Source: an uncultured Chitinophagaceae bacterium (lineage in GTDB: Bacteria; Bacteroidota; Ignavibacteria; UBA10030; UBA8401). Taken from it: a DNA stretch of 64,000 bases. This document shows, piece after piece, positions 1 through 64,000 of the stretch (the first letter of the stretch is position 1; every line of letters begins with the position of its first letter). The notes under the pieces are model-generated. The model worked only from the letters and a program-made list of their open reading frames with translations. It ran no database searches and was not told where the DNA came from. The DNA lies in contig CAYLMV010000003.1 of the NCBI GenBank assembly GCA_964384415.1, positions 6,840 through 70,839 on the forward strand. Reading direction: 5' to 3'. The translations under genes were made by a program, and so were the position numbers.

Positions 1-1786
1 TGAGGAGATCCTCATAAGCGTGGATCGCCTTTTCCTTATCCTTCAAACCATTCTGGTACAGATCCGCGATGCCGAATTCTGCCTTGTCCCGCAGTATGCT
101 CTTGGGATATTCAACGATTACTTTCTGATACGATGCGAGTGCATCCGAGTATTGTTTGATGACGATGGAGAGTTCCGCTTTTTTCATGAGAGCATCGTCG
201 GCAAGAGGCGCATCCGTATTGTTCTCAACAATGGAGGTCAAAAGAGGGATCGCCTCCGAAAGCCTGTTTTCTCTTTGGAGAAGCTCTGCGTGCGCATAGT
301 CTCTCAGCGCGTCGGCAAATCCAGACTGATTTTCTTTTATGAAATGGAGCAGGAGAAGGGCGTCGTTCGTTTGATCATCCGAGAGGGTCTGTGCGATCTG
401 CATGAGCAATGACGATGCAGTGTCAAACTCGCCCCGGAAATAGTGTATCTCCGCGATTCGATACTGGGCCTCCGTTTTCTCACCGGCCGGCGCAATCGGA
501 GAAGAAATGATGCCGGTGTATCGTTCGACGGCTTTGTCCAGCGATCCCTTCGCGACATTTATTTCGGCCGCCGTTCCAAGGAGTTTCGGCTTTAATAATC
601 GAGCCGTCGGGAGCGCGATGACTGAATCGATGATCCGCTCCGCCCCGTTCAGGTCCGAGAACCGCCTGTAGTATAGCAGGGCGGCCTGGTACAAAGCGTT
701 TACACTTATTTCAGAGTTTGGATACTCCTGGGCCAGTGCAAGAAACAGTCCCAGCGCGCCCCGGTAGCCGGCTTGCGTTTCTGAAGGGAAGAGACCTGAG
801 GCCGAACGGGTAGTATCGGAGGAATCAACCGCGGCACTCAATTTTTCTATCGCTTGCGCGTAGCCGAATTTTGCCTCCGGGAGCTGAGGCATGCGCGGAT
901 ACTTTTCAATGGAAAATTGGAACGCCTCCGCGGCTACGCGGTAGGCCTTCTCATTGTACGCTCGTTCGGCGAATGAAAGCATCTCCACGCCATTGGAATT
1001 GACTGCTGCGTCGATCTCTTTTGCGATGTGAAGCGCCCGATCGAAGTCCTTCGCCTCCAAGGTAAGCCAGAGGAGCAGTCTGCGGTAAACGATCTGGTGA
1101 TCATCCCTCTCAACAGCAGCTTCAACGACATTGGTCGCGGCTGACAGGCCTTCTTTCTTAGAGGTAATTCCGGCAAGTCTGGATTCAATGAACTCAAGCT
1201 GGCGCTCGTCCATCGAGAGGATGGCCATGTATTCGCGAGTCGCATCATCGTATTTCAAGAGCAGCGAGTAGAGCGCCGCCAGCTCGCCGGAAAAGAGAGT
1301 CGGGGTCCCGATTGCCCTTCTTCCCTGGAGATAGGTTGCGATCGATTTTTCGAAGAGCCTGTTTTCGGACTGAGCCGCCGCAACGATGGTATAGACCCCG
1401 ATGTTTCGCGGCATCAGCGCAAGCGTACTTTGCCACACAGAATCTGCGCGCTTCTCATCCCCCGCCTTGTAATAGATCGACCCAAGCGATACCAGCACGC
1501 CGAAATCGGCCGGCTGCAGCTTCAGACGTCTGAGGCTGAGTGAAATCGCACCGTCGTAATTCTTCACTTGCTCGTAACACCTGCGCAGTCCGTCGAAGTA
1601 GGAATAATTCAACGAGTCGCTGCGCGCCAGATCCTCATACAGCCGGCTCGCCCGTTCGTAGTCGCCCTCCTGCTCGAAGCTTTGAGCCAGTCGAAATTTG
1701 TTCTGTGCATCCTGAGCGTGAACAAACGACGGGGCGCATGCAGCGACGGCCAGCAGAACAAAAAGAAGATTTCGTTTTACGAACAT
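1..1786 (-). CDS. TPR-repeat protein with N-terminal signal peptide (partial; C-terminus runs off the window start)
   Basis: Hand translation of the minus strand from ATG at 1786 (MFVKRNLLFVLLAVAACAPSFVHAQ...) stays open to position 1. It is rich in TPR-like A/L/Y/E helical repeats. The plus-strand ORF 20..412 is antisense junk. The ORF is absent from the track because it is edge-truncated. Confidence 0.6.
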   Translation of the reverse strand, partial: MFVKRNLLFVLLAVAACAPSFVHAQDAQNKFRLAQSFEQEGDYERASRLYEDLARSDSLNYSYFDGLRRCYEQVKNYDGAISLSLRRLKLQPADFGVLVSLGSIYYKAGDEKRADSVWQSTLALMPRNIGVYTIVAAAQSENRLFEKSIATYLQGRRAIGTPTLFSGELAALYSLLLKYDDATREYMAILSMDERQLEFIESRLAGITSKKEGLSAATNVVEAAVERDDHQIVYRRLLLWLTLEAKDFDRALHIAKEIDAAVNSNGVEMLSFAERAYNEKAYRVAAEAFQFSIEKYPRMPQLPEAKFGYAQAIEKLSAAVDSSDTTRSASGLFPSETQAGYRGALGLFLALAQEYPNSEISVNALYQAALLYYRRFSDLNGAERIIDSVIALPTARLLKPKLLGTAAEINVAKGSLDKAVERYTGIISSPIAPAGEKTEAQYRIAEIHYFRGEFDTASSLLMQIAQTLSDDQTNDALLLLHFIKENQSGFADALRDYAHAELLQRENRLSEAIPLLTSIVENNTDAPLADDALMKKAELSIVIKQYSDALASYQKVIVEYPKSILRDKAEFGIADLYQNGLKDKEKAIHAYEDLL

Positions 1787-1827
1787 AATGCCCGCAAAAG
1801 CAGCAATTTTAGAAAATCGAACCAATC

Positions 1828-2724
1828 TCACAAATTAGGAAATTTTCCGAAGCGGCGCGCCGAATTCAATGTGTTCACCATCAGCATTGCGATTGTCATG
1901 GGGCCGACGCCTCCGGGAACGGGAGTAATCGCGCCGGCAACTTCCTTCACGGAATCAAAATTGACATCGCCTACGACACGGTAGCCGGATTTCTTGGAAC
2001 TGTCCGGGACGCGATTGATCCCGACGTCGATAACGACTGCTCCAGGCTTGACCATCGACGCGTCGACGGCTCCGGCCTTTCCGATTGCAACTATCAAGAT
2101 GTCCGCTTGCCGGGCATACGCTCCGAGATCGGGCGCCGCCGTGTGGGCAACCGTCACAATGGCATTACACCAGTCTCTCTTTTGGAGAAGGATATTCGCG
2201 ATCGGCTTTCCAACGATGTTGCTTCGTCCCAGAACAACGACGTGCTTTCCGGACGGATTGATTTCGCTCCGGCGGAGCAGTTCCCAGATACCGGCGGGGG
2301 TACATGGAAGAAGCGTATCGACACCGATGAGCATCCTCCCGAGCGTAATCGGGTGAAACCCGTCGACATCTTTATCGGGGGAAATCGACTCGATCACTTT
2401 CAATTCATTGATGTGTTTCGGGAGAGGAAGCTGAACAAGGATGCCGTGGATGTCGGGATCCCGATTGAAGGCATGGATCATTGCGAGAAGTTCCGCTTCC
2501 GATATCGAAGCAGGGACCTGCTCCGTGATGGAGTAAAACCCCAGCTCTTCGCATGCTTTGCCCTTGCTCTTAACGTACGATAACGATGCCGGGTTCTCGC
2601 CGACAAGGATGAACGCCAGACCGGGTACAATCTCCTTCTCAGCTTTCAAGCGCTGAGCCGACTCTGCTACTTCGCGTCGAATTCCATCGGCAATTTTCTT
2701 GCCGTCGATAATGATTGCAGACAT
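1828..2724 (-). CDS. folD: Bifunctional methylenetetrahydrofolate dehydrogenase/cyclohydrolase
   Basis: 298 aa with a FolD-like layout and motifs (KSKGKACEELG, GILVQLPLP, VVLGRSNIVGKP, VGINR). Confidence 0.9.
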   Translation of the reverse strand: MSAIIIDGKKIADGIRREVAESAQRLKAEKEIVPGLAFILVGENPASLSYVKSKGKACEELGFYSITEQVPASISEAELLAMIHAFNRDPDIHGILVQLPLPKHINELKVIESISPDKDVDGFHPITLGRMLIGVDTLLPCTPAGIWELLRRSEINPSGKHVVVLGRSNIVGKPIANILLQKRDWCNAIVTVAHTAAPDLGAYARQADILIVAIGKAGAVDASMVKPGAVVIDVGINRVPDSSKKSGYRVVGDVNFDSVKEVAGAITPVPGGVGPMTIAMLMVNTLNSARRFGKFPNL

Positions 2725-2828
2725 GCGATTATCCAGGGTTTGATGTGATGGCCCGAATGAGAAGAGCGAGAATCAGACTCCTCTCGCCCTTTCGTGTATC
2801 CATACCGATTGTCAACTAACGGAAATCT

Positions 2829-3641
2829 TCAAAACTTCGGGAAAATAATATGCTCTATCGAGAGAGCTTTCCCTGTCTCTGCCTCTATCCCTATAGCCAC
2901 TGCGCACAGATGCACGTCGTTGGTTGCGGTTTCGTACTTGTGCGGGGTCTGTTTCAGAAAACGCTGAACCGCCTGCTCTTTCTTCATTCCGATGACCGAA
3001 TCGTACGGCCCGGACATTCCCACGTCGGTCACGAACGCGGTACTTCGCGGAAGAATTCGTGCATCTGCCGTCGGCGTGTGGGTATGAGTCCCGAGCAGGG
3101 CGCTGACGCGTCCGTCAACATACCAGCCCATCGCCATTTTCTCGGCAGTTGCCTCGGCGTGAAAATCGATGACAGAGATTTTCGTCTGCTCGTTGATCTT
3201 TGCCAGCGCCCAATCAACCGCCTTAAAAGGATCGTCGAGGGGCTGCATGAATGTTCTTCCCTGCACGTTGATCACCCCTATCTTCGTCTTATCCTCCAGC
3301 TCAAATATTACAAAGCCGTTTCCCCCGTTTTCCCGAGGATAATTGATGGGCCGCAGAATGTTTCTGTTGCCGCCCAACACTTTTCGCGAGTCCCATCGAT
3401 CCCACACATGGTTGCCGGACGTGATCACGTGAACGCCGAGATCGAATACCTTCTTCGCGTCCTCCTCCGACAATCCCTTTCCGTCGGTGAGGTTCTCTCC
3501 GTTGGCTATACAAAAGTCGATCCGGTGCTTCTCCAACAGACCCTTGAGGATCGTTGAAGTCATCGCCAGGCCCGGCTGGCCGACAATATCGCCGACAAAA
3601 AGAACGTTGATAGTCTTGCTCACAATGATAGAGACCTGCAA
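2829..3641 (-). CDS. YmdB-like metallophosphoesterase (TIGR00282 family)
   Basis: 270 aa. N-terminal VLFVGDIVGQPG, GENLTDGKG, GNHVWD and HAEATAEK metal-binding motifs typical of YmdB-type calcineurin-like phosphoesterases. Confidence 0.75.
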   Translation of the reverse strand: MQVSIIVSKTINVLFVGDIVGQPGLAMTSTILKGLLEKHRIDFCIANGENLTDGKGLSEEDAKKVFDLGVHVITSGNHVWDRWDSRKVLGGNRNILRPINYPRENGGNGFVIFELEDKTKIGVINVQGRTFMQPLDDPFKAVDWALAKINEQTKISVIDFHAEATAEKMAMGWYVDGRVSALLGTHTHTPTADARILPRSTAFVTDVGMSGPYDSVIGMKKEQAVQRFLKQTPHKYETATNDVHLCAVAIGIEAETGKALSIEHIIFPKF

Positions 3642-3844
3642 TGATGGAATGAAGGAATGACTGCTTGGAATATACGAAGAATTTCGAGGGGAACAAAAAC
3701 GAACGGAAGCGGGAGCGGGTGGGCATTTTCAAAAAAAGTCATTGCGAGGAGCCCACTATCGGAGGTGGGAGTCGTTGTTCAGCGCGGATGCCCGCTGGAA
3801 GCATGCGGGCATGGCAATCCCGAAGAGCGTCGCACGCGTACAAC

Positions 3845-3871
3845 AAAAAAGGGCAGGATGTGATCCTGCCC
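3845..3871 (-). terminator. Rho-independent terminator downstream of ispG
   Basis: Minus-strand RNA folds as GGGCAGGAT-cac-ATCCTGCCC (9-bp stem) followed by UUUUUUG. It lies 22 nt after the ispG stop. Confidence 0.6.
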
Positions 3872-3892
3872 TTCATGAAACCGAGCAACTTC

Positions 3893-5023
3893 TTAAACAG
3901 CTGGTTGGAAATTCGCCACTTCTTCTACAATCGTCTCGACGATCTCACTCTCTTTGACGCGCTTCACCATGACTCCCTTGCGATAGAGAATGGCAACTCC
4001 TTTGCCTGCTGCAATGCCTATGTCTGCTTCGCTGGCTTCTCCCGGACCGTTCACGACACAGCCGAGGACCGCTATTTTAACGGGCTTCTTCACTCCCTGC
4101 AGCCGTTCTTCCAGTTGCGCCATGATGCTGAAGAGATCAACTTCGATCCGGCCGCATGTCGGGCAAGCGATAAGCTCGATGTTCCGGGATGCCAGGCCGA
4201 GCGAACGGAGAATTTCCTTTCCCACTTCCACTTCTTTCACCGGTTCATCGGTAAGCGATACGCGGATCGTATCGCCGATTCCTTCCGAGAGGAGCGTTCC
4301 GATTCCAACGGCGGACTTAATCGTGCCGATCCGGGTGAGACCGGCCTCGGTCACTCCAAGATGGAGTGGAATGTCCGTCCGTTGTGACACCAATCGATAG
4401 GCCTCAATCATCAATCGCACGTCGGTGGACTTCACAGAAATAATCACATCGCGAAAATTGAACTCGTCGCAAATCGCGACATGCCTCATCGCGCTTTCGT
4501 AGAGGGCTTCGGCTGTCGGATACCCGTGCTTCTCCAGGATATCTTCTTCAAGAGAACCGGAATTGACGCCGATGCGGATCGGGATACCCTTGTCCTTCGC
4601 AGCCGTCAACACTTCCCGGATCCGTTCTTTCGAACCGATGTTGCCCGGGTTAATGCGGACTTTCGCAACGCCCGCCTGAATCGCTTTCAGCGCAAAGACA
4701 TGATTGAAGTGGATGTCTGCAACGATCGGCACCGGCGATTCACGCACGATCGCTGCCATCGCTTCGGCCGCCTCTTTGTCGTTCACGGTCACGCGGACAA
4801 TGTCGCATCCTTCGTCCGCCGCCGCTTTGATTTGAGCAACCGTTCCGGCCACGTCATCCGTCTTTGTCTTCGTCATCGTCTGGACGGAAATAGGAGCGCC
4901 TCCTCCCACTTTTACCCCGCCGATATTCACCTGGCGCGTTTTTCTCCTCACCCCGACTTTGTAATGTGCGTGGGGAGTCTCCTGCATCGCGGGTTGTTCA
5001 AGAATCGGCAACATTGTTCCCAT
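3893..5023 (-). CDS. ispG: 4-hydroxy-3-methylbut-2-en-1-yl diphosphate synthase (GcpE)
   Basis: 376 aa with RRKTRQVNIGGVKVGG, a TIM-barrel A domain and a C-terminal CPTCGR...C [4Fe-4S] motif. The true start may be the internal Met at 4987. Confidence 0.9.
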   Translation of the reverse strand: MGTMLPILEQPAMQETPHAHYKVGVRRKTRQVNIGGVKVGGGAPISVQTMTKTKTDDVAGTVAQIKAAADEGCDIVRVTVNDKEAAEAMAAIVRESPVPIVADIHFNHVFALKAIQAGVAKVRINPGNIGSKERIREVLTAAKDKGIPIRIGVNSGSLEEDILEKHGYPTAEALYESAMRHVAICDEFNFRDVIISVKSTDVRLMIEAYRLVSQRTDIPLHLGVTEAGLTRIGTIKSAVGIGTLLSEGIGDTIRVSLTDEPVKEVEVGKEILRSLGLASRNIELIACPTCGRIEVDLFSIMAQLEERLQGVKKPVKIAVLGCVVNGPGEASEADIGIAAGKGVAILYRKGVMVKRVKESEIVETIVEEVANFQPAV

Positions 5024-5037
5024 TCGTCTCCCGAAAA

Positions 5038-5943
5038 TTAATTCAGTTTCTTGCTCGCTTCAAACAGCATCTTCTTCTCTTCGTCGCTCAAACTCTGATA
5101 TCCGGCTTTGCTGATTTTATCGAGGATTTCATCGATCCGCTGCTGAGTCACCTGTCCCTCTTCTTTCTGCTTGTATTCGTTGATATCGTACACCTTGGCC
5201 TCGGAAACGTTTTCGTATCGCGTCGGTGGACGAGGGGGCGTGTTCCATCCGCTGAACAGGCTTGACGAAGCGCGCGGGCTCTGCAATGCGGAGAAACGGT
5301 AGCCGTCGGCGAGGAGGTAAATGAGGCCGACAACGGCCCCGCCGATGTGTGCAAAATGGGCGATCCCATCCGTGCTGCTGACGGAGACAAATTCGATCAC
5401 CATGTACAGGACGACGAAATACTTCGCTTTGAGGGGAACGAAGAAGTAGACGAAGATCAAGCGGTCGGGGAACATCAAGCCGAACGCAAGAAGCACTCCA
5501 TAGATGGCTCCGGACGCGCCGATGGTCGGCCCGATGGTGGTGAAAAGGGGCGCGATCAGGATATTCGACAACCCGGCACCGATTCCGCAGATGAGGTAAT
5601 AGATAAAAAATTTCCGTGAGCCCCAGGTATTTTCCAATTCCATCCCAAACATCCAGAGCGCCAGCATGTTGAAGAAGAGATGGCTGAGGCCTGCGTGCAT
5701 GAACAAATAGGTGAAGAGCTGCCAGATTTCAAACCCCTGGCCGAGAGGCATCAGAGCGAACCATTCATTGAAGACCATATAGAGCGAATAGTCGCCGATG
5801 TGGAAGTTCCCGAGAAACATGATCCCCAGGAAGACGCCGATGTTGGAGATGAGCAGCGCTTTGATAACGGGGGGGAAGAAGCTAAACCCGCCGAAAAAGC
5901 TGGGACGGTAATAGTTGCCGTATTGATTGCGATTGGATGCCAT
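5038..5943 (-). CDS. Rhomboid-family intramembrane serine protease
   Basis: 301 aa, multi-TM, with GASGAIYG (catalytic Ser) and AHIGG (catalytic His) motifs plus a hydrophilic C-terminal tail. Confidence 0.8.
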   Translation of the reverse strand: MASNRNQYGNYYRPSFFGGFSFFPPVIKALLISNIGVFLGIMFLGNFHIGDYSLYMVFNEWFALMPLGQGFEIWQLFTYLFMHAGLSHLFFNMLALWMFGMELENTWGSRKFFIYYLICGIGAGLSNILIAPLFTTIGPTIGASGAIYGVLLAFGLMFPDRLIFVYFFVPLKAKYFVVLYMVIEFVSVSSTDGIAHFAHIGGAVVGLIYLLADGYRFSALQSPRASSSLFSGWNTPPRPPTRYENVSEAKVYDINEYKQKEEGQVTQQRIDEILDKISKAGYQSLSDEEKKMLFEASKKLN

Positions 5944-6044
5944 TTGTGCTTTTCTTCTCTCTCTTTACAATATAAACGACCGATGACTGAGAGGCAAATA
6001 TGAACCTCAGGGTGATGCGATCACTCTTCCGAGGTTTTCAGCAG

Positions 6045-6107
6045 AACCTTCCGAAGGTTTTCTCTTGAGGAGGATCGATTGGATCCCAGGCAAACCTTCG
6101 GAAGGTT
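6045..6107. repeat. Inverted pair of the 15-bp near-palindrome AACCTTCCGAAGGTT / AACCTTCGGAAGGTT (copies at 6045-6059 and 6093-6107)
   Basis: Read directly in the pgk-rhomboid intergenic region. The same pair arrangement recurs at 8663-8743 and 58970-59047. Confidence 0.7.
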
Positions 6108-6130
6108 TCGGCCATTTGCTCACCGATTCT

Positions 6131-7330
6131 CTATTTCCGGTCCGTCAGGGCTGCTACTCCGGGAAGAACTTTCCCTTCAAGGAATTCAAGCGACGCTCCG
6201 CCGCCGGTGGAAACGTGAGTGACTGACTTCGCCATGCCCGCCTGCGTAATCGCTGCTGCTGAATCTCCCCCTCCAACAATGGTCGTCGTCCCTCGCTTCG
6301 TTGCTTCTACCAACGCGCCGCCGATGGCGTTCGTTCCAACGGCAAAATTCGGAAATTCAAAAACGCCCATGGGACCGTTCCAAACAACGGTTTTTGATTT
6401 CTTTATTTCTGCTGAGAATAGCTCAATCGTCGCCGGCCCGATGTCGAGAGCCTGCCAATCGGCCGGTATCTTGTCTTTTGCAACAACCTTCCGCTCGGCA
6501 TCGTTCTTGAATTCTTTCGCAACGACGCAATCGACCGGCAGCAGTAGTTTCACGGTCCTATTTTTCATGCCGTGGAGGATCTGACCCGCAAGCTCAACCT
6601 TGTCGGCTTCGAGCAGCGATTTCCCGATCTCTAATCCCTGCGCTTTGAAAAATGTGTACGCCATGCCTCCGCCGATCATCAGGGTATCAACTTTCGACAA
6701 GAGGTTCTGGATGACGTCGATCTTGCCGGATATTTTGGCGCCTCCGAGAATCGCGGCAAACGGACGGACCGGGTTTTCAACCGCGGCTCCGAGGTAGTCA
6801 AGCTCCTTCTGCATCAGCAATCCTGCAACCGACACGGAAACGAATTTGGTGATTCCCTCGGTCGACGCGTGTGCACGGTGGGCGCTGCCAAACGCATCGT
6901 TCACGTACACATCTCCGAGCTTCGCAAGCGATTTCGCAAACGCAGGGTCGTTCGCCTCCTCTTCGTTATGATACCGCAAATTCTCAAGCAGAAGGCATTC
7001 GCCGTCTTTGAGTTTTGCAGAGGCAGATTCTGCCGGTTCTCCGATGCAGTCTGAGGCAAAAAATACTTTCTGACCCAGGAGATGTTCCAGGCGGGCTGCC
7101 ACGGGCTTAAGACTGAACTCCGGTTTGGGTTTTCCTTTCGGACGGCCGAGATGGCTCATCAAGATCGCCTTCCCGCCGGCGGAAAGTATCTTCTTGATCG
7201 TTGGGAGCGATTCAACGATGCGTGTGTCATCGGTGATATTCTGCTTCTCGTCGAGCGGGACGTTGAAGTCGACGCGAACGAGCACTTTTTTCCCTTTTAC
7301 GTCGATGTCGTTGATGGTCAGCTTTTTCAT
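6131..7330 (-). CDS. pgk: Phosphoglycerate kinase
   Basis: 399 aa with canonical PGK motifs ([30 protein letters not shown]). Confidence 0.95.
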
Positions 7331-7404
7331 GGTAGTTGTCGTCTGGTTGTGGTTTGAAGTAGAGAGAACTTCCTTCGGTAGGAGAGTTCACATCGTGTTG
7401 GAAA

Positions 7405-7442
7405 GCGCCGGAGAAACAAAAGGGCTGAACTCGCGCCACGAG
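7405..7442 (-). terminator. Rho-independent terminator downstream of gap
   Basis: The minus-strand transcript forms a stem GGGCUGAA(CUCG...CGAG)UUCAGCCC followed by UUUUGUUUCUCC. It lies ~30 nt after the gap stop. Confidence 0.6.
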
Positions 7443-7474
7443 ATTCAGCCCTTGTTCAATGATCGGACAGTACG

Positions 7475-8617
<1,143 letters not shown>

Positions 8618-8662
8618 TTACCAAGAAATCGACGCAAAGTCAAATTGTGCAGACAGGCCGGA

Positions 8663-8743
8663 AACCTTCCGAAGGTTCCATTACCCGGTGACTTGAATGA
8701 TTTGTGATTGTATCTCTGCGAGAGGGCAAACCTTCGGAAGGTT
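8663..8743. repeat. Second inverted pair of the AACCTTC(C/G)GAAGGTT palindrome (8663-8677 and 8729-8743)
   Basis: Read directly. It sits between the DHOD-like gene stop and the gap start. Confidence 0.7.
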
Positions 8744-8868
8744 CGTATTCCAGGCATAAATGCCAATCAGCAAAAAGATTGATCGCAGCGGGTTAAGGGA
8801 CGAAGAGGAAGGCTTGTTCGAAAGGAAAAGCGGCCGCCGTTGTTCAGCAGACGGCCGCTGTTTACACA

Positions 8869-9858
8869 TCACATATAACTGTTCAACGCTTTCATATAAT
8901 TGGCCCGCTCCAGCGCAGACGGATTGGCAACAGACTTGTGACTCATGCTGCCGCGCATCTGATCGAGCGACTCATATTCCCGCTCAATCATCCATTTCTG
9001 AGCGCCGTTAATGATCTCTGCGATGCGTTTCGCTCCATTGCGAAGGAGTGAAGAACAGACCATCGTGACGTTGGCTCCTGCCATCGTCAATTTGATGACA
9101 TCCTCTCCGGTGTGCACGCCTGTTGTAGCGGCCAAGTCTGCCTTTACTTTCTTATAAAGGATTGCGATCCACCGTAATGGCAGTCGCGTCGCTTCCGAAC
9201 TGCTCAGCACCACGCTGGGCTCGATCTCGAGCTCGTCCAGATTAACATCCGGCTGGTAAAATCGGTTGAAGAGGACCAATCCGTTCGCGCCCGCTTCATC
9301 CAGGCGTTTTGCCATATTCGCCATCGAGCTGAAGAACGGCGAAAGCTTGACGGCAACCGGGATCGTCACCATCGCTTTGACTGCCTGCAGAATTTCAAGG
9401 TAAAGCCGCTCAACATCGGCGGCGGAAGTATTGGGGTCGGTGGAGATGTGGTAGATGTTCAATTCCAGAGCATCCGCGCCAGCGTCCTGAATTTTTTTTG
9501 CGTACTCCACCCAACCTCCGACGGTGGATCCATTCAAGCTCGCGATAACCGGGATATCGACTGCCTTTTTTGTGTCCTGGATATGGCGCAAATATTCTTC
9601 GGGCCCGATGAAGTAATCTTCCTTCTTCGGAAAATAGGAGATCGCCTCTGCATAACTCTCAGTTCCGTAGGAGAGGAAATGATCGAGCTCGTTCATTTCA
9701 TGCCGGATTTGCTCTTCGAAAAGCGAGTAGAGAACAACCGCCGGAGCGCCGTAGTCTTCCATTGCCTTAATGCCCGAGACCGTTCTGGACATCGGAGAGG
9801 CAGACGGTACGACCGGATTTTTCAATTTGAAGCCGAGATACGTCGTGGAGAGATCCAT
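8869..9858 (-). CDS. Dihydroorotate dehydrogenase-like (PyrD/DHOD family) TIM-barrel flavoprotein
   Basis: 329 aa. Class-1 DHOD-like motifs ([23 protein letters not shown]) point to an FMN-binding barrel. The substrate is uncertain. Confidence 0.55.
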
Positions 9859-9938
9859 TGATTCCTCGTCCTGAGTAATACTTTACGATGGTGAGTAAAA
9901 CGGCGAGGCCGTTTGTCGGCCCCGCCGCTAGATTATTT

Positions 9939-12900
9939 TTATTTGTGCTGTTCGCTGGTCGCGCCGTCAAACTTCAACGATGCAAGCTGCTCATAATAGT
10001 GCCACCGAGACGTTACGTCCTCCTGGGCAAGCTTCATCAGCCGCTTGGCTTCCTCCGGAGCGCTCTTCGTGAGCATCTTGTAACGGATCTCCTTGTAGGC
10101 ATACTCTTCGAACCGCAGTTTCGGGCTCTTCGAGTCGAGCTTGAACGGATTCTGACCCTGCTTCGCAAGCTCAGGATTGTACCGGAACAACGGCCAATGC
10201 GCAGAATCGACAGCGGCTTTCTGACTATCCAGCCCGAACTTCATATTGATGCCGTGGGCGATGCAATGAGCGTAGGCGATGATCAATGAGGGCCCATCGT
10301 ATGCTTCGGCTTCCAAAAATGCCTTTACTGTATGGAGGTCGTTTGCTCCCATGGCAATCTGCGCAACGTAGACGTTGCCGTAGGTCATCGCAATCAATCC
10401 AAGGTCTTTCTTCTTAAGAGGCTTGCCGCCTGCCGCAAATTTCGCTACGGCTCCACGCGGCGTCGACTTGGACATCTGTCCGCCCGTATTCGAATAGACT
10501 TCGGTGTCGAGAACTAGAATATTGACGTTCCGCCCCGAGGCGATAACGTGGTCCAATCCTCCGTACCCGATATCATAGGCCCATCCATCGCCACCCATAA
10601 TCCACACGCTTTTCTTCACAAGAAAATCGGCTATGGAAAGGAGCTGTTGGGCATCCGTCGACTTGTCCCCTTTCAGTTTTCCTTTCAGGATCGCGATCCG
10701 TTCCCGCTGTTCGTAGATCTTCGCCTCGTCCGATTGATCGGCATTCAGAATTGCATTCGTCAACTCCTCGCCGAGAGTCGGCGAAAGTTTCTTGAGAAGT
10801 TCAGAGGCAAATTCCTTCTGCTTGTCGATCGAGAGACGGTATCCGAGGCCGAACTCCGCGTTGTCCTCGAAAAGCGAATTCGACCATGCAGGTCCGCGTC
10901 CGTCAGCATTCTTCGTCCAGGGAGTCGTCGGCAGGTTGCCTCCGTAAATCGACGAGCAGCCAGTCGCGTTCGCAACGATCGTTCGGTCGCCGAACAACTG
11001 CGTCACGAGTTTCACATACGGCGTCTCGCCGCAGCCCGAACATGCGCCCGAGAACTCAAACAGGGGCTGCAAGAACTGCGAGCCTTTGATGGTATCCACT
11101 TTTGCCGTGCGGCGGTCTGCTTCGGGAAGCGTCAGGAAGAAATCCCAGTTCGCCCGTTCCTGTTCCCGGACGGCCGGCTGAGGCACCATGTTGAGCGCCT
11201 TCAGTCTGGTCTCGGCTTTGTTCTTGACCGGGCATACTTCAAAGCAAAGCTCGCACCCCGTGCAATCTTCAGGCGCCACTTGAATTGAATAGCTCATTCC
11301 TTCGTACTCTTTGCCGCGGTAGGCTGTGCTCTTGAATGTTTTCGGGGCGCCGGCCAGGAGGCTCTTGTCATAGACTTTGATCCTGATGCTTGCATGCGGA
11401 CAAACCATCGCACACTTTCCGCACTGGATGCAAATTGAATCATCCCAGGCAGGAATATCGAGCGCAATATTTCTTTTCTCCCACATCGCTGTGCCCGTGG
11501 GGAATGTCCCGTCTGCCGGCATTGCACTCACCGGGAGGTCGTTGCCGTTTCCCTCGATGATCTTCGCGAGCACGTCCTTCACGAAATCCGGAGCGCTCTT
11601 CGAAACCACCGGCGGCAATTGCAGCACGCTGTCGGCCTTTGCCGGAACGGTGACTTTGAAAAGATTCGCGAGCGTCTGATCGACGGCGTCGAAGTTCATT
11701 TTCACAATATCTTCGCCCTTCTTGCCGTAGGTCTTTTTAATTGATTTCTTGATCGCCTCGATCGCTTCATCCTTCGGCAGAACGCCGGAGATTGCGAAGA
11801 AGCAGGTTTGCATGATGGTGTTGACCCTTCCTCCCATGCCGGTCTTCGCGGCAACTTCGTACCCGTCGATGACATAGAAGTTGAGTTTTTTCCTGATCAT
11901 CTCATCCTGCATCGTCCGAGGAAGTTTGCTCCACACTTCATCCTTGGAGTATTGACTGTTCAGCAGGAATGTTCCGCCCTCCACCAGATCGCGCAAGACG
12001 TCGTACTTTTCAAGAAACATCCACTGGTGACATCCGACAAAGTTCGCTTTGTCGATGAGGTAGGAAGACCGAATCGGCCTTGGACCGAAGCGAAGGTGAG
12101 AGACCGTCGTCGTGCCGGACTTCTTCGAATCATAGACGAAGTAGCCCTGGGCATAGTTCGGCGTGTCTTCTCCGATAATCTTGATGGAATTCTTGTTCGC
12201 CCCGACGGTACCATCCGAACCGAGACCGTAGAACATCGCACGAACGACATCGCTCTTCTCCGTTGTGAACGATGCATCGTAGGAAAGGCTCGTATGGGAA
12301 ACGTCGTCGTTGATCCCGACGGTGAAATGGTTTTTCGACTTTGCCGATTTTAGTTCGTCGTAGACAGCCTTGACCATTGCCGGAGTGAATTCTTTGGACG
12401 ACAAGCCGTACCGTCCGCCGATGACCCGCGGGAAAACCGTGAACGGCGCCAACCCATCGGCCATGGCTTCGCCGATGGCCGTAACGATATCCTGGTAGAG
12501 GGGCTCGCCCACTCCGCCCGGCTCTTTGGTCCTGTCCAGCACCGCGATCGACTTCACGGTTTTCGGAAGGGCTGCCACGAAATGCTTCACTGAGAATGGA
12601 CGGAAAAGATGAACTTTTACAACTCCGATTTTTTCACCTTTGGCGAGGAGTGCTTCCACCGTTTCGTGGACTGCCTCCGCTCCGGAACCCATGATCACGA
12701 TGACCCTTTCAGCGTCCGGCGCTCCGAAATATTCAAAAAGATGATACTGGCGGCCTACGATTCCTGCAAACTTATCCATCGCCCGCTGAACTGTTTCGGG
12801 GCACGCCGAATAATACGGGTTCACGGTCTCGCGCGATTGGAAGTACGTGTCCGGATTCTGCGCGGTGCCGCGTAGGACCGGAGCTTCAGGAGTCAACGCC

Positions 12901-13538
12901 CGCTTGCGGTGAGCAAACACCAGGTTGTCGTCGATCATTGCTCGGATGTCGGCGACCGTCAATTGCTCGATCTTCATAACCTCTGCCGATGTCCTGAATC
13001 CGTCAAAGAAATGAAGAAACGGAACTCTGGATTCAAGCGTTGCCGCCTGTGAAATAAGGGCAAAGTCCATGACTTCCTGAACGGAATGAGACGCGAGCAT
13101 TGCGAAGCCCGTGGAACGTACGGACATCACGTCACTATGATCTCCAAAAATCGACAACGTTTGAGTCGCGAGCGAGCGCGCTGAAACGTGAAAAACTGTC
13201 GAGGTCAACTCTCCCGCTATTTTGAACATGTTGGGGATCATGAGCAGCAAGCCTTGCGACGCCGTAAAGGTCGTCGTCATGGATCCTGTCTGCAATGCGC
13301 CATGGACAGCGCCCGACGCGCCTCCTTCGCTCTGCATCTCGGCAACCAGCGGTACGGTTCCCCAGATATTCTTCTTCCCTTCTGCGGACCACTGATCGCA
13401 CCATTCGCCCATTCCCGAGGAAGGGGTAATCGGATAGATTGCGATGACTTCATTCGTCTTGTGTGCAACGTATGCTGCAGCTTCGTTGCCGTCTATTGTG
13501 ACCATTTGTCTTTTGTCTGATGGAGCTTCACTAGCCAT
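9939..13538 (-). CDS. nifJ: Pyruvate:ferredoxin (flavodoxin) oxidoreductase, single-chain PFOR
   Basis: ~1200 aa. Two CxxCxxCxxxCP ferredoxin motifs (CIQCGKCAMVCP, CTGCELCFEVCP) and a TPP-binding GDGW...TGGQ domain. The start is set at 13538 (MASEAPSDKRQMVTIDGNEAAAY), which is preceded by an AAGGA RBS; the 54-codon upstream extension is judged to be 5'UTR. Confidence 0.9.
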   Translation of the reverse strand: MASEAPSDKRQMVTIDGNEAAAYVAHKTNEVIAIYPITPSSGMGEWCDQWSAEGKKNIWGTVPLVAEMQSEGGASGAVHGALQTGSMTTTFTASQGLLLMIPNMFKIAGELTSTVFHVSARSLATQTLSIFGDHSDVMSVRSTGFAMLASHSVQEVMDFALISQAATLESRVPFLHFFDGFRTSAEVMKIEQLTVADIRAMIDDNLVFAHRKRALTPEAPVLRGTAQNPDTYFQSRETVNPYYSACPETVQRAMDKFAGIVGRQYHLFEYFGAPDAERVIVIMGSGAEAVHETVEALLAKGEKIGVVKVHLFRPFSVKHFVAALPKTVKSIAVLDRTKEPGGVGEPLYQDIVTAIGEAMADGLAPFTVFPRVIGGRYGLSSKEFTPAMVKAVYDELKSAKSKNHFTVGINDDVSHTSLSYDASFTTEKSDVVRAMFYGLGSDGTVGANKNSIKIIGEDTPNYAQGYFVYDSKKSGTTTVSHLRFGPRPIRSSYLIDKANFVGCHQWMFLEKYDVLRDLVEGGTFLLNSQYSKDEVWSKLPRTMQDEMIRKKLNFYVIDGYEVAAKTGMGGRVNTIMQTCFFAISGVLPKDEAIEAIKKSIKKTYGKKGEDIVKMNFDAVDQTLANLFKVTVPAKADSVLQLPPVVSKSAPDFVKDVLAKIIEGNGNDLPVSAMPADGTFPTGTAMWEKRNIALDIPAWDDSICIQCGKCAMVCPHASIRIKVYDKSLLAGAPKTFKSTAYRGKEYEGMSYSIQVAPEDCTGCELCFEVCPVKNKAETRLKALNMVPQPAVREQERANWDFFLTLPEADRRTAKVDTIKGSQFLQPLFEFSGACSGCGETPYVKLVTQLFGDRTIVANATGCSSIYGGNLPTTPWTKNADGRGPAWSNSLFEDNAEFGLGYRLSIDKQKEFASELLKKLSPTLGEELTNAILNADQSDEAKIYEQRERIAILKGKLKGDKSTDAQQLLSIADFLVKKSVWIMGGDGWAYDIGYGGLDHVIASGRNVNILVLDTEVYSNTGGQMSKSTPRGAVAKFAAGGKPLKKKDLGLIAMTYGNVYVAQIAMGANDLHTVKAFLEAEAYDGPSLIIAYAHCIAHGINMKFGLDSQKAAVDSAHWPLFRYNPELAKQGQNPFKLDSKSPKLRFEEYAYKEIRYKMLTKSAPEEAKRLMKLAQEDVTSRWHYYEQLASLKFDGATSEQHK

Positions 13539-13782
13539 TTTGTATAATCCTTTGAGGCAATAATGTGGGTGTGAAATTAAGATCAACTGCTGCAAAAAAT
13601 ACAAATATCGTGCTACTTTTCGGTTCATAAAAAGGGGAGAAAAAAGTGTGTGGAGAATCTTATTTACCAATTGTGGAAATGGGCAAAGGTCGATTCTCAA
13701 AAGTGGGAACGTAGTGGAAAAAAATCAGGCGAGCGTCAGCGAAAGAGGTTTTTGAAAATCAATCGAGGGAGATAAAGATAAT

Positions 13783-14163
13783 TTATTCGGAGTCGAGAAT
13801 TTCCCGGATGCGCTCCAGGATCACTTGCGGAACATACGGTTTTTGAAAAACATCGGATGCACCTCGCTTCATCAAATCCTCCTTTACGGTGACATCGACA
13901 AAGCCGCTTGCCAGAATCACTTTTACCGCCGGCTTCATGTCACGGAGTTTTTGAAAAACTTCCCATCCCCCCAGTTTCGGAAGTCCCATGTCCGTCAAGA
14001 CGAGAGCGATGGATTTTCCCTCCGCTCGAAAAATCTCGACCGCCTGTTCGCCATCTTTTGCAGTAATAACGTTGTAGCCCTCTTCTTCAAACAAGGATTT
14101 CAACAAATCCAGAAGCATCGATTCATCTTCTACAACAAGCAGTGTCTCCCTTCTGCCATTCAT
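13783..14163 (-). CDS. Single-domain response regulator (CheY-like receiver)
   Basis: 126 aa with LLVVEDE, LVLTDMGLP and KP receiver signatures. Confidence 0.8.
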   Translation of the reverse strand: MNGRRETLLVVEDESMLLDLLKSLFEEEGYNVITAKDGEQAVEIFRAEGKSIALVLTDMGLPKLGGWEVFQKLRDMKPAVKVILASGFVDVTVKEDLMKRGASDVFQKPYVPQVILERIREILDSE

Positions 14164-14311
14164 GATGCCTTCTTCCGCCGGTTGAAAACGAAGCTTTGCT
14201 TGCGCGCATGTGGTCGATAATACGTCTGCTGTGTTCCTGCTACAAAATGATTGCCCAATGGCTGCTCATTCAAATTTTTCCCGGAACGATGCCGAGCGCA
14301 ATGCTTCGGGT

Positions 14312-14842
14312 TTACGTGCCGACCTGCTTGTGCAAGTGTTCAAGGAGGAGCGTTGATTGATAGACCTCGACATCTTTGATTGCATTGTGGATTCGTTGGA
14401 GCGATGCCTCAATCTGGTCGAAATGCCGGGCGTTTCGCGGGTCGGAGGGATAATGTTTGCGCATCTCTTCCGCCGTCGAGCCGATGATCGCAAGGGGGTT
14501 GTTGATCGCATCCTGAAGGAGTCGAATGACGTTTTGCAGCACGGCGGAGGCGACTGCCGATTTTTCGACTTCCGATAAAATCTGCTGACGGCCCGATTCG
14601 TTGGTTTCGTACTTTTGTTTCATCGCTTGCGTTCGGGAGACAACATACACGACCAGCCACATCCAGAACAACGAATCATATTGAAGGACGAAATCGAAAA
14701 GCGTCAGATGCGATACTTCAGACCGCTTAAAAAAATTCAGTGTCGTAAAGAGATAATAACCGTAGATACCCAAAACGGAAAAGACTAGGGGGTATTTGCT
14801 GATCCACTGCGACAACCTCTTCCATATGGATTCCATCTTCAT
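14312..14842 (-). CDS. Hypothetical membrane protein
   Basis: 176 aa with two N-terminal TM helices and a helical cytoplasmic domain. No recognisable catalytic motif. Confidence 0.4.
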   Translation of the reverse strand: MKMESIWKRLSQWISKYPLVFSVLGIYGYYLFTTLNFFKRSEVSHLTLFDFVLQYDSLFWMWLVVYVVSRTQAMKQKYETNESGRQQILSEVEKSAVASAVLQNVIRLLQDAINNPLAIIGSTAEEMRKHYPSDPRNARHFDQIEASLQRIHNAIKDVEVYQSTLLLEHLHKQVGT

Positions 14843-15095
14843 GGATTCTCCTGAACGGTGAGAGTATTTCCCGGGGCTCTGTCGGATTGGCCCGCAGGAT
14901 TGGTCAATAAAGCAATTTCAATGAAATGGTACAGCTTTTTCGGAAGAGACACAAGATAATGGACCTATCTTGTGATGAGGGGGGACCATAAGGCGGGCCG
15001 CAGCGGAGACGAGGTTTGTCTCGCCAGAATTCGCGATTGCTGCCCTCCCCCGCCATCAGGCGCGAGCGGGGGAGCAATCATCAGGATGATATGTG

Positions 15096-15428
15096 TTAAT
15101 GCGTCAACTGTTCCTGGTGCACTTCGTTAATGGCTCCGATGATAAGCGGGAAGTACCGATCAAGAGGGCAATCGAGCATATTCCGGACGTAGCATTGTCC
15201 CGCCGGGGTCTGTTCTTCGCAATGGGCGCACACTTCGCCGCGAAGAGCCGTTACATAGTCCAGCACGTTGTCGCTGCGCGTGGTCTGCACCACATGAACC
15301 ACTCTTGAAAAATATTTTTTTAAACCGCAGTCGAACTGCGGGGAAAGGCGACAGTTACCGTGGCGGTCCCCATCGATGCATTTGACGCACACTTTTTGTT
15401 GAACAGCGTTCCAATACTTGGCAAGCAT
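15096..15428 (-). CDS. Cysteine-rich hypothetical protein (8 Cys, CxxC x2)
   Basis: The start is set at ATG 15428 (MLAKYWN), 5 nt after a GAGGAGG RBS. The motifs CVKC...C...C...CAHC...C...C suggest a metal-binding protein. Confidence 0.45.
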   Translation of the reverse strand: MLAKYWNAVQQKVCVKCIDGDRHGNCRLSPQFDCGLKKYFSRVVHVVQTTRSDNVLDYVTALRGEVCAHCEEQTPAGQCYVRNMLDCPLDRYFPLIIGAINEVHQEQLTH

Positions 15429-15445
15429 GACCGTCCTCCTCGCTA

Positions 15446-15637
15446 TTATGAAAGCCAATCGTCAAACTCCGTTTCGGGTATGTCGATTGGGAATGAATTG
15501 AAATTTTTGTTCCAATGGTCTTTTGCACCGAACGCCAGCACATGCGGCCTCGAGCTGCTAACAACAACCCGTGTCACCGCGAAGGCAACTGTCATGGCGA
15601 TGACCGTCGTTAGCGCTATCCATATCCCTTTTTTCAT
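15446..15637 (-). CDS. Small membrane-anchored hypothetical protein
   Basis: 63 aa starting MKKGIWIALTTVIAMTVAFAV (a TM anchor). Start chosen at the internal Met of the track ORF. Confidence 0.35.
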   Translation of the reverse strand: MKKGIWIALTTVIAMTVAFAVTRVVVSSSRPHVLAFGAKDHWNKNFNSFPIDIPETEFDDWLS

Positions 15638-15785
15638 TGATGAAACCTGCCCATAGTCTATTTCAATATTCCGTGGCTTCAGTAGAATGCTTGTATCGTA
15701 GAGGAACGTTCCAGTGTTGCGTACCCTGCGCACTGCGGAACGACAGCGCGCGCTAAATAACGTTCGATGCGGCGCTCACAGCTTG

Positions 15786-16049
15786 TCAGAGCCACACGTC
15801 CGTCGCCGAATCTTCCATCATCGGCGATGTCTTGGGATGCTTCGCCTCGTCCAGCACCGCGGCAACGCCCTCCATGCGCGTATGCGCCTCCATCACCTTT
15901 CCGCGCACCTTGTCAAAATCCAGCGGGAAATGCGGATGGTCGCGGTACCAGTCGAGAACCTTCTCCATCTCCACCGTCAACACAAAGACCTGGTTGCATT
16001 CTTTTGCAACCCAGTCAAATTTTTCTTTTGAGATCTGAACACAATTCAT
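15786..16049 (-). CDS. Hypothetical small protein
   Basis: 87-aa ORF co-oriented with its neighbours. No motif recognised. Confidence 0.3.
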   Translation of the reverse strand: MNCVQISKEKFDWVAKECNQVFVLTVEMEKVLDWYRDHPHFPLDFDKVRGKVMEAHTRMEGVAAVLDEAKHPKTSPMMEDSATDVWL

Positions 16050-16081
16050 TGTCGAATTCCTTCATGGTCGTACAGTAAAAC

Positions 16082-17395
16082 CTACGAATGCGATTGATGC
16101 GTTTTGAATGTTACACGAGCGGCGTCGATGAGCTCATCGTGAAAATGAGGATGGGCGACCGCGATAAGGGCATCGGCCCGCTGCCTCATGTTCTTCCCAT
16201 GCAGCGACGCGACGCCGAATTCGGTGACAACATAATGGACGTCCGCGCGGGTCGTCACCACCCCCGCCCCCAATGCGAGCTGAGGGACAATGCGCGACAC
16301 CGTTCCGTTCTTTGCGGTAGACGGGAGAGCAATGATCGGTTTGCCCTGCTTCGAAGCAGCGGCCCCCCGAATGAAGTCGACCTGGCCGCCGAACCCGCTG
16401 TAAATTGTTTTTCCGATCGAATCCGCGCACACCTGACCCGTGATGTCAACTTCGATGGCCGAATTGATTGCGACCATTTTATCGTTGTGCGATATGATAA
16501 ACGGATTATTTGTGTAGCTGCAGGGATGGAGTTCAAAGTACGGATTATTGTGGACGTACTCGTAGAGCTCTTTTGTCCCGAGAACAAACGTCGCAATTAC
16601 TTTCCCCGGATGCAGCGATTTTTTCTGGTTCGTGATAATCCCTTTGTCAATGGCCTTCACGACGCCGTCGGACACCATTTCCGTATGAACGCCCAGGTTC
16701 TCTTTTCCGTCCAGATTCGAAAGAACCGCGTCGGGTATTCCGCCGATGCCGAGTTGGAGCGTCGACCCGTCTTCAATAAGTCCCGCGATGTGCGTGCCAA
16801 TCTTCATTTCAACTTCAGACGATCCGCTCCCGTGCTTCAAGGTCAGGAGCTCTTCCGAGCACTCGACGATCTTGTCGACGTGGGAGACATGGATGAACAC
16901 ATCGCCGAGGGTCCGGGGCATTTTTTCGTTCACCTGTGCAACCACCAGTTTCGCGCTCTCGGCAGCAGCCTTCGATGCCGCACATTCCACCCCAAGACTC
17001 ATAAACCCGTGATCATCGGGAGGAGAGAGATGGATGAAAGCGACATCCAGAGGAATTACGCCGTCGGTGAAGAGGGCGGGTATTTCCGAAAGGTGCACGG
17101 GAACCGCGTCGGCATTTCCTTCGGTGATTGCCTGCCGGTCCGCCGGACCCACAAAAAGCGAATTGTGCCGGAAGTGCGCCTCCATCCCCGGTTTCGAAAG
17201 AGGATCGTCTCCAAGCAAAAGGACATGGTTCACTTCAACGTGAAGCAGCTCATCACGGCGCGCAGCCATCCCATGCATCATCAGCAATGGCGTGGCAGCA
17301 TTGCCGCTGACAAAGATGCGATCTTCCGATTTGATCGTCGCGACCGCTTCTTCGACCGATGCAACCTTGGATTTATATTGTTCCAGCCAGTTCAT
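16082..17395 (-). CDS. Acetyl-CoA hydrolase/transferase family protein (4-hydroxybutyrate/succinyl-CoA:acetate CoA-transferase-like)
   Basis: 437 aa with an AcetylCoA_hydro N/C-domain layout. The plus-strand 458-aa ORF on the same span is an Arg-rich antisense artefact. Confidence 0.75.
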   Translation of the reverse strand: MNWLEQYKSKVASVEEAVATIKSEDRIFVSGNAATPLLMMHGMAARRDELLHVEVNHVLLLGDDPLSKPGMEAHFRHNSLFVGPADRQAITEGNADAVPVHLSEIPALFTDGVIPLDVAFIHLSPPDDHGFMSLGVECAASKAAAESAKLVVAQVNEKMPRTLGDVFIHVSHVDKIVECSEELLTLKHGSGSSEVEMKIGTHIAGLIEDGSTLQLGIGGIPDAVLSNLDGKENLGVHTEMVSDGVVKAIDKGIITNQKKSLHPGKVIATFVLGTKELYEYVHNNPYFELHPCSYTNNPFIISHNDKMVAINSAIEVDITGQVCADSIGKTIYSGFGGQVDFIRGAAASKQGKPIIALPSTAKNGTVSRIVPQLALGAGVVTTRADVHYVVTEFGVASLHGKNMRQRADALIAVAHPHFHDELIDAARVTFKTHQSHS

Positions 17396-17404
17396 AGTTC
17401 CCGT

Positions 17405-18547
17405 TCAGTTTCGAGACGGTTCGTGTGCGCTCGAGAGGAGGCGCAGCAAGTTGGTTCCCTGTAGATCGAATATTCTGGCAACGGACGCGTTCGTGCAATT
17501 CCCTTTAAACGTACAAACTCCATTCGCAAAACCGGGATTTGCGAGGATAGCCTTCTCCATTCCGACATCGGCGACCTGCAGAAGATAGGGAACGACGGCG
17601 TTCGTCAGAGCAGACGTCGCGGTGCGGCCGACAGCGGCCGTCATATTTGGCACACAATAGTGAACAACACCATGGCGAACGAATACCGGGTCGCTGAGCG
17701 TCGTCGGACGGCTTGTTTCTACGCAACCGCCCTGGTCAATCGAAAGATCGACGATCACAGAGCCGGGTTTCATCCCCTTCACCATCTCTTCGGAAACCAG
17801 GTGAGGAGTTTTTTCCCCTTTCAACAGGACAGCTCCGATCAGCGCATCGGCATATCCCACGGCACGTGCGATATTGTACTCGGAGGCAATCGCAGTTGTG
17901 ACCTTCCATTGAAGAAGTTCTTCTGCCTGGCGCAGGCGCGAAACGTCTCTGTCTAATAACGTGACGGAAGCGCCCATCCCTGTCGCTGTTCGGGCAGCGG
18001 TCTTGCCGACGGTGCCGGCGCCCAGAATGACAACCGACGCGGGGGGAATTCCGGGAATGCTTCCCAACAAGATGCCCCTTCCCCCCTCTTTGCCCTGCAG
18101 AAACTGAGCCGCCACCTGAACGGACATTTGCCCGCCGATTTCGCTCATCACCTGAAGCACCGAACACTCGCCCTGAGCGTTTTCGATAAGCTCATAGGCG
18201 ACAGCGGTGACTTCACGCTGCAACAGCGTCTCGATATGTTTCCGCTTGGAAATCGCTAAATGCAGGAAGGAGAAAATTGCCTGCCCCTTGGACATCTGGT
18301 GAAGCTCTTTCTCCGAGAGCGGAGAAATCTTCAGCACAATTTCCGATCTGTTGATGATCTCTTCTGCGCTGTAGGCGGTGACGCCGCCGGCGGCGATGTA
18401 GTCCTCATCACGAAAGAGCGCTGAGACGCCGGCTTGTCGTTCCACATGGACTGTATGCCCCGATGCCACAAGGGCTTGGACTCCGGCCGGCGAGAGCGCA
18501 ACTCTCCGCTCCAAAAGTCCGGTTTCTTTAAGTATTCCGATATTCAT
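17405..18547 (-). CDS. ald: Alanine dehydrogenase
   Basis: 380 aa with the NAD-binding VVILGAGTVG motif and an AlaDH N-terminal domain. Confidence 0.85.
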   Translation of the reverse strand: MNIGILKETGLLERRVALSPAGVQALVASGHTVHVERQAGVSALFRDEDYIAAGGVTAYSAEEIINRSEIVLKISPLSEKELHQMSKGQAIFSFLHLAISKRKHIETLLQREVTAVAYELIENAQGECSVLQVMSEIGGQMSVQVAAQFLQGKEGGRGILLGSIPGIPPASVVILGAGTVGKTAARTATGMGASVTLLDRDVSRLRQAEELLQWKVTTAIASEYNIARAVGYADALIGAVLLKGEKTPHLVSEEMVKGMKPGSVIVDLSIDQGGCVETSRPTTLSDPVFVRHGVVHYCVPNMTAAVGRTATSALTNAVVPYLLQVADVGMEKAILANPGFANGVCTFKGNCTNASVARIFDLQGTNLLRLLSSAHEPSRN

Positions 18548-18617
18548 AGTGACCGCGTTTCACACGTTCCGGTTGAACAATTGTTTGTTCACACCGAACG
18601 TTCTGAATGACCAAAGA

Positions 18618-18857
18618 TTAATTTCCTCGGTCTTTGATCGCGTCCATCGGGCAAACGGAGATCGCACGCTGCACATCTTCAAGCTCTTCGTTCCCCTCCG
18701 GTTGACGATAGATGTAATAAAAACAGGCCGAGTCGTCGAACGTGAAACTGTGAATTGCATACGACATGCAGAGACCGCATCCGTTGCAGCAGTCCATCAC
18801 ATAGAATCTTCCTGGCACATTTTCGACCAGCGGTTTTGGCAACGATTCCGTCATCAT
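18618..18857 (-). CDS. Small [4Fe-4S] ferredoxin
   Basis: Contains CCNGCGLC...CP. The start is set at MMTESL after a GGAGC RBS. Confidence 0.6.
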   Translation of the reverse strand: MMTESLPKPLVENVPGRFYVMDCCNGCGLCMSYAIHSFTFDDSACFYYIYRQPEGNEELEDVQRAISVCPMDAIKDRGN

Positions 18858-18910
18858 GGGTAGCTCCATCCAATTGTGAGATTAGTAACCGTGAATTTCT
18901 TTCTCTTCCG

Positions 18911-21142
18911 TCATGCCTCTTGTTTGCGGCGAAGCATGGAAATGATGAGTCCAAGAAACAACAGTATCGCACCCGACCAGACCAAATTCATGAACGGCTT
19001 AATGCTCGCTTCAACCATCAGCACTTCTCTCGGAGACGATTGTGAGTTTGGGCGAAGCACCTCGAGAGTCACCGTCGACTGATCGGAGCCCATTTGAACA
19101 TTCATACTCACCAGTTGTATCTTCGCCCCAAGGAGCTTCGACTCCGCCGGTTGATACGTCGTCCCGCCTTGTTGATCGTACACTGCAACCGGAGTTACCG
19201 TTTCCTTCCCCTGCGATGATGAGAGCGCCAGCACGGATCCAACCTGTACTCCGCCTCCTCCCGTCATCGCCTCCATCCCGTGCTTCCCCATGTCGAATTC
19301 CACGAACTTCGTCTGCACTCCCTGTATGTCGACGGTCTCTCCCTTCTTAATCGACACTCGCTCGCCGGCTTCTCCATTCGATCCGCCCGATTGTTCGAGC
19401 GAAACCGGAGACAGGTAAAGATCCCGTGTGATGAACGATTTGATATCGGGATTCCGCATGAGTCCCTGCTCACCCATGTCGGACATCACCGGAGAGAGTC
19501 TGAACTTTGCGCCGTCCCTTTCTGCATCCACATCGAAGGCGAACTTTTTTCCCCCTACAGGCCTGTTGCCCGTGTAGGTAAGATTGTAGCCGAAAACTTG
19601 CTGCGGCGAATTGAGCGTGAGGGCAACCTGCTGTTTGTGGCCGTACTTTCCCGATGCAAGAACCCCGAGGAAAAAGAGAGCCAATCCAATGTGGGCAATT
19701 TTGCCCCCCATCCATCGCGGGTCTCCCTTCGCGGTGACATACGCCATTTCGATATTGACAAAGAGCGCGAACGATGACGCGAACCCAAACAGAAGCATCA
19801 TAATATCATTAGCGCCGAGCTTAAACATGACGGCGGCAACGACAAGAGAAGCGGCGATCCATTTCAGAGACCTGCGAAAAGCGTGCGAACCCTCCTCGTT
19901 TTCCCATCGGAGAAGAAGGCTGTAGCCGATCAAAAGAGAAATGGCCACGGCGATGGGGAGGTTCATTGTATCGTAGAACGAACCCTCGACATTGGTTTTC
20001 GAGAAAAGGGGGAGACTCGTCCCGAACAAAACCACGGCCGATGAAGCCAGCAATGCGAACGATCCGAGGCTCGCCACAAAACCGCGTGAACGATATTTAA
20101 GGGGAGCCGGGTTGAGCCGAAGCCCGCGCCATCGGCTAAAGAACACTCCGAACCCGACAATCGCGAAGACTCCGAGAAAGGCAAGCAACAGAGAATAGAC
20201 CGCAGCGCCGGGGTCTGAAAACGAGTGGACGGATGAATCGCCAAGAACACCGCTCCTGGTAAGGAATGTGCTGTAGACGACCAAGAGGAATGCAAGGATC
20301 GCGAGGACAAAGTTCGTTCGAACAAGATTTCCGGTTCGCTTCTGTATCAACATCGTGTGCACGAGCGCCATCAGGACAAGCCATGGCACCAGCGACGAGT
20401 TTTCCACCGGATCCCAACCCCAGTATCCGCCCCATCCGAGGACACCGTACGCCCAATAAGCCCCGAGCATGATACCGAGCCCGAGAATCATGCCAGCGAA
20501 GAGAACCCAGGGGAAGGCGCTGCTCAGCCACTCGGTAAAATCCTTGCGCCACAACGCCGCTACCGCAAAACTGAACGGCACTGCCGTAACCGCAAAGCCG
20601 ATGAAGAGTACCGGAGGGTGGATAACCATCCAGAAATTCTGGAGAAGAGGATTGAGGCCTTTGCCGTCAAGCGGAACTTGGCCTGCCTGCATCTGTCCGG
20701 GAAAAGAATCCCATACGGTCCTGAACGGCGATTTGAAAAGGAGAAGCAGGACAAGAAACGTCTGTATCGAAACAAAAACGGCGAGGACGTGCGCCTCGAG
20801 TTTTCTCGACTTGGTGTAGTTCAAAAGGAAGAAACTCATGATGGCGGAACAGAAAGACCAGAAGAGAAAGCTTCCCTCCTGTCCTGCGTAGAATGTCGAG
20901 ACGAGATAATAAAGGGGCAGCGAGCGGTCGCTGTAGCTCCACACATACGCGAAGGAAAAATCGTGCAGAAGAATGCTCGACATCAGCAGCGCGCATGCTG
21001 CGATAACGCTTCCCCCGCTGAGGTAGAGAGCGTTTCTTCCGAGCTTTAAACGATCATGAACGCCGGAAGCAGTCTGATAGTACGACCACACCGCTACAAG
21101 ACCGCTCGCCAACGCTACTATGAGAACTGCCGTACCCGCCAT
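18911..21142 (-). CDS. ccmF: Cytochrome c-type biogenesis protein CcmF (system I haem lyase)
   Basis: 743 aa and polytopic. It carries the WWD-type motif WGGYWGWDPVENSSL and the conserved His residues of CcmF/NrfE. Confidence 0.85.
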   Translation of the reverse strand: MAGTAVLIVALASGLVAVWSYYQTASGVHDRLKLGRNALYLSGGSVIAACALLMSSILLHDFSFAYVWSYSDRSLPLYYLVSTFYAGQEGSFLFWSFCSAIMSFFLLNYTKSRKLEAHVLAVFVSIQTFLVLLLLFKSPFRTVWDSFPGQMQAGQVPLDGKGLNPLLQNFWMVIHPPVLFIGFAVTAVPFSFAVAALWRKDFTEWLSSAFPWVLFAGMILGLGIMLGAYWAYGVLGWGGYWGWDPVENSSLVPWLVLMALVHTMLIQKRTGNLVRTNFVLAILAFLLVVYSTFLTRSGVLGDSSVHSFSDPGAAVYSLLLAFLGVFAIVGFGVFFSRWRGLRLNPAPLKYRSRGFVASLGSFALLASSAVVLFGTSLPLFSKTNVEGSFYDTMNLPIAVAISLLIGYSLLLRWENEEGSHAFRRSLKWIAASLVVAAVMFKLGANDIMMLLFGFASSFALFVNIEMAYVTAKGDPRWMGGKIAHIGLALFFLGVLASGKYGHKQQVALTLNSPQQVFGYNLTYTGNRPVGGKKFAFDVDAERDGAKFRLSPVMSDMGEQGLMRNPDIKSFITRDLYLSPVSLEQSGGSNGEAGERVSIKKGETVDIQGVQTKFVEFDMGKHGMEAMTGGGGVQVGSVLALSSSQGKETVTPVAVYDQQGGTTYQPAESKLLGAKIQLVSMNVQMGSDQSTVTLEVLRPNSQSSPREVLMVEASIKPFMNLVWSGAILLFLGLIISMLRRKQEA

Positions 21143-21163
21143 CGCTTTACTCCGACTAATACA

Positions 21164-22441
21164 CTAGAAACTTCTTTCAGTCCCACCCACGTCGATTTTT
21201 CCGTTAATATGTTTCGTCGCATCTATGATGTTGCCATTCGCGTCAACAATTCCCTGATGACAACCTCCCACGCCGCCGCATGAGCTCAGGGGCAGTGGTC
21301 CCAAATGGCCCTTCGGAGGAAGTCCATGACACGATCCGCATGCTGCTTCGCCCATCCCGCCGGTCCACATTGGAGAATAGTTGTTTCCAGTCATAACAGA
21401 GTCAACAAACATTACTTGATCTTGCGGTGATGCTCCCGCTTTTGTCACCTGCCAATTTCCGTGACAATACGTATTGCTGCACTGAGTCGCGCTGGCATTG
21501 TATGACGGATTCGGAACGAACGTGCCGGCAGCGGTGACCAGGTTCGCAAGAGTGTCGCCCATAATAACTGTCGCCGGTCCGCTGTTCAAATGGCCTGCGG
21601 CAAACACTTGGGCCGGAACGTTATGGCATTCCTGGCATTTCAATACTTTGCCGAACGTCGACCGCAAGTGTCCCTGGTGAGCGCCGACTCCTCTCAAGCT
21701 TGTGGACGAGTCGCCAGTGATACTCCTCGGAGGCGCCCAGGACGCGATGTCGTTCGCAGCTCCCGTGAAGTTACCATGACACGTGTTGCACGCTTCGGGA
21801 GATTTTTGATTTCCCTTCGCATCCACGTGGCAGCCCGAAGTCATGCAGCCGATGTTGCTTCCCGTCGGGATCCCATTGTAATTTGTGCCGTGGCATGTCT
21901 TGCATCCATCCATATTCCAATTACTCGCCATGATTTCAGCCCCGTGAAATGCCGCCGACGTCGGCTGAGTCCAACCGCTGGCGTGCGGATAAGCGTTATG
22001 GCATGTGTAGCAACTTACGCCGCTCGTGCCTCCCTGGAAATTCTGAGCATGGCAGGTCTGGCATGACTGCAGGTTGAAGCCGACTGTCTTTAACGCAACA
22101 CCATGGAAATTTGCCGCCGTCGTATCGAGCCACCCTGTCTGGTGAGGATACTGCGTATGACACTTGAAACAGCTGACACCGCTCGTTCCCCCCTGATACG
22201 TCGGTGCGTGACATTGCTGGCAATTCTTTGCGTTGAAGCTCACGCTCTTTAAATACGCGCCATGGAAATCTGTGGAGAGGCTGTCATCCCAACCTGTGCC
22301 ATGCACGGAAAGCGCCGGACCGGTGGGTGTCAAACCGTCCTTGTTCTTTAAATCACTGCACCCTGTGACCGCCAAGGCGAGCAGAAGAATGGAAGCTCCG
22401 AAGTACAAATGTGTTTTCATAGTTCGCTCATTTCTTTCCAT
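21164..22441 (-). CDS. Multihaem cytochrome c lipoprotein with three internal repeats
   Basis: Lipobox LLALAVTGCSD. At least 8 CxxCH motifs plus atypical CMTSGCH, CSNTYCH and CGGVGGCH. A ~45-aa unit (FHGAxLK...NCQQCHA...GGTSGVSCFKCH) repeats three times. An alternative start lies at 22420. Confidence 0.8.
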   Translation of the reverse strand: MERNERTMKTHLYFGASILLLALAVTGCSDLKNKDGLTPTGPALSVHGTGWDDSLSTDFHGAYLKSVSFNAKNCQQCHAPTYQGGTSGVSCFKCHTQYPHQTGWLDTTAANFHGVALKTVGFNLQSCQTCHAQNFQGGTSGVSCYTCHNAYPHASGWTQPTSAAFHGAEIMASNWNMDGCKTCHGTNYNGIPTGSNIGCMTSGCHVDAKGNQKSPEACNTCHGNFTGAANDIASWAPPRSITGDSSTSLRGVGAHQGHLRSTFGKVLKCQECHNVPAQVFAAGHLNSGPATVIMGDTLANLVTAAGTFVPNPSYNASATQCSNTYCHGNWQVTKAGASPQDQVMFVDSVMTGNNYSPMWTGGMGEAACGSCHGLPPKGHLGPLPLSSCGGVGGCHQGIVDANGNIIDATKHINGKIDVGGTERSF

Positions 22442-23645
22442 GACAGTACCCGCAGAAACCTATGCCCGCAACTCCCCCCATGGTATGAGGCTTCGCATTG
22501 GGGTCGGTATGGCACGCAAAGCATGTTGCCCCGGGATCGGTCATCCAGTTGCCGTCGACATTGGCCATGAACCCGCTTGGATGCGTCCTGGGGTTAGTAC
22601 CTTTCACGCCGTCCGGATCTACGTGGCACTTCATGCACGTCGGATCGGCTCCTTCAACATCATGACAAGATTGACAACTCTCAATTTCTCTTCGTGCGAG
22701 GCGGGCATGCTCGCCGCCGCCAGACCCGACACCGATGGTCACAAATCCGGCCGCTTCGTGTGATGTAGGAATTACTCCGCCCAGGGCCGCACTGCCGTTC
22801 TGGTGGCAGTCGTTGCAGAACGCCTGTTCGTGATGGCACACCTGGCAATCGGCAGCGTGTCCCCGCGCTTCGATGCCATGGGTGAAGCGGAAATTCATGT
22901 CGTGCACTGCCTGTCCCTTGAGCGCCTGCGACTTGTCGTTCCCCATTGTGCGCGGGGAGATCATTCCGATCATCTCTTTGCTCGACAGCGCCGTGAGATT
23001 CGATCCGTCGTGGCACTGCGCGCAATAGTTCTCACTGTGGCACATCGAACACTGAGAATCCATGGCGTTCAACCTAGCAAGCGTCGAATGCCCCTTTAGC
23101 CAGTTGCCCTGGTTATGAGAGGCCGGCCGTAACGTCGCAAGGTTGGTATGGCAGGTCTCGCATTGATTGGATTCCTTCGTGTTGTTGTGGCACGTATTGC
23201 AGGTGGCCATTGCCGGCATATTGGCGGCCGTCGCATAGTCAACTTTATCGACACCGGCATGGCACGTCGCGCATTCCATCTTCCCGTCCGTCACGTGTTT
23301 CTTATGATTGAACCGAACCTCGCGGGCTTCGCGCGGGAACGGCACGGGATTCTTTTCGTCGGAATGGCAATAGCCGCACGTCTTGGCCACTTGCTCCTCG
23401 TGGCAAGTCTGGCAGACGGCATGTCCCGGAATCATCTTGTCGGAAGACGATTCGCTCGTCGCCGACTCTGCATGACACGTAGCGCACTCCACGCCCAACT
23501 CGGCAACATGCTTTTGGTGAGAAAACTTTATCACTTTATCCTGATCGACCGATTTCTGAGTGCCATCTGCCGACCAGCTCCCGCCCAGGGCAACGATGAA
23601 CGTCGCCGCAAGAAACAATCCAAACGTAAGAATTTTGATTCTCAT
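22428..23645 (-). CDS. Periplasmic multihaem cytochrome c (14 CxxCH)
   Basis: Signal peptide followed by 14 CxxCH motifs counted in the 405-aa translation. Confidence 0.85.
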   Translation of the reverse strand: MRIKILTFGLFLAATFIVALGGSWSADGTQKSVDQDKVIKFSHQKHVAELGVECATCHAESATSESSSDKMIPGHAVCQTCHEEQVAKTCGYCHSDEKNPVPFPREAREVRFNHKKHVTDGKMECATCHAGVDKVDYATAANMPAMATCNTCHNNTKESNQCETCHTNLATLRPASHNQGNWLKGHSTLARLNAMDSQCSMCHSENYCAQCHDGSNLTALSSKEMIGMISPRTMGNDKSQALKGQAVHDMNFRFTHGIEARGHAADCQVCHHEQAFCNDCHQNGSAALGGVIPTSHEAAGFVTIGVGSGGGEHARLARREIESCQSCHDVEGADPTCMKCHVDPDGVKGTNPRTHPSGFMANVDGNWMTDPGATCFACHTDPNAKPHTMGGVAGIGFCGYCHGKK

Positions 23646-23654
23646 AGAGTTTCC

Positions 23655-24938
23655 TTAAAACCAGCTGAGATGATCACTGAACCAGTAGTTTACTTTTGCG
23701 AAGACCCGCACGTCGTTTGAGTAGAGCGGATTGTGCATCCATTGCAGCTGCAAATCGGTCGACAAGAGCGGAGACGGACGGTATGTCGCTCCGATACTGC
23801 CGTTGATAACCGTATTCTTCGGAGCGTTGTCGGACAACTGGTAGCTTGCGTACCCGAACCCGAGGTTTGGTACTATTTGCCGGTTCATCATTGGATACAC
23901 TGCTTGCACGGAAACACCGTTGAGATCCCCGGCATATCCGAAATTCTTTGTGTACGAGATGTTGACAATATCGTATGTGCCGCCGACCGTCAACCGCTGA
24001 CTGTTGTCGTCGGTGTACTGAACATCCGCAAAACGCGCGAAAGTGCGGAAGAGCGGAGAGAATTCATATTCAAGTCCTCCTTCAACCTCCTGCGTACTGC
24101 TCGTGTTGAAGACCGAGAAGATCGAGTTATAGGCAACGCGCGGCTCGCGGAAAAGATAGTCGACCGTGGCGGTCAGCGAAGTCATGATGCCGGCTCGGGC
24201 TTCCGCTTGCGCGCGGGAGATTCGTTCGAAGTTGAAATCGTAATCGGACCTCCCGTAGAGATCGATTTTATTAAGGAGACTGTAGCGGGCGTCGAAGCTT
24301 GCGTATTCTTCTTCGTCGGGAGAATAGGCGATGACCACCACATAGGGATTGAACAGCGAGTCGGCGCGGACCGCCGTGAACGGCTCCGGTTTCCGCGTCC
24401 GGTTCATGAAGCTGAGTCCGACGACAGCATTCTCCGCAGGCTCGTAGGTCAGTTGTCCGCCGTAGAGAGAGTTGTCCGCAAAATCTCTTTTCAAGATGAT
24501 ATCCCGAGACTGGATGACATTGTATCCGCCGTATGCGGTCAGCCCCAGCCGTTTGTCGAAGAGCATCACCTTTGCCACACCGCCATCCATCAATCCATTG
24601 CCCACCCCCGCAAAAACGTATTGGCGGCCCACGGTAACATCCGCAACGTCGGCGATCCCTCGCGCTCCGACGGTCAATGATGAGAGACGCAGCTCCGGAT
24701 CCGTGCCGATGGTGGTACCGAAATCTTTGGAGTACTGGAAATTTGTGTTGAAGGCAAAATGCGGCTGAGCAACATTGAACTGGACGTTTTCAAAACCTCG
24801 CATGTAATTCTGGTTGTCCAGGTCGGCGCTTCGCCCCTGCCATCCATAGAACGACGTCGTGAATCGCCCCGACATGAACTGCGCCGAGGCCGTCGCTGCC
24901 ATGAGAAGAATACAGAAGAGTAGTATTGTATATTTCAT
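23655..24938 (-). CDS. Outer-membrane beta-barrel protein (porin-like)
   Basis: Signal peptide MKYTILLFCILLMAATASAQ, alternating amphipathic beta-strands rich in Y/G/N, and a C-terminal aromatic residue (...HLSWF). Confidence 0.65.
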   Translation of the reverse strand: MKYTILLFCILLMAATASAQFMSGRFTTSFYGWQGRSADLDNQNYMRGFENVQFNVAQPHFAFNTNFQYSKDFGTTIGTDPELRLSSLTVGARGIADVADVTVGRQYVFAGVGNGLMDGGVAKVMLFDKRLGLTAYGGYNVIQSRDIILKRDFADNSLYGGQLTYEPAENAVVGLSFMNRTRKPEPFTAVRADSLFNPYVVVIAYSPDEEEYASFDARYSLLNKIDLYGRSDYDFNFERISRAQAEARAGIMTSLTATVDYLFREPRVAYNSIFSVFNTSSTQEVEGGLEYEFSPLFRTFARFADVQYTDDNSQRLTVGGTYDIVNISYTKNFGYAGDLNGVSVQAVYPMMNRQIVPNLGFGYASYQLSDNAPKNTVINGSIGATYRPSPLLSTDLQLQWMHNPLYSNDVRVFAKVNYWFSDHLSWF

Positions 24939-25078
24939 AGCGACAATTTCCTTTGCTCGTGTGAGAACAATAAAGACAAGGATTGTGCCATTTGTCCCCG
25001 AAACATTTCTAAACGTTTTGCATGGTTTCTTTCAAGCATATGAAACTTCCTTCCAAGTATCAAGAACAATACTACCCC

Positions 25079-25096
25079 ATTCCATAAAATAGGAAT
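25079..25096. promoter_or_regulatory. Palindromic motif ATTCC-ataaaata-GGAAT upstream of the porin/cytochrome operon
   Basis: Read directly, ~140 bp upstream of the porin start. A near-identical TTCC-N9-GGAAT element lies at 33038-33056. Confidence 0.35.
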
Positions 25097-25230
25097 CCCG
25101 CCTCATCAGGATGATGAAGCGGGATTGGTTGCGGTCTGGAGGCTTTGCCGAGCCTCGTGGGATAGACGCCAGCATGTAGGGTGCCGGCGGGGGAAGTATC
25201 GCTCCCGTGAGGAAGCGAATACTGTCGTTG

Positions 25231-25767
25231 TTACTTAGCTGCGATGGGATGCTTGATCTTGTCCCACGCTTCTTTGTACTTAAATTCCTTGTATGTTGGA
25301 CTCTTGCTGTTGTGACATTTAACACAAAGCTTCGGATCGTCTGCCGCCAGAACCAGGCCTGCGGCTTCCGCCTTTGCCTTGTCTTTCATGACCGGGATCG
25401 ACTTATAATCGGACCCGGGACCATGGCATGTTTCGCACTGGACACCATCTTCCTGCTTCAATGCACCGCTGATCGCTTTATCAGCACCGTATCCTGTCAC
25501 ATGGCACTCGAGACATTCGGGAGATTCCGCAGCCTTCGTCTTGAGTCCCTTTCCCTTCGCTATCTCATCTGCCTTCGGAGTCTGAAGCGTCTTGAATGCA
25601 CTTGCGTGTGCCGAACCTTTCCAGATATCGAATTGCTTTCCTGCTTTTTCGGTCTTATGGCAGACCGAACACATCGTCACTCCAACATACTTGTGCTGCG
25701 CCATCGTGGGTAACGCGACGCATAGCACGAGCGTCAGAACAATTGCACTCTCCACTAGTCGTTTCAT
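25231..25767 (-). CDS. Periplasmic tetrahaem cytochrome c
   Basis: 178 aa with a signal peptide and 4 CxxCH motifs (CSVCH, CLECH, CETCH, CVKCH). Confidence 0.8.
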   Translation of the reverse strand: MKRLVESAIVLTLVLCVALPTMAQHKYVGVTMCSVCHKTEKAGKQFDIWKGSAHASAFKTLQTPKADEIAKGKGLKTKAAESPECLECHVTGYGADKAISGALKQEDGVQCETCHGPGSDYKSIPVMKDKAKAEAAGLVLAADDPKLCVKCHNSKSPTYKEFKYKEAWDKIKHPIAAK

Positions 25768-26046
25768 CTTCTGTTCAATTCCTTTCGTCTCTGCAATCTG
25801 ATACTGTGTTCAAATTCTCGACACTTTGACCATCAAATAATGTGCCGAGCCGGTTTGGTAGAATACCTCTATTTTTCGTCGATTTTCAGCAAATGCAATC
25901 TCAAATCCAAGAAGAGGAATCAGGGTGGTTTTGCAAGGATGGGAACAAATTGTTGTGGTAGCATCTCTGGAGACTTCCCTTCTCAATTCAACAGGCATTA
26001 TGCCTCATGGTACCCGGTTGGCCCTTCAATGGCAGCGATGTTGCAC

Positions 26047-27525
26047 TTACTTGTTCGCATGCTGTTTTCTCTCTATCCGTCTGATCAGCAGATACAGTGA
26101 CGTTGCTAAAATGGTTATGATGATCGTCGCAACGCCTAAACCAATTCGTCTGAAGTAATACTCGTCTATGGCTGATTGACCTTCGCCTGAGACGAGCACG
26201 GCAACGGCGAGCCCCTTATGCACAACGTCGCCGAATTTCTGTTCGTTGAAAGAGTGGACCATGGTCCGCGATTGCAGCCGAGCCTGCCTCACATCACGAA
26301 GCTTGAACTTCGCCTCCGAAATTTCCATCCCCTTCTGTTCGGCTTCGTCGACAAGGTTTCGTCCTTTTAGCTCCGCATCCTTAAGGCTGTCGGCGAGCTG
26401 CCGCATGGCAAGAGCGACTTTGTAACCGAGCGAATTATCGTCCCCTTTGTGGCACTTACCACACAATGCGCCTGGAGCAACTCCGAGGAGGCTATCAGTC
26501 GCAGCGAGGATTTCATGGTTGCCGTGGCATGTTTCGCACTCAGGCAGCTTACGATCGTCGAACGCTTTCTTGTGCGGACTCGATGAGAACAGGTCCGCGT
26601 TCAATGCATGGCAGGTCCCGCATACTTTGGAAACCGACTCAACTCCCGGAGGCGCGGCTCCGTGATTTCCGTGGCAGCTGTTGCATGCGGGAGCGGAGAC
26701 ATCATTTTTCTGAAGAAGTGCAATGCCGTGTACGCTGCGGGCAAATTTGACATACTGGTCGGATGGAATTCCGTATTTCTTCATCAAATCGGAATCACTG
26801 TGGCAATGGGCGCACGTCGACGGGATGTTGGTAGGATATACTTTTGACTTCAAGTCGGCCGCCGAGCGTATATCATGACTGCCGTGGCAGCTTGCGCATT
26901 CTGCGGTATGCGCGTCACCCTTGGCATTCCGCATTCCGTGAACACTCGTCTTGTACTTATCCAGCTGGTCGACTGCAATCGAAGGGTTATAGGTCCTCAT
27001 GTATGTTGCGTTCGCATGACATTTCGTGCATGTCTTGACCACGTTGAGCGGATAGACCGGAGAGGCAGCATCTTTCACGTGAACAATCCCGTGCGCCGAG
27101 TGACAGGTGATACACTGGACAATGTGTTCTCTCCCGTTCGTTGCGAGCTTGCCGTGAACGCTCGTCTGAAGGTCTTCCCACTGGTTCGTCGGGAGCTGCG
27201 AACCGTACCGCCTCATCGCTTCCCCATCCGCATGACAGCTTGCGCACATCTTCGAAATTTCATCGCCCTTGGGAACGCCGATGAATCCTTCCTTCTTGCT
27301 CATGGCGACTTCGGCATCATCGGATTTGGAATTCCCTCCGTGACAATCTGCACACGACAATCCCTTCGCTGCATGCACATCGTGCTTGAACATTTTCGAC
27401 GGAGCATCTTCCATCGCCTCATGGCATGTCACGCACTGGTCTCCGGCGAATAGCCTCGGCTGCGATGCAATGATGATCGCCGAGATCGGAATGAGCAGAG
27501 AAAGTTGAAGTCTCATGAGGCCCAT
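26047..27525 (-). CDS. Multihaem cytochrome c (11 CxxCH) with C-terminal TM anchor; subunit of the Rieske/cyt b complex
   Basis: 11 CxxCH motifs, an N-terminal signal peptide and a C-terminal hydrophobic helix ([18 protein letters not shown]). Its start overlaps the cyt b stop. Confidence 0.8.
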
Positions 27526-28592
27526 CCGATGATGGTGAGAAGAATAATGTAGAAGACGACAAACATTCCGATGTACGTTATGAAGCGGTTCTTCTCGCCC
27601 CGCGCGCTCTTCCTGTCCCAGAACGGAACGAGCATCCAGAGGAAGCCTGCAAGTCCGAAGAGCAGGATTCCGAACACTTCGCCGTCGATGAACCCCAATT
27701 TAGCGGGGATCATTTTGAGGGATTGAAACATAAAGAGGAAGTACCACTCCGGTCGTATGCCGGCAGGAGCCGCTGCAAACGCATCAGCTTTCTTCCCCAA
27801 TTCCCAGGGGAAAAATACTGCAAGGATGGCGAGAAGATTCAGAACGATGAGCCACAGAAGCAGATCACGGAGTACGAAATTCGGAAAGAAGGGCATCGTC
27901 TTCGGCGGTACGCCAGTCTGGGTTTCGGACGATTGCGGTTCGCTCATCCCCTGTCGTTGGATGAGCAACAAATGGATTCCGAGAAGGACGGTGAAAATCC
28001 CCGGAAAGACTGCTACGTGAAATCCGAAGAACCGCGAGAGGGTTGCGCCGGTAACTTCTTCGCCGCCGCGAAGGAACATCATGATCGGTTTTCCGACCAC
28101 AGGAACAACTCCGGCGATGTCGGTGCCGACCTTCGTCGCAAAATATGCCAGCTCGTTCCACGGCAAAAGATAGCCGCTGAACCCAAATCCGAGCATCAGG
28201 AAAAACATCAGCATCCCGGTAAGCCAAGTGAGCTCGCGCGGTTTCCGGTACGACTTCTCGAAAAAAACGCTGAACATGTGAATCATCGCCGTCAGGATAA
28301 AGAGGTTGGCCGTCCAGCTGTGGATGGACCGGATCAGCCATCCAAACTGCACTTTCGACATGATGAACTGGATGCTTTCAAACGCAAACTCCTCGCTTCC
28401 TTTGTAATACATCAGCAGCATTATTCCCGTAACAACCTGGATGATGAAAAGGAAGAGCGAAACGCCGCCAAAATAATACCAAATAGAGTGGCGGTGTACC
28501 GGCACGTATTTCTTTCCCATAAACTTAACGAGGTCGTCCAGCATGACCCGTTCATTGATCCAATCGTAGAGAGCCGTTAATCTTTTCTTCAT
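27513..28592 (-). CDS. Cytochrome b (bc/b6-type, fused cyt b + subunit IV)
   Basis: 359 aa and polytopic with cyt b signatures ([25 protein letters not shown]). A 4-bp overlap with the Rieske gene stop indicates translational coupling. Confidence 0.85.
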
Positions 28593-29044
28593 GATTTTTT
28601 CGATATAAAGACATCTCCCCCTTGAACGTTGACTTTGTACTCTTCAAGCGGCCGGGGAGGCGGACCGGAAACGTTCCTGCCGTTGAAATCGTACTTCCCG
28701 TTGTGACAGGCGCACCAGATCAGCCCGTAGTCTTTGCGGTATTGTACCGTACAATCGAGGTGTGTGCATGTTGCCGAGAATGCTCTCAGCTCATCCTTCG
28801 CGGTGCGCAGAAGAATCACCGGTTTCGTTCCAAACTTGATGATCGTTCCGCTGTCCTTGGGGATGTCGGTCAGCTTGCCGGCCTTCACGCTGGAAACTTC
28901 GGCTTCTGCCTGGGTCGGCGGCTTCAGGTATGCGAGAACGGGATAAAGGATGGCGCCAATCCAGGCCAGGAGACTTCCGCCGAGGACGAACTTCAGGAAA
29001 TCTCTCTTATTCTGTTTCAGGTCAACAGGAGGATGTTCGGTCAT
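28589..29044 (-). CDS. Rieske [2Fe-2S] iron-sulfur protein
   Basis: CTHLDC...CACHNG Rieske boxes and an N-terminal TM/Tat-like anchor. Confidence 0.85.
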
Positions 29045-29080
29045 GTCCCAGCCGCAATAATGATGGGAGTTCGTGAAGGA

Positions 29081-30565
29081 TCAGGAACCGCTGTGGCAAT
29101 CGCTGCAATTCATCTGCTTCCACGCATCGCCGACGTCGACAGGGTGCTTGTACTCGATGCCGGTGAGAGATATTCTAAGGCTGTCTTTCTCGAGCTTCTG
29201 AGCAAGAATCACGTGGCAGGTATTGCAGTCTCTCGACAGGACTTTCCCGTCGTCGCCGACATGCTTGCCGTCGTGACAGCGAAAACATCCCGCAGAATAC
29301 AAGTGACCGATGTTGTTCGGATAATGTTTCCACGAAACATTCATCTCGGGGAAGAAATTCTCGCCGTAGATTCGTTTCACGTGTTCGATGGCTGTATCAA
29401 TGCCGGCCGCCATCGTGCGGGAAATCTCGGGATAGCGCTGCGCGTAGAAATCGCGGATGGTGAAGCCGATGCTGTCCATCGCCCCCGCTTCTGTACCGTA
29501 CGGCCTCGTCAGCGCGTCGACGGCCGTCGCCTTGATGGAAGGAAGTGCGGGATCAATCCAACCCAGCGTCATTGCCTGGTTCACCGATTCGTTTGGCGGA
29601 TGATAGATGTGCGTCGGCCGGTTGTGGCAGTCGATGCAATCCATCCGCCGTTTTTCGCCTGCGGCGATCTGTGCGTCGGTCGCAGAGCCGTCGTTCATCG
29701 TATAGGTCACAACAGTCCCGTCGGGCCGCTTCGACTGGACCCACGGAATCACCTGGCGCTGCGAATCAATCGCAACGTAGGTGATTTTGTTGCTGATGTT
29801 CATGTGCCAATGAATGCCGGAGGTCGGACCCGTCTCGCTGTTTCCTCCGCCGATCTTCATCAGGAGCGAAATCCACCATTGAGTATTCTTTTCATCGGAA
29901 AGGAAATAGTTCTTGACCACCTGTTTTTCCGAATAAAATTGTTTCGGCCAGTGGCATCGTTCACAGGTCTCCTGAGCCGGACGAAGGTTTCGTACCGGCG
30001 TTTCGATGGGACGCGAATACTTATGGAAGATCACCGAATAGACCTGATATGCTCCGGACAATTTCGATTTGACGTACCAGTCGGCACCGGAGCCGACGTG
30101 ACATTCAGCGCAAGAGACTCTCGCATGGGGAGAGTAAAGATAAGCGGTGTATTCGGGCTTCATAACGCTGTGACAAACCTCGCCGCAGAACTGAACCGAC
30201 TCCGTGAATTCATACGCTTGATAGCTTCCAAACGCGGAACACATGAGGAGCACCAGGACAAGAGATCCGAAAAAGAGGAACATCGACCGCTGATGCGGGT
30301 CGTTAAGATCGATGCGGGGAAATCGGTTCGCCGTCGTTTGAACCCGTCTCCGCTCGAGAATGACGCCGACAATAGCGATCGCCAATCCCATAAGAAGAAA
30401 GCCGGGAAGAATGACGAAAGCTATGATTCCCATGTACGGGCTTTGGCGTCCGGCGAAGGCTTCCAGGAGAAAGAGGAACAGGATCAGCCCAAAGCTGACG
30501 AGCGCAATTCCTGCGCCGGCAAAACTCGTAGGGTTAAAAAAAGATTTTGGAACAAGCCTTTTCAT
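29081..30565 (-). CDS. Inner-membrane NapC/NirT-type multihaem cytochrome (7 CxxCH, 3 N-terminal TM helices; ImcH-like architecture)
   Basis: 494 aa with three hydrophobic helices in the first ~110 aa and then 7 CxxCH motifs. It lies 36 bp upstream of the Rieske gene. Confidence 0.7.
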   Translation of the reverse strand: MKRLVPKSFFNPTSFAGAGIALVSFGLILFLFLLEAFAGRQSPYMGIIAFVILPGFLLMGLAIAIVGVILERRRVQTTANRFPRIDLNDPHQRSMFLFFGSLVLVLLMCSAFGSYQAYEFTESVQFCGEVCHSVMKPEYTAYLYSPHARVSCAECHVGSGADWYVKSKLSGAYQVYSVIFHKYSRPIETPVRNLRPAQETCERCHWPKQFYSEKQVVKNYFLSDEKNTQWWISLLMKIGGGNSETGPTSGIHWHMNISNKITYVAIDSQRQVIPWVQSKRPDGTVVTYTMNDGSATDAQIAAGEKRRMDCIDCHNRPTHIYHPPNESVNQAMTLGWIDPALPSIKATAVDALTRPYGTEAGAMDSIGFTIRDFYAQRYPEISRTMAAGIDTAIEHVKRIYGENFFPEMNVSWKHYPNNIGHLYSAGCFRCHDGKHVGDDGKVLSRDCNTCHVILAQKLEKDSLRISLTGIEYKHPVDVGDAWKQMNCSDCHSGS

Positions 30566-30642
30566 CTGTGCTGGATATTACCGTTAATGCAACAGAGATG
30601 CAACGGGAATTAAGAAGTGAGAGTTAGGAATTATGAAACAGG

Positions 30643-30718
30643 GTTGTTGTCAGTTGTCAGTTGTCAGTTGTTAGTTTTTGGTTGTTGGTTGTTCATTGTT
30701 GATTGTTCATTGTTGATC
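30643..30718. repeat. Tandem repeat tract: (GTTGTCA)x3-4, GGTTGTT x2 and a 14-bp direct duplication GTTCATTGTTGAT(T/C) overlapping the CbcL-like stop codon
   Basis: Read directly: gttgtcagttgtcagttgtcagttgttagtttttggttgttggttgttcattgttgattgttcattgttgatcc. Confidence 0.7.
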
Positions 30719-32881
30719 CTTCTGCGTCGACCGGTCCCGATTAATGTCTTCCATCAACTTTCGCACTTCCTCCGCCTTGATCCGCTGCAATTCCAGCGGG
30801 TGTTCGTCGTGCATTTCTTCCTCTGTGATCGTCCCTTTGAAGAAGGCAAGGTTGATCGGATACACATCCGGATTGAAAATCACAAAATAGAAGTGCCATA
30901 TAATAATAGAGAGCGTCGCGAGCCAGGCTTCATAATAATGGACGGTGCCTGCAACATCCCACCAGAGCTTGCCTATAATTCCAAGAAATCTGTTGTCAAA
31001 CCAGAGAATGAAGCCCGTCGCTCCCATCACGATCGTCCCCCACACCAGCGCCCAGTACTCGCTCTTCTCCACATAGCTGAACCGGTCGAACTGCGGTCTG
31101 ACCTTGCTCAATCCGATATTGTACTTCGCAACTGCGATGGCGTCGTGAAGGTCTTTCAATTTCGGCAGTAAGTCATGGACGAGCTGTTTTCCCCTGGGGA
31201 CAAACAGCACATAATAGATGTGGTAAAGACCCGCCGCGATCAGGACCAGGCCGGCGGCGCGATGAAGGAGGCTTCGAATGCCGAATACCGCGGGGCTGAG
31301 CGAGCGGATCGGGCCGACCCACCACGCATCCGGGAACTTCAGCATGAAGCCTGTTATCACGAGCGTCGTGAAGCTGATGATCAACGTGCCATGTTGCAGC
31401 CGTTCGCTCAACGTCATCCGGACATACAGTGAATGGCCGAGTTCTTCTTCATAGAGCGTTCCCCGGCGTACTCGCAGCTTCCTTTTGGATTTCTTTACGA
31501 AGTCCAGGGCATTGTGAATGAACATTCCGCCGATCGTGATGACGATGAGGAGGATATATCCGGATGTTACATAATAGAGCATATCGTTGTCTTTGGCTGA
31601 GACGATGATATGCACCGAGCCCTTCGTGAAATTCTCGTTCGCTCCCGGGTGACATTTTCCGCATGTCACTGCAAGGTTGGCCTTATTCACCCTCGATTTG
31701 GGATTGCTCGACGGCAGGATATCATGGATCCCGTGACAACTCGCGCAGTTGGCGACTTCCACGCTTCCGGCTTTCGTCGCAAGACCGTGATAGCTATCGT
31801 CAAAACTTTTTCCGCGCTCCGCTGCAAGGCCGAATTTTTCGTTCAGCCGCACCGAGTTGTGGCACGGCGAACAGACCTGGGCAGATACATGAAGCCTTGA
31901 AACGGGCGAGTTCGGGTCCTTGGGCGCGAGAATCTTGTGCTCTCCGTGGCAATCGGTGCACACGGGCGCGTCTTTATTGCCGGCGAAGAACGCAGAGCCG
32001 TGAATGCTTCCTCTGTATTCCGTTGCAATCGAAGCATGACATTTCGCGCATGTGTTGGGAATATTCAGCCTGTTCACCCGCGATGTCGGGTCTCCCCCCT
32101 TCTTCATCTCGTGGCTCCCGTGGCAATCGACGCAATTGGCCGCTCTTCCATTCCCGCCCTTCAGGGCAACGCCGTGCACGCTTTGTTCATACGACAGGAC
32201 GAAGCTCGCTGTGGGGGCATCGGCCGGCGTCTGTTTGTTCTTCACATGACAGGTGATGCATACCTGCTCCTGCGCGATCTTCAGCTGCGCGGAATCGGTC
32301 CCCGCTTTGACTGCGGTGATATTCTTGGAATGGCAGGCAACGCATGTCGGGGCGTTGAGGTTTCCGGCGAAAAGAGATTTTCCATGAGCCGACGTCAGGT
32401 ATTTCTCTTTCTCAGCCGTGTGGCATTGGCCGCAGCTCTGCACAACGTTTGAAGAATTGAATTTTGTGCCGGGCGTTTTCGGGGACTGGACGTCGTGTTT
32501 TCCGTGACACTCCTTGCACATCTGGCTCTCGTTCCTGCCCGCCTGCAGAAGCAGCGTACTATGGAATGGATGCTTCGGTTCTACATTCTTATGGCATGTT
32601 TCGCACTGGACGGGAGTGATATGTTCCTTGTGCGGCACATTCCCGGGATCAAAACCCGTGTGGCAGGCGACGCAGACCAGTTTCTTGTGCGTCGAATGAC
32701 TCAGAACTTCATCGTTCACGAACAATGAAACAGTCTTTCCGTTGCGCTCGGTAGACAATGTGCTGTCGGAGTGGCAGGCTAAACACTCTTCTTTCGTCTG
32801 CGATCTCAGCAGCGAGGACGAAGCAAGGAGTAGGAGAAAGAGAATCAGAGATTGGAAGAAAAGAGTTCGGGTCTTAAGCAT
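30707..32881 (-). CDS. Fusion of a multihaem cytochrome c (13 CxxCH) with a C-terminal dihaem cytochrome b-type membrane domain (CbcL-like)
   Basis: 724 aa. A signal peptide is followed by 13 CxxCH motifs. The C-terminal ~270 aa has 5 TM helices with conserved His in TM1, TM2, TM3 and TM5, an FdnI/HydC-like arrangement. Confidence 0.75.
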   Translation of the reverse strand: MLKTRTLFFQSLILFLLLLASSSLLRSQTKEECLACHSDSTLSTERNGKTVSLFVNDEVLSHSTHKKLVCVACHTGFDPGNVPHKEHITPVQCETCHKNVEPKHPFHSTLLLQAGRNESQMCKECHGKHDVQSPKTPGTKFNSSNVVQSCGQCHTAEKEKYLTSAHGKSLFAGNLNAPTCVACHSKNITAVKAGTDSAQLKIAQEQVCITCHVKNKQTPADAPTASFVLSYEQSVHGVALKGGNGRAANCVDCHGSHEMKKGGDPTSRVNRLNIPNTCAKCHASIATEYRGSIHGSAFFAGNKDAPVCTDCHGEHKILAPKDPNSPVSRLHVSAQVCSPCHNSVRLNEKFGLAAERGKSFDDSYHGLATKAGSVEVANCASCHGIHDILPSSNPKSRVNKANLAVTCGKCHPGANENFTKGSVHIIVSAKDNDMLYYVTSGYILLIVITIGGMFIHNALDFVKKSKRKLRVRRGTLYEEELGHSLYVRMTLSERLQHGTLIISFTTLVITGFMLKFPDAWWVGPIRSLSPAVFGIRSLLHRAAGLVLIAAGLYHIYYVLFVPRGKQLVHDLLPKLKDLHDAIAVAKYNIGLSKVRPQFDRFSYVEKSEYWALVWGTIVMGATGFILWFDNRFLGIIGKLWWDVAGTVHYYEAWLATLSIIIWHFYFVIFNPDVYPINLAFFKGTITEEEMHDEHPLELQRIKAEEVRKLMEDINRDRSTQKDQQ

Positions 32882-33037
32882 TCTGGAATGGTGCCTTTGT
32901 TACCGCTTGACAAGTGAAAGTGTTGAATATTTCGGCAAGGATTGTGCCAATTTATTCGACAACAAAAGGGGGCGCTTTCGCAAAACTGTGCAGTTTCAAT
33001 TTACTTCTTTTTCAAGAATAATCACAAATTTCTTTCA

Positions 33038-33056
33038 TTTCCCAAAAAATAGGAAT
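33038..33056. promoter_or_regulatory. Palindromic motif TTCC-caaaaaata-GGAAT in the divergent cbcL-like/DUF362 promoter region
   Basis: Read directly. It matches the element at 25079-25096. Confidence 0.35.
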
Positions 33057-33179
33057 ATTCGCCATGATCTGCCACCGAATGGAGAGAATTGCGGGCATTG
33101 TGCGATGAAAAGCTGGCAGGAGAATTGTATCAAGACCATGCGTATTTAACCGATTACTTGAATTCATTTCGAGGCATTC

Positions 33180-34106
33180 ATGGATCGCAGATCATTTCTT
33201 CTTCGGGCCGGGGGAGTTGCACTTCTTGCCGGCACTCGCACTTCGAAAGCCAGTCTCAAATGGGTGGGGGAGAAATTGTCCGAGGACAAAGCGATGGCGG
33301 GTTATGACCTTGTTGCAGTAAAGGGAGGCGAGCCCGAGGTCATGTTCCAGAATGGAATTCAGGCCATGGGGGGGATGAGAGCGTTCGTCAAAAAAGGGCA
33401 GAAAGTTGTGATCAAGCCGAACATCGGATGGGATGTGTCCCCCGAACGCGGCGGAAACACAAATCCGAAACTTGTTGCTGAAATTGTGAAGCAATGCCGC
33501 GATGCGGGAGCAAAAGAAATTGTTGTCTTTGATCACACGTGCGATGATTGGCAGCGGACGTACAAAAACAGCGGAATATCTTCCGCGGTCTCGGATGCAG
33601 GCGGGAAAATGGCTCCGGGCAATACGGAAGGATATTTCCAGGAGGTTACGATAGCGGGGGCAAAGAACCTGACGAAAGCAAAAGTCCACGAGGTCATTCT
33701 CAGCTCCGATGTCTTCATCAACATCCCCGTCCTAAAGAATCACAACTCCGCCACGCTCACGATGTCTATGAAGAACCTGATGGGCGTAGTATGGGATCGC
33801 CGCGATTGGCATGCCAACGATCTGCACCAATGCATCGCCGACTTCCCCCTTTATCGGAAGCCGGACCTGAACGTGCTGGACGCTTACTACGTCATGACAC
33901 GAAACGGGCCTCGCGGCGTTTCGCAAGCCGACGTGATAACGATGAAAACTCAACTCATCTCCACGGACCTCGTAGCGCTTGATACTGCCGGCGCAAAGCT
34001 TTTCGGCCTTGACCCTCAGACGATTCGTTACATCCAGATTGCCGCCGAGCAGAAAATAGGCCGTGCCGATCTTGATCATCTCAACATCAAACGTATCTCT
34101 CTCTGA
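33180..34106 (+). CDS. DUF362 domain protein with Tat signal peptide
   Basis: A twin-arginine motif (MDRRSFLLRAGGVALLAG) followed by DUF362-like ferredoxin-associated domain features. Confidence 0.6.
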   Translation: MDRRSFLLRAGGVALLAGTRTSKASLKWVGEKLSEDKAMAGYDLVAVKGGEPEVMFQNGIQAMGGMRAFVKKGQKVVIKPNIGWDVSPERGGNTNPKLVAEIVKQCRDAGAKEIVVFDHTCDDWQRTYKNSGISSAVSDAGGKMAPGNTEGYFQEVTIAGAKNLTKAKVHEVILSSDVFINIPVLKNHNSATLTMSMKNLMGVVWDRRDWHANDLHQCIADFPLYRKPDLNVLDAYYVMTRNGPRGVSQADVITMKTQLISTDLVALDTAGAKLFGLDPQTIRYIQIAAEQKIGRADLDHLNIKRISL

Positions 34107-34109
34107 CCT

Positions 34110-35636
34110 GTGCGTCATCTCAGAACGATAAGAGTGAGCGTCGCGTCGGTAGTCTTCATACTCGCGGCGCTCTTTTTTTTGGATTTCATCGGCGCCATCC
34201 CGCCGCGGATCATCTCCGCCCTCCTCGCCTTCCAAATGGGCCCGTCGGTTCTCTCCGTAATCGGCGCGCGCAGCATCGCGTTGTTCGGTTTGCTTTTCGT
34301 GATAGGGACGACGCTGCTCATGGGGCGTGTGTATTGTTCACACCTTTGTCCGCTGGGTACGCTTCAGGATATTTTCATTTGGACCGCAAAGAAAAAGTAT
34401 ACGCACCGCCGCTACCCTTTTAGCAAGCCCGCGTACCTCATTCACTACGCACTCACCGCCATCATCGTCGGATGCGCAATCGGAGGGAGCATGGTGCTGC
34501 TGAATCTGTTTGAACCGTTCAGCAACTTTGGAAGAATTTCTACCGATCTTGCCCGTCCCCTCGTCATCCTGCTCAATAACGCCATTGCGTCTGTATTGTC
34601 GAGGAATCAGGTGTATTTGTTCTACGTAGTTCCGCTCGACGGACTCGCTATTCCCGTCATTATTGCGTCGGCAGTCTTTCTCGGGGGCTTGTACTTGCTG
34701 AGCTTCAAATACGGACGCTTCTTCTGCAATACGATGTGTCCCGTCGGAGGGATTCTGGGCCTTTTCTCTCGTGTTTCCTTCCTCCATATCACTATCAATC
34801 ATAAAGAATGCATCGATTGCGGTCTTTGCGAGAGGGTCTGCCGCGCGCGCTGCATTGACGCCAAGGACCGGAAGATTGATTTCGCGGCCTGTGTCGGATG
34901 CTTCGATTGCATTGCTTCCTGCCCGAATGAAGGCATGACGTACAGCGTGCGCTGGAATAAGACTACCCATCCTGAACCACTGAATGCCGGGAGACGAAAA
35001 GTCATGCTCGGGGCTGGGGCCGGAATGATGCTTTTATTGAAAGCTCCGCCTCCGATCTCTGAGATGAGCGTTGGAAATAGAACTCCGGTTGTACCCCCGG
35101 GCGCAAAGAGCATCGAGCGATTCACACACCATTGCACGGCATGTCATCTCTGCATAAGCTCATGCCCATCGCACGTCCTGCAGCCATCGTTCTTCGAGTT
35201 CGGCCTCGCAGGCATCATGCAGCCGAGGATGGACTATTCCGTCAACTATTGCACGTACGATTGCACTCTCTGCGGACAAGTGTGCCCCACCGGCGCCATC
35301 GCACAGCTCTCGCAGGCCGAAAAGAAACTGGTACAAATCGGAAAAGCGCATTTCACAAAAGAAGACTGCATCGTCGAAACGAAGAAGACCGACTGCGGAG
35401 CTTGCTCGGAGCACTGTCCAACGAAAGCTGTCCACATGATTCCCTATGGGAAGCTCTTCCTCCCGGAAGTTGACAATGAGTACTGCGTCGGATGCGGCGC
35501 GTGCGAGCATGCCTGTCCGACAAAACCGCGGAAAGCCATCTCAGTGCAATCGAATGTGATCCACGCCGTGGCAAAGAAGAGAGACGACGTTAAACTCCAG
35601 ATTCCCGCAGAAACCCCGCAAGATTTCCCGTTTTAA
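34110..35636 (+). CDS. Membrane-bound polyferredoxin, NapH/MauN/RdxA family ([4Fe-4S] x4)
   Basis: 508 aa. TM helices carry CSHLCP/CNTMCP motifs. Four CxxCxxCxxxCP clusters follow (CIDCGLCERVC, CVGCFDCIASCP, CTACHLCISSCP, CTLCGQVCP, CGACSEHCP, CVGCGACEHACP). Confidence 0.7.
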   Translation: MRHLRTIRVSVASVVFILAALFFLDFIGAIPPRIISALLAFQMGPSVLSVIGARSIALFGLLFVIGTTLLMGRVYCSHLCPLGTLQDIFIWTAKKKYTHRRYPFSKPAYLIHYALTAIIVGCAIGGSMVLLNLFEPFSNFGRISTDLARPLVILLNNAIASVLSRNQVYLFYVVPLDGLAIPVIIASAVFLGGLYLLSFKYGRFFCNTMCPVGGILGLFSRVSFLHITINHKECIDCGLCERVCRARCIDAKDRKIDFAACVGCFDCIASCPNEGMTYSVRWNKTTHPEPLNAGRRKVMLGAGAGMMLLLKAPPPISEMSVGNRTPVVPPGAKSIERFTHHCTACHLCISSCPSHVLQPSFFEFGLAGIMQPRMDYSVNYCTYDCTLCGQVCPTGAIAQLSQAEKKLVQIGKAHFTKEDCIVETKKTDCGACSEHCPTKAVHMIPYGKLFLPEVDNEYCVGCGACEHACPTKPRKAISVQSNVIHAVAKKRDDVKLQIPAETPQDFPF

Positions 35637-35706
35637 TCCTCCCCTAAAAAAGAAAAATCCCGCCAGGGTTGACGGGATTCAATTGCGCAACAACACAATA
35701 GATCGC

Positions 35707-36144
35707 TCAGTTCTTCGGCAGCGAAGTCGCTCCATTCCCTTTCCGATTTTTTTGCAGGCCAATCTCAAGAGCAATGGCCTCGAGGATTTGTTCTATCTGA
35801 ACCGGTTTGTACAAAACCTGGTTCGCCAGAGAGCGGATCTTTGTTTCCCACTCCGGCTTTCCCTGACGATACGCATAGAGGACGATGATAGGGGCATCCG
35901 AATTCTGCATGCGCCTGAATTCAAACTCTCCCAGAAGAGAGGGGATCGACCGTTCAAGGTCGACGACAAGAAGCGAGACACATTTATTGTCCCGCTGAAG
36001 TCCGAGATCCTCGACGGTCTCAGTCGTCACAACTTTGTACTGATTCTGCAGCAAGATCGATAAGCTCTTCGACAAATCCGCATCTGCCGAGTGAACCAGA
36101 ATCGTCTCTTTTTTGTTTGTCCCAGTCACTTTGTTCCGCTTCAA
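35707..36144 (-). CDS. Atypical receiver-domain protein (HSADAD in place of the DDE acidic pocket)
   Basis: 145 aa. LLVVDLE and KP receiver-like elements are present, but the N-terminal acidic motif is degenerate. Confidence 0.45.
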   Translation of the reverse strand: MKRNKVTGTNKKETILVHSADADLSKSLSILLQNQYKVVTTETVEDLGLQRDNKCVSLLVVDLERSIPSLLGEFEFRRMQNSDAPIIVLYAYRQGKPEWETKIRSLANQVLYKPVQIEQILEAIALEIGLQKNRKGNGATSLPKN

Positions 36145-36709
36145 CGATAAAATGAAATTGTAGTATGCGAACGCCTGAACATATAACTCAACTATTATGC
36201 CACCACGCTCCCCGTGCGGTTCGAAAAAATGGACAAGATTTCGAACAGTCGCGGGACAGAATCATGCAAATACCTCAGATTTTCACAAAAAGCGTAAAAG
36301 AAAACGCGGTTTTTCTCATTAATGGGAGGTTTGCAGGAAGCGCTTGAGGAGATAAATGGGGGCACCGCTCAAGGCTAACTTCGTATCGTGACTCTGGCGA
36401 AATTTTCCAAACGATCTATTCGAGGGTGGAAGAAAATCAACGAACAAGTTGTTTGGTTTTCCGACGGGATCTTTTTGCGCACCTTAGCTCGCAACAGGCG
36501 AGAGATTATTTATTGCCGCAGTTTGGCGCGGACGAATGAGGGAGTTTTGCGCGATCCGATGGCAAGGGGAATGCAATCGCACGGAGGATGAACGGGAGAA
36601 ATGGCAGAGCACCTATACACCTGAACCGGACAAACGCGCGAGCCTCCGTTCACAATTCGTTCAAGCATGGTGCCGTCGTTGAATACTCAGTACTTGCTCC
36701 CCCGTTGTG

Positions 36710-37933
36710 TCAGAACTTCGTCCATGAGAGAGTCCGAATAGTTACGCTCTCCCCTTTTTCAATCCGCTCTTTATTTTCTGAAAGTATAATGAGGCAGTTT
36801 GCTGCGGCGAGCCCCCCAACCATGTGCGAGCCCTGGCCGCTCACCGGCTTGACGCTGAAATGACCATCCGGCAATCGCGTTGCGACGGCCCGGACAAACT
36901 CTACTCTTCCGGGACTCCTCCGGAATTCCGATTCCATCAGCGCAAGATAATTCAATACCGCGCCGCGCGGGAGTCCCATTATTTTTTGGAGAGCCGGCAT
37001 CACCAGCACTTCAAGAGATACAAGCGCCGAAACCGGGTTGCCAGGCAATCCAAAGACCAGTTTGTTCCCCCGAGTTCCAAAATAGTTGGGCTTGCCGGGC
37101 TTCATCGCCACTCTCCAGAAGACGGTTTCCACGCGCAAATCGTTCAGCACCTCTTTGACAAAATCAAAATCTCCTACGGAAACTCCCCCGGCAGAAATGA
37201 CAACGTCTGCTTTTTTGATTGCCCGGGCGAAAGCCTTTGAGAGATCTTCCTTCCTATCGCGGACGTGCATTACCAGCGCTGGGTCAATTCCGATTGAACG
37301 CAGGATTGAGGATATAGAGAACGAATTCGAATCCCGAATCTCCCCCCGGCGGAGGCGGCGCGACGGAGACCGGACTTCATTCCCCGTGATAACCAGCGCT
37401 ACTGAAGGCTTCCGATACACTTTCACATCTTCATACCCGAGGGTTGCCATTAATCCAATTACCGGCGGCGTTATGACCGTCCCTTTTGAAAGAACACTCT
37501 CGCCCTTATAAAACTCCTCGCCCCGCTTTCGGAGATTCGCCCCTTCCATGGCCGCCGATTTGAAGATGATCTCTTTGCCTCTCACCTTCACGAGTTCCTT
37601 CATGACCACCGCGTCTGTTCCTCTTGGAAGAGGGGCGCCCGTCATGATTTTCATCGTCTGCAGGGGCTTCAACGTGCGGGGAGCGCTGCTTCCGGCAGCG
37701 ATCGTCAATGCAACCGGGAGCCTGACCTGATTCTGTTCCGAGGCATTCCTGAGATCACGAACTCGAACCGCGTATCCGTCAACCGATGATGAGTCGAACA
37801 GCGGGATTGCTTCGCGCGCCTTGATCTCCTGAGCGAGAGCGTATCCGAGCGAATCGCCGATTGACAACTTCACAGGCATTGAGCGACGCGAGTGTTTTAA
37901 TATCTTTTCTAAGGCTTCTCCGAATTCCAACAC
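36710..37933 (-). CDS. moeA: Molybdopterin molybdotransferase
   Basis: 407 aa with the MoeA domain order and a GGVSVGDFD motif. Confidence 0.85.
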   Translation of the reverse strand: MLEFGEALEKILKHSRRSMPVKLSIGDSLGYALAQEIKAREAIPLFDSSSVDGYAVRVRDLRNASEQNQVRLPVALTIAAGSSAPRTLKPLQTMKIMTGAPLPRGTDAVVMKELVKVRGKEIIFKSAAMEGANLRKRGEEFYKGESVLSKGTVITPPVIGLMATLGYEDVKVYRKPSVALVITGNEVRSPSRRLRRGEIRDSNSFSISSILRSIGIDPALVMHVRDRKEDLSKAFARAIKKADVVISAGGVSVGDFDFVKEVLNDLRVETVFWRVAMKPGKPNYFGTRGNKLVFGLPGNPVSALVSLEVLVMPALQKIMGLPRGAVLNYLALMESEFRRSPGRVEFVRAVATRLPDGHFSVKPVSGQGSHMVGGLAAANCLIILSENKERIEKGESVTIRTLSWTKF

Positions 37934-38096
37934 GTGTTTTTGCCGTCAATATTGTATTTGGGAATTATGGATGATAGTACATTCCGGCGAAAAAGACAAG
38001 TCTGCCATTCTGAATCGAGCCCCTCATCCGCCACTTGATCACCTCTTGAACGCGGCCAATCGATGGTCGATCTCGCCAGGATGAGTGAATGGTGCT

Positions 38097-38534
38097 TCAA
38101 CAATTGACCCCTTTGCCGGAGGACTCTTCCACATGGTCATTTATTGCCAGCCAGAAACATCCCGCTGAGAAGATCATATCGCGAATAATGGCTGCGGCGC
38201 CAACCTTCTCCGGAAACCACGTTCCAAAACATCCGCAATTCGCATTCTGATTGCGCAGAGCAAGAATAAGCAAGGCAATGGTGAACGTGCATGTCATCAT
38301 GCCTAAAAAAAACGCCATGAGGCTCGTCCGGAATTTGACGATCAGTGAAAGGCCGAAGAAAACCTCAGCTCCAATAATCCCAATCGCGGCTGGCACGAGA
38401 AAAGGAGCCGGCACCATCTCGAATTTGTTGAGGTCGTCAAGAAACACATAGAACTCCAGGGCCTTGAGGCAACCAGCTGCCAGGTAAGCCGCCCCCAGAA
38501 ACAAACGCAATGTATCGGCAAAGAAGGATTTCAT
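38097..38534 (-). CDS. MauE/DoxX-family redox-associated membrane protein
   Basis: Four TM helices and a conserved NCGCFG motif. The start is set at MKSFFADTL, the internal Met of a longer ORF. Confidence 0.55.
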   Translation of the reverse strand: MKSFFADTLRLFLGAAYLAAGCLKALEFYVFLDDLNKFEMVPAPFLVPAAIGIIGAEVFFGLSLIVKFRTSLMAFFLGMMTCTFTIALLILALRNQNANCGCFGTWFPEKVGAAAIIRDMIFSAGCFWLAINDHVEESSGKGVNC

Positions 38535-38590
38535 AGATCGAGCTGAATTCTCCTCCCAATTCCTTAACAAGTTGATTTGCTCCTGGAGGC

Positions 38591-39298
38591 TTAACCATAA
38601 AGAGAAAGCTTGAGGAACTGAGTGATTGACTCTTGAATAGCCGACACGAATATCCAATCAAAGAAAGCCACGAGTACCCTGGCGGAGAATCTGAGGGAAG
38701 AAAACGTGCCTGCCCCTATGGCCACCATGCCTATAAACCACGCCGCAAAGATATCTGCTTTTTCTAGAATCTGGAATACCGGCAAGTGAGCCAATGCAAG
38801 CAGATTATTTAAGTTCAGAAAAGTCACAACCGAAAAATTTGTCCCTCTTACCATGCAGACAATGCAACCGAGGACCACCGCCGAGACACCCTCCAACAAG
38901 ACAATGAAGTAAGAATAGACAACCACGGAGAGACATTGTCTATAGAGAAGCTCCGAGCGGCTTCCCGAAAGGACGGCGACATAATAAAGAAAAAGTGCAC
39001 CAGCGCCGAATCTTACACTCAACAGGGCTGCCACGAGTACAATGCTCCCCATCGTAATTTCCGCGGTAAGAGTTGAATGCTTCATCCAGAGGCAGAATAG
39101 GACAACGGTTGCCTGGGCCATCGAAACGCACGTCGCTGCCCGGAGAAAAACAGGCTGCCTCAATCGCCGTTCGAAGAACTTTCGAGGCCGAAGAATTAGC
39201 TCACAGACCTCCTGCAAAATCATCGGGGTCCCTCCACAATCCAGGAAAATCAGAGGTACAATAAGAATGTGAATCTCCATTGATCCAAGAGAATGCAC
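38591..39298 (-). CDS. Hypothetical polytopic membrane protein
   Basis: 235-aa ORF with ~6 hydrophobic helices, co-oriented within the peptide locus. The start is uncertain. Confidence 0.4.
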   Translation of the reverse strand: MHSLGSMEIHILIVPLIFLDCGGTPMILQEVCELILRPRKFFERRLRQPVFLRAATCVSMAQATVVLFCLWMKHSTLTAEITMGSIVLVAALLSVRFGAGALFLYYVAVLSGSRSELLYRQCLSVVVYSYFIVLLEGVSAVVLGCIVCMVRGTNFSVVTFLNLNNLLALAHLPVFQILEKADIFAAWFIGMVAIGAGTFSSLRFSARVLVAFFDWIFVSAIQESITQFLKLSLYG

Positions 39299-39343
39299 AG
39301 CCTCCCAACTTCCTTGATGCTCACCAAATGCATCGCCCTCAGT

Positions 39344-39877
39344 TCACTCCTCGGCGCTCTTTGGCATGAAGGTGAAGCTTAGCATGGAGATGGAACTCAT
39401 CTCCAACATCTGAACTGAGGTAGTCTTAAATGACCATATGCTCGTTCTTCCCATAAAAGGAATCGACTTCTCTTTCTCTGCTTTCCCGAGCCGGTCTGAG
39501 TACTTTTGGCGAAATCGTTCGATCTTATCATCGTCTTTCTGAAGTTGTTTGGTCACTGTGTCAATCGACATAGTGGTAACGATAACTGACTTGAGCAAAC
39601 TGTCCGCCTTGGCAAATTGAAGAGCAACAAGTACTCTTTGAGCATACATTGTATCGAGATAGTACTCGGTGAAATTGCCGCCTCCTCCAGATGGAAACGC
39701 ATGACCATCTGCATTCATCTGCTTAAGCTCTTTTGTGTGGAGTTTGGCACTTACGTCAACAAACTTCATTCCCCAGGATAGTTGCTCAAATGAAAAGAGC
39801 GGATCCTTTAACAATTGTGCGCTCGCCGGACTAAGAATAAGGAACAAGATCGACAAGATCTTCGCGAAAGGCTTCAT
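39344..39877 (-). CDS. Hypothetical secreted protein
   Basis: 177 aa from MKPFAKILSILFLILSPASAQ (a signal peptide). No catalytic motif. Confidence 0.45.
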   Translation of the reverse strand: MKPFAKILSILFLILSPASAQLLKDPLFSFEQLSWGMKFVDVSAKLHTKELKQMNADGHAFPSGGGGNFTEYYLDTMYAQRVLVALQFAKADSLLKSVIVTTMSIDTVTKQLQKDDDKIERFRQKYSDRLGKAEKEKSIPFMGRTSIWSFKTTSVQMLEMSSISMLSFTFMPKSAEE

Positions 39878-39988
39878 CGGGGTGTTCTCCGTTTGATGAA
39901 AGATTCTGTTTTCTTTTCTCACGCGCACTTTCTAAAACAGGAACATCGACCAGATTTTTCCAGGGGAGTGTATTATTATCCACTAAAC

Positions 39989-40021
39989 ATCCTCTGGGTC
40001 AGTTGACCCAACCCAGAGGAT
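39989..40021 (-). terminator. Strong hairpin (11-bp perfect stem) immediately downstream of the precursor-peptide gene; candidate attenuator/terminator
   Basis: ATCCTCTGGGT-cagttgaccca-ACCCAGAGGAT read directly. It lies ~20 nt after the peptide stop, with no clear U-run. Confidence 0.5.
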
Positions 40022-40041
40022 ATTTGGCAAGTATTCCAGAA

Positions 40042-40302
40042 CTAAAGGATCTGGCCGATGACGCATCCGACATAGATAATTGCATAGGTGACTGAACAGA
40101 CTGTCGTCCCCGCTCCGGTCAACAGACAAAAGAATTGTGCCAAGGATGCAGCCGCTCCGCAATCGACAGCTACCCTCCCGCCCGTGATCAGCCGCATCTC
40201 ATTTTGCGTGAGAGGCGATGAAGCGGTCGAGACGGGAAGGAGCGGTAGGATGAGAGTGATCAGGAGCATGCACACCAGCAGCTGTTTCAGGATCTTTTTC
40301 AT
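40042..40302 (-). CDS. Candidate RiPP/bacteriocin-like precursor peptide with double-glycine leader and 4-Cys hydrophobic core
   Basis: MKKILKQLLVCMLLITLILPLLPVSTASSPLTQNEMRLITGG|RVAVDCGAAASLAQFFCLLTGAGTTVCSVTYAIIYVGCVIGQIL. LTQNEMRLITGG fits the LSxxELxxIxGG leader consensus. A C39 peptidase gene lies directly upstream. Confidence 0.6.
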   Translation of the reverse strand: MKKILKQLLVCMLLITLILPLLPVSTASSPLTQNEMRLITGGRVAVDCGAAASLAQFFCLLTGAGTTVCSVTYAIIYVGCVIGQIL

Positions 40303-40450
40303 ATTGCCCCCATTAATTGAATGTGTGATGGTTGATTTTTTCCTGCTCACCGCGGGCTGTTTGCTGCGATCGGGATCGGGAGAGGTGCCTCGACGCCCGA
40401 GTCGAAGAACCATTCCTTCACCCAAACCCATCAAACCGGCGAGCAAGTTG

Positions 40451-40957
40451 TTATTTCTTGCAGAAAACCAGCGCCTCGCCATGCCAAATCCTGGCGAGAC
40501 TCTTTTCCGATAGCTTCAGCCGCCCAATCGCCGGATCGCGCAGGTAGACTTCCCCTTCGTGAACGCTGTCCGCAACGGCAAAATGATCGTTGTGAACGAA
40601 GAGGATCGCCGGGAATTGGTTTCTTCTGAATTCTTCCATAGTCAGCTTCAAGCCCTTCGCACTCAACCCGTTCCGTTCCGCATGATGAAGCAACTCCAGC
40701 ATCGTCGTGCCGTTCCCCGTCATCTCGATCGAACGTTCGATCTCCCTCTGGCCAGCTTCAATTCCGAAGGCATCATACACCATCGCCAGGGAAGCCGGCC
40801 CGCAGTTGTTTTCTCTGGATTGGAATCGAACGCCGTCACTTCCCAGATATTCTCCCCCATATTCCCAGGCCAGATATCTATGAAGACAAGAAGGGTAAAC
40901 TAGAAACACGATGATAAGAGAGAGAAGACCGATGCCCCATGACAATTTCATTTCCAT
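40451..40957 (-). CDS. Standalone peptidase C39 (bacteriocin-processing) domain protein with N-terminal TM anchor
   Basis: 168 aa. The Q...NNCGPASLAMV motif supplies the catalytic Cys, and the NDHFAVAD His and DP Asp motifs are present. No fused ABC transporter domain. Confidence 0.7.
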   Translation of the reverse strand: MEMKLSWGIGLLSLIIVFLVYPSCLHRYLAWEYGGEYLGSDGVRFQSRENNCGPASLAMVYDAFGIEAGQREIERSIEMTGNGTTMLELLHHAERNGLSAKGLKLTMEEFRRNQFPAILFVHNDHFAVADSVHEGEVYLRDPAIGRLKLSEKSLARIWHGEALVFCKK

Positions 40958-40998
40958 TCCCCCTTAACTATCTAGAGGCCACCCAAGGCTAAAGTGCT

Positions 40999-41529
40999 CT
41001 ATTGAGTGCCTGCAAACCCTGCGATCAGCAGCGAGTCCTTCTGGAAGGTGTTCTCCCCGGTGGATCGTTGGCGAAGCACACCATCTTCGTCTATACAATA
41101 GAGCGACGGGACTGCCGCGACCTTGAAGCTCTTCGCTAATTCGATACTGTTTCCTGCAAGAACTGGAAAAGATGGGGTGATACTTCCTTTCCTTCCGGTT
41201 GAGTCCGCAGAGCCGTCTATACAAACGCCGACGACGTCGAGCGTATTCGAAAAGATTTTATAAACGGAGTCGCAATTGACGATCTCAGTCCGGCAGTGAG
41301 AACAGGCCGGACTGTAAAAAAGGATGAGAAGTTTCCTGGTGCGGGGGGAATCGAAGGCGAACCTCCTTCCATCAGCGAAGGCCGCCGCAAACGGAGGCAT
41401 CCTCTCACCGATCGCGGGCGCACCGGCGTTCCGATGATATTCGATATAGAACGACGATGCGATCGGAAATGCGCAAAGAATTGCTAGCGAGATCGCTGCA
41501 AGCGATCTATGTTTGGACCGAGAGATCAT
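40999..41529 (-). CDS. TlpA-like thiol:disulfide oxidoreductase (thioredoxin fold, CxxC)
   Basis: N-terminal anchor, an ILFYSPACSHC motif and a redoxin-like domain of ~150 aa. Confidence 0.7.
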   Translation of the reverse strand: MISRSKHRSLAAISLAILCAFPIASSFYIEYHRNAGAPAIGERMPPFAAAFADGRRFAFDSPRTRKLLILFYSPACSHCRTEIVNCDSVYKIFSNTLDVVGVCIDGSADSTGRKGSITPSFPVLAGNSIELAKSFKVAAVPSLYCIDEDGVLRQRSTGENTFQKDSLLIAGFAGTQ

Positions 41530-41545
41530 TGGGCTCAGTTATGAT

Positions 41546-41567
41546 AGTCAAACGCGTCACGTTGACT
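41546..41567. promoter_or_regulatory. Inverted repeat AGTCAA-N10-TTGACT in the promoter region of the tlpA-C39-peptide operon
   Basis: Read directly, ~20 bp upstream of the TlpA-like start codon. Confidence 0.3.
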
Positions 41568-41701
41568 CCCCTTATCACACTGGCATGTTCAGATTGGATA
41601 GTTTCTACACTCAAAGATAGCGGAAGAGCACGGAGTTGTCAAGAAGATTCTAAAAAAATGTGAATTGCGGAGAAGCACTAAAAAATTTCCGGAACTTTTG
41701 A

Positions 41702-42610
41702 TCAGTGTCCTTCGCCCTTCAACATCTTGAACGCGTGAAGCAGCGTCGGGAAGAGCGCGTCGAGTCCGTCGGTCACCGCGCCTTTCGATCCGGGAAAACT
41801 TACGATAATTGTTTTTCCACGGATTCCGGAGATGCTTCGGGAGAGCATCGCAAGAGGAGTTCGCGCTTGCCCGTACGAACGCACCGCTTCTGTTACTCCC
41901 GGAATTTCCCGCTCGACAATTATCCTAATCGCCTCGGGGGTATGGTCGCGGGGCCCGAAGCCGGTCCCCCCGGTGGTGAGAATAAGATCAAGGTGGAGAG
42001 AGTCCGCAAAATGAATCAGCCTCTCTTCGATTTGTTTCACGTCGTCGGGGATAACTTCGTACGCTGCCACTTCAATTTTGTAATCTTGTAATCTTGCAAC
42101 GATCATCTTCCCCGACACGTCTTCCTTTTTTCCGCCCGCAACAGAATCCGACAGCACAAGGACTGCGGCGCGAAGGTGTTGTCCGTCCAGCTGTGCGAAA
42201 TCGGACTTGCCCCCTTTCTTGCTGAGGAGTTTTACTCCGAGGATTTCCATCTCATCGTCAAGCATTTTCATCATGTCGTACAACGTCAATGCGGCGACCG
42301 ACGCCCCCGTGAGCGCCTCCATCTCCACGCCCGTTTTGTAGATTGCCTTCACCTCAACCTTAGTCGTAATCTCATCTTTCCCGATTTGAAAATCTACTCC
42401 GACAAAGTCGACCGGCAGCGGATGGCAATACGGAATAATCTGGCTCGTGTTCTTCGCCGCTTGTATCGCGGCGACCTTCGCCACCGGGAGAGGATCCCCT
42501 TTGGGGATCTTGTTCTCGCGGATGAGTGCGATCGTTGCCGGAGAGACGCGTAAAATAGATTGAGCGACTGCAGTGCGAAGCGTTGTTATTTTTCGTGAGA
42601 TGTCACGCAT
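41702..42610 (-). CDS. moaC: Bifunctional molybdenum cofactor biosynthesis protein MoaC/MoaB(MogA)
   Basis: 302 aa with an N-terminal MoaC domain and a C-terminal MogA/MoaB domain (GGTGF). Confidence 0.8.
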   Translation of the reverse strand: MRDISRKITTLRTAVAQSILRVSPATIALIRENKIPKGDPLPVAKVAAIQAAKNTSQIIPYCHPLPVDFVGVDFQIGKDEITTKVEVKAIYKTGVEMEALTGASVAALTLYDMMKMLDDEMEILGVKLLSKKGGKSDFAQLDGQHLRAAVLVLSDSVAGGKKEDVSGKMIVARLQDYKIEVAAYEVIPDDVKQIEERLIHFADSLHLDLILTTGGTGFGPRDHTPEAIRIIVEREIPGVTEAVRSYGQARTPLAMLSRSISGIRGKTIIVSFPGSKGAVTDGLDALFPTLLHAFKMLKGEGH

Positions 42611-42634
42611 GTTTGCCTGCGATGGTCTGTTACG

Positions 42635-43927
42635 CTAAAAGACAAAATTCTTGATCTCCAGAGATTCCGGGTTCCCGATAATCACAAACTGAAGATTCTT
42701 TATGTATTTCTTGCATGCACTCTGGACATCCGCGGGAGTTACTTTTTTCACATCGGCAATGAACTTGCCCGCTTCCTGGTATCCGGCACCGGAGAGCTCG
42801 TAGCGTGCAAGGACAGCTGCCTGCGAGCGATTAGTTTCATTACGGAGGTAGTAGCTGGTAATAAACGTGTTCACAGTGTTGCGGAGCTCCTGTAGCGAGA
42901 CTTCCTGTTCCATCATCTTCCGCAGTTCTCCCGTCATCACTTTCATTGTTGTATCCGGACTGACGGCCGTGACGTAGATGTACCCGTAGTTGGAAAAATT
43001 CCCGCCGATACCTCCCCCGGGAGCGTATGACAGGCTTCGTTTCGTCCTGACCTCCTCGAACAACCTGTATCGCAGCACGGCGCCCGCAACAGCCATTGCA
43101 TAGTATTCATTCGAATTGAGCGAAGGAGAAGGAAAATAGCCTTGTATGTAATTCGTCGGCAGCTCGCGGTGAACGATTTTTACGGAAGGTTCACTGTGTT
43201 GCACCGCCGGGAGAACCTCTGCGGAATATACACCTGGGGCGAGCGAGCCGAACGAGCCAGTCACCAATGTTTCGACTTCCTCTCGAGTGACATTGCCCAC
43301 GACAATCAGAAGAAGCTGGGCCGATGTCGTCCGTTTTGCAAGGTATCCCTTCAACTGTTCCGGGGTGAACGAGGCAACTGTCTGCTCCTCTCCGTTGACG
43401 TTTGTTTCATAGGGATGGTTCGTGTAGAATGCCCTTCTTCCGAGGTCGCTGAGGTATGCATCCGGGTTGTCCCTCATTTGTCTTATCTGAGATAGCATTT
43501 GCTGCCGTTCAAGTTCGACATCCTCTTTCCCCATCGCCGGATGGAGAATGACGTCAGCGAACACGTCCCACGACCTGTCAAAGTGTTGTTTGACACACTG
43601 CAGGTCGACCGTCGAAAAATCCAGGGAGACGGAAGTCGTGATCGTAGTGTTCATCTGTTCCAGGGTGGCATTTAGCTTGTCCTTCGGGTAGCGTTCGCTC
43701 GCTTTAACGGCAACGGCGAGAGCAAGTTTTTCAATGCCGGCCTCATCGCTCGTCAGGACCGCTGCGCCGCCCCGGTAGCACATGCTTGCGGCGACAATTT
43801 CAGTCGACGTGTTCTGCTGGACGATGACTTTGAGGCCGTTCACAACGAACGATTGAGGATCGGATGCCGTCAGGATGGCCGGCAGGCCGATGACAAAGGC
43901 AAAGAGAATACATATTCTGAATTTCAT
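42635..43927 (-). CDS. M16-family peptidase, non-catalytic subunit (lacks HxxEH)
   Basis: 430 aa with a signal peptide and the M16 fold but no zinc-binding inverzincin motif. Confidence 0.65.
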   Translation of the reverse strand: MKFRICILFAFVIGLPAILTASDPQSFVVNGLKVIVQQNTSTEIVAASMCYRGGAAVLTSDEAGIEKLALAVAVKASERYPKDKLNATLEQMNTTITTSVSLDFSTVDLQCVKQHFDRSWDVFADVILHPAMGKEDVELERQQMLSQIRQMRDNPDAYLSDLGRRAFYTNHPYETNVNGEEQTVASFTPEQLKGYLAKRTTSAQLLLIVVGNVTREEVETLVTGSFGSLAPGVYSAEVLPAVQHSEPSVKIVHRELPTNYIQGYFPSPSLNSNEYYAMAVAGAVLRYRLFEEVRTKRSLSYAPGGGIGGNFSNYGYIYVTAVSPDTTMKVMTGELRKMMEQEVSLQELRNTVNTFITSYYLRNETNRSQAAVLARYELSGAGYQEAGKFIADVKKVTPADVQSACKKYIKNLQFVIIGNPESLEIKNFVF

Positions 43928-43957
43928 GACAAGTCTCCTTCTCTGGATTTTCGCTGA

Positions 43958-45294
43958 TTACAAACCTAGCTGCGTGCGCATCGCGGGAGATGCAAGAATC
44001 CCCATCACATACGGTTTGTCGGTGATGTAGGTTGTGAGATACCGCTTGATGTCGTCCCGCGACACTTTCTTGAGATTGTCAACATAGGTGAGGTAATAGT
44101 CCAGCCCTGCCACCGCCCACCAATAGCCGACGGTATGGGCATACTCCGACGCTTGTTCGCGTCCGTACTGTTCGCCGATGGCGAGAATCGTTTTGGCATT
44201 CTCGAGCTGGACGTCTGTGAAATACCCGGCTGACGTCATCTTGCCGAGTTCCTCGAAGATCGCTTTCCTGCACGCTTCATATTTTTCGGGCGACGTTTGC
44301 GCAAACAACGAGATCGGTCCGGTATGGTTGAGCGTATTGTATCCGAGGTTCACGCTGTATGCCAGGCCGCTTTCAACGAGAGCCTTATAAAAGACGGAGG
44401 TCTGCTGGCCGAGAATGAACGAGAACACATCTGCGGCATAGGTCGCTCGCGGGTCCCTGGATACACTCGGCCCCTGCCACTCAATCTCTATCGTCACGAC
44501 GTTGACCGGCTTTTCGACAACGACAGTCTCAGTGTTCCGAATAGGAGGATGTTCGGGAATGATCAGGGTCTTGAAAGGGTCGGGTCCTTTCTTCCACGAA
44601 CCAAAGTACTTCTGGGCAAGCTCAAATCCCTCATTCTCTGTGATGTCTCCCGCCAGGATCAGCGCGGAATTATTGGGGAGATAAAAACGATGTTGGATGG
44701 TATGCATTTTTTCCGGGGTCGCGGAGATAATCATCTTCCGGTCTCCGAGGACGAACTTGTAGCTGAAGTATTTCCACCAAACTTTCTCCTCCACTGCGCG
44801 ATAGAGATGAAAGGAGGGATTTGCCTCGTTGCGGTCGTACTCGCCGAGGACGACCGGCCTCTCCTTCACCAGTTCCTCCTCTTTAAAAAGCGGTCCGGTG
44901 ATCGCATCATACATAAACTGCATCCCCGGCTCAAGGCTGTCCCTTCCGAGGGTGATGAAGTAGTTTACCCGTTCCTGACTCGTTGTGCCGTTCCAGGTGG
45001 CGCCGAGTTCACGAAGCCTTTCCAGGTAACGTTCCTGATTCGGGATAGCCGCGTTGGCCTTGAAGAACATATGCTCGTAGAGATGCGACAGACCGTTGTA
45101 TTCCGGCGATTCCGTGTAGGATCCGTTCTTCACGTCAAGCTCGATGGTCACGAGGGGAACCGCAGGATTTTGGACGACGATCACATCCAGTCCGTTTTTC
45201 AGCGTTCTTTCGTAAATCTCATATTTTTGCGAAAAGGCCTGAAGGGAGAAGAGGATGAACGCCGTCATCCCAAAGAGAATTCGTTTTCGCATGC
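43958..45294 (-). CDS. M16-family zinc peptidase (HLYEH motif)
   Basis: Signal peptide plus HxxEH. The start is set at MRKRILFG, 5 nt after a GGAGG RBS. Confidence 0.75.
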
Positions 45295-45636
45295 CGACCT
45301 CCACTGTTTGATGGTAAACTCGATGATGCTAATTGTCCCGATCCGAACGATCATTTCCAAATCCGTCGAACATCTCAGCGGCAACCACGAAGAGAATAGC
45401 GACAACTTTTTTGTACTGCGGGGGATGATTCAGAAAGATAGGGAACGACAGGGAGAGATACAACCAGAAGTCCCCGCCACCGTGTGTTTAGTTTGACAAC
45501 GCGGGTTCTCTGCACGACCGTCATGCCGACGTCGCAAGGTGATCCCTTCGGCAACTCAGGACGACGACGGTGGACAGCAGCGACGCAGTCAAACTGTCAC
45601 ACCGCCAACCAAGGCGGTTTCGGACTAATGCCCTTC

Positions 45637-46107
45637 CTACGAGGCTTGCGAAAATTCAAGCAGGGTCGGCCGGGCAACGAGCAAATAATCTTCCGTCGAC
45701 ATCACGATCGAATCGGTCAAGGAACCGGCGTTAAAGGCGATGATTTCATTGCGAACGATGGAGCTGTCAACGTAGAGGTCAATGTCGAGGATCGGTTTCC
45801 CGAACGGGGGCACGGAACCGGGGACGAGTCCGGTCACAGCTGATAATTCTTCGGCCGAAGCGAAACGGAGCTTCTTCGCGCCGAAATGATTCTTTATCTT
45901 CTGCGAATCGATCCGCAGCGCTGCACTGAGGACAAAGAGTTTGTAGTCCCCGTCGATCTTCATCACAATAGCTTTTCCCCCGACGGAAATATCCTCGCCC
46001 CGGGCCTTTGCCGACGCCTCGGAGGTCGTAGTCGCTTCATGCTGAACAGTGCGAAACGAGACACCGCCGGCGCGCAGAAACTGAATGATTTTTTCGAGGG
46101 AAGTCAT
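45637..46107 (-). CDS. ybaK: YbaK/ProX-type aminoacyl-tRNA deacylase
   Basis: YbaK-like domain (GGKAIVMK, VPPFG). Start at the internal Met MTSLEKII. Confidence 0.65.
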   Translation of the reverse strand: MTSLEKIIQFLRAGGVSFRTVQHEATTTSEASAKARGEDISVGGKAIVMKIDGDYKLFVLSAALRIDSQKIKNHFGAKKLRFASAEELSAVTGLVPGSVPPFGKPILDIDLYVDSSIVRNEIIAFNAGSLTDSIVMSTEDYLLVARPTLLEFSQAS

Positions 46108-46147
46108 GCGCAGATGAAGAGGCCCGTGAACACGAATACAGACCGCA

Positions 46148-46429
46148 TCACTTCTCCATCCCGATCGAAAACATTCGTTCGAGGTCGTGTTTGGAATAGA
46201 CCCGGAACGCAATCAGGGTTTCAGACTTTTCTATGCCGTCCACCTGCCGTATATGGTCCGTCACGAGCTCGGCGAGCCGGTCGTTGTCTTTTACCCGGAT
46301 GATCACCACGAGGTCGTAACGCCCCGCCACGGAATGGACTTCTGTGATGCCGTCGATATCGGCGAGCTTCTCCGCCACGGGGTTTATTTTGTCGCGGGCG
46401 ACTGTTAACAAGACGATTGCAGTAACCAT
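46148..46429 (-). CDS. Lrp/AsnC-family C-terminal (RAM) domain protein
   Basis: ~93 aa ACT-like domain (GITEVHSVAGRYDLVVIIRV). The start is set at MVTAIVLL. Confidence 0.55.
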   Translation of the reverse strand: MVTAIVLLTVARDKINPVAEKLADIDGITEVHSVAGRYDLVVIIRVKDNDRLAELVTDHIRQVDGIEKSETLIAFRVYSKHDLERMFSIGMEK

Positions 46430-46439
46430 GCCTTCTCCT

Positions 46440-46889
46440 CTATTTTCTTTTATAGACCTCTGAGTCGTGAATTTCCATGTAGCGTGAGGGATTTCTGGAT
46501 GCATCGAAACCGAATTTTCGATACAAAGCGTGTGCGTCCCGCGTGAGAAGAGTAAAACGACGCAATCCCTGCAGATCCGGATGCTTCATCACGCACGACA
46601 TGAGCCACGTGCCCAGGCCCTTGCCGCGGTATGACTCCAGAACGTAGACATCGCAAAGATACGCATAGGTTGCATAGTCGGAAATTACCCGTGCAAATCC
46701 AATCTGCTTTCCGGAACCGAAGAGACCGAAACATAACGAGTTCTTCATCGCCCGATCAACAGTGCCACGGGGGATCCCCTCCGACCAATAGCAATGAGTG
46801 AGGAAGTCGTGAATCGCCGCCGGATCCATCTTTGACGGGTCGGCCGAAACGGTGAATTGATCGCGATGATATTCAGGATACGTTGTCAT
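46440..46889 (-). CDS. GNAT-family N-acetyltransferase
   Basis: 149 aa with RGKGLG and the acetyl-CoA binding motif. Confidence 0.75.
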   Translation of the reverse strand: MTTYPEYHRDQFTVSADPSKMDPAAIHDFLTHCYWSEGIPRGTVDRAMKNSLCFGLFGSGKQIGFARVISDYATYAYLCDVYVLESYRGKGLGTWLMSCVMKHPDLQGLRRFTLLTRDAHALYRKFGFDASRNPSRYMEIHDSEVYKRK

Positions 46890-46996
46890 AGTGAAAAATG
46901 ATTGTGCGGTAAGAATTGCCTTCGAAAAGAAACAAATGTTCGCGCAAACGCGAACTGTAAACGCATCAATCCCTCATCCCCCCCTCCCTCTTCCCT

Positions 46997-47662
46997 TCAA
47001 GCCGGCTTGTAGAGACCGGCCTTGTTGGCCCCAATCAGTCCCGCCTCATAGGTCCTTTGATCCACCGGAGAAAGCGAACGCGCCATGGCCGGCGTGATGA
47101 TCTTAGTAATTCGGATTTCGCTCAGCTTATCTCCGATCGCCTCCAACGCCTCGTCTGAAAAAGGCCAGTCGAGAGAATCGAAGGAGGTCAGATTAAGAGG
47201 ACGCGTGTATTGTCTCAGCGTCTTCTCGCGCGCGACATTATAGTATGATTCAAAATAAGACATCACCAATTCACGAAGCGATGCGTAGACCGGCTCGCGA
47301 TATCGCAGTCCGACAAAATTTGACTTTGCGATTGAGCCAAATCTTCCGTTCATCTTGAAGATGGCCAGAACATGATCGTCATCCCGGACACCATCCATAT
47401 CAATGATGAGCGGAGGAAAACCGAGCCGCCGAAGCGCCATGGCGGCGAACACCGCGCCGTCGTAGCAATGGGCGATGCGGTCCGAGAGCACGGTGCGCGG
47501 AGAACGGTAGCGGGAGTCGGAGCTGTATTTTAGAGAATCGAGGAATCTTTGAATCTTTACCGTGGATCCCAACCGGTCAAGCACTCGCAACTCGGCAGAA
47601 GACCAACCTCTGGATCCGGATTGAAGTTCAGACCGCTGTTGAGATTTCTTCACAGATGCCAC
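46997..47662 (-). CDS. Hypothetical protein, possible transglutaminase-like cysteine peptidase fold
   Basis: 221 aa with an HCYDGAVFAAMALRRLG Cys motif. Weak. Confidence 0.35.
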   Translation of the reverse strand: MASVKKSQQRSELQSGSRGWSSAELRVLDRLGSTVKIQRFLDSLKYSSDSRYRSPRTVLSDRIAHCYDGAVFAAMALRRLGFPPLIIDMDGVRDDDHVLAIFKMNGRFGSIAKSNFVGLRYREPVYASLRELVMSYFESYYNVAREKTLRQYTRPLNLTSFDSLDWPFSDEALEAIGDKLSEIRITKIITPAMARSLSPVDQRTYEAGLIGANKAGLYKPA

Positions 47663-47702
47663 GTGCCGCCGCGCTCCTGCAATAATGTGAGGTTGAAGTT
47701 CT

Positions 47703-48281
47703 TCAATCGAAGATCTGCTTGAGATGGTGTTTCAGATGACGCACATAATCCTGAACGAGAAACTCCAGCGTCACCGGCTCATGCTCATCGATAAATATGT
47801 GATTGCGGAGGACCGCCTCGGGGAGGACGGAAACCATATGGAGAAGGTGAAGGTTGTAAGACTTCCATAGCTGAACCAGATCGGACCATGGTTCATTCTG
47901 GTACTGCTGGGTTTTCACCCAGGATTCTTGCTCATATCCGGGGAGTTTCAGTTCAGCGCTTAACTGCGCCCGGACAAATCGCTGGTGATTGTTGGCGGCA
48001 GAATCGATGAGATGACCGAGAATTTCTTTCTTCGACCACTTTCCCGCAGCCCCGCGATCGGCGCTCTCCTTCTCCGATAACGCGTCAAGCGCTTTCGATG
48101 TTGCGGCGATGACCTGTTTAAATTCTTCGGCAACCTTCTTCATTTTTCTGTTTCCTTTCCAGGGAGTTGTGCGAAGCCATCCGGCCATCGCTGCCATCAG
48201 CCACAGGCTTCCGAGCAGCGCCAGAACAAGCGCGATCATGTCGAGGACGTTTGAGGTAGTCCCGCCGAAAAAATAGATCAA
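47703..48281 (-). CDS. DinB/YfiT-like (DinB_2) family protein, possibly with N-terminal TM anchor
   Basis: The His-rich motifs HLIDSAANNHQRF and HLKHH resemble the DinB_2 four-helix bundle. An alternative start lies at 48143. Confidence 0.45.
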   Translation of the reverse strand: MIYFFGGTTSNVLDMIALVLALLGSLWLMAAMAGWLRTTPWKGNRKMKKVAEEFKQVIAATSKALDALSEKESADRGAAGKWSKKEILGHLIDSAANNHQRFVRAQLSAELKLPGYEQESWVKTQQYQNEPWSDLVQLWKSYNLHLLHMVSVLPEAVLRNHIFIDEHEPVTLEFLVQDYVRHLKHHLKQIFD

Positions 48282-48523
48282 TATCGTACCGCCTCCCCGC
48301 TACAGCGGACAAAAATCAAGTCGTCTCCCGAAAATCCCTCGTACGGTCTTTTTGAGAAGCCCCGCTTAAGACGACGTAGACCCGCGACGAAGATACCAGA
48401 AAGCTGAATGCTTCGCTGCCCTCAGCATAAGAATCAATTGTGTGTGGTGCGCGGAACTGAATATTGAGCTACATCCAGTTTTAACGGTGATCAAAAGCGA
48501 GTCTCCTCTTGCCTGGTTACCGA

Positions 48524-50593
48524 TCACTTTTCAAATGCCTGGTTGCGAATCATCTTTAGCATGTCGTAGGGCGCGGGATCGCCGCCAAGGTATTTATGGA
48601 ACCAATCGAGATGCGCGTTATAGTAGACCGGCATCGACTTCACGGCGCTCGGCCAATGCCCGTCGTTCGGGAAAACGATCAGCCGCGACGGAACGTTCAT
48701 TTGCTGCAGGTCCGTAAAGAACTCGAGACTCTGGGTGTACGGAACACGGAAGTCCTTTTCGCCCGTGATCACGAGACACGGCGTCTTGAAATTCTTCACG
48801 AACAAATTAGGAGACCATCTACTATAGAGACTTGATTCCGATGGCCGGCCGCCGAGGTCCCACTGCGGGAACCACAATTCCTCCGTCGAGCCGTGCATTG
48901 CCGTGAGGTCGTACACTCCCATCATACAGGCTATCGCCTTGAACCGTGATGTATGCCCTTCGAACCACATCATCATGTAACCCCCAAAAGACCAGCCCAT
49001 CGCGCCGACCCGGGCGCTGTCGACATATGGCAGTTTTTCAAGAGAGTCGGTGACCGCCATCAGATCTTCGTATACTTTGCCTCCCCAATCCTTCGAAATC
49101 TCCGCTGTGAATTCCTGGCCGTAGCCGGTCGATCCATGGGGGTTCGGGAATGCAACGATGTAGCCGCAGCCCGGATACATCTGCCAGTCTCCCCGGAACG
49201 CGTCAGCCCATTGGGACTGCGGGCCGCCGTGAACGTTGAGAATGAGAGGATATTTCTTTGATGGATCGAACCCGTGCGGCTTAACGATAAAAGTATGAAT
49301 CTTCTTCCCGGTGGGAGAAGAAATCCACATCTCTTCCGCAGGCCGGATGTCGACGGCATCTTCTACGGGTTTGTTAAAATACGTCAGGCGCTGAGGATTT
49401 TTCCCCGTCGTCGAAACGCGCCAGAGTTCGGTCGGACTTCCAACCGAGCGCTCGACAAACGCTGCAAATTTTCCGTCGGGCGAAATATCGGTACCGTCGA
49501 TCTTCTTCATGTCGAACACCGGCGAGCATCGCCGCGTTTTGATGTCGACTTTATAGATGGGAGTATGCCCCAGGACGTCTCCCGTAAAATAGATGCTCTT
49601 CGAATCGGGCGCCCAGACGAAGTCGTTCACCCAATTGTCAAACTCCTGCGTCAGCACTGTCTTCTCACCGGTAGTCCGGTCGAACAGCGCGATGCGGAAA
49701 CAGTCGGACTCGTAGGCCGGTATCGACTGCATTCTGTACGCGATGAACTTGCCGTCGGGAGAATAACAGGGATCGCCGTCGTATGCTTTGTTTGCCTGCG
49801 TAATATCTTTCGGTTCACCGCCGGCAGTCGGCACAACAAAGAGATCCGCGTTGGTCGATTCGGCTTCGTTCGCATCATGGTTCGATGCATAGCAAAGTTC
49901 CTTGCCGTCCGGCGAGAGAGCAAATCCGCCGCCTCCCAGGGAGAAAACAGGCGCGTCGAAATCGCCGGGAGAGAGATCTGTGTATTTTTTGGTCTCGACG
50001 TCGAAGATCAGAATGTGTGACCTTCTTCCATCTTTCCACGATGTCCAATGGCGATACAAAAGCCGGTCGGCCATATGCGCATGGATCGGCCCGTCGCTCA
50101 CGCCGTTATCGTTCTTTTTGTTGCAGTCATTATCGGCTCCGCATTCGGGAAAAACATCGCTCGTAAAGACGATGTGCTTGCCGTCGACAGTCCACACTGC
50201 ATCCGAGACGCCGGCGGCAAAGTGGGTCAGCTGCACAGCCTCTCCGGAGTCGGCCGGGATCGACCACGCCTGGCTCCCTTCTTTTTGCGTGGAGAGATAG
50301 CGAAGCGTCTTTCCATCGGGCGACCAGCATGGATGGCCGCAACTAACGGAGTCGCTCGTGAGCCGGCGCAGGTTCCCGCCGTCAGCGTCGATGATGCATA
50401 CCTGGCCCCTCGATTTCCCCTCGGCGAGAGAGGAGCTCGTCACCGAGAAGGCGATTCTCTTTCCGTCGGGCGAGATTTTCGGATCGGCAACGCTCTTGAT
50501 CTTATAGAAATCTTCGATCGCAAAAGGTTTCTTCTGCGCGAAGCCGCTGCAGACCATGAATAGGGTGAAGAGGATGAAGGATACTTTTTTCAT
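48524..50593 (-). CDS. S9-family serine peptidase (prolyl oligopeptidase/DPP-like) with N-terminal beta-propeller
   Basis: Signal peptide, TolB-like propeller repeats and a GWSFGGYM nucleophile elbow. Start set at MKKVSFILF. Confidence 0.8.
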   Translation of the reverse strand: MKKVSFILFTLFMVCSGFAQKKPFAIEDFYKIKSVADPKISPDGKRIAFSVTSSSLAEGKSRGQVCIIDADGGNLRRLTSDSVSCGHPCWSPDGKTLRYLSTQKEGSQAWSIPADSGEAVQLTHFAAGVSDAVWTVDGKHIVFTSDVFPECGADNDCNKKNDNGVSDGPIHAHMADRLLYRHWTSWKDGRRSHILIFDVETKKYTDLSPGDFDAPVFSLGGGGFALSPDGKELCYASNHDANEAESTNADLFVVPTAGGEPKDITQANKAYDGDPCYSPDGKFIAYRMQSIPAYESDCFRIALFDRTTGEKTVLTQEFDNWVNDFVWAPDSKSIYFTGDVLGHTPIYKVDIKTRRCSPVFDMKKIDGTDISPDGKFAAFVERSVGSPTELWRVSTTGKNPQRLTYFNKPVEDAVDIRPAEEMWISSPTGKKIHTFIVKPHGFDPSKKYPLILNVHGGPQSQWADAFRGDWQMYPGCGYIVAFPNPHGSTGYGQEFTAEISKDWGGKVYEDLMAVTDSLEKLPYVDSARVGAMGWSFGGYMMMWFEGHTSRFKAIACMMGVYDLTAMHGSTEELWFPQWDLGGRPSESSLYSRWSPNLFVKNFKTPCLVITGEKDFRVPYTQSLEFFTDLQQMNVPSRLIVFPNDGHWPSAVKSMPVYYNAHLDWFHKYLGGDPAPYDMLKMIRNQAFEK

Positions 50594-50695
50594 CGTTGTG
50601 CTTTCTCGTTTGGTGGTCTGGCCGCCGGTGAGGATATGCATCGTGAGTCGTTCGGGGTTGCGATAGCGCCGGCGAGATGGGGAGTCGGGAAACCT

Positions 50696-51055
50696 TTACT
50701 TTTTCGTGACGCTTTCGATCGCACTAATCAGCTGCTGGGTGGAAAAACCCTTGTCGAGATAGGTAATGTTCGCTTCGGACTGCCACGCACCGGCAGCCTG
50801 CGCTGCGCCGGTCATCATAATAACGGGGATTCTCGCCGTGAGAGGTTCCGCCATGAGTTCTTCGACCATCATGAAGCCGTTCATGTTGTCCATGTTGACG
50901 TCGCTGAGGATGACATCGGGCCGGTATTTGGCCGCAGAATCGAGTCCCACCATTCCATCCTCCGCTTCGAGCGTGTTGTATCCCCGTACTTTCAACGAAG
51001 CGGCGAGGGCTTTTCGAAAAGCTGGTTCATCATCGACGATAAGAACGGTTTTCAT
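50696..51055 (-). CDS. Single-domain response regulator (receiver)
   Basis: 119 aa with LIVDDE, ILSDVNM and the conserved Lys. Confidence 0.8.
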   Translation of the reverse strand: MKTVLIVDDEPAFRKALAASLKVRGYNTLEAEDGMVGLDSAAKYRPDVILSDVNMDNMNGFMMVEELMAEPLTARIPVIMMTGAAQAAGAWQSEANITYLDKGFSTQQLISAIESVTKK

Positions 51056-51226
51056 TCAACATCTCCTGTAAATTGATTGTCGAAAGTAACAAAAGCAATG
51101 GAGAAAATCAATAAAGCGAGCGAGAAACGCGTCAAAAGCCAGTCAACACGCGAGCATCAAATGAAGAAGCCCCGGAAGGATTACCGACTCGCCAGGGCTT
51201 CAGAGAACAACTGAAAAAAGAAAGCT

Positions 51227-51895
51227 CTATTTTACCACCAGCATTTTCTTCCTGTAGAATTCCTTTTTCCCTTGTTGATTGCGCGTTTCCATGCGCCCCG
51301 AGTTGTTTGCGGGGTTGATTGTTAATTGATAAATGTACATCCCGCTCGCAACGTTCGAGGCGTTCCAAATCTCTTGGTGGTAGCCCGCAGACCGATCATC
51401 GTTGACCAAAGTCTTGACTTCTTGTCCTATTGAGTTATAGATCTTAAGTATCACTCTGGTGTCATTTGGAAGCTGATAGGAAATTGTTGTAGTTGGATTA
51501 AACGGATTAGGAAAATTCTGGAACAACTCAAAATGATCTGGTGGCTTAACGCTGATATCCAATTGCTTTGTCCACGCCTCGCCCGTCGAGCTTGTTATCG
51601 TAAAGGTCAGCGTTTGAGTCTTGTTGACGGGGGCAAGTTTATCTACGGAGAAAGAAAAAACAGTGATGGTGTCGCCTTTTGCTTTGAGCTGCGCAATCAT
51701 CTGCGTGGTCGATGCAAAGTGAAGCCATCCGGGAGTATCTCCTAATTGCACTTTCATGCCTGAGGCTGCAACCGTTGAGGTGTTGCGCACCGATAGCTGG
51801 ATGGAATTATCCTTTGATTCGAACGGGAGCTGGTGCTGGGAGAGTGCAAAGTTAAAAAGGAAAAGTGAAAATGTGAATATGTTAACTATCTTCAT
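51227..51895 (-). CDS. Secreted protein with T9SS C-terminal sorting domain
   Basis: C-terminal LFQNFPNPFNPTTTISYQLP...KIYNSIGQEV matches the Por secretion sorting signal. A signal peptide is present. Confidence 0.75.
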   Translation of the reverse strand: MKIVNIFTFSLFLFNFALSQHQLPFESKDNSIQLSVRNTSTVAASGMKVQLGDTPGWLHFASTTQMIAQLKAKGDTITVFSFSVDKLAPVNKTQTLTFTITSSTGEAWTKQLDISVKPPDHFELFQNFPNPFNPTTTISYQLPNDTRVILKIYNSIGQEVKTLVNDDRSAGYHQEIWNASNVASGMYIYQLTINPANNSGRMETRNQQGKKEFYRKKMLVVK

Positions 51896-51953
51896 ATACC
51901 CCTCTTTATAGGTCGTTGTGCATTGTTTTCTGTAAGAATTCTCGATTGAATGC

Positions 51954-53879
51954 TTATTGACTAACGTTCAGCGATATCACGACCAACGGATTCGTCGACA
52001 AGTCCTGCGTCTTGTTCTGCGACACGGATCCTGACGTGGCCCGGAATTGAAGATTTGCGGGGAGCAGTTCCTTGGTGATATTTCCGTTCACGGTATTTCC
52101 AAATTGCCTCCACGCGCCGGAATAGTAGGTTACGATGGCATTATTCACCGGACTATTTTGGGTATTTACCACGTTCACGGTTGCCAAGACCGTTTGAAAA
52201 GCCACAACGCTGTTCGAATTCAGGTCTTGCTGCTTGTCGTTACTCACATAGGCATAGGTCATCCGGAAGGAGTAATTATTCGGCAGCAACTCTTTGTTAG
52301 AAATGCCGTTTGAAGCAACGCCAAAGGTTCTCCATGCGCCCGAGTAATATTGAACAGAGCCCTGATCGATGAAAGCTCCGAGACTGTTTTTCAGTTGAAC
52401 TGTTGCTTTTACAGTGCTGAACACGACCGTCGCATTTGATCCTAAGTTCTGCTGTTTATCATTGCTGGCGTAAGCATACGTCATTCTGAAGGAATAATTA
52501 TTCGGCAGAAGCTCCTTTGTGGCAGTTCCGTTCAACGTAATCCCAAACGTTCGCCATGCGCCGGAGTAATACTGAACTGTGCCGGTATCCATTAACACGC
52601 CCTGACTATTGTGCAATTGCACGGTTGAATTCACGGTCTGGAATTCCACAACAGGATTGACGCTCAGATCCTGAGCTTTGTCATTGCTTCCATAGGCATA
52701 CGTCATTCTGAAAGAATAATTGACAGGCAACAATTCCATCGATGCCACGCCATTTGAAGTTGTCCCGAAAGACCTCCATGCTCCGGCATAATACTGAACC
52801 GAACCGGTATCCATTGCAATACTTTGACTATTCTGGAGTTTAACCTGCGCCGCGACTGTTTGGAAAACAACGGTGTCGGTTCCTACGGTCACGTTTGATT
52901 TTGTCTGTGCGCCGTAGGCATAAGTCATTCGCAGGCTGACGGTCTTGAGAGTTGTGTTGACGCTGAATGTGCCGTCGTTGTTGTTCACTGCGTCTTTCCA
53001 GCTACCATCATAATATTGAAGCGAACCGCCGGTGAGTTTTGTGCCGAGGCTGCTGACAAGCTTGACGGTGAACCCTGACGGAGGAATCGGCAACTGGGCC
53101 AATAAATATTGAGTGTTGTAATAAATGAGCGCATACGCTTCGCTGGTGAGATTGCTTGAACTGTCTGAGATTGCGTTGATCAAGACTGTTTGAAGAGTTG
53201 TGCGAGCTCCCGATATATCATTCTGTTGTAAGTTTGACTTGGCCGAGTTCAAAGAATTAAGATATCTATTTGCAGTGGTTTGATTTTTGATCCATCCCAA
53301 CAAAGCGGACTGTGCAACGTAGGAAGAAATTGTATCGAGAAAGCTCAATGCTGCAAATGGATGGGGCGGTGTTGCAGGTCCGATGGTTGTCCTGCAAAGG
53401 TGAGTTGCAAAGATATTAAATGATGCTGGATCGTATTGTCCTTCTTCGCTGGGGATTCGTTCGAATGCTCGGACCCAATACCGCAAAATCTTTGGTAAGC
53501 CAGCACTCTTCATTCCAAATCCAGTTAGAGATCTATTTGGAAGAATATAGTGAGTTGACAAATATGAGTCCCAAGTTACAACTTCAATTGTGTCGTAATC
53601 GTATTTACCAGCATTCCAATTTTGCGGGGCAGTGAAAGAGTCGACAGAATCTCGTAGTTCAATCATAAATCTCCAAATGCTCTGAGATGCATTTATCCCA
53701 TTGGCTAATCCATAATTATAGCTGTATCCTCTTTGTTGGACGAGAACGTTGGCGGTCACATTTGGAGCAATAAGATTCTTTACCGGGAGTGGTGGTAGAT
53801 TCTGAGCTTGTGAAAGCCCTTGCACAGAACACAGGACCTTCAACAGTAAAATTATGGACCATACTAAGTTATTTTTCAT
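51954..53879 (-). CDS. Secreted protein with five tandem ~75-aa repeats (YY(S/A)GAWR(T/S)FG...NYSFRMTYAY...)
   Basis: The repeats can be read directly in the 641-aa translation, and a signal peptide is present. Confidence 0.55.
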   Translation of the reverse strand: MKNNLVWSIILLLKVLCSVQGLSQAQNLPPLPVKNLIAPNVTANVLVQQRGYSYNYGLANGINASQSIWRFMIELRDSVDSFTAPQNWNAGKYDYDTIEVVTWDSYLSTHYILPNRSLTGFGMKSAGLPKILRYWVRAFERIPSEEGQYDPASFNIFATHLCRTTIGPATPPHPFAALSFLDTISSYVAQSALLGWIKNQTTANRYLNSLNSAKSNLQQNDISGARTTLQTVLINAISDSSSNLTSEAYALIYYNTQYLLAQLPIPPSGFTVKLVSSLGTKLTGGSLQYYDGSWKDAVNNNDGTFSVNTTLKTVSLRMTYAYGAQTKSNVTVGTDTVVFQTVAAQVKLQNSQSIAMDTGSVQYYAGAWRSFGTTSNGVASMELLPVNYSFRMTYAYGSNDKAQDLSVNPVVEFQTVNSTVQLHNSQGVLMDTGTVQYYSGAWRTFGITLNGTATKELLPNNYSFRMTYAYASNDKQQNLGSNATVVFSTVKATVQLKNSLGAFIDQGSVQYYSGAWRTFGVASNGISNKELLPNNYSFRMTYAYVSNDKQQDLNSNSVVAFQTVLATVNVVNTQNSPVNNAIVTYYSGAWRQFGNTVNGNITKELLPANLQFRATSGSVSQNKTQDLSTNPLVVISLNVSQ

Positions 53880-53891
53880 GTTGAGGCCTTT

Positions 53892-56618
53892 CTAATATTG
53901 AATATGAAAGTGATTTTTGTCCTCGACTTCATCGCCGGGTTCCGCGCCCGCCGATTTTACAATTAGAGCCTTAAGTATGTTAGTCCGGGCCGTGTCCGAT
54001 GACAGGCTTACTGCCTGTCCATTATAATAAATACCAACGTCGGCATTGACGCCTAAGCGATGCTCTTTATGGTCCGTATTTTCATCCCAACTTCCATCAA
54101 TATCAAACTTCCCACCATTCGGCAAGCTCATGTCATTAACTAGGAGCCTGTATCCCGGACAATACACAGCAAGACTATCTCCAACAGACTGTAAAATTTG
54201 AGTTAATCTTGCCGTACCGTAGTGATCATCATCCGGCGTTCTGCAATTCGGATAGCTATTGTCAATTCTTGGTCCATGATGTTCACAAAGACCACCGGTT
54301 TTGATGTAATTAGCTTCTTCGTTCAGAAATTTAAGGAACGGAACCCTGACTACTACAGAATCAGAGTCTGCAATCATGGGGAGGTTAAGTGCTGCAATAA
54401 TATGTTCATGGCCACCAAAAACAGAGGCTTGATAAGTCGCACGGATGGTATCTGGCCCTGTAGCGAACTCCTGACTGCTTGCTGGCCCCCCGCCTGTGAT
54501 AAAAATCCCAGATGGACGATTTCCTGTATGGTAATGTCCGCCAGAGCCCTCTACGGCCGCACTCGTGAGTATTACTCCGTAGGGTGGACCGGAATAGAGA
54601 AGCCCCGAAACTGTGACCGCCACTTTTACACTGGTCTGACTTTCATTTGACGAAGTATGATTTAAATAAAATGGCTGGATCGAATCAGCAACGACAATGA
54701 CTTTGATTTCGGGACGAACAAAGATGGTTCCTGTGGCGAACTTGGTAGCATCTGCAGACACAACTACTCTTACGATCGCCTGTGGATACTGATCCTGATA
54801 GCCTTGCGAAGTAACAGACGAGTTCGCCCCTATCTTATGGGATAGAGATTTTGCTACTGCGAATACGGGCGTAGAGGAGTTTCCTCGTGCGATTACTTTT
54901 ATCCGCCCTGAACGAAGTGTTCCATAAGAAACTCTTGGAAGAGTGGTTACTGTGTCATTGGACGGGGAAATAAAATCAACAAAATCCTGCCCTTGGTCAA
55001 ATGAGAGATCAATTGAAGTAGACGTGTCGAACGGGACTTCATTCCCATTGTTGTCTATGGCTATGACAGTCAAAGGAGCAGTTTTTCTATTGGAAAGCGT
55101 ATCTGGCACGACGTTGACGAGAAAATGATTTACGTTTTGACTCATAACTGTCACTGTTCCCATTCCAGAATGAGTTGTAACAAATCCGTCATATTGAGTT
55201 ATGCCGCTAATTGAGGCTTTCCTGTCCTTTGAAAGCGCGACAGCCAAATTGGGGGAGGCTGCAACTTTTTTCCAAAAAACCTGCAGGCTTTTCTTATAGA
55301 GTAACTCCCGCAAAGAAAGAGGTGATTTTCCGGCATTTTTGCTTGCACTGCTCTTGAGAACTTGAGGACGAAGGGTCTTGTTCCCGTGTACTGCGATTGT
55401 TGCTCCACAATCTAAACAGGGCTCGTCAGCTGAAACTACGATTTTGATCTTGGAGGATATTGAGGCATTAGTCATCGGGGGAACGTATAAATGCACAGAA
55501 TCTAGACCGTAAATGTCAGTTCCGACAACACTGCTGTCAGGCGAATAGAGGAATGCCGCCGAATCTCCTTCCACGATAGTAAACCTCGATGATACTAATT
55601 GGCCAGTCGAGGGAGTGCCATCTGACTTCTCCATTATAAATTTCAGGGCTGTCGTATCCCCGTACGAAATTGTATCTCGGTTTGAAAGCATCTTAAGGGG
55701 AGGATCGCCCGGTCTAACTTGGAAGGTTTGCGTCACGGGGGTAGAGCCTGGCAACGTCGACGATATTTTCAATCGCACAATTTGGGTCTGCGATACTTCA
55801 TCTCCCCAGGGCCGATAATCGAATGCCCCCTGACCAGCAATGATTGGTATCGAATCGATTACGGCACCATATCTGCCAGTCGCAGGGTCATGAAGGTCTC
55901 CCCATTGAAGTCCATCGAGAATTTCGGCACGAATAAAGTAGCCATCGCCGGGGGATACCATATCGCCGCAATTATCCTGAACGTAGGAGACCACATCTAG
56001 TGGATACGGTGATGGCTGATAGACGAAATCTAATTGAGGCACGGCCAATGTAAAACTGGTTGACGCACATTGTACGATCAAATCCCATGTTGCATCGCCA
56101 ACACGGAAAGGTGTATCTGGGATATAAGCAAAGGCTCCGCCGGCGTATGTTGCCTCCCCGAACGAGTTCCCGTCCACAATGATTCTGATCGGCAGTGCTG
56201 CATCGATGAACGAATCTTCCAAGGTATCTACCATCGTGAAAAAAAAATACTTGCCAGCCGGAGGGGCAAGCATGATCAATGTGGTTATGGTGTCTTTTGT
56301 ATTCTCGACATAACTGCTATTCATGTCTGTCAAAATATCTTGGCTATATGGGTCAAAACCCCATAGATTGTTCGCGGGATCGAGCACAAGAAGATGGATA
56401 CGTGCAGGAACCCCATTCGAATTCTGCTGCCACGTTATCTTAAATTCTACCACGCTAGGAGGGCTGGAAAAAGTGCTTTGCGGATGTATGGCTTGCTTCG
56501 GTCCTATTTCTACGGAATCCTTAATGACAACTTGAGCAATGGCAGATGAAAAAGTAATCAAGACTAGTAGGAGAACTGAGGAGAAGGCGTGAATAGTCTT
56601 ATTGTGTGGTTCTTGCAT
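53892..56618 (-). CDS. Large secreted hypothetical protein (~908 aa), likely Ig-like/beta-sandwich rich
   Basis: Signal peptide MQEPHNKTIHAFSSVLLLVLITFSSAIAQ. The composition is T/S/G/V-rich beta-strand-like, with no catalytic motif recognised. Confidence 0.45.
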   Translation of the reverse strand: MQEPHNKTIHAFSSVLLLVLITFSSAIAQVVIKDSVEIGPKQAIHPQSTFSSPPSVVEFKITWQQNSNGVPARIHLLVLDPANNLWGFDPYSQDILTDMNSSYVENTKDTITTLIMLAPPAGKYFFFTMVDTLEDSFIDAALPIRIIVDGNSFGEATYAGGAFAYIPDTPFRVGDATWDLIVQCASTSFTLAVPQLDFVYQPSPYPLDVVSYVQDNCGDMVSPGDGYFIRAEILDGLQWGDLHDPATGRYGAVIDSIPIIAGQGAFDYRPWGDEVSQTQIVRLKISSTLPGSTPVTQTFQVRPGDPPLKMLSNRDTISYGDTTALKFIMEKSDGTPSTGQLVSSRFTIVEGDSAAFLYSPDSSVVGTDIYGLDSVHLYVPPMTNASISSKIKIVVSADEPCLDCGATIAVHGNKTLRPQVLKSSASKNAGKSPLSLRELLYKKSLQVFWKKVAASPNLAVALSKDRKASISGITQYDGFVTTHSGMGTVTVMSQNVNHFLVNVVPDTLSNRKTAPLTVIAIDNNGNEVPFDTSTSIDLSFDQGQDFVDFISPSNDTVTTLPRVSYGTLRSGRIKVIARGNSSTPVFAVAKSLSHKIGANSSVTSQGYQDQYPQAIVRVVVSADATKFATGTIFVRPEIKVIVVADSIQPFYLNHTSSNESQTSVKVAVTVSGLLYSGPPYGVILTSAAVEGSGGHYHTGNRPSGIFITGGGPASSQEFATGPDTIRATYQASVFGGHEHIIAALNLPMIADSDSVVVRVPFLKFLNEEANYIKTGGLCEHHGPRIDNSYPNCRTPDDDHYGTARLTQILQSVGDSLAVYCPGYRLLVNDMSLPNGGKFDIDGSWDENTDHKEHRLGVNADVGIYYNGQAVSLSSDTARTNILKALIVKSAGAEPGDEVEDKNHFHIQY

Positions 56619-56867
56619 GGTAAGACTCCCTGATTGATCCCCAAAAGCGGGCATACGTGAGACGAATATTTGGGAAAGTGTCCCGGAATGACCCCCAACT
56701 GCGGCTTTACGTCTTGCGAAGATCTAGAAAGGTGCGAACATTGTCAAGCGGAATTTGCGGATAAGAAAATCCTCGGGAATGATTTTTACAGCACGGGAAC
56801 TTTTGGAACTCAGGTTTCTGATCCGTCAACCCGACCGACAACCCGAGAACTATAGATGCCATACCTT

Positions 56868-58688
56868 CTACCGCGAAACGGTTACCAGAATTTCATTCTC
56901 AAACTCGGCGAAGACGGAATTCAGCCGGGCGCGCTCCTTCTCGACGCAGGGTGGAATAGAAGCAAGGTTCTCTCCCGGGTACGGTTCTTTCTTCGCGAAG
57001 AGAAGACAAAGATCCATTCCATAATCGAGGTTGGTTTTGAATTCGCGCAGTTTTTTGACTTCCATGTCGGTGTATTTGCATTGCCGGACAAGATTCGCAA
57101 AATAGTCGACGTACATTTCTATTTCTTTGGCGAACATATGCGGCCGTTCCGGCGGAACGAGGGACTCGCCCCTGCCGTAAATATGATCCACCATTTCTTT
57201 CAGCGTATAGAGTTTCTTGAACCAGGCGATATTCGGGCCCGGACAGATTGCCTGGGGGGAATTCGTCGGCGGGACAATTCCGAGCGCGATGAGAGCCCCG
57301 TTGCCAAGGTGCTCGCAAAGGCAGGCCTTGTCTATGACCGTGGTGCGCGCTTCTACTTTTTCCTCATTCGATATAGGTAACGCGTCGATCACTTTGAGTT
57401 TTAATTCCTGATACTCTCTCGACGCAAGACAGATTGGAGCAGTAGTGAACTCGGTATTTGACACGAGAAACCCTTTTGGACACGCAGAACCAGGCTTCCC
57501 CTCCTCCGCTTTCTTACGAATCGAGATCTCGGATCCGGTCCGGCGTATGTTATTGAACGGAACTCCGAGGGGCGAAAATCCGCTCAGGTAGAGATCATCT
57601 TCACCGGCCTGCCGTAAGAGCTCGCGGGTTGCGTCGTCGACGCACGTTGCTTCCGGCACAAGGAGAAACGGGCTTGCCCATCCTGTGCGGTCCATTCCGA
57701 AATCTTCCATCATCCTTCGGGCTTCGCCGTTCGTGCCGATACCGCCTTGAACGGTAATGAGCGGCTTGGCATTCACATCCTTCGGGTACTCCCACCCCAT
57801 CGTCTCGTAGTACTTGTGTATGAGAGGTTGGAACTCCGCGACAAGTTCATCCCGCTTTTCCCGGAACTCCTTCAAGAGGCTCGGAAGGAGGTGGCCGTTC
57901 GATGCAAACGCATGCCCGCCGCAATTCAATCCGGACTCAATCCGGAATTCAAAAACTTCGAGCCCTTTCTTGGCGAGCAGCCTTCCCTGAATAAGTGTGG
58001 ATCGAAAATCAGTCACCTTCAAAATTATTTTTTTTCTCAGCTCGCCGGTTGCGTCCCTGTAAAAATCTTTGAAACGCGTCATGTAGCCGAACAGGCTCTG
58101 GTTGATCCCCGCGGAGAGAATAATGCTGGACTGTAACGTGCTGTTGGCGTACCCGCGGAAAGCAGCTTTAGCATCGCTGAACTCCTCACTTAGCGGCTTA
58201 CCGTGCTGGTCGAGATTGATGCGGTCCAGCTTCACCATGATGTTGACGTCGATCGAACCCGGCACCATGGCATCCGTCAGCGTCGCGGCAATCGCGTCGC
58301 GTTCCGGCCCCGGCTTCATGGCCACGAATTTCTCGTACATCGTTTTGGGCGGAGATCCGTCGGGCAGCAGTTCGAAATATTTCTTCTTGTCGTTGTCGGC
58401 GAAGAACGGAAGGGACTTCACCGCATCCATTTTTCGACGGACGATCTCACCGACCGTGTCGAGATAGGCCGTGATCCTTCGCGCTCTTCCGTCCGGCGAA
58501 TAACGTGGAATTTTTTCGTACGCGATCGCGTACTTCTCGCTGTAGTGTTTGCGGATTCTTTCCAGCAAAAGGTCATCCACGATCGAGATGACGGAGGTAA
58601 TGCCCAACGGAGCGACGCGGATCGGCGTGTCGACCGAGTGTCCGGTGCCCATCACGGGGATATGAAAGGAATGATAATAGCTATTCAC
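56868..58688 (-). CDS. Uncharacterised 606-aa protein, possible FMN-dependent TIM-barrel (NPD/FabK-like ESGxxCGGH and GGIG signatures)
   Basis: The motifs RIESGLNCGGHAF and ITVQGGIGTNGEARRM resemble nitronate monooxygenase/FabK-type FMN barrels. Weak assignment. Confidence 0.3.
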   Translation of the reverse strand: MNSYYHSFHIPVMGTGHSVDTPIRVAPLGITSVISIVDDLLLERIRKHYSEKYAIAYEKIPRYSPDGRARRITAYLDTVGEIVRRKMDAVKSLPFFADNDKKKYFELLPDGSPPKTMYEKFVAMKPGPERDAIAATLTDAMVPGSIDVNIMVKLDRINLDQHGKPLSEEFSDAKAAFRGYANSTLQSSIILSAGINQSLFGYMTRFKDFYRDATGELRKKIILKVTDFRSTLIQGRLLAKKGLEVFEFRIESGLNCGGHAFASNGHLLPSLLKEFREKRDELVAEFQPLIHKYYETMGWEYPKDVNAKPLITVQGGIGTNGEARRMMEDFGMDRTGWASPFLLVPEATCVDDATRELLRQAGEDDLYLSGFSPLGVPFNNIRRTGSEISIRKKAEEGKPGSACPKGFLVSNTEFTTAPICLASREYQELKLKVIDALPISNEEKVEARTTVIDKACLCEHLGNGALIALGIVPPTNSPQAICPGPNIAWFKKLYTLKEMVDHIYGRGESLVPPERPHMFAKEIEMYVDYFANLVRQCKYTDMEVKKLREFKTNLDYGMDLCLLFAKKEPYPGENLASIPPCVEKERARLNSVFAEFENEILVTVSR

Positions 58689-58969
58689 TGGTCTCCAGAG
58701 AGGTGTTGTGTAAACACGGTGTGGACTATTCTGCTTCCAAAAATCTCTTCAAGTTTCCGTCAAAGCAGATATGGAGAAAACCATTCGATGTGCCATCGAA
58801 TGGAGACGCACGGCGATAGCGTGCATTTTCCAGTGGGGCGAATGATCAGCAGATATCCAATGGGTCTGGAAACTGGAAGCCGGCAGAGCTACGAGACATG
58901 AGCCATTGTATCAATGTACTGATTTTTCTTCCCGTTGCCAACTTATTTTCTGTTATTTCGGCGGGGGGA

Positions 58970-59047
58970 ATCCTTCCGAAGGTTATCGGGAAAGACCGTA
59001 CAAGGCTGAAGAGACTTCCGTGCTAATCATGTAACCTTCGGAAGGTT
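58970..59047. repeat. Third inverted pair of the (A)ACCTTC(C/G)GAAGGTT palindrome (58970-58984 and 59033-59047; the second copy extends to the perfect 19-bp palindrome GTAACCTTCGGAAGGTTAC)
   Basis: Read directly, between the trpF stop and the 606-aa gene start. Confidence 0.7.
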
Positions 59048-59710
59048 ACGAGAACGCACTTCCTGGAAGAACCGGGAGAGCTTAGCTTCGTCCAGCTTTC
59101 CGTTCGTCCGGACGCCGCTGCAGACATCCACGGCAAAAGGGGCGACTTCCGAAATTGCTTTGGCGACATTCTCGGGAGTAAGTCCTCCCGCCAGAAAGAC
59201 CGGGATATCGAACGACTCTTTGATTGTTTTACTGATACTCCAATCGTGAACGCGCCCCGTGCCGCCAAGTTCTTTGATTTTGGCCGTCGGGTTTCCCGAA
59301 TCAAGGAGGAATGCATTGACATAAGGGGCGGCATATCGGGCAGCCTCAACCGATTCGGGCCCGGTGACGTGAATGACCTGGACGAGAGCGATCCCCGGCA
59401 AAGCAGTCCGCAAACGCTGAAGCTCCATCGTATCCATCCGGTCGCAGAGCTGGATCGTGTTCGTCCCGCATTTCTTCTGTTGAGCGACGACGGCCTCTGC
59501 CTCCTGCCTGCTCGTCAGCAGAAATGAGGCGACAGGCGGAGGTACCAACGCGGCGATCGCGGCTATTTCTTCTTCCGAGATCGGACCAGGTCCGCTCGGC
59601 ATGGCCGAAACAAGCCCGACGGCCGATGCGCCGCAGCGGACGGCGAGACGCATTTCTTCCGGCGAAGCGATGCAGCAGATCTTTACTCTCGGGAATTGAG
59701 TCGTGTGCAT
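59027..59710 (-). CDS. trpF: Phosphoribosylanthranilate isomerase
   Basis: 227 aa with the TrpF TIM-barrel motifs (VKICCI, FLLD, GGTGRVHDW, FLAGGL). Confidence 0.8.
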   Translation of the reverse strand: MHTTQFPRVKICCIASPEEMRLAVRCGASAVGLVSAMPSGPGPISEEEIAAIAALVPPPVASFLLTSRQEAEAVVAQQKKCGTNTIQLCDRMDTMELQRLRTALPGIALVQVIHVTGPESVEAARYAAPYVNAFLLDSGNPTAKIKELGGTGRVHDWSISKTIKESFDIPVFLAGGLTPENVAKAISEVAPFAVDVCSGVRTNGKLDEAKLSRFFQEVRSRNLPKVT

Positions 59711-59820
59711 GACCTTTTGGATTTCGGGTTAGGAGACAAAATGCCCCGCCAATGCGGAAAGAACACTAAGAAAAATGTTTCATCTTCATCTTGGCGTCCT
59801 TTGCGTCTTCGCGGTGTTCT

Positions 59821-60279
59821 CTAGCTTCCTTCAGTTCCGCCGAAAAGAGACTGCATGTTGAGCGAGGGAGCTTTCGACTTGCTCGCCAGCGAAACATATG
59901 TTCGTGCAAGCTTGTCTTTTCCAGCGCCCAGTACGGTGCTGATCAATCCAAGCGCTTCTCCCAGATCGGACGGGGTAAGATTCTTGAGCACGTGCACCCA
60001 CATTGTCTCTTCCAGCACATTGAAAGCGGTCTGGACCTCGGAGAGATCGAAGCCCGCTTCAAATCGCTCCCTGGCTACCGTTTCGGCGTGCGCGATCATC
60101 GGACCAAGGTTTTTTTCTTTCACTGCCTTCGCCGTCAGGGTGTAGAGGGCTTTCACTCTTTGATGGGTGTGTTCACTCCCCGATTTTTCATAGTGAGCCA
60201 AACGTGCGCGTTCAATTGCAGCCTGGGCTTCGGAAATGATGTCGGCGGATTGTTCATGGAGAAGTTGGTTGAGATTCAT
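59821..60279 (-). CDS. Hypothetical protein, RsbRD N-terminal-like helical domain
   Basis: 152-aa all-helical protein. Its resemblance to the RsbR/RsbRD N-domain is weak. Confidence 0.3.
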   Translation of the reverse strand: MNLNQLLHEQSADIISEAQAAIERARLAHYEKSGSEHTHQRVKALYTLTAKAVKEKNLGPMIAHAETVARERFEAGFDLSEVQTAFNVLEETMWVHVLKNLTPSDLGEALGLISTVLGAGKDKLARTYVSLASKSKAPSLNMQSLFGGTEGS

Positions 60280-60341
60280 AAGAGGGCTTCCTTCAAAGTC
60301 TTGATTGGAGAGATCGACGACCTAATGACTCTATCGGGATG

Positions 60342-61760
60342 CTACAGCTCGGTGTGCACCCGCGCAGCGATAACATGCACCGGACCGCGATCACGATTGT
60401 ACGCAGGATTGAGAACAAACTGATAGTCAACACTCATCGATGCGCCCCGAACGATTTGCGCCGAGTAATATGCCTCCGTAATTGCCTCCGGAGCGTAATG
60501 CAAAGTCCCGTCGCCGATGAGAAATCCGTAGCCGCCTTTCGACAAATATTCTTCGTGGTCTGGGGAAAGGGAGTTCAGGACAATCGCAAGTCCGGCGGCA
60601 TCGTCGGTCCGGTTCCAGGAAGCGCCTTTGAGAGACCCGCCGACGCTCACCGTCCGGTCAATTTCCGTGAACGCCCATGTTTCGGTCTTCCCGTCATTCC
60701 AACCGGCCCGCAGAAATAGGCCCGCTTCGCCGTTCAACTCCTGCTCAACGTTTATTCCAAGGCCGAACTTTGGAGTGCCGTATTTTCGAGACCGGGTAAC
60801 ATCCATGTCGAACGAGGGAGTGTTGATGGTTTCTCGGTAGTCACCGGCATCCGACATATTTCGATAGACGAAGACGCGTGCTGTCCCGGGGCGGCCGTTG
60901 TACGAATACGAATGTTCATACTCCGCCGAAATCTCGTTGTCTTCGGCGACTCGCGTATCCAGCGTCTCTCCGTTTGCCTCGGCGGGGACCATGACCGCCG
61001 CAAAGCGCAGTGCCCAAAGTTCCCGGAAGATTTCTAGAACTCCGCCGAAAGTATAGCCGCGAGTATCCGCAGCATAGTCCCACGCCCCGTTGTCCATGAT
61101 TGACCAATTCAGAAATTGCGTCCGTGCGTCGTGACTGTACTTGTTATTGTCGAAAAAATCGGTAACCGAGAACTTACCAAGAGTCACAACCGTTCGGTTC
61201 AGGTTTCTCTCTCCGCGAAGTTGATTCTCGTCGTCGTCCATCTCCTGTGTTGGTCCCCCTTCACTGAAAGTCTGCTGAACGTACGCCCGGGCTACATAGA
61301 CCTGCGGGCCCGGGGTGGATACGCGATAGATTTCGCCGTTCGGAAAACCGGCGATACCGAGAGTCCTACTGAAACCTGCTCCACCAGAGACTTCCGGATT
61401 GAAGTAGGCCTCAGCTCCATTCCAAAGTCGTGCGCCGAAATACAATGTAGAGGTAAGCGACATCTTGGTTTCCGCAGCGCTGGTCAAACTATTCATGCCG
61501 GAATATTTCGCAGCGAATGCCGGATGATATTGATCTACGATAGTCTCTTGAAAATGAACGTTGAATTGCTGCGACTTGCCTGTACTATCCGATTGTCCTC
61601 CAAGAAGAGATATGGAGGACATCATCAGAGAAAGCACAATTGAACTAAGTAAGCTTGTGCATCGTAAGACGCTATGTATCGAGTGGCTTGAAGAGATCAG
61701 GCGAAGTTTCCTTGAATTGGCAAAAGCATCTTCCTCTCTTTTGTCTATGCTGTTCGTCAT
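60342..61760 (-). CDS. oprB: Carbohydrate-selective porin, OprB family
   Basis: OprB-like beta-barrel ending in an aromatic residue (...VHTEL). The N-terminal start is uncertain, with a possible Met near 61625. Confidence 0.6.
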   Translation of the reverse strand: MTNSIDKREEDAFANSRKLRLISSSHSIHSVLRCTSLLSSIVLSLMMSSISLLGGQSDSTGKSQQFNVHFQETIVDQYHPAFAAKYSGMNSLTSAAETKMSLTSTLYFGARLWNGAEAYFNPEVSGGAGFSRTLGIAGFPNGEIYRVSTPGPQVYVARAYVQQTFSEGGPTQEMDDDENQLRGERNLNRTVVTLGKFSVTDFFDNNKYSHDARTQFLNWSIMDNGAWDYAADTRGYTFGGVLEIFRELWALRFAAVMVPAEANGETLDTRVAEDNEISAEYEHSYSYNGRPGTARVFVYRNMSDAGDYRETINTPSFDMDVTRSRKYGTPKFGLGINVEQELNGEAGLFLRAGWNDGKTETWAFTEIDRTVSVGGSLKGASWNRTDDAAGLAIVLNSLSPDHEEYLSKGGYGFLIGDGTLHYAPEAITEAYYSAQIVRGASMSVDYQFVLNPAYNRDRGPVHVIAARVHTEL

Positions 61761-61934
61761 CCCGACGTGCCAAAGGCATCTTTTCGGGAAAAGTCGGAAG
61801 CTGGTCTTCCAGCAAACACTTGAGGTAGACCCTGAATAAAAACGTTTCAGGGTGACGTATTTGCAGCGACGACGTATATCAGTAGCTCGTCATCCCGAAG
61901 CAAGTCGGGATCTGTTCTTCAAGGTGTGTGAATA

Positions 61935-63617
61935 TCACCCCTCGTCGGTCACGCAACCCTCGGAGGCAGACGAAACGTTCAAAATGTATTTATAGAGCAT
62001 CCCATGCTTCGCCTTGTAGGGAGGCGCCTTCCACTTCTTCAGGCGCTGGGCAATGATCTTCGCCGGTACCTTCAGCGCAATCGTGTTCTTTTCGCCGTCC
62101 AGCGCGATGACGTCGCCATTCTTAACAATCGCCAGCACTCCTCCCACCTGCGCTTCGGGAGTGATATGCCCTACCACAAAGCCGTGGGTGCCGCCTGAAA
62201 ACCGGCCATCAGTGATAAGCGCTACGCTTTTTCCTAAACCAGCCCCCATGATCGTAGAGGTTACCGTCAGCATCTCCCGCATTCCGGGACCTCCCTTCGG
62301 TCCCTCATAGCGAATGACCACAACGTCGCCGGCCACGATTTTCTTTTTCTCAAGCGCGGTCAGCGTTTCTTCCTCAGAGTCGAATACCTTTGCCGGCCCG
62401 GAGAAGCGGAGCCCTTCTTTTCCCGTAATCTTGGCGACAGCCCCGTCTTTCGCGAGGTTACCGTAGAGAATCTGGATGTGCCCCGTTTTTTTGATGGGAT
62501 TCGAGAGCGGGAAGATTATTTTCTGTCCTTCCTTAAGTCCAGGAAGTCCCTCGAGATTTTCTTCGAGAGTCTTTCCGGTTACAGTCAGGCATCGCCCGTC
62601 GAGGAGCTTTTCCTTCAGCAGCATTTTCTGCAACGCCGGGACTCCGCCAACCGTCTGCACATCTTCCATGACGTATTTGCCGCTCGGTTTCAGGTCGGCG
62701 ATTGTTGGAACCCGGTCACTCACTGTCTGGAAATCGTCGATCGTCAGCTTCACTCCGACCGACTTCGCCATTGCGATGAGATGCATGACGGCATTCGTCG
62801 AACCGCCGAGCGCTATGACAACGGTGATGGCGTTCAGAAACGCTTTGCGCGTCATGATGTCTCGCGGCTTGATGTCGCGTTCAAGCAAATTCAGGATCGC
62901 CTTTCCTGCATTCCTGCATTCGGTGATTTTCTCTTCGCTTGCCGCTGGAGTCGATGAGCTGTACGGAAGGCTCATGCCGAGCGTCTCGATCGCAGAGGCC
63001 ATCGTGTTCGCGGTATACATTCCGCCGCATGCGCCTTGTCCGGGGCAGGCATGATGGAGAACTTCGCTCAGTTCTTTTTCATTCACCTTTCCTGCAATGT
63101 ACTGCCCGTAACATTCGAAAGCGGAGACGACGTCCAGAGCACGGTCGCCGAGATGTCCTGCGCGGATCGTTCCCCCATAAATCATGATACTTGGACGATT
63201 GAGACGTCCCATGGCGATGACCGAGCCGGGCATATTCTTGTCGCAGCCAGGGAGAGAGATGTTTGCGTCATACCATTGCGCATGCATGACGGCTTCAATC
63301 GAATCCGCGATGATCTCCCTTGACGGCAGAGAAGATTTCATCCCCGCGGTCCCCATCGCTATACCGTCGCTGACGCCGATCGTATGAAAAATCAATCCGA
63401 CGAGGCCCGCTTCCTGAACTCCCTGTTTCACAATTTTCGCAAGCTCATTGAGGTGCATGTTGCAGGTATTTCCCTCCCAGCCCATGCTGGCAATGCCGAC
63501 CTGCGCCTTTTTCATATCATCGTCCGTCAGGCCGATGCCGTACAACATCGCCTGGGAACCGACCTGAGATTTCTTCTGGGTTAATTGCGAGCTATACTTA
63601 TTCAATTGATTGGCCAC
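61935..63617 (-). CDS. ilvD: Dihydroxy-acid dehydratase
   Basis: 560 aa with the [2Fe-2S] Cys motifs and SDGRFSGG typical of the IlvD/EDD family. Confidence 0.95.
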
Positions 63618-63728
63618 CGTATACTTCTCCTTTTGGAATTTCGGGATCTGACATTGTGCGGTACGAATACAAAGTATTGAAACTCTCGTTCAGCATCAAG
63701 TGGATTTATCCGCTATAAAAGGCCGTAC

Positions 63729-63758
63729 AAAAAAAGACCGCTGCGTCAAACAGCGGTC
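63729..63758 (-). terminator. Rho-independent terminator downstream of the dienelactone-hydrolase-like gene
   Basis: The minus-strand RNA folds as GACCGCUG-uuugacg-CAGCGGUC followed by UUUUUUUG. Confidence 0.65.
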
Positions 63759-63819
63759 GAGAACAGACTTTTCAATCACCGGAGGGTACAGGAGGTCGTA
63801 AATTGTCCCGCCTCATCCT

Positions 63820-64000
63820 TCAAAAGTATTTTTTCAGGAATGCCAACATCCTGGGCCAGGCCATTTGGGCAGCCTTGAGGTTCGCGCCATTGCGGCCTTC
63901 CTGGTCCCGCAAGAAACCATGTCCGGCTCCGTCGAACATTTCGTACTCAAACGTTTTGCCAAGAGACTTGACTTGTGCAAAAGCCGGAGGAACTGTGGCG
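63820..64000 (-). CDS. Dienelactone hydrolase-family protein (C-terminal fragment; gene continues beyond window end)
   Basis: Hand translation of the minus strand gives ...TVPPAFAQVKSLGKTFEYEMFDGAGHGFLRDQEGRNGANLKAAQMAWPRMLAFLKKYF*, a DLH-like C-terminus with catalytic His. Confidence 0.5.
   Translation of the reverse strand, partial: ATVPPAFAQVKSLGKTFEYEMFDGAGHGFLRDQEGRNGANLKAAQMAWPRMLAFLKKYF

What the first reader, a model, noticed from the sequence alone, without database searches (positions are those of the whole stretch)
18618..35636. Candidate extracellular electron transfer conduit: cytochrome-biogenesis, porin, periplasmic and inner-membrane multihaem cytochrome supercluster
About 14 kb of co-oriented minus-strand genes encode a ferredoxin and CcmF haem lyase, a triplicated-repeat lipoprotein cytochrome, a 14-haem cytochrome, an outer-membrane beta-barrel and a tetrahaem shuttle-like cytochrome. 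They continue with a Rieske/cyt b operon carrying an 11-haem and a 7-haem membrane cytochrome, and a CbcL-like 13-haem/cytochrome-b fusion. A divergent Tat-DUF362/NapH-like polyferredoxin pair sits next to the block. Together these cover every compartment needed to move electrons from the quinone pool to the cell surface, the logic of the Mtr/Pcc systems of Shewanella and Geobacter. The component proteins have architectures unlike MtrCAB. No terminal reductase signature was found (no NrfA CxxCK, no HAO or NosZ), which favours an EET or metal-reduction role. More than 60 CxxCH motifs were counted directly in the translations.
Basis: partly seen in the sequence, partly recalled or inferred. Interest (0 to 1): 0.75.

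Follow-up and report, generated by a model that had tools for sequence, protein, structure and literature searches.

The report
Porin-cytochrome extracellular electron transfer gene cluster
An uncultured Bacteroidota (Ignavibacteria-like) bacterium carries a 14-kb gene block that most likely carries respiratory electrons from the inner membrane out to the cell surface; the cluster is real and complete, but it is a new example of a system already described from genomes, not a new kind.

Summary
Window 21164-32881 (minus strand) encodes six c-type cytochromes with 56 CxxCH motifs and 4 atypical sites. The other 39 ORFs of the window carry one CxxCH. The block also encodes a Rieske/cytochrome b pair and a 427-aa outer-membrane protein modelled as a plug-less barrel of about 22 strands.

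The barrel, the 14-haem cytochrome and the lipoprotein cytochrome with a CX4CH site match the porin-cytochrome (Pcc) cluster published for Ignavibacterium album (IALB_1839/1838/1837). The "7-haem membrane cytochrome" meets every published ImcH criterion. The 13-haem/cytochrome-b fusion fits the CbcL/MtoC/MtrH family.

Gene order CbcL-ImcH-Rieske-cyt b-11-haem-tetrahaem-porin-14-haem-lipoprotein cytochrome is kept in relatives down to about 50% porin identity. The porin/14-haem pair is kept in every locus examined. No catalytic reductase was found anywhere in the 64 kb.

The extracellular electron transfer (EET) reading is therefore supported in silico. Direction and substrate of electron flow remain untested.

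Two flanking modules are not shown to belong. The CcmF-like/ferredoxin pair sits in a neighbouring conserved block that also exists without any pcc genes. The DUF362/polyferredoxin pair is seen only in close relatives.

Verdict: new member of a known kind, moderate interest. The Rieske/b6-type complex inside the cluster is absent from cultured Ignavibacteria and is the most interesting part.

The parts
30707..32881 (-). CbcL/MtoC/MtrH-like inner-membrane quinol oxidoreductase: signal peptide, 13 CxxCH, C-terminal HydC/FdnI-type cytochrome b domain
   Evidence: Pfam Ni_hydr_CYTB E=4.7e-13 at residues 488-671, plus multihaem families. TIGR01583 formate-DH gamma E=2e-9. 13 CxxCH and about 5 hydrophobic helices after residue 437. 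Conserved upstream of the ImcH-like gene in L006-L008.
29081..30565 (-). ImcH-like inner-membrane heptahaem cytochrome (494 aa)
   Evidence: Three TM helices (20-38, 47-65, 95-113), then CGEVCH (CX3CH) at residue 127, then six CxxCH. NapC/NirT Pfam hit E=3e-9. Matches the ImcH definition. Conserved in L006-L008 with the same 6+1 motif count.
28589..29044 (-). Rieske [2Fe-2S] subunit with N-terminal TM anchor
   Evidence: PF00355 E=3e-12. CTHLDC...CACH boxes at residue 93. b6f-type PetC is the best NCBIfam hit, below its cut-off.
27513..28592 (-). Cytochrome b, b6-type with the subunit-IV-like C-terminus fused
   Evidence: PF00033 E=2e-50 and PF00032. His91/105 and His192/207 present, PEWY at residue 281. 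NCBIfam cytochrome b6 scores 241 bits and ExtP 213 bits, both below their cut-offs.
26047..27525 (-). 11-haem cytochrome c with C-terminal membrane anchor; candidate cytochrome c subunit of the Rieske/b complex
   Evidence: 11 CxxCH, TM helix at 463-481. Its start overlaps the cyt b gene by 13 nt. Homologous to the 9-haem protein that follows the split cyt b in L009: 33% identity, E=2e-60, including the anchor.
25231..25767 (-). Periplasmic tetrahaem cytochrome of the c554 family; candidate shuttle
   Evidence: PF13435 E=1e-20. Signal peptide and 4 CxxCH. Found immediately upstream of the porin gene in L006, L007, L008 and L010.
25094..25126 (-). Terminator-like hairpin (15-bp stem plus T run) between the tetrahaem gene and the porin gene
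   Evidence: Strongest terminator-like site in 18-37 kb; sequence read. Function not tested.
23655..24938 (-). Pcc-type outer-membrane beta-barrel (427 aa, about 22 strands, no plug)
22428..23645 (-). 14-haem cytochrome (405 aa), candidate wire inserted in the barrel
   Evidence: 14 CxxCH, all invariant in 46 homologues. 11 invariant and 2 near-invariant extra His plus invariant Met146. Always directly downstream of the porin gene. 40% identical to the L009 partner.
21164..22420 (-). Outer-membrane lipoprotein cytochrome (418 aa; 8 CxxCH + 2 CX4CH + 1 CX5CH) with a triplicated dihaem module
   Evidence: Lipobox LAVTGC. GSu_C4xC__C2xCH domain. Repeats. Core conserved in L006, L007, L008, L010 and L012, with the CxxT[YF]CH site invariant.
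18911..21142 (-). CcmF/NrfE-family haem lyase-like protein (743 aa); adjacent, membership of the cluster not established
   Evidence: PF01578 + CcmF_C. TIGR00353 scores 263 bits, below its 569 cut-off. Thousands of homologues. Same downstream synteny without any pcc genes in L011. Near cytochromes in L006 and L012.
18618..18869 (-). Small Fer4_13 ferredoxin paired with the CcmF-like gene; adjacent, role unknown
   Evidence: PF13370 E=7e-12. The pair recurs in L006 and L012 and is absent in L011.
33180..34106 (+). Tat-signal DUF362 protein, divergent neighbour; link to the conduit unproven
   Evidence: PF04015 E=3e-51. RRSFL twin-arginine motif. No solved relative. Present in L001 and L006 only.
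34110..35636 (+). NapH-like membrane polyferredoxin (4 TM, several 4Fe-4S motifs), divergent neighbour; link unproven
   Evidence: Fer4_5 twice plus dicluster domains. NapH/MauN family E=1e-19, below its cut-off. TM helices. Its single CxxCH lies in an Fe-S region.
35707..36144 (-). Degenerate receiver-domain protein, possible cluster-associated regulator
   Evidence: Weak PF00072 hit. 35% identical (E=2e-20) to the gene directly upstream of the cbcL-like gene in L010, which follows a sigma-54 activator.

Best explanation
The block 21164-32881 encodes a porin-cytochrome (Pcc-type) extracellular electron transfer pathway.

Proposed route:
1. Menaquinol is oxidised at the inner membrane by one of three alternative modules: a CbcL-like 13-haem/cytochrome-b fusion, an ImcH-like heptahaem protein, or a Rieske/cytochrome-b6-type complex whose cytochrome c subunit is a membrane-anchored 11-haem protein.
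2. Electrons pass to a soluble tetrahaem c554-family cytochrome in the periplasm.
3. They enter a 14-haem cytochrome threaded through a plug-less outer-membrane barrel of about 22 strands.
4. They leave through a surface lipoprotein cytochrome with up to 11 haems to an insoluble or extracellular acceptor: Fe(III)/Mn(IV) minerals, humics, an electrode or a partner cell.

Shown here: gene content, motifs, family assignments, the barrel fold prediction and conserved synteny.

Inferred: localisation, complex formation, the order of carriers, outward direction, and the acceptor.
For: - Haem-motif density is far above background.
- Pfam and NCBIfam assignments for every component.
- The ImcH criteria are all met: 3 TM, CX3CH next to the TM region, six CX2CH, about 495 aa, NapC/NirT region.
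- CbcL-type architecture is present.
- The Rieske boxes, four cytochrome b His ligands and the PEWY Qo motif are intact.
- The porin plus exactly-14-haem pair is found in six loci spanning deep divergence; the porin HMM E-value for the L009 porin (P0186) is 5e-47.
- The full gene order is kept at about 50% porin identity.
- All 14 haem sites of the wire, and enough conserved distal ligands for six-coordinate haems, are conserved. That argues for a wire rather than an enzyme.
- The lipoprotein cytochrome has a lipobox and a conserved core.
- No catalytic reductase is present in the 64 kb, and there is no CxxCK motif.
- The published I. album pcc cluster has the same architecture: porin, 400-aa 14-haem protein, outer-membrane cytochrome with an atypical motif, periplasmic cytochrome.
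- Ignavibacteria carrying such clusters are enriched on anodes and in Fe(III)-reducing settings.
Against: - There are no experimental data for this organism or for any member of this porin/14-haem family.
- I. album carries the published counterpart, yet was reported unable to grow on Fe(III) or Mn(IV) oxides.
- The AF2 model of the 14-haem protein is poor (pLDDT 56). Co-folding could not be run, so insertion into the barrel is untested.
- Direct sequence comparison with IALB_1837-1840, GSU3259 (ImcH), GSU0274 (CbcL) or OmbB/OmaB/OmcB was impossible, because the reference sequences could not be retrieved.
- A Rieske centre is normally higher in potential than typical bis-His multihaem wires. 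Its place in an outward chain is therefore not self-evident.
- A terminator-like hairpin separates the inner-membrane/periplasmic genes from the outer-membrane genes.
- The rest of the genome, including terminal oxidases and reductases encoded elsewhere, is unseen.
Confidence: 0.75

Rival explanations
1. The hardware is the same conduit, but electrons flow inward. Extracellular Fe(II), a cathode or a syntrophic partner donates electrons through the lipoprotein cytochrome, the 14-haem/porin pair and the tetrahaem carrier. The Rieske/cytochrome b complex then runs in reverse to reduce quinone, or electrons go downhill to an oxidase or nitrate reductase encoded elsewhere.
For: - CbcL/MtoC/MtrH homologues occur in both Fe(III) reducers and Fe(II) oxidisers.
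- A Rieske/b complex is the module used for uphill electron flow in known iron oxidisers. This rests on established knowledge of the Acidithiobacillus petI system, not on a test here.
- A relatively high-potential Rieske centre fits an Fe(II) donor better than a low-potential wire does (inference).
- I. album, which carries the related pcc cluster, does not reduce Fe(III)/Mn(IV) oxides.
Against: - ImcH homologues have so far been found only in Fe(III) reducers and are interpreted as quinol oxidases.
- The flanking genes (PFOR, acetyl-CoA hydrolase/transferase, alanine dehydrogenase, glycolysis) look organotrophic.
- No carbon-fixation genes are seen in the window.
- Related Ignavibacteria MAGs were judged iron reducers because they lack autotrophy genes.
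Confidence: 0.15
2. The cluster is a respiratory chain for a soluble or colloidal acceptor that crosses the outer membrane through the barrel. On this reading the barrel is a substrate channel, as proposed for Geobacter ExtI in the extHIJKLMNOPQS selenite/tellurite cluster, and reduction happens in the periplasm on the multihaem cytochromes.
For: - The Geobacter ext cluster combines a porin-like protein, a Rieske protein (ExtO), a cytochrome b (ExtP), 10- and 12-haem cytochromes and a lipoprotein cytochrome.
- The window's cytochrome b scores 213 bits on the ExtP model.
Against: - The ExtP score is below the model's cut-off of 290.
- There is no rhodanese (ExtH) and no selenocysteine cytochrome (ExtKL) in the window.
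- The barrel shows no similarity to phosphate-type porins. It models as a 22-strand barrel, much wider than a solute channel.
- The invariant pairing with a 14-haem protein is the signature of cytochrome-in-barrel systems.
Confidence: 0.07
3. The block is several unrelated respiratory modules that happen to be adjacent. On this reading the Rieske/b/11-haem complex is the cell's general complex III, and the ImcH- and CbcL-like proteins serve periplasmic reductases encoded elsewhere. Only the porin/14-haem/lipoprotein triplet would be an outer-membrane system.
For: - A terminator-like hairpin splits the block.
- L010 has the porin module with the tetrahaem and a CbcL-like gene, but no Rieske/b or ImcH-like gene between them.
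- I. album and M. roseus have Pcc clusters but no Rieske/b complex.
Against: - The same order, ImcH-like, Rieske, cyt b, multihaem c, tetrahaem, porin, is kept in the window, L006, L007 and L008.
- A Rieske/b/multihaem set sits next to the porin in the distant L009 as well.
- Genes are co-oriented with short or overlapping junctions.
Confidence: 0.1

Closest known systems
Ignavibacterium album pcc cluster IALB_1837-1840 (Shi, Fredrickson & Zachara 2014, PMC4245776)
   Same: [quoted passage not shown] In both it is followed by a roughly 400-aa periplasmic cytochrome with 14 haem motifs and an outer-membrane cytochrome carrying an atypical CXnCH motif, and a periplasmic cytochrome gene lies next to the porin.
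   Different: Identity could not be measured, because the I. album sequences were not retrievable. The I. album genome paper reports no Rieske/cytochrome b complex, whereas here one sits inside the cluster. The window's outer-membrane cytochrome has its first dihaem module triplicated.
Geobacter sulfurreducens Pcc complexes (OmbB-OmaB-OmcB, ExtABCD)
   Same: The three-part logic is the same: barrel, periplasm-side multihaem cytochrome, surface lipoprotein multihaem cytochrome. The barrel is smaller than MtrB. The outer cytochrome carries the Geobacter CxxxxCH/CxxCH domain.
   Different: The inner partner has 14 haems rather than 8. Shi et al. place the Ignavibacterium proteins outside the five Geobacter-centred phylogenetic groups. 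Here the quinol oxidases are encoded in the same block, whereas imcH is monocistronic in Geobacter.
ImcH (GSU3259) family of inner-membrane quinol oxidases
   Same: 494 aa, three N-terminal TM helices, CX3CH as the first haem motif next to the TM region, six CX2CH, and a NapC/NirT-like region.
   Different: It is encoded directly upstream of, and co-oriented with, a Rieske/cyt b operon and next to a pcc cluster. No mtrAB/mtoAB genes were reported next to imcH homologues. There is no functional evidence here.
CbcL/MtoC/MtrH family
   Same: An N-terminal periplasmic multihaem c domain is fused to a HydC/FdnI-type dihaem cytochrome b membrane domain. Length and haem number fall within the published ranges of 416-1034 aa and 3-23 haems.
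   Different: 13 haems, against 9 in G. sulfurreducens CbcL (the figure of 9 is from my own knowledge). Relatives carry a second paralogue with 19 haems.
Geobacter extHIJKLMNOPQS cluster (ExtO Rieske, ExtP/ExtQ cytochrome b, ExtM/ExtN multihaem cytochromes, ExtI porin-like, ExtS lipoprotein cytochrome)
   Same: This is the only characterised precedent I found for a Rieske/cytochrome b pair embedded among multihaem cytochromes, a porin-like protein and a lipoprotein cytochrome. The window's cytochrome b is nearest to b6 and ExtP.
   Different: The ExtP model's cut-off is not reached. There is no rhodanese or selenoprotein. Cytochrome b is fused with its subunit-IV part. The barrel is not phosphate-porin-like. 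The ext cluster is linked to selenite/tellurite reduction.
Shewanella MtrCAB
   Different: There is no MtrB_PioB Pfam hit. The model has about 22 strands; from my own knowledge MtrB has 26. The inner partner has 14 haems rather than 10, and DmsE/MtrA-family models score far below their cut-offs. The outer cytochrome hits only the MtrC/MtrF domain II/IV model, below its cut-off.

Membership tests
Pcc porin-cytochrome cluster (Shi et al. 2014) | Porin-like outer-membrane beta-barrel smaller than MtrB | tested here: met
Pcc porin-cytochrome cluster (Shi et al. 2014) | Adjacent gene for a periplasmic multihaem c-type cytochrome | tested here: met
   The 14-CxxCH protein with a Sec signal starts 9 nt downstream of the porin gene. 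The pair is conserved in six loci.
Pcc porin-cytochrome cluster (Shi et al. 2014) | Adjacent gene for an outer-membrane (lipoprotein) multihaem cytochrome | tested here: met
   Lipobox LAVTGC; 8 CxxCH + 2 CX4CH + 1 CX5CH. Conserved core in five other loci. Surface exposure itself was not tested.
Pcc porin-cytochrome cluster (Shi et al. 2014) | Sequence homology to reference proteins (IALB_1837-1839, or OmbB/OmaB/OmcB) | not testable with these tools
   Reference sequences could not be obtained. The AFDB library was unavailable, homologue lists showed only MAG proteins, and cluster look-ups gave no organism names.
Pcc porin-cytochrome cluster (Shi et al. 2014) | The three proteins form a complex that moves electrons across the outer membrane | not testable with these tools
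   Needs multimer co-folding with haems, or biochemistry.
ImcH family (Levar 2014; Zhong & Shi 2018) | Three N-terminal transmembrane helices | tested here: met
   Hydropathy peaks at 20-38, 47-65 and 95-113. This is a simple Kyte-Doolittle scan, not a trained predictor.
ImcH family (Levar 2014; Zhong & Shi 2018) | Atypical CX3CH as the first haem motif next to the TM region, followed by about six CX2CH | tested here: met
   CGEVCH at residue 127, then CxxCH at 152, 201, 310, 427, 447 and 487. The same 6+1 pattern is present in L006-L008.
ImcH family (Levar 2014; Zhong & Shi 2018) | NapC/NirT-like region; length about 495-519 aa | tested here: met
   PF03264 E=3e-9 at residues 97-185. NrfH model E=1e-12. 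Length 494 aa.
ImcH family (Levar 2014; Zhong & Shi 2018) | Detectable sequence identity (at least about 31%) to GSU3259 | not testable with these tools
CbcL/MtoC/MtrH family | N-terminal multihaem c domain (3-23 CX2CH) fused to a HydC/FdnI-type cytochrome b domain | tested here: met
   13 CxxCH. PF01292 E=4.7e-13. TIGR01583 and TIGR02125 hits.
CbcL/MtoC/MtrH family | About six TM helices with conserved His ligands for b haems | tested here: inconclusive
   The crude hydropathy scan finds five helices after the haem domain. His residues are present in those helices. No alignment to reference members was possible.
Rieske/cytochrome b (bc-type) complex | Rieske CxH...CxxH cluster-binding boxes | tested here: met
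   CTHLDC...CACH at residue 93. PF00355.
Rieske/cytochrome b (bc-type) complex | Four His haem ligands in helices B and D, and a PEWY Qo-site motif | tested here: met
   His91/105 and His192/207; PEWY at residue 281. PF00033 and PF00032.
Rieske/cytochrome b (bc-type) complex | Canonical monohaem cytochrome c1 or cytochrome f subunit | tested here: not met
   The subunit gene overlapping cyt b encodes an 11-haem protein with a C-terminal anchor. This is a multihaem variant, as in Geobacter ExtN/ExtM.
MtrCAB | MtrB/PioB-family barrel and MtrA/DmsE-family decahaem | tested here: not met
   No PF11854 or any other Pfam hit for the barrel. The DmsE family model (TIGR03508) is not hit by the 14-haem protein and scores at most 54 bits, against a 192 cut-off, on the other cytochromes.
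Catalytic multihaem reductases (NrfA, HAO/octahaem) | CxxCK or an open-coordination catalytic haem; a family-level HMM match | tested here: not met
   No CxxCK motif. Only a 60-residue haem-packing similarity of the 11-haem protein to NrfA. The 14-haem protein has conserved distal ligands for all haems.
CcmF/NrfE haem lyase | WWD domain with flanking periplasmic His; CcmF_C domain | tested here: met
   PF01578 + PF16327. WGGYWGWDPVEN with HPP upstream and ALVH downstream. The whole-protein NCBIfam score is below the family cut-off, 263 against 569.

The most novel reading that the evidence does not exclude
In this lineage a Rieske/cytochrome b6-type complex with an 11-haem cytochrome c subunit is a dedicated entry point into an extracellular electron transfer chain. 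It is encoded between ImcH-like and Pcc genes. Together with the ImcH- and CbcL-like proteins, it gives the cell three alternative quinol oxidases matched to acceptor potential. Q-cycle proton translocation would then be coupled to mineral or electrode respiration, which is not known for Geobacter or Shewanella EET and is absent from the cultured Ignavibacteria.
Probability: 0.25. Interest if true: 0.6.

Novelty: new member of a known kind. Interest (0 to 1): 0.35.

Why it matters
It puts a complete quinone-to-surface electron pathway in one contiguous block of an uncultured Bacteroidota/Ignavibacteria-like lineage. The porin family is widespread in metagenomes: 416 clusters at 50% identity. 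That strengthens the case that such organisms take part in iron, manganese and humic redox cycling and in anode biofilms. It also gives a compact set of genes to express heterologously. The embedded Rieske/b6-type complex with a multihaem subunit is a testable case of a bc-type proton-translocating complex serving extracellular respiration.

Tried and rejected
What led nowhere:
- **Direct sequence link to I. album, Geobacter or Melioribacter reference proteins.** The genome-collection scan returned one close MAG only. The two homologue searches list only the best 120 hits, all unnamed or MAG proteins. Cluster look-ups gave no organism names. The AFDB fold library was not installed.
- **AF2 model of the 14-haem cytochrome.** pLDDT was 56, with only the first 150 or so residues confident, so no fold search was run on it.
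- **PDB sequence searches.** Nothing for the barrel, the lipoprotein cytochrome or DUF362. Only c7/ActA-like segments for the 14-haem protein, and a short NrfA haem-packing segment for the 11-haem protein.
- **Sigma-70 promoter scan.** No enrichment: 11 sites against 11.6 expected. It is not informative for this phylum.

What I considered and rejected:
- **A hidden nitrite, sulfite or hydroxylamine enzyme.** Rejected on the absence of CxxCK or HAO signatures and on the conserved distal ligands.
- **The CcmF-like gene as a dedicated lyase for the CX4CH/CX5CH sites.** Weakened. L007, L008 and L010 have CX4CH cytochromes without an adjacent CcmF, and L011 keeps CcmF with the downstream housekeeping genes and no cytochromes. 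It is not excluded, because L012 again has CcmF-ferredoxin about 2 kb from CX4CH cytochromes.

Full report
**Where the window comes from.** The barrel protein is 100% identical to a protein on ENA metagenome contig ERZ27245399:k141_2421 (67.7 kb), and the gene order there is the same as in the window. Named homologues come from "Bacteroidota bacterium" and "Ignavibacteriales bacterium" MAGs. The closest genome in the species collection is a Bacteroidota MAG at 83% porin identity. A T9SS sorting domain elsewhere in the window fits that phylum.

ORF listing, translation and Pfam/NCBIfam scans confirm the minus-strand series:
- ferredoxin, 18618-18869
- CcmF/NrfE-like protein, 18911-21142
- lipoprotein cytochrome, 21164-22420
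- 14-haem cytochrome, 22428-23645
- 427-aa protein with no family hit, 23655-24938
- c554-family tetrahaem cytochrome, 25231-25767
- 11-haem cytochrome with a C-terminal anchor, 26047-27525
- cytochrome b, 27513-28592
- Rieske protein, 28589-29044
- 494-aa NapC/NirT-like cytochrome, 29081-30565
- 13-haem/cytochrome b fusion, 30707-32881

The divergent Tat-DUF362 and NapH-like polyferredoxin genes lie at 33180-35636. The six cytochromes hold 56 CxxCH motifs in 2,711 residues. The other 39 ORFs of the window hold one in 14,805 residues. There are also four atypical sites: CX3CH in the 494-aa protein, and two CX4CH and one CX5CH in the lipoprotein cytochrome. The total is therefore 60 candidate haem sites, not "more than 60 CxxCH". 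The triplicated repeat is real: three dihaem modules of 53-55 residues.

**Synteny is the strongest evidence.** I examined the window's own contig, a relative at 74% porin identity (L006), two at 51-53% (L007 and L008; L007 is an Ignavibacteriales MAG), and two more distant members (L009 and L010; the L009 porin P0186 has HMM E=5e-47). In every one the gene directly after the barrel gene encodes a 395-431-aa cytochrome with exactly 14 CxxCH. Across 46 homologues all 14 motifs are invariant. So are 11 further His, with 2 more nearly invariant, plus Met146. That is enough distal ligands for every haem to be six-coordinate, which suggests a wire rather than an enzyme; the step from conserved ligands to six-coordination is my inference.

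A lipoprotein cytochrome with an invariant CxxT[YF]CH (CX4CH) site follows in five of the six loci. In L009 the extracellular partner appears instead to be a 717-aa cytochrome carrying a T9SS sorting domain. The order CbcL-like, ImcH-like, Rieske, cyt b, 11-haem, tetrahaem, porin, 14-haem, lipoprotein cytochrome is kept in the window, L006, L007 and L008. L009 keeps Rieske, a split cyt b and a homologous 9-haem anchored subunit next to the porin.

**What is already known.** Shi et al. (2014) described a pcc cluster in Ignavibacterium album. [quoted passage not shown] The architecture of window 21164-25767 is the same.

Levar et al. (2014) and Zhong & Shi (2018) define ImcH by four features: three N-terminal TM helices, a CX3CH motif next to them, six CX2CH motifs, and a length of 495-519 residues with a NapC/NirT-like region. 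They list ImcH and CbcL homologues in Ignavibacteriae. The window's 494-aa protein meets each feature. It is best called ImcH-like rather than a subunit of the Rieske/b complex.

The 13-haem/cytochrome b fusion fits the CbcL/MtoC/MtrH description. Pcc-like clusters in Ignavibacteria MAGs have been reported from anode biofilms, iron-rich hot springs and aquifers.

**The Rieske/cytochrome b complex.** It looks functional. The Rieske boxes are complete, the four haem-ligand His are present and the PEWY Qo motif is intact. The cytochrome b is b6-like with a fused subunit-IV part. Its nearest named relatives are cytochrome b6 and Geobacter ExtP, both below their model cut-offs. The gene that overlaps its 3' end encodes an 11-haem protein with a C-terminal anchor, in the position of cytochrome c1 or f.

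The genome papers for I. album and Melioribacter roseus state that those organisms have ACIII and no Rieske/b or bc1 complex. This module inside a Pcc cluster is therefore not represented in the cultured Ignavibacteria. A precedent exists in the Geobacter extHIJKLMNOPQS cluster, which combines ExtO Rieske, ExtP cytochrome b, 10- and 12-haem cytochromes, a porin-like protein and a lipoprotein cytochrome.

**The flanks.** The CcmF-like protein has the WWD motif and the CcmF_C domain, and thousands of homologues in the same phylum. In L011 it keeps the downstream genes seen in the window (alanine dehydrogenase, acetyl-CoA hydrolase/transferase, response regulator, PFOR, dihydroorotate dehydrogenase), with no cytochrome or porin genes upstream. 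L007, L008 and L010 have CX4CH cytochromes but no adjacent CcmF. I therefore treat CcmF/ferredoxin as part of a neighbouring conserved block. One caveat: the CcmF-Fer4_13 pair recurs in L006 and L012, and in L012 it again lies about 2 kb from CX4CH cytochromes.

The DUF362/polyferredoxin pair is seen only in the window's contig and L006. It has no solved relative and its role is unexplained. A degenerate receiver-domain gene at 35707-36144 is homologous to the gene directly upstream of the cbcL-like gene in L010. It may be the cluster's regulator.

**No catalytic reductase.** Pfam scans of all large ORFs in the window found central metabolism, proteases, molybdenum-cofactor biosynthesis (MoeA, MoaC/MoaB) and unknown proteins. 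They found no nitrite, sulfite, nitrous oxide, hydroxylamine or molybdopterin oxidoreductase. None of the cytochromes has a CxxCK motif. The weak NrfA similarity of the 11-haem protein covers only a 60-residue haem-packing segment.

**Mechanism and confidence.** The best explanation is a Pcc-type conduit fed by up to three quinol-oxidising modules through a tetrahaem shuttle (confidence 0.75). Gene content, motifs, family assignments, the barrel fold prediction and synteny are shown. Localisation, complex formation, the order of carriers, direction and acceptor are inferred.

Points against:
- There is no experimental evidence.
- I. album was reported unable to grow on Fe(III)/Mn(IV) oxides.
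- The model of the 14-haem protein is poor.
- Reference sequences could not be compared directly.
- It is unclear on redox-potential grounds how a Rieske centre feeds a multihaem wire.

The main rival keeps the same hardware but reverses the flow, as iron oxidation or electron uptake.

**Verdict.** The finding is real and the EET interpretation is supported as far as sequence analysis can go. It belongs to a kind already described from genomes: the Ignavibacterium-type Pcc, with ImcH and CbcL homologues. I rate it a new member of a known kind and give it moderate interest, 0.35. Its distinctive features are the embedded Rieske/b6-type complex with an 11-haem subunit and the expanded lipoprotein cytochrome.

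Noticed in passing
window 25094-25126 (-): Strong terminator-like hairpin (15-bp stem, T run) directly after the tetrahaem c554-like gene and 155 nt before the porin gene. It could split the block into two transcripts, or boost the shuttle transcript by attenuation.
   Followed up: partly
window 18618-21142 (-); L006 13458-15985; L012 7001-9525: A stand-alone CcmF-like gene is repeatedly followed by a small Fer4_13 ferredoxin, with no other ccm genes nearby. A ferredoxin partner for a CcmF-type haem lyase is not something I know to be described.
   Followed up: partly
window 21164-22420 (-); L006 12522-13436; L007 12526-13344; L008 12489-13301; L010 12613-13548; L012 3764-4840: The N-terminal dihaem module of the lipoprotein cytochrome varies in copy number: three in the window, two in L012, one in the others. 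The last haem site is CGGVGGCH (CX5CH) in the window, where five relatives have CxxCH, i.e. a 3-residue insertion inside the motif.
   Followed up: yes
L009 7529-9682: In a distant member of the porin family, the gene next to the porin encodes a 717-aa cytochrome (7 CxxCH + 1 CX3CH) with a T9SS C-terminal sorting domain. This suggests some relatives export their extracellular cytochrome by type IX secretion rather than as a lipoprotein.
   Followed up: partly
window 33180-35636 (+): A Tat-signal DUF362 protein is paired with a 4-TM NapH-like polyferredoxin, divergent from the cytochrome block. It is conserved in L006, has no solved relative, and its function is unexplained.
   Followed up: partly
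window 35707-36144 (-); L010 675-1088: A small degenerate receiver-domain protein is homologous (35% identity, E=2e-20) to the gene just upstream of the cbcL-like gene in L010, where it follows a sigma-54-dependent response regulator. It is a possible cluster regulator.
   Followed up: partly
window 51227-58688 (-): A lower-GC stretch (0.46 against about 0.53 elsewhere) holds three large ORFs (641, 920 and 606 aa) with no Pfam hit, next to a protein with a T9SS sorting domain.
   Followed up: no
window 38097-41529 (-): A group of genes: a MauE/DoxX membrane protein, two ORFs with no Pfam hit, a peptidase C39 domain protein and a redoxin. It may be a peptide-maturation or disulfide system and is not obviously linked to the cytochromes.
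   Followed up: no
window 36710-37933 and 41702-42610 (-): Molybdenum-cofactor biosynthesis genes (MoeA; a MoaC-MoaB fusion) lie near the cluster, but no molybdoenzyme is encoded in the window.
   Followed up: partly
window 28622-30613 (+) and 16088-17464 (+): Very long antisense ORFs (663 and 458 aa) lie opposite the ImcH-like/Rieske genes and the acetyl-CoA hydrolase gene. No gene is called on that strand on the source contig (L001), so they are presumably spurious.
   Followed up: no
L007 1-4690; L008 1-4737: Relatives at about 50% porin identity carry two tandem CbcL-like genes. The second has 19 CxxCH and 919-929 aa, where the window has one CbcL-like gene with 13 CxxCH.
   Followed up: partly

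Follow-up and report, generated by a model that had tools for sequence, protein, structure and literature searches.

The window, by which we mean the whole 64,000-nt stretch of DNA that was analysed, holds a module of three minus-strand genes that encode a porin-like outer-membrane beta-barrel, a 14-haem cytochrome and a lipobox cytochrome. The module lies within a 14-kb strip that also codes for a CcmF-like haem lyase, a Rieske/cytochrome b complex and the ImcH-like and CbcL-like inner-membrane cytochromes. The features of the strip are as follows.

30707 to 32881, minus strand: CbcL-like fusion protein of 724 aa, with a 13-haem periplasmic domain and a C-terminal b-type cytochrome membrane domain (PF01292)
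29081 to 30565, minus strand: ImcH-like inner-membrane cytochrome of 494 aa (PF03264, haem motifs)
28589 to 29044, minus strand: Rieske protein (domain matches)
27513 to 28592, minus strand: cytochrome b (domain matches)
26047 to 27525, minus strand: 11-haem cytochrome with a C-terminal membrane anchor (haem motifs, domain matches)
25231 to 25767, minus strand: periplasmic 4-haem cytochrome of the c554 type, 178 aa (PF13435, 74.6 bits)
25035 to 25126, minus strand: intergenic control region ahead of the barrel gene (consensus matches only)
23655 to 24938, minus strand: porin-like outer-membrane beta-barrel of 427 aa (ORF, AF2 model, homologues)
22428 to 23645, minus strand: periplasmic 14-haem c-type cytochrome of 405 aa (motifs, homologues, c7/c3 domains)
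21164 to 22441, minus strand: outer-membrane lipoprotein cytochrome of 425 aa (lipobox, haem motifs, TIGR01904/PF09698)
21827 to 22297, minus strand: three tandem 53-aa di-haem repeat units within the lipoprotein (self-alignment, relatives)
18911 to 21142, minus strand: CcmF/NrfE-family haem lyase-like membrane protein of 743 aa (PF01578, PF16327)

The three module genes were found in the ORF list where the first-pass annotation had placed them. Their spacing differs slightly from what it had described. The barrel stop is separated from the next ATG by 9 nt and not by a 10-bp gap, and a GGA lies just 5' of this ATG. The lipoprotein start had been said to overlap the preceding stop, which is true of the first ATG (22441, a 14-nt overlap) but not of a second in-frame ATG at 22420 (MKTHLYF...), which is 7 nt past the TGA of the 14-haem gene. 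Both starts lead to the identical mature protein. With a further gap of 21 nt between the lipoprotein gene and the CcmF-like gene, packing on the minus strand is tight throughout, and the barrel, 14-haem and lipoprotein genes are presumably co-transcribed. Upstream of the barrel gene lie, in this order, a terminator-like hairpin with a 15-bp stem (25126-25094) and a sigma-70-like promoter match (25063-25035), both of which are consensus matches only. The tRNA and Rfam scans of the window were both empty. Plus-strand ORFs that overlap the three genes (for example, 23733-24680) were discounted, as we take them to be shadows of conserved genes on the other strand. The barrel and 14-haem ORFs are not chance reading frames, since the barrel has 220 homologues in a 90%-clustered database and its profile finds 433 representatives in a 50%-clustered library at E ≤ 1e-3, while the cytochrome has 891 homologues and invariant CXXCH motifs.

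The barrel protein begins with a Sec signal peptide (..ATASA/Q) and ends in ..LSWF, and its ORF has zero haem motifs and one Cys. A prediction of strand number and lumen size had been proposed in the first-pass annotation. The AF2 model (pLDDT 79.9) shows 22 long strands joined on the periplasmic side by turns of 2-7 aa, and a geometric estimate from these predicted strands gives a C-alpha diameter of ~40 Å and a free lumen of ~29 Å, which is not too narrow for a cytochrome. Three loops (141-155, 183-207 and 265-281) are long, highly conserved and of low AF2 confidence; judging from the model, they could constrict or plug the lumen. The best Foldseek matches were 24-strand usher barrels at 8-10% identity, with FimD at the top (TMq 0.56). 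FimD ushers pass folded proteins. At E ≤ 0.01, no Pfam or NCBIfam family matched the barrel, porin and FadL families included, and the profile of the barrel family found no match among PDB sequences, including the solved MtrB. Given this lack of family matches, no plug domain and strands that start at residue 20, we rejected the identities of TonB receptor, substrate porin and FadL-type channel, the last two of which the first-pass annotation had weighed against its own reading. Every named match listed among the homologues is annotated “hypothetical,” and one cluster representative in the 90%-clustered database (P0001) is 100% identical to the window barrel, although an exact-sequence look-up of the barrel gave no entry.

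Exactly 14 CXXCH motifs were counted in the 405-aa cytochrome, as the earlier reading had it, which amounts to ~27 aa per haem. The N-terminus, MRIKILTFGLFLAATFIVALGG, has no Cys and is a signal peptide without a lipobox. All 14 motifs are invariant in an alignment of 35 sequences, as are 11 extra His. The Pfam domains are those of cytochrome c7/c3, the N-terminal part resembles ActA of ACIII, and NCBIfam gave HmcA/QrcA/c7-type matches alone, all far below their cut-offs. The AF2 model (pLDDT 53.8) is confident at residues 33-145 alone and too poor for a fold search or for conclusions on the shape of the protein. The protein would be haem-dense enough to thread the 22-strand barrel, with a potential reach of ~117-143 Å.

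The third protein has the lipobox that had been claimed for it (LAVTG/C, at Cys28), and the lipobox is conserved in relatives. Its haem motifs are eight CXXCH, two CX4CH and one CX5CH (CGGVGGCH), and these 11 candidate haem sites take up all 22 non-lipobox cysteines. The CxxxxCH/CxxCH (Geobacter) domain of PF09698/TIGR01904 scored above cut-off (35.6 bits versus 27 for TIGR01904), and PF22113, the MtrC/MtrF domain II/IV, fell under its cut-off (27.9 versus 30 bits). The description of the lipoprotein as built from three internal repeats was only partly borne out. The repeats are real (residues 49-100, 102-153 and 155-205) and share 31/52 residues between the first and second units and 19/51 between the second and third in the self-alignment, but they cover ~40% of the protein and the C-terminal 220 residues are repeat-free. 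Most relatives have one di-haem unit, and the range among Ignavibacteria/Bacteroidota is one to four. The three-unit lipoprotein is the one local peculiarity of the module. The lipoprotein may be exposed on the cell surface. This is uncertain since its export signal, CSDLKNKD, matches the Bacteroidota signals C-X-K-(D/E)2 or SDDDD only loosely.

A scan of genome contigs using two peptide patterns yielded 63 related loci. All 22 fully flanked loci (22/22) encode, in this order, a small cytochrome, the barrel, a 14-CXXCH cytochrome and a 7-motif cytochrome, with barrel identities of 29-83%. The 14-haem gene directly follows the barrel gene in 61/63 loci, which comprise every locus with sufficient sequence, and a c554-type 4-haem gene is 5' of the barrel in 56/63. 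CbcL-like homologues adjoin the module in most related loci and also in candidate division KSB1, and a CcmF-like gene is near the module in 18 loci, directly downstream in close relatives. In KSB1, the barrel is followed by a 12-haem cytochrome and then by a 4-haem lipoprotein of 138 aa that consists wholly of two di-haem units. Two other distant relatives also keep the barrel-cytochrome adjacency; in one of them (L068), a T9SS-exported cytochrome takes the place of the lipoprotein after the 14-haem cytochrome, and the other is L069. Ignavibacterium album was neither among the barrel matches listed nor in the 63-locus scan with its two peptide patterns. A profile of the most distant Ignavibacteria barrels gave at least 120 matches, those listed being unnamed or from MAGs, and among the members of 10 cluster representatives the one organism named was a KSB1 bacterium.

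Several neighbouring products could supply or serve such a module. The ImcH-like protein has hydrophobic segments at residues 12-40, 41-73 and 92-115, a PF03264 (NapC/NirT) match at 97-185 and a first motif of the CX3CH type (CGEVCH, residue 127), which is followed by six CXXCH. ImcH is defined by three TM helices, a NapC/NirT-like region and seven haem motifs, the first of them CXXXCH (PMC4251993). The product of 29081-30565 has this architecture and is called ImcH-like on the match to the description. The Rieske, cytochrome b and 11-haem genes overlap by 4 and 13 nt. The 4-haem c554-type protein is a probable periplasmic shuttle. The CcmF-like protein, which scored 262.7 bits with TIGR00353, under the cut-off of 569, possibly matures the atypical haem sites.

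The 22 predicted strands, the estimated lumen of ~29 Å, the lack of porin homology and the synteny support the proposal of the first-pass annotation that the barrel and its cytochromes form a trans-outer-membrane conduit. Judging from sequence, models and analogy, the module probably forms a Pcc-type complex for electron transfer through the outer membrane. Menaquinol would be oxidised at the inner membrane by the ImcH-like and CbcL-like cytochromes, by the Rieske/cytochrome b/11-haem complex or by both. Electrons would traverse the periplasm via the 4-haem c554-type protein and pass into the 14-haem cytochrome, which we predict to be inserted into the 22-strand barrel as a threaded wire. They would exit via the 11-haem lipoprotein on the cell surface, where the acceptor would be an electrode, humic substances or insoluble oxides of Fe(III)/Mn(IV). 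Outward flow is the direction that we infer.

A more far-reaching version, which we regard as rather unlikely when its parts are taken jointly, is that the Ignavibacteria/Bacteroidota barrel is an independent porin-cytochrome solution and not a diverged OmbB. The 14-haem wire, with its ActA-like N-terminus, would then span most of the periplasm and the membrane, the outer end would be tuned by the gain or loss of 53-aa di-haem cassettes, and in direct coupling with the Rieske/cytochrome b complex the conduit could make up a complete respiratory chain, not characterised before, that delivers electrons to minerals or draws them from there. The group in which it would operate is very abundant in soils and sediments.

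Porin-cytochrome conduits are reversible in principle, and the same complex could run inward. The electron donor would then be a syntrophic partner, a cathode or Fe(II) outside the cell, with the quinone pool and the Rieske/cytochrome b complex on the receiving end, an arrangement that has been proposed for systems of the MtoAB/PioAB type. This would fit the position of the Rieske/cytochrome b genes, which with their 11-haem subunit are directly upstream of the module and lie near it in 25/63 loci. The CbcL-like gene does not fix the direction of flow, since CbcL/MtoC/MtrH homologues occur in Fe(II) oxidisers and reducers alike (PMC6295460). However, ImcH-like and CbcL-like genes are the quinol oxidases that Geobacter uses for outward transfer (PMC4251993), and the papers cited describe the cultured Ignavibacteria as reducers of Fe(III). 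Also, the window yielded no gene for a terminal oxidase, a nitrate reductase or carbon fixation, and its other neighbours (PFOR, acetyl-CoA transferase, ferredoxin and alanine dehydrogenase) fit an anaerobic heterotroph. We consider inward flow improbable. That the barrel serves as a plain channel for the diffusion or uptake of a soluble substrate (a chelated metal, sulfur/selenium species or a humic analogue) that is reduced in the periplasm, with no threaded cytochrome, seems very improbable: Foldseek did match 16-18-strand general and substrate-specific porins (E ~1e-9 to 1e-10), the conserved long loops could form a constriction and Pcc clusters also occur in non-metal respirers (Shi et al., PMC4245776), but the porin TM-scores are low (0.3-0.5, at 8-14% identity), 22 predicted strands exceed those of diffusion porins, no porin family model matched, the barrel stays next to a cytochrome across phyla and the third gene, be it for the lipoprotein or for the T9SS-exported cytochrome of L068, points to a cytochrome outside the cell.

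On the preferred reading of a Pcc-type complex with outward flow, the window is unusual in bringing together at one locus the quinol oxidases, a periplasmic shuttle, the conduit of the outer membrane and a haem lyase, a picture of rare completeness. Bacteroidota related to Ignavibacteria are frequent in aquifers, soils, sediments and bioelectrochemical reactors, and it is mostly from clusters of this sort that their ability to respire minerals has been inferred. Current annotation misses the barrel family, which lacks a curated model and has only “hypothetical” named matches listed, and a family model built from the alignment would make the potential for extracellular electron transfer easier to detect in metagenomes. 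Since cassette number varies, the surface cytochrome offers a natural experiment on chain length versus electron transfer.

Like Shewanella MtrCAB (and MtoAB/PioAB), the module appears to sheathe a multihaem wire in a beta-barrel and bring it into contact with a surface lipoprotein cytochrome. The conduit logic of the MtrB/MtrA/MtrC analogy drawn in the first-pass annotation stands, but the Geobacter Pcc (OmbB-OmaB-OmcB) comes closer, and the MtrCAB family models gave no match other than the below-cut-off PF22113 score of the lipoprotein. Of all known systems, this Pcc is the nearest analogue. Pfam and NCBIfam presumably hold MtrB/PioB models, and NCBIfam presumably OmcA/MtrC models as well. 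At E ≤ 0.01, NCBIfam gave no MtrB/PioB or OmcA/MtrC family match to the barrel and lipoprotein (TIGR03507 unmatched), and DmsE/MtrA (TIGR03508) did not match the 14-haem protein, with a weak match to neighbouring cytochromes. The gene order of MtrCAB, mtrC-A-B, is different, and 28 trans-membrane motifs are predicted for MtrB/MtoB/PioB (PMC4245776) compared to 22 predicted strands in the window barrel. On this strand number and the lack of family and PDB profile matches, MtrB/PioB membership was rejected.

The likeness to OmbB-OmaB-OmcB of Geobacter sulfurreducens is closer. Porin, periplasmic multihaem cytochrome and lipoprotein multihaem cytochrome follow in equal order, the barrel is far smaller than MtrB (the Pcc range is 18-22 strands), the outer cytochrome has a CxxxxCH/CxxCH domain and the inner-membrane partners are of the ImcH and CbcL types. 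As far as Liu et al. (2014) are reported in PMC4245776, OmaB has 8 haems and OmcB 12, in contrast to 14 and 11 in the window, and of the two complexes only that of Geobacter has been isolated in pure form and demonstrated to conduct electrons.

The features that had been read as departures from MtrCAB are already properties of the Pcc of the Ignavibacterium type, which is in the literature (Shi et al. 2014, PMC4245776). In I. album, the four-gene Pcc IALB_1840-1837 codes for a periplasmic cytochrome of 400 aa and 14 haems and for an outer-membrane cytochrome whose haem motifs are atypical (Shi, Fredrickson and Zachara 2014, PMC4245776). Its proteins are distant outliers to all five Pcc groups (Shi et al., PMC4245776). 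Pcc clusters combine 18-22-strand porins with 5-14-haem periplasmic cytochromes, and their outer-membrane cytochromes often have atypical CX3-15CH motifs (PMC4245776). The window module has the Pcc gene order and spacing, a porin within the 18-22-strand range, a periplasmic cytochrome within the 5-14-CXXCH range and a lipoprotein with atypical motifs. OmbB-like Pcc clusters have been reported in Ignavibacteria MAGs (PMC7399161, PMC6137239, PMC6344600), and the module is linked to the OmbB/IALB clusters by matching architecture (PMC4245776) and by the OmbB-like porins of Ignavibacteria (PMC7399161). It shares with I. album the four-gene architecture, matched by description, and the broad lineage (Ignavibacteria/Bacteroidota), and both are genomic predictions only. 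In contrast to I. album, the window belongs to a higher-GC (52%), uncultured Bacteroidota lineage, and its module stands in physical linkage with the Rieske/cytochrome b genes and those for the ImcH-like and CbcL-like proteins. The outer cytochrome has two extra di-haem units and 11 candidate haem sites, compared to 7 CXXCH/CX4CH motifs in most relatives. The module does not change current understanding, and the three genes probably encode a well-preserved Pcc-type electron conduit of the Geobacter/Ignavibacterium kind, a system type that was published in 2014 together with its 14-haem hallmark.

The first-pass annotation had placed a beta-barrel, a 14-haem cytochrome and a lipoprotein cytochrome in this order, and the three ORFs were found in that order on the minus strand at the coordinates it gave. 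They form a putative porin-cytochrome conduit (Pcc) module at the distal end of a ~14-kb minus-strand strip, whose features are given here in transcription order.

Features of the minus-strand strip (window coordinates)
32881-30707, minus: CbcL-like fusion, 13 c-haems plus a b-type membrane domain (PF01292)
30565-29081, minus: ImcH-like protein, three hydrophobic segments, CGEVCH first, then six CXXCH; NapC/NirT region
29044-26047, minus: Rieske protein, cytochrome b and membrane-anchored 11-haem cytochrome; genes overlap
25767-25231, minus: 4-haem c554-type protein (family match)
25126-25035, minus: terminator-like hairpin and promoter-like match (sequence scan)
24938-21164, minus: three Pcc genes (ORFs and haem motifs), namely the next three lines
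24938-23655, minus: barrel, 427 aa; cleavable signal peptide (..ATASA/QF), one Cys, haem motif absent, C-terminal ..LSWF
23645-22428, minus: 14-haem cytochrome, 405 aa; exactly 14 CXXCH
22441-21164, minus: lipoprotein cytochrome, 425 aa; lipobox LAVTG/C, 8 CXXCH, 2 CX4CH, 1 CX5CH (CGGVGGCH)
21142-18911, minus: CcmF/NrfE-like haem lyase; gene starts 21 nt after the end of the lipoprotein gene

The gap between the barrel stop and the ATG of the 14-haem gene is 9 nt (TAA GGAAACTCT ATG) and not 10 bp as first annotated. The lipoprotein gene had been described as starting within the end of the preceding gene. This holds for its first ATG, which gives a 14-nt overlap, but not for an alternative in-frame ATG located 7 nt past the TGA, which yields a classical lipoprotein signal peptide and leaves the mature protein unchanged. 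Since all the non-lipobox Cys of the lipoprotein are taken up by haem motifs, it has 11 candidate haem sites. The 292-nt gap between the c554-type and barrel genes contains a hairpin with a 15-bp stem and a T-rich tail (25094-25126, minus), followed by a sigma-70-like promoter match (25035-25063, minus) that is a consensus match only. Together they suggest a separate transcription unit that starts with the barrel gene and takes in the two cytochrome genes after it, and possibly the CcmF-like gene as well. The CcmF/NrfE-family protein (743 aa) scored 262.7 bits, far below the NCBIfam cut-off of 569, and no other ccm genes were seen within the window. It may serve the CX4CH and CX5CH sites as a dedicated lyase. 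Its gene is directly 3' of the lipoprotein gene in close relatives, whereas most other relatives lack it or have it at another position.

The barrel has 220 homologues in a 90%-clustered database; among the matches listed, essentially all were from Bacteroidota/Ignavibacteria MAGs, and nearly all named entries were 'hypothetical protein', with one JGI entry called 'Gram-negative porin'. A search of 1.84 billion proteins with the barrel profile gave 433 representatives at E<=1e-3, and those listed at full length were all ~400-460 aa. Of 63 loci in the genomes of GTDB species representatives, 61 have the 14-haem gene 3' of the barrel, 56 have a 3-4-haem c554-type gene 5' of it, and 54 have a third cytochrome gene downstream; the shortfalls were mostly loci truncated at a contig end. 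The middle cytochrome had exactly 14 CXXCH and 400-443 aa in 22 of the 22 fully flanked loci (barrel identity 29-83%), and all 14 motifs, 11 further His and one Met were invariant among 35 homologues. At locus L068, which holds a distantly related barrel of the family, a 14-haem protein again comes after the barrel, together with a 7-haem cytochrome before it in which a type IX secretion sorting domain replaces the lipobox. With this domain, an extracellular cytochrome would be exported by another route. The obligatory pairing of barrel and cytochrome, and an outer cytochrome with two predicted export routes, are strong evidence, on comparative grounds, for a trans-outer-membrane conduit.

The L068 cytochrome (locus positions 4529-6682) is 717 aa long with the sorting domain at its C-terminus, and the lipoprotein gene is missing there. 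In candidate division KSB1, a 12-haem cytochrome comes after the barrel, and then a 138-aa 4-haem lipoprotein; CbcL-like genes are close by. This minimal module outside Bacteroidota (L066/L067, 8001-10960) has a 397-aa barrel and adjoins a sigma-54 activator, rhodanese and NrfD/4Fe-4S genes as well as two CbcL-like genes.

The barrel had no family matches in Pfam or NCBIfam at E<=0.01, including none to a substrate-specific porin or FadL; we take these collections to contain MtrB/PioB, general-porin and FadL models. No solved structures were found by sequence with the barrel family profile. An AlphaFold2 model built on a 34-sequence alignment (pLDDT 79.9, pTM 0.69) has 22 long strands, periplasmic turns of 2-7 residues and three longer outward loops (141-155, 183-207, 265-281). 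Because its strands begin at residue 20, a plug domain is predicted to be absent. In a Foldseek search of the PDB, the top match was the 24-strand FimD usher barrel (TMq 0.56); 16-18-strand porins were much lower (TMq 0.3-0.5), and identity was 8-14% for all matches. This ranking and the low identities mark the modelled fold as a large generic barrel outside the substrate-porin families. Standard barrel geometry for 22 strands gives a C-alpha diameter of ~40 A and a free lumen of roughly 29 A, compared to ~36 A for 26 strands, and thus the predicted lumen is not too narrow for a cytochrome.

Two of the loops hold the invariant motifs R191-D-S-L-F-x-P198 and N271-S-I-F-x-x-F277, where modelled confidence is low. 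The two most conserved motifs of the family, RxDSLFNPY and AYNSIFSVFN, are within these loops, 183-207 (window ~24318-24392, minus) and 265-281 (~24096-24146, minus), which have pLDDT <50. These motifs may contact the cytochrome or constrict the lumen.

The lipoprotein had been described as built from three internal repeats. Three tandem 53-aa di-haem units are present (R1-R3; residues 49-100, 102-153 and 155-205), but they are confined to its N-terminal 40%. Self-alignment gave identities of 31/52 residues for R1/R2 and 19/51 for R2/R3. Since R1 and R2 are only 60% identical in protein and 62% in DNA, the extra copies are old. The window lipoprotein is enlarged relative to that of most relatives, which has 7 CXXCH/CX4CH motifs, ~250-290 mature aa and one di-haem unit. 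Three units are shared with the closest relative, L003 (83% barrel identity), while L052 has two and L048 has three by motif count and four in alignment. The KSB1 lipoprotein, with 4 CXXCH and an N-terminus similar to the di-haem unit, appears to be made up of just two units. CXXCH-containing modules are gained and lost between close relatives (Arbour et al.).

Which inner-membrane partners accompany the module varies among relatives, in a modular way: most related loci have CbcL-like and ImcH-like genes, while Rieske/cytochrome b occurs in 25/63 and CcmF-like in 18/63. The 30565-29081 protein (494 aa, inner-membrane) has a CX3CH first motif and N-terminal hydrophobic segments. Family models label it only NrfH/NapC-like, and its architecture is that published for Geobacter ImcH (PMC4251993). 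The CbcL-like fusion joins a 13-haem periplasmic domain to a four-helix b-type cytochrome (PF01292); its homologues adjoin the Pcc module in the KSB1 relative and at most of the related loci, and in some relatives the fusion is present twice, with haem counts reaching 19. The Rieske, cytochrome b and 11-haem genes (26047-29044, minus) overlap by 4 and 13 nt, and the 11-haem protein has a C-terminal membrane anchor. This set looks like a bc-type complex with a multihaem wire as its cytochrome c subunit. Directly upstream of the strip, a DUF362 protein and a 508-aa poly-ferredoxin-like membrane protein are divergently encoded (33180-35636, plus), and this pair also flanks the cluster in L001, a 74%-identical relative. 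Elsewhere, 51227-58688 (minus) has a GC of 0.46, compared to 0.52 overall, and three large ORFs (641, 920 and 606 aa) with no Pfam and essentially no NCBIfam matches, adjoined by a 222-aa protein that ends in a T9SS sorting tail.

In the proposed chain, quinol would be oxidized at the inner membrane, a small cytochrome would relay electrons across the periplasm, and the electrons would traverse the barrel via the 14-haem wire threaded through it. The 14-haem protein has ~27 aa per haem and a computed potential linear reach of 117-143 A; MtrA has 25.1 aa per haem (Arbour et al.). The 11-haem lipoprotein, presumably surface-exposed, would then pass electrons to insoluble or polymeric acceptors. 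It has only a loose match to the Bacteroidota lipoprotein export signal. Electrons could instead run inward to the Rieske/cytochrome b complex, as CbcL/MtoC-type homologues are known in oxidizers as well as reducers. We consider this unlikely, and outward flow is favoured because of the ImcH/CbcL-type partners and the neighbouring genes that fit an anaerobic heterotroph (PFOR, acetyl-CoA transferase and ferredoxin).

The porin-cytochrome observation is confirmed, and the genes present, their conservation and the predicted barrel size support a Pcc-type, trans-outer-membrane interpretation. The practical value is twofold: a barrel family that lacks any curated model, and one locus that displays a complete predicted extracellular-electron-transfer chain. 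This kind of system is already known, though from genomic prediction. The analogue first proposed, MtrB/MtrA/MtrC, is not the closest one. Curated models (Pfam, NCBIfam) assigned the proteins to neither MtrB nor MtrA, a PDB search with the barrel profile gave no MtrB hit, and MtrCAB differs in gene order and barrel size. In its small barrel, and in having the porin first, the periplasmic cytochrome second and the lipoprotein cytochrome third, the module matches the Geobacter Pcc (OmbB-OmaB-OmcB). In a survey of Pcc clusters, 18-22 strands were predicted for the porins, and the periplasmic cytochromes had 5-14 haems. The Ignavibacterium album cluster described there has a porin-like protein (IALB_1839), an associated periplasmic cytochrome (IALB_1840), a 400-aa, 14-haem periplasmic cytochrome and, as its outer-membrane cytochrome, IALB_1837, whose haem motifs are atypical (Shi et al. 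2014, PMC4245776). Later metagenomic papers describe OmbB-like Pcc clusters from Ignavibacteria as well (PMC7399161, PMC6137239, PMC6344600). Architecture and lineage point to probable orthology with the I. album and Geobacter Pcc, and the described I. album cluster has the same architecture as the module here and the whole barrel family.

What the first reader, a model, noticed from the sequence alone, without database searches (positions are those of the whole stretch)
26047..30565. Unusual Rieske/cytochrome b operon carrying an 11-haem C-anchored cytochrome and an ImcH-like 7-haem NapC-type cytochrome
The gene order is 7-haem 3-TM cytochrome, then Rieske, then cyt b (fused b + subunit IV), then 11-haem cytochrome. 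Overlapping start/stop codons between Rieske/cyt b and cyt b/11-haem cytochrome imply a single complex. Canonical bc1/b6f complexes use a mono-haem c1 or f. A bc complex with an 11-haem subunit and a NapC/NirT-family partner is a non-standard quinol-oxidising module. The 494-aa 7-haem protein matches the architecture reported for Geobacter ImcH (NapC/NirT-like, ~3 TM, 7 haems).
Basis: partly seen in the sequence, partly recalled or inferred. Interest (0 to 1): 0.6.

Follow-up and report, generated by a model that had tools for sequence, protein, structure and literature searches.

The report
Rieske/cytochrome b complex with 11-haem subunit
An uncultured Ignavibacteria-like bacterium encodes a quinol-oxidising Rieske/cytochrome b complex whose usual one-haem partner is replaced by a membrane-anchored 11-haem cytochrome, set inside a gene island for exporting electrons to minerals; this is a widespread but unstudied variant of a known kind of respiratory enzyme.

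Summary
On the minus strand, 26047-30565 holds four genes:
- a 494-aa ImcH-type cytochrome (3 TM, one CX3CH and six CXXCH motifs);
- a Rieske protein;
- a cytochrome b (b6 and subunit IV fused, PEWY motif, no haem-ci cysteine);
- a 492-aa cytochrome with 11 CXXCH motifs and a C-terminal anchor.

Both junctions of the last three genes overlap. Rieske-cyt b-11-haem is a conserved unit: the order holds in 74 of 74 species-level genomes with enough flank (cyt b intact in 73), and 57 of 58 of the cytochromes scored have 11 haem motifs. Natural cyt b::multihaem fusion proteins exist among relatives.

The ImcH-like gene lies directly upstream in only 34 of 64 loci. Geobacter ImcH works as an autonomous quinol oxidase, so this gene is more likely a linked parallel module than a subunit.

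A CbcL-like 13-haem/dihaem-b fusion lies upstream. Downstream are a c554-like tetrahaem, a putative outer-membrane barrel, 14- and 8-haem cytochromes, and a CcmF-like lyase.

Precedents exist (Geobacter Cbc6/Ext, anammox Rieske/cyt b complexes), so this is a new variant of a known kind. Function is inferred, not shown.

The parts
30707..32881 (-). CbcL/MtoC/MtrH-type fusion, outside the finding's coordinates. It has 13 CXXCH haem motifs, a TM segment and a HydC/FdnI-type dihaem cytochrome b domain. It is a linked, probably independent quinol oxidase.
   Evidence: Ni_hydr_CYTB scores 49.7 bits (cut-off 30.1) at residues 488-671; 13 CXXCH and about 5 TM segments; a CbcL-like gene (>45% identity) is in 26 of the related loci. 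The architecture matches the family described in PMC6295460.
29081..30565 (-). ImcH-type inner-membrane cytochrome. It has 3 TM segments, an atypical CX3CH next to TM3, six CXXCH motifs and a NapC/NirT-like N-terminal region.
   Evidence: features. Searches give the family definition and the Ignavibacteria homologues with the same layout. The gap to the Rieske gene is 36 bp.
28589..29044 (-). Rieske [2Fe-2S] subunit with an N-terminal TM anchor, a KR Tat-like motif and cluster boxes CTHLDC / CACHNG.
   Evidence: best solved relative is 8hn2_A, deposited as a cytochrome b6-f complex iron-sulfur subunit (E 5e-19), followed by 9rk4/9rk3. KR in 30 and RR in 28 of 61 family members.
27513..28592 (-). 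Cytochrome b with the b6-like four-helix part fused to a subunit-IV-like part. The four haem-ligand His residues and the PEWY Qo motif are present. The haem ci/cn cysteine is replaced by Tyr (YFGG).
   Evidence: PEWY in 65 of 70 and YFGG in 62 of 70 family members.
26047..27525 (-). 11-haem c-type cytochrome with a signal peptide, a three-helix C-terminal stalk and a C-terminal TM anchor. It is the proposed c-subunit replacing c1/f. The likely true start is the ATG at 27516.
   Evidence: fusions with cyt b. AF2 model, pLDDT 85.7; junction overlaps.
25231..25767 (-). c554-like tetrahaem cytochrome with a signal peptide. It is a candidate periplasmic acceptor or shuttle.
   Evidence: PF13435 at 74.6 bits; four CXXCH; a homologue occurs in 33 of 80 loci, typically just downstream of the 11-haem gene (median offset +1456 bp).
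25094..25126 (-). Terminator-like hairpin (15-pair stem plus T-rich tail) after the c554-like gene. No such site follows the 11-haem gene on this strand.
   Evidence: This is a consensus match only, not proof of termination.
23655..24938 (-). 427-aa protein with no Pfam or NCBIfam hit. It is a putative outer-membrane beta-barrel (the porin of a porin-cytochrome conduit).
   Evidence: no hits; signal peptide, C-terminal SWF, aromatic-rich, and 10 amphipathic beta-like segments against 3.2 +/- 1.7 in shuffles; homologue in 24 of 80 loci. The AF2 single-sequence model failed, so the fold is inferred.
22428..23645 (-). 14-haem cytochrome with a signal peptide, the putative periplasmic component of the conduit.
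   Evidence: family in 21 of 80 loci.
21164..22441 (-). Cytochrome with 8 CXXCH and 2 CX4CH motifs, a lipobox (LAVTGC) and the Geobacter CxxxxCH domain. It is the putative outer-surface lipoprotein cytochrome.
   Evidence: (TIGR01904 at 35.6 bits, cut-off 27).
18911..21142 (-). CcmF/NrfE-family haem lyase-like membrane protein ending the cluster.
   Evidence: TIGR00353 at 262.7 bits, below its 569-bit cut-off; family in 16 of 80 loci.

Best explanation
The Rieske, cytochrome b and 11-haem genes encode one membrane complex, a menaquinol:multihaem-cytochrome-c oxidoreductase of the Rieske/cyt b superfamily.

Proposed mechanism (all steps inferred):
- Menaquinol is oxidised at a PEWY-type Qo site.
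- One electron passes through the Rieske cluster into the membrane-proximal end of the 11-haem chain. That chain is held by a C-terminal TM helix, as in c1 and f.
- The other electron returns through haems bL and bH to a Qi site. This is a Q cycle, so the step builds proton-motive force.
- The haem chain releases electrons into the periplasm.

In this genome the likely onward route is the c554-like tetrahaem and then the barrel, 14-haem and lipoprotein-cytochrome conduit encoded downstream. That would mean reduction of extracellular Fe(III), Mn(IV), humics or electrodes.

The adjacent ImcH-like and CbcL-like genes most likely encode separate, parallel quinol oxidases. By analogy with Geobacter they would serve acceptors of different redox potential and are not subunits.

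What is shown: gene anatomy, cofactor motifs, conserved synteny and gene fusions. What is inferred: physical assembly, direction of electron flow, Q-cycle operation and the extracellular acceptor.
For: Motifs and anatomy:
- Four b-haem His ligands are conserved against spinach b6. PEWY is present and the Rieske boxes are intact.
- The cytochrome has 11 CXXCH motifs and a C-terminal TM.

Synteny and coupling:
- Rieske plus cyt b lie directly upstream of the multihaem gene in 73 of 74 species genomes. The 74th (L081) has the same order with a deleted cyt b.
- The overlap lengths are conserved: -4 bp in 31 of 57 loci and -13 bp in 33 of 58.
- 57 of 58 cyt b-adjacent homologues have 11 haem motifs.

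Fusions and relatives:
- Six of the 150 cluster representatives of the multihaem family match the window's cyt b or its subunit-IV part. Four matches are strong (P0305, P0314, P0362, P0257) and two are weak and partial (P0269, P0333).
- A nonahaem relative also follows Rieske and cyt b with overlapping junctions (L083).

Absence of the usual partner: no c1/f-like or other c-type cytochrome lies outside the 21-33 kb cluster in this window.

Electron-export context:
- ImcH-like and CbcL-like genes lie upstream. A barrel, a 14-haem cytochrome and a lipoprotein cytochrome lie downstream.
- The same downstream families occur in 21-33 of 80 loci.
- Porin-cytochrome clusters and anode enrichment are reported for Ignavibacteria (PMC7399161).

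Homology of the haem domain: it aligns with the CbcL-like electron-transfer domain at 27% identity, E 2e-30. The Geobacter CbcL haem domain donates electrons to periplasmic PpcA (PMC9129911).
Against: - No expression, protein or activity data exist. All organisms carrying the cluster are uncultured MAGs.
- Thermodynamics are unresolved. A Q cycle needs a high-potential acceptor chain above menaquinol. Bis-His multihaem domains such as CbcL's are low-potential (Eapp -194 mV). Only 10 conserved non-motif His are available for 11 haems, so one haem may have a different ligand, but its potential is unknown.
- The export link is not universal. The porin-cytochrome genes accompany the triad in fewer than half of the loci. 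In 31 of 80 loci a DUF2339 membrane protein is the neighbour. In 5-7 loci a molybdopterin oxidoreductase cluster is nearby. The core complex may therefore serve several acceptors.
- The outer-membrane barrel is inferred from sequence statistics only, because the structure model failed.
- Promoter scans were uninformative.
Confidence: 0.6

Rival explanations
1. General periplasmic electron hub. The Rieske/cyt b/11-haem complex is the organism's ordinary complex III equivalent. It supplies electrons to whatever periplasmic reductases or oxidases are present (cbb3/caa3 oxidases, nitrite, N2O, arsenate or other molybdoenzymes). The mineral-respiration genes are merely neighbours in this genome.
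For: Neighbour content varies. The porin-cytochrome genes occur in only 21-33 of 80 loci. DUF2339 is the neighbour in 31 loci. A molybdopterin oxidoreductase with class-I cytochrome c genes lies downstream in 5-7 loci. An NrfC/NrfD-like pair is inserted in 6 loci. In Caldithrix, a Rieske/cyt b pair inside a Nap/epsilon-Hao cluster has been proposed to serve nitrate and nitrite reduction (PMC5317091).
Against: In this window every c-type cytochrome gene belongs to one 12-kb cluster with ImcH-like, CbcL-like and porin-cytochrome-like genes. No terminal reductase or oxidase gene was seen among the window ORFs scanned.
Confidence: 0.25
2. Inward electron flow. The cluster takes up electrons from Fe(II), a cathode or a syntrophic partner. 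The Rieske/cyt b complex then runs in reverse (pmf-driven uphill transfer to menaquinone), or passes electrons downhill to an oxidase.
For: CbcL/MtoC/MtrH homologues occur in both metal reducers and metal oxidisers (PMC6295460). Nothing in the sequence fixes the direction of electron flow.
Against: ImcH homologues have so far been implicated only in quinol oxidation. The window encodes a heterotroph-type central metabolism next to the cluster: PFOR, GAPDH, PGK and an acetyl-CoA hydrolase/transferase family protein. No carbon-fixation or Cyc2-type gene was seen in the window.
Confidence: 0.1
3. Four-subunit complex. The ImcH-like cytochrome is a structural subunit of the Rieske/cyt b complex, which is the first reader's 'NapC/NirT-family partner' reading.
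For: The ImcH-like gene lies directly upstream of Rieske on the same strand in 34 of 64 loci. Gaps are short, with a median of about 14 bp and 36 bp in this window.
Against: It is absent within 10 kb in 24 of 64 loci. It is displaced by inserted genes or lies downstream in others. No ImcH::cyt b or ImcH::multihaem fusion was found among 150 family representatives. Geobacter ImcH is monocistronic and functions alone. Its junction with Rieske almost never overlaps (1 of 24), unlike the junctions within the triad.
Confidence: 0.1
4. Catalytic subunit. The 11-haem protein is an HAO/NrfA-type multihaem enzyme fed by quinol through Rieske/cyt b, reducing for example nitrite, NO or hydroxylamine. This would resemble the HAO-like subunit proposed for the anammox Kuste4569-4574 complex.
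For: The best fold matches are Kuenenia and Brocadia HAO/HDH octahaem proteins (Foldseek probability 1.0, about 410 aligned columns). There are local Pfam and PDB sequence matches to NrfA, and some homologues are auto-named 'nitrite reductase c552'. One haem lacks a conserved distal His.
Against: The fold match is weak (E 5e-3, TM 0.36-0.39). The NrfA sequence match covers only about 60 residues. There is no CXXCK motif. The protein is built from repeated dihaem units shared with the CbcL-like electron-transfer domain.
Confidence: 0.05

Closest known systems
Geobacter sulfurreducens Cbc6 / ExtKLMNOPQS cluster (GSU2930-2937)
   Same: It pairs a Rieske protein (ExtO) and a b6-like cytochrome b (ExtP) with large multihaem cytochromes (12-haem ExtM, 10-haem ExtN). 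It sits beside a porin-like gene in an electron-exporting bacterium. It has been proposed as an inner-membrane quinol oxidase of unknown role (PMC2825233, PMC5877670, PMC13591261). The window's cyt b scores 213.5 bits on the ExtP model.
   Different: The ExtP score is below the 290-bit equivalog cut-off. ExtP (23.2 kDa) and the membrane protein ExtQ (16.8 kDa) are separate genes, whereas here the b6-like and subunit-IV-like parts are one 359-aa protein. The gene names run ExtM, N, O, P, so the multihaem genes appear to come before Rieske there, while here one 11-haem gene follows cyt b. The Ext cluster also includes a selenocysteine cytochrome ExtKL and a rhodanese ExtH. Homology between ExtM/ExtN and the 11-haem protein could not be tested because no Geobacter sequences were available.
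Anammox (Kuenenia stuttgartiensis) Rieske/cyt b complexes Kustd1480-1485 and Kuste4569-4574
   Same: These are b6-type Rieske/cyt b complexes in which cytochrome f is replaced by TM-anchored hexa- or octahaem cytochromes. One complex has an added HAO-like octahaem protein (PMC12954380). Solved Rieske chains 9rk4 and 9rk3, which I take to be the Kuenenia proteins of that paper, are the 2nd and 3rd closest solved Rieske relatives. The 11-haem model's best fold hits are Kuenenia HAO-family proteins.
   Different: The anammox complexes have split b6 and subunit IV and a haem cN site. They also carry a putative NAD(P) oxidoreductase subunit. None of these features is present here. The haem counts and the organisms differ.
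Green sulfur bacterial (Chlorobi-type) Rieske/cyt b complex
   Same: It has a long, fused cytochrome b with PEWY and with the GG, but not the Cys, of the CxGG motif (PMC5600118 and PMC4122944). The closest solved Rieske relative (8hn2_A, E 5e-19) is, I believe, the Chlorobaculum tepidum protein described in PMC10172866, but I did not confirm the entry's organism. It is a menaquinol-based system in a sister lineage of Ignavibacteria.
   Different: Green sulfur bacteria use a mono-haem cytochrome c-556 that donates directly to the photosynthetic reaction centre (PMC10172866 abstract). Here the partner is an 11-haem, C-anchored cytochrome in a non-phototroph. No phylogeny was computed.
Geobacter ImcH (GSU3259) and CbcL (GSU0274)
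   Same: The 494-aa protein has the ImcH architecture (3 TM, CX3CH, six CXXCH, NapC/NirT-like region). The 724-aa protein has the CbcL architecture (multihaem c domain fused to a HydC/FdnI-type dihaem b). Homologues of both families were already reported in Ignavibacteriae (PMC4251993, PMC6295460).
   Different: In Geobacter both genes stand alone. Here they are clustered with each other and with a Rieske/cyt b operon. The CbcL-like protein has 13 haem motifs rather than 9. Sequence identity to the Geobacter proteins was not measured.

Membership tests
Rieske/cytochrome b complex superfamily (bc1 / b6f / bc-type) | Rieske protein with both [2Fe-2S] binding boxes (C-x-H-x-x-C and C-x-C-H) | tested here: met
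   CTHLDC and CACHNG are present. PF00355 scores 46.7 bits (cut-off 20.3).
Rieske/cytochrome b complex superfamily (bc1 / b6f / bc-type) | Cytochrome b with the four conserved His ligands of haems bL and bH, and a Qo (PEWY-type) motif | tested here: met
   All four His align with spinach b6. PEWY is present in the window ('RPEWYF') and in 65 of 70 family members.
Rieske/cytochrome b complex superfamily (bc1 / b6f / bc-type) | Rieske and cyt b genes adjacent and co-oriented | tested here: met
   4-bp ATGA overlap. Conserved in 73 of 74 loci.
Rieske/cytochrome b complex superfamily (bc1 / b6f / bc-type) | Physical assembly with a c-type cytochrome subunit that accepts electrons from the Rieske cluster | not testable with these tools
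   Only indirect support exists: synteny, overlapping junctions and cyt b::multihaem fusions. No multimer modelling or biochemistry was available.
Canonical cytochrome bc1 | Mono-haem cytochrome c1 subunit encoded with Rieske and cyt b | tested here: not met
   The gene after cyt b has 11 CXXCH motifs. No other c-type cytochrome ORF lies outside the cluster in the 64-kb window. The rest of the genome was not available.
Cytochrome b6f | Split cytochrome b6 and subunit IV, a covalent haem ci/cn cysteine, and cytochrome f | tested here: not met
   b6 and subunit IV are fused in one 359-aa ORF. The Cys35 equivalent is Tyr (YFGG in 62 of 70 members). There is no cytochrome f. The b6 NCBIfam model scores 241 bits, below its 325-bit cut-off.
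ImcH family (494-aa protein) | Three N-terminal TM helices | tested here: met
   Hydropathy segments at 12-40, 41-73 and 92-115. The criterion comes from PMC6295460.
ImcH family (494-aa protein) | [quoted passage not shown] | tested here: met
   CGEVCH at residue 127, and CXXCH at 152, 201, 310, 427, 447 and 487. The spacing is the same as in the listed Ignavibacteria homologue PIP78050.1 (129, 153, 202, 311, 428, 448, 488).
ImcH family (494-aa protein) | NapC/NirT/NrfH-like region | tested here: met
   PF03264 scores 37.2 bits (cut-off 24.1). NrfH TIGR03153 scores 48 bits. PDB NrfH 2j7a_C matches at E 2e-4.
ImcH family (494-aa protein) | Sequence identity to G. sulfurreducens ImcH in the published range (31.5-49% for non-Geobacter homologues) | not tested
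ImcH family (494-aa protein) | Required for reduction of high-potential extracellular acceptors | not testable with these tools
   This is a genetic and physiological criterion (PMC4251993).
CbcL/MtoC/MtrH family (724-aa protein) | Periplasmic multihaem c domain fused to a HydC/FdnI-type dihaem b membrane domain | tested here: met
   13 CXXCH motifs. PF01292 scores 49.7 bits (cut-off 30.1) at residues 488-671. About 5 TM segments.
NrfA / cytochrome c552 nitrite reductase (name given to some homologues of the 11-haem protein) | CXXCK catalytic haem and a full-length match to the NrfA fold | tested here: not met
   No CXXCK. The Pfam match covers residues 44-106 only, at 24.5 bits. The profile-versus-PDB match is about 60 residues long. 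The NrfA NCBIfam model scores 22.8 bits against a 595-bit cut-off.
HAO-type octahaem cytochrome family | Octahaem core fold with C-terminal helices and a catalytic five-coordinate haem | tested here: inconclusive
Geobacter ExtP (Cbc6) cytochrome b equivalog | Score above the NCBIfam NF040969 cut-off | tested here: not met
   213.5 bits against a cut-off of 290.
Porin-cytochrome (Pcc-type) outer-membrane conduit (downstream genes) | Adjacent genes for an outer-membrane beta-barrel, a periplasmic multihaem cytochrome and an outer-surface lipoprotein cytochrome | tested here: inconclusive
   The 14-haem secreted protein and the 8-haem lipobox protein are clear. The barrel is supported only by a signal peptide, a C-terminal Phe and beta-amphipathic statistics. 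The AF2 model failed at pLDDT 29.9, and there is no family hit.

The most novel reading that the evidence does not exclude
An uncharacterised, widespread Rieske/cyt b complex exists in the Ignavibacteria, Kryptoniota and related (FCB-group) lineages. Relatives of its multihaem subunit were found in at least 593 species-level genomes. In it, a 9-11-haem membrane-anchored 'wire' replaces cytochrome c1/f. This makes mineral or electrode respiration Q-cycle-coupled, and therefore proton-motive, at the quinol-oxidation step. The complex is co-encoded with an electroneutral ImcH-type oxidase and a CbcL-type oxidase. One gene island would then hold three alternative exits from the menaquinone pool, with different energy yields for acceptors of different potential.
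Probability: 0.3. Interest if true: 0.7.

Novelty: new variant of a known kind. Interest (0 to 1): 0.5.

Why it matters
How electrons leave the quinone pool during extracellular electron transfer, and whether that step conserves energy, is well studied only in Geobacter and Shewanella. Their characterised quinol oxidases (ImcH, CymA) are electroneutral. The role of the Geobacter Rieske/cyt b cluster (Cbc6) is still unknown.

This locus shows that a large group of uncultured soil, peat, sediment and groundwater bacteria carries a conserved Rieske/cyt b complex with its own multihaem subunit. It is often placed next to ImcH-like, CbcL-like and porin-cytochrome genes.

If the complex runs a Q cycle into a haem wire, it would be an energy-conserving exit for mineral respiration. 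It would also be a natural test case for how bifurcating Qo chemistry copes with multihaem acceptor chains, a question shared with the anammox complexes.

On the practical side, current automatic names for these proteins are uninformative or misleading. Examples are 'cytochrome c3 family protein' and 'nitrite reductase c552'.

Tried and rejected
A 16-sequence alignment (A2) worked.
- The third protein search, on the nonahaem relative P0243, mostly returned the same 11-haem family and gave little new taxonomic breadth. One short contig (L083) did confirm the Rieske/cyt b context.
- Single-sequence AF2 of the 427-aa putative barrel gave pLDDT 29.9 and is uninformative. A PDB sequence search found nothing.
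- Sigma-70-type promoter scans and the Bacteroidetes -7 motif TAnnTTTG were at chance level and say nothing about operon boundaries.
- The G. sulfurreducens ImcH, CbcL and ExtM/N/P sequences could not be retrieved, so no direct identities or phylogeny were computed.
- I rejected filing the 11-haem protein as NrfA/c552. It has no CXXCK motif and only a 60-residue local match.
- I rejected filing the complex as b6f. The cytochrome b is fused, there is no haem-ci cysteine and there is no cytochrome f.
- I rejected the ExtP equivalog assignment because the score is below the cut-off.
- Literature searches found no description of this Ignavibacteria-type Rieske/cyt b/11-haem unit. The library is not exhaustive.

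Full report
**Observation**

The transcription order and spacing are:

| Order | Protein | Coordinates | Junction with next gene |
|---|---|---|---|
| 1 | 494-aa cytochrome | 29081-30565 | 36-bp gap |
| 2 | 151-aa Rieske protein | 28589-29044 | 4-bp ATGA overlap |
| 3 | 359-aa cytochrome b | 27513-28592 | overlap |
| 4 | 492-aa cytochrome | 26047-27525 | - |

The last overlap is 13 bp from the first ATG. It is a 4-bp ATGA from the second ATG. That second ATG encodes the Met that is nearly invariant in homologues.

A motif and hydropathy count gave the following.
- The 492-aa protein has 11 CXXCH motifs, a signal-like N-terminus and one C-terminal TM at residues 460-484.
- The 494-aa protein has three TM segments, one CX3CH (CGEVCH at 127) and six CXXCH motifs.

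Pfam and NCBIfam agree. They find Rieske (PF00355), cytochrome b N- and C-terminal domains in one chain (PF00033 and PF00032), and a NapC/NirT N-terminal region in the 494-aa protein (37.2 bits, cut-off 24.1).

**The cytochrome b and Rieske proteins**

- Against solved structures, the cytochrome b is closest to cytochrome b6 of b6f complexes (E 2e-58). Long bc1-type cytochromes b come next.
- The alignment to spinach b6 shows all four haem-ligand histidines conserved. The cysteine that binds haem ci/cn is replaced by tyrosine.
- The Qo motif is PEWY. Across the related loci, PEWY occurs in 65 of 70 copies and 'YFGG' in 62 of 70.
- A long cytochrome b with PEWY, and with the two glycines but not the cysteine of CxGG, is how the literature describes the green-sulfur-bacterial type (PMC5600118, PMC4122944).
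- The closest solved Rieske protein is 8hn2_A, deposited as a b6-f iron-sulfur subunit. I take it to be the Chlorobaculum tepidum protein of PMC10172866, but did not confirm this. Next are 9rk4 and 9rk3, which I take to be the two Kuenenia Rieske proteins of PMC12954380.
- The cytochrome b scores below the curated cut-offs for both 'cytochrome b6' (241 of 325 bits) and Geobacter 'ExtP' (213.5 of 290 bits).

I computed no phylogeny.

**Is the 11-haem cytochrome a subunit?**

The protein belongs to a large family. More than 7000 database proteins match, and the best 120 are at least 65% identical. Where named, they come from Bacteroidota or Ignavibacteria MAGs.

An exhaustive search of 50%-identity cluster representatives found 546 clusters at E <= 1e-30. 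Most are 9-haem, C-anchored proteins of about 420 aa that match residues 160-488 of the query.

A scan of one genome per species found at least 593 genomes with relatives. The 80 best loci are all MAGs labelled Ignavibacteria, Bacteroidota, Kryptoniota, Chlorobiota or Eisenbacteria.

The evidence for a conserved unit is as follows.
- In 73 of 74 loci with enough upstream DNA, Rieske and cytochrome b genes lie directly upstream on the same strand.
- The one exception (L081) has the same order with an internally deleted cytochrome b.
- The overlap lengths seen in the window recur: -4 bp in 31 of 57 loci and -13 bp in 33 of 58.
- 57 of 58 cyt b-adjacent homologues have 11 haem motifs.
- Six of the 150 family representatives match the window's cytochrome b or its subunit-IV part. 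P0305, P0314, P0362 and P0257 match strongly; P0269 and P0333 match weakly and only in part.
- A nonahaem relative also follows Rieske and cytochrome b with overlapping junctions (L083).

Together this is strong comparative evidence that the multihaem protein takes the place of cytochrome c1/f. It is not proof of assembly.

**Anatomy of the 11-haem protein**

- An AlphaFold2 model built on 49 homologues is confident (mean pLDDT 85.7). It ends in three long helices (365-397, 403-425, 428-491), the last containing the TM anchor.
- The sequence consists of four repeated dihaem units of the form CXXCH ... (S)VHG ... CXXCH-G-x-H, plus two N-terminal haems and one C-terminal haem.
- The alignment shows 10 conserved non-motif histidines for 11 haems, and several invariant methionines. 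One N-terminal haem may therefore have a non-His distal ligand. This is inference only.
- The haem domain is homologous to that of the neighbouring CbcL-like protein (27% identity, E 2e-30).
- Foldseek's best solved matches are anammox HAO, HOX and HDH octahaem proteins, but weakly (E 5e-3, TM 0.36-0.39).
- Sequence similarity to NrfA is limited to about 60 residues, and there is no CXXCK motif. The database name 'nitrite reductase c552' given to some homologues is not justified.

**The ImcH-like protein**

The family is defined in the literature by four features (PMC4251993, PMC6295460):
- three N-terminal TM helices;
- an atypical CX3CH motif next to them;
- five to nine CX2CH motifs;
- NapC/NirT homology.

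All four are met. The motif and TM coordinates match those tabulated for Ignavibacteria ImcH homologues almost residue for residue. I could not measure identity to Geobacter ImcH.

Linkage to the triad is frequent but not obligatory:
- directly upstream in 34 of 64 loci;
- somewhere in the locus in 40 of 64;
- separated from Rieske by an inserted NrfC/NrfD-like gene pair in six loci;
- located elsewhere in the genome in a MAG already listed as having an ImcH homologue (L018).

Purified Geobacter ImcH is an autonomous, electroneutral menaquinol oxidase (bioRxiv 10.1101/2023.05.03.539133). I therefore read it as a linked parallel module rather than a subunit.

- Upstream, after a 141-bp gap, lies a 724-aa fusion of 13 c-type haem motifs with a HydC/FdnI-type dihaem b domain. 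This is the CbcL/MtoC/MtrH architecture.
- Downstream of the 11-haem gene, after 279 bp, lies a c554-like tetrahaem gene followed by a strong terminator-like hairpin.
- Next come a 427-aa protein without family hits, a 14-haem cytochrome, a lipoprotein cytochrome with 8 CXXCH and 2 CX4CH motifs, and a CcmF/NrfE-like protein.
- The 427-aa protein looks like an outer-membrane barrel. It has a signal peptide, a C-terminal Phe, and beta-amphipathic segments about 4 sd above shuffles.
- Every c-type cytochrome ORF of the 64-kb window is in this 12-kb cluster.
- The same downstream families accompany the triad in 21-33 of the 80 loci. Other loci instead carry a DUF2339 membrane protein (31 loci) or a molybdopterin oxidoreductase cluster (5-7 loci).
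- Porin-cytochrome clusters and anode enrichment have been reported for Ignavibacteria (PMC7399161).

**Mechanism**

The best-supported reading is a Rieske/cyt b-type menaquinol oxidase. Its high-potential branch is an 11-haem, membrane-anchored chain that delivers electrons to the periplasm. In this genome the onward route is probably the c554-like protein and the putative outer-membrane conduit.

ImcH-like and CbcL-like proteins would be alternative exits from the quinone pool. This mirrors the potential-dependent branching known in Geobacter (PMC5322298 abstract; PMC13591261).

The main unresolved point is energetic. A Q cycle needs an acceptor chain above the quinol potential, whereas the homologous CbcL haem domain is low-potential (-194 mV). 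The same problem is discussed for the anammox complexes.

The rivals are a general periplasmic hub, inward electron flow, a four-subunit complex including ImcH, and a catalytic HAO-like subunit. They are weighed in the structured fields.

**Comparison and novelty**

Rieske/cyt b gene clusters with multihaem cytochromes are known in Geobacter (Cbc6/ExtKLMNOPQS, function still unknown). They are also known in anammox bacteria, where TM-anchored hexa- and octahaem subunits replace cytochrome f.

This locus differs in four ways:
- a fused, Chlorobi-like cytochrome b without a haem-ci site;
- a single conserved 11-haem subunit of a different, uncharacterised family;
- its lineage (Ignavibacteria and related FCB-group lineages);
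- clustering with ImcH-like and CbcL-like genes.

Six literature searches found no description of this unit. I rate it a new variant of a known kind, of moderate interest. All functional statements remain inference from sequence.

Noticed in passing
window 51954-58688 (-): Three large ORFs (641, 920 and 606 aa) have no Pfam hit at E <= 1e-5. They lie in a stretch of lower GC (0.456-0.465 at 52-56 kb, against about 0.52-0.54 elsewhere). This may be an acquired island.
   Followed up: no
window 33180-35636 (+): Divergent from the CbcL-like gene are a DUF362 protein (308 aa) and a 508-aa membrane polyferredoxin with Fer4_5 and several 4Fe-4S dicluster domains. The pair could be another membrane redox module.
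   Followed up: no
L030-L082 (31 of 80 loci), e.g. L033:11502-13169, L037:6669-8363: A DUF2339 membrane protein of about 550 aa lies immediately next to the Rieske/cyt b/11-haem triad in 31 of 80 species genomes. It is absent from this window. Its function is unknown, and it may be an accessory component.
   Followed up: partly
L005:6343-8297, also L014, L016, L019, L043, L049: An NrfC-like 4Fe-4S protein and an NrfD-like membrane protein are inserted between the ImcH-like and Rieske genes. This would be a fourth kind of quinol-interacting module in the same island.
   Followed up: partly
L031:4145-8718, also L034, L043, L049, L054: Downstream of the triad are a class-I-type cytochrome c protein with 4 CXXCH motifs, a pentahaem c7-like protein and a molybdopterin oxidoreductase (831 aa). 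In these genomes the complex may feed a periplasmic molybdoenzyme.
   Followed up: partly
proteins P0255, P0289, P0298 (relatives of the 11-haem subunit): Some nonahaem relatives carry one or two TerB domains after the haem region, apparently where the C-terminal tail would be. This is an unexplained fusion.
   Followed up: no
L081:9381-9990: In one Kryptoniota MAG the cytochrome b gene of the triad has an internal deletion that leaves two fragments. It is either a pseudogene or an assembly error.
   Followed up: yes
window 36710-37933 and 41702-42610 (-): Molybdenum-cofactor biosynthesis genes (MoeA, and a MoaC-MoaB fusion) lie a few kb from the cytochrome island, although no molybdoenzyme was seen in the window.
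   Followed up: no
window 6131-18547 (-): Central-metabolism genes flank the island: PGK, GAPDH, a 1253-aa PFOR, an acetyl-CoA hydrolase/transferase family protein and an alanine dehydrogenase family protein. This is consistent with an anaerobic organoheterotroph.
   Followed up: no
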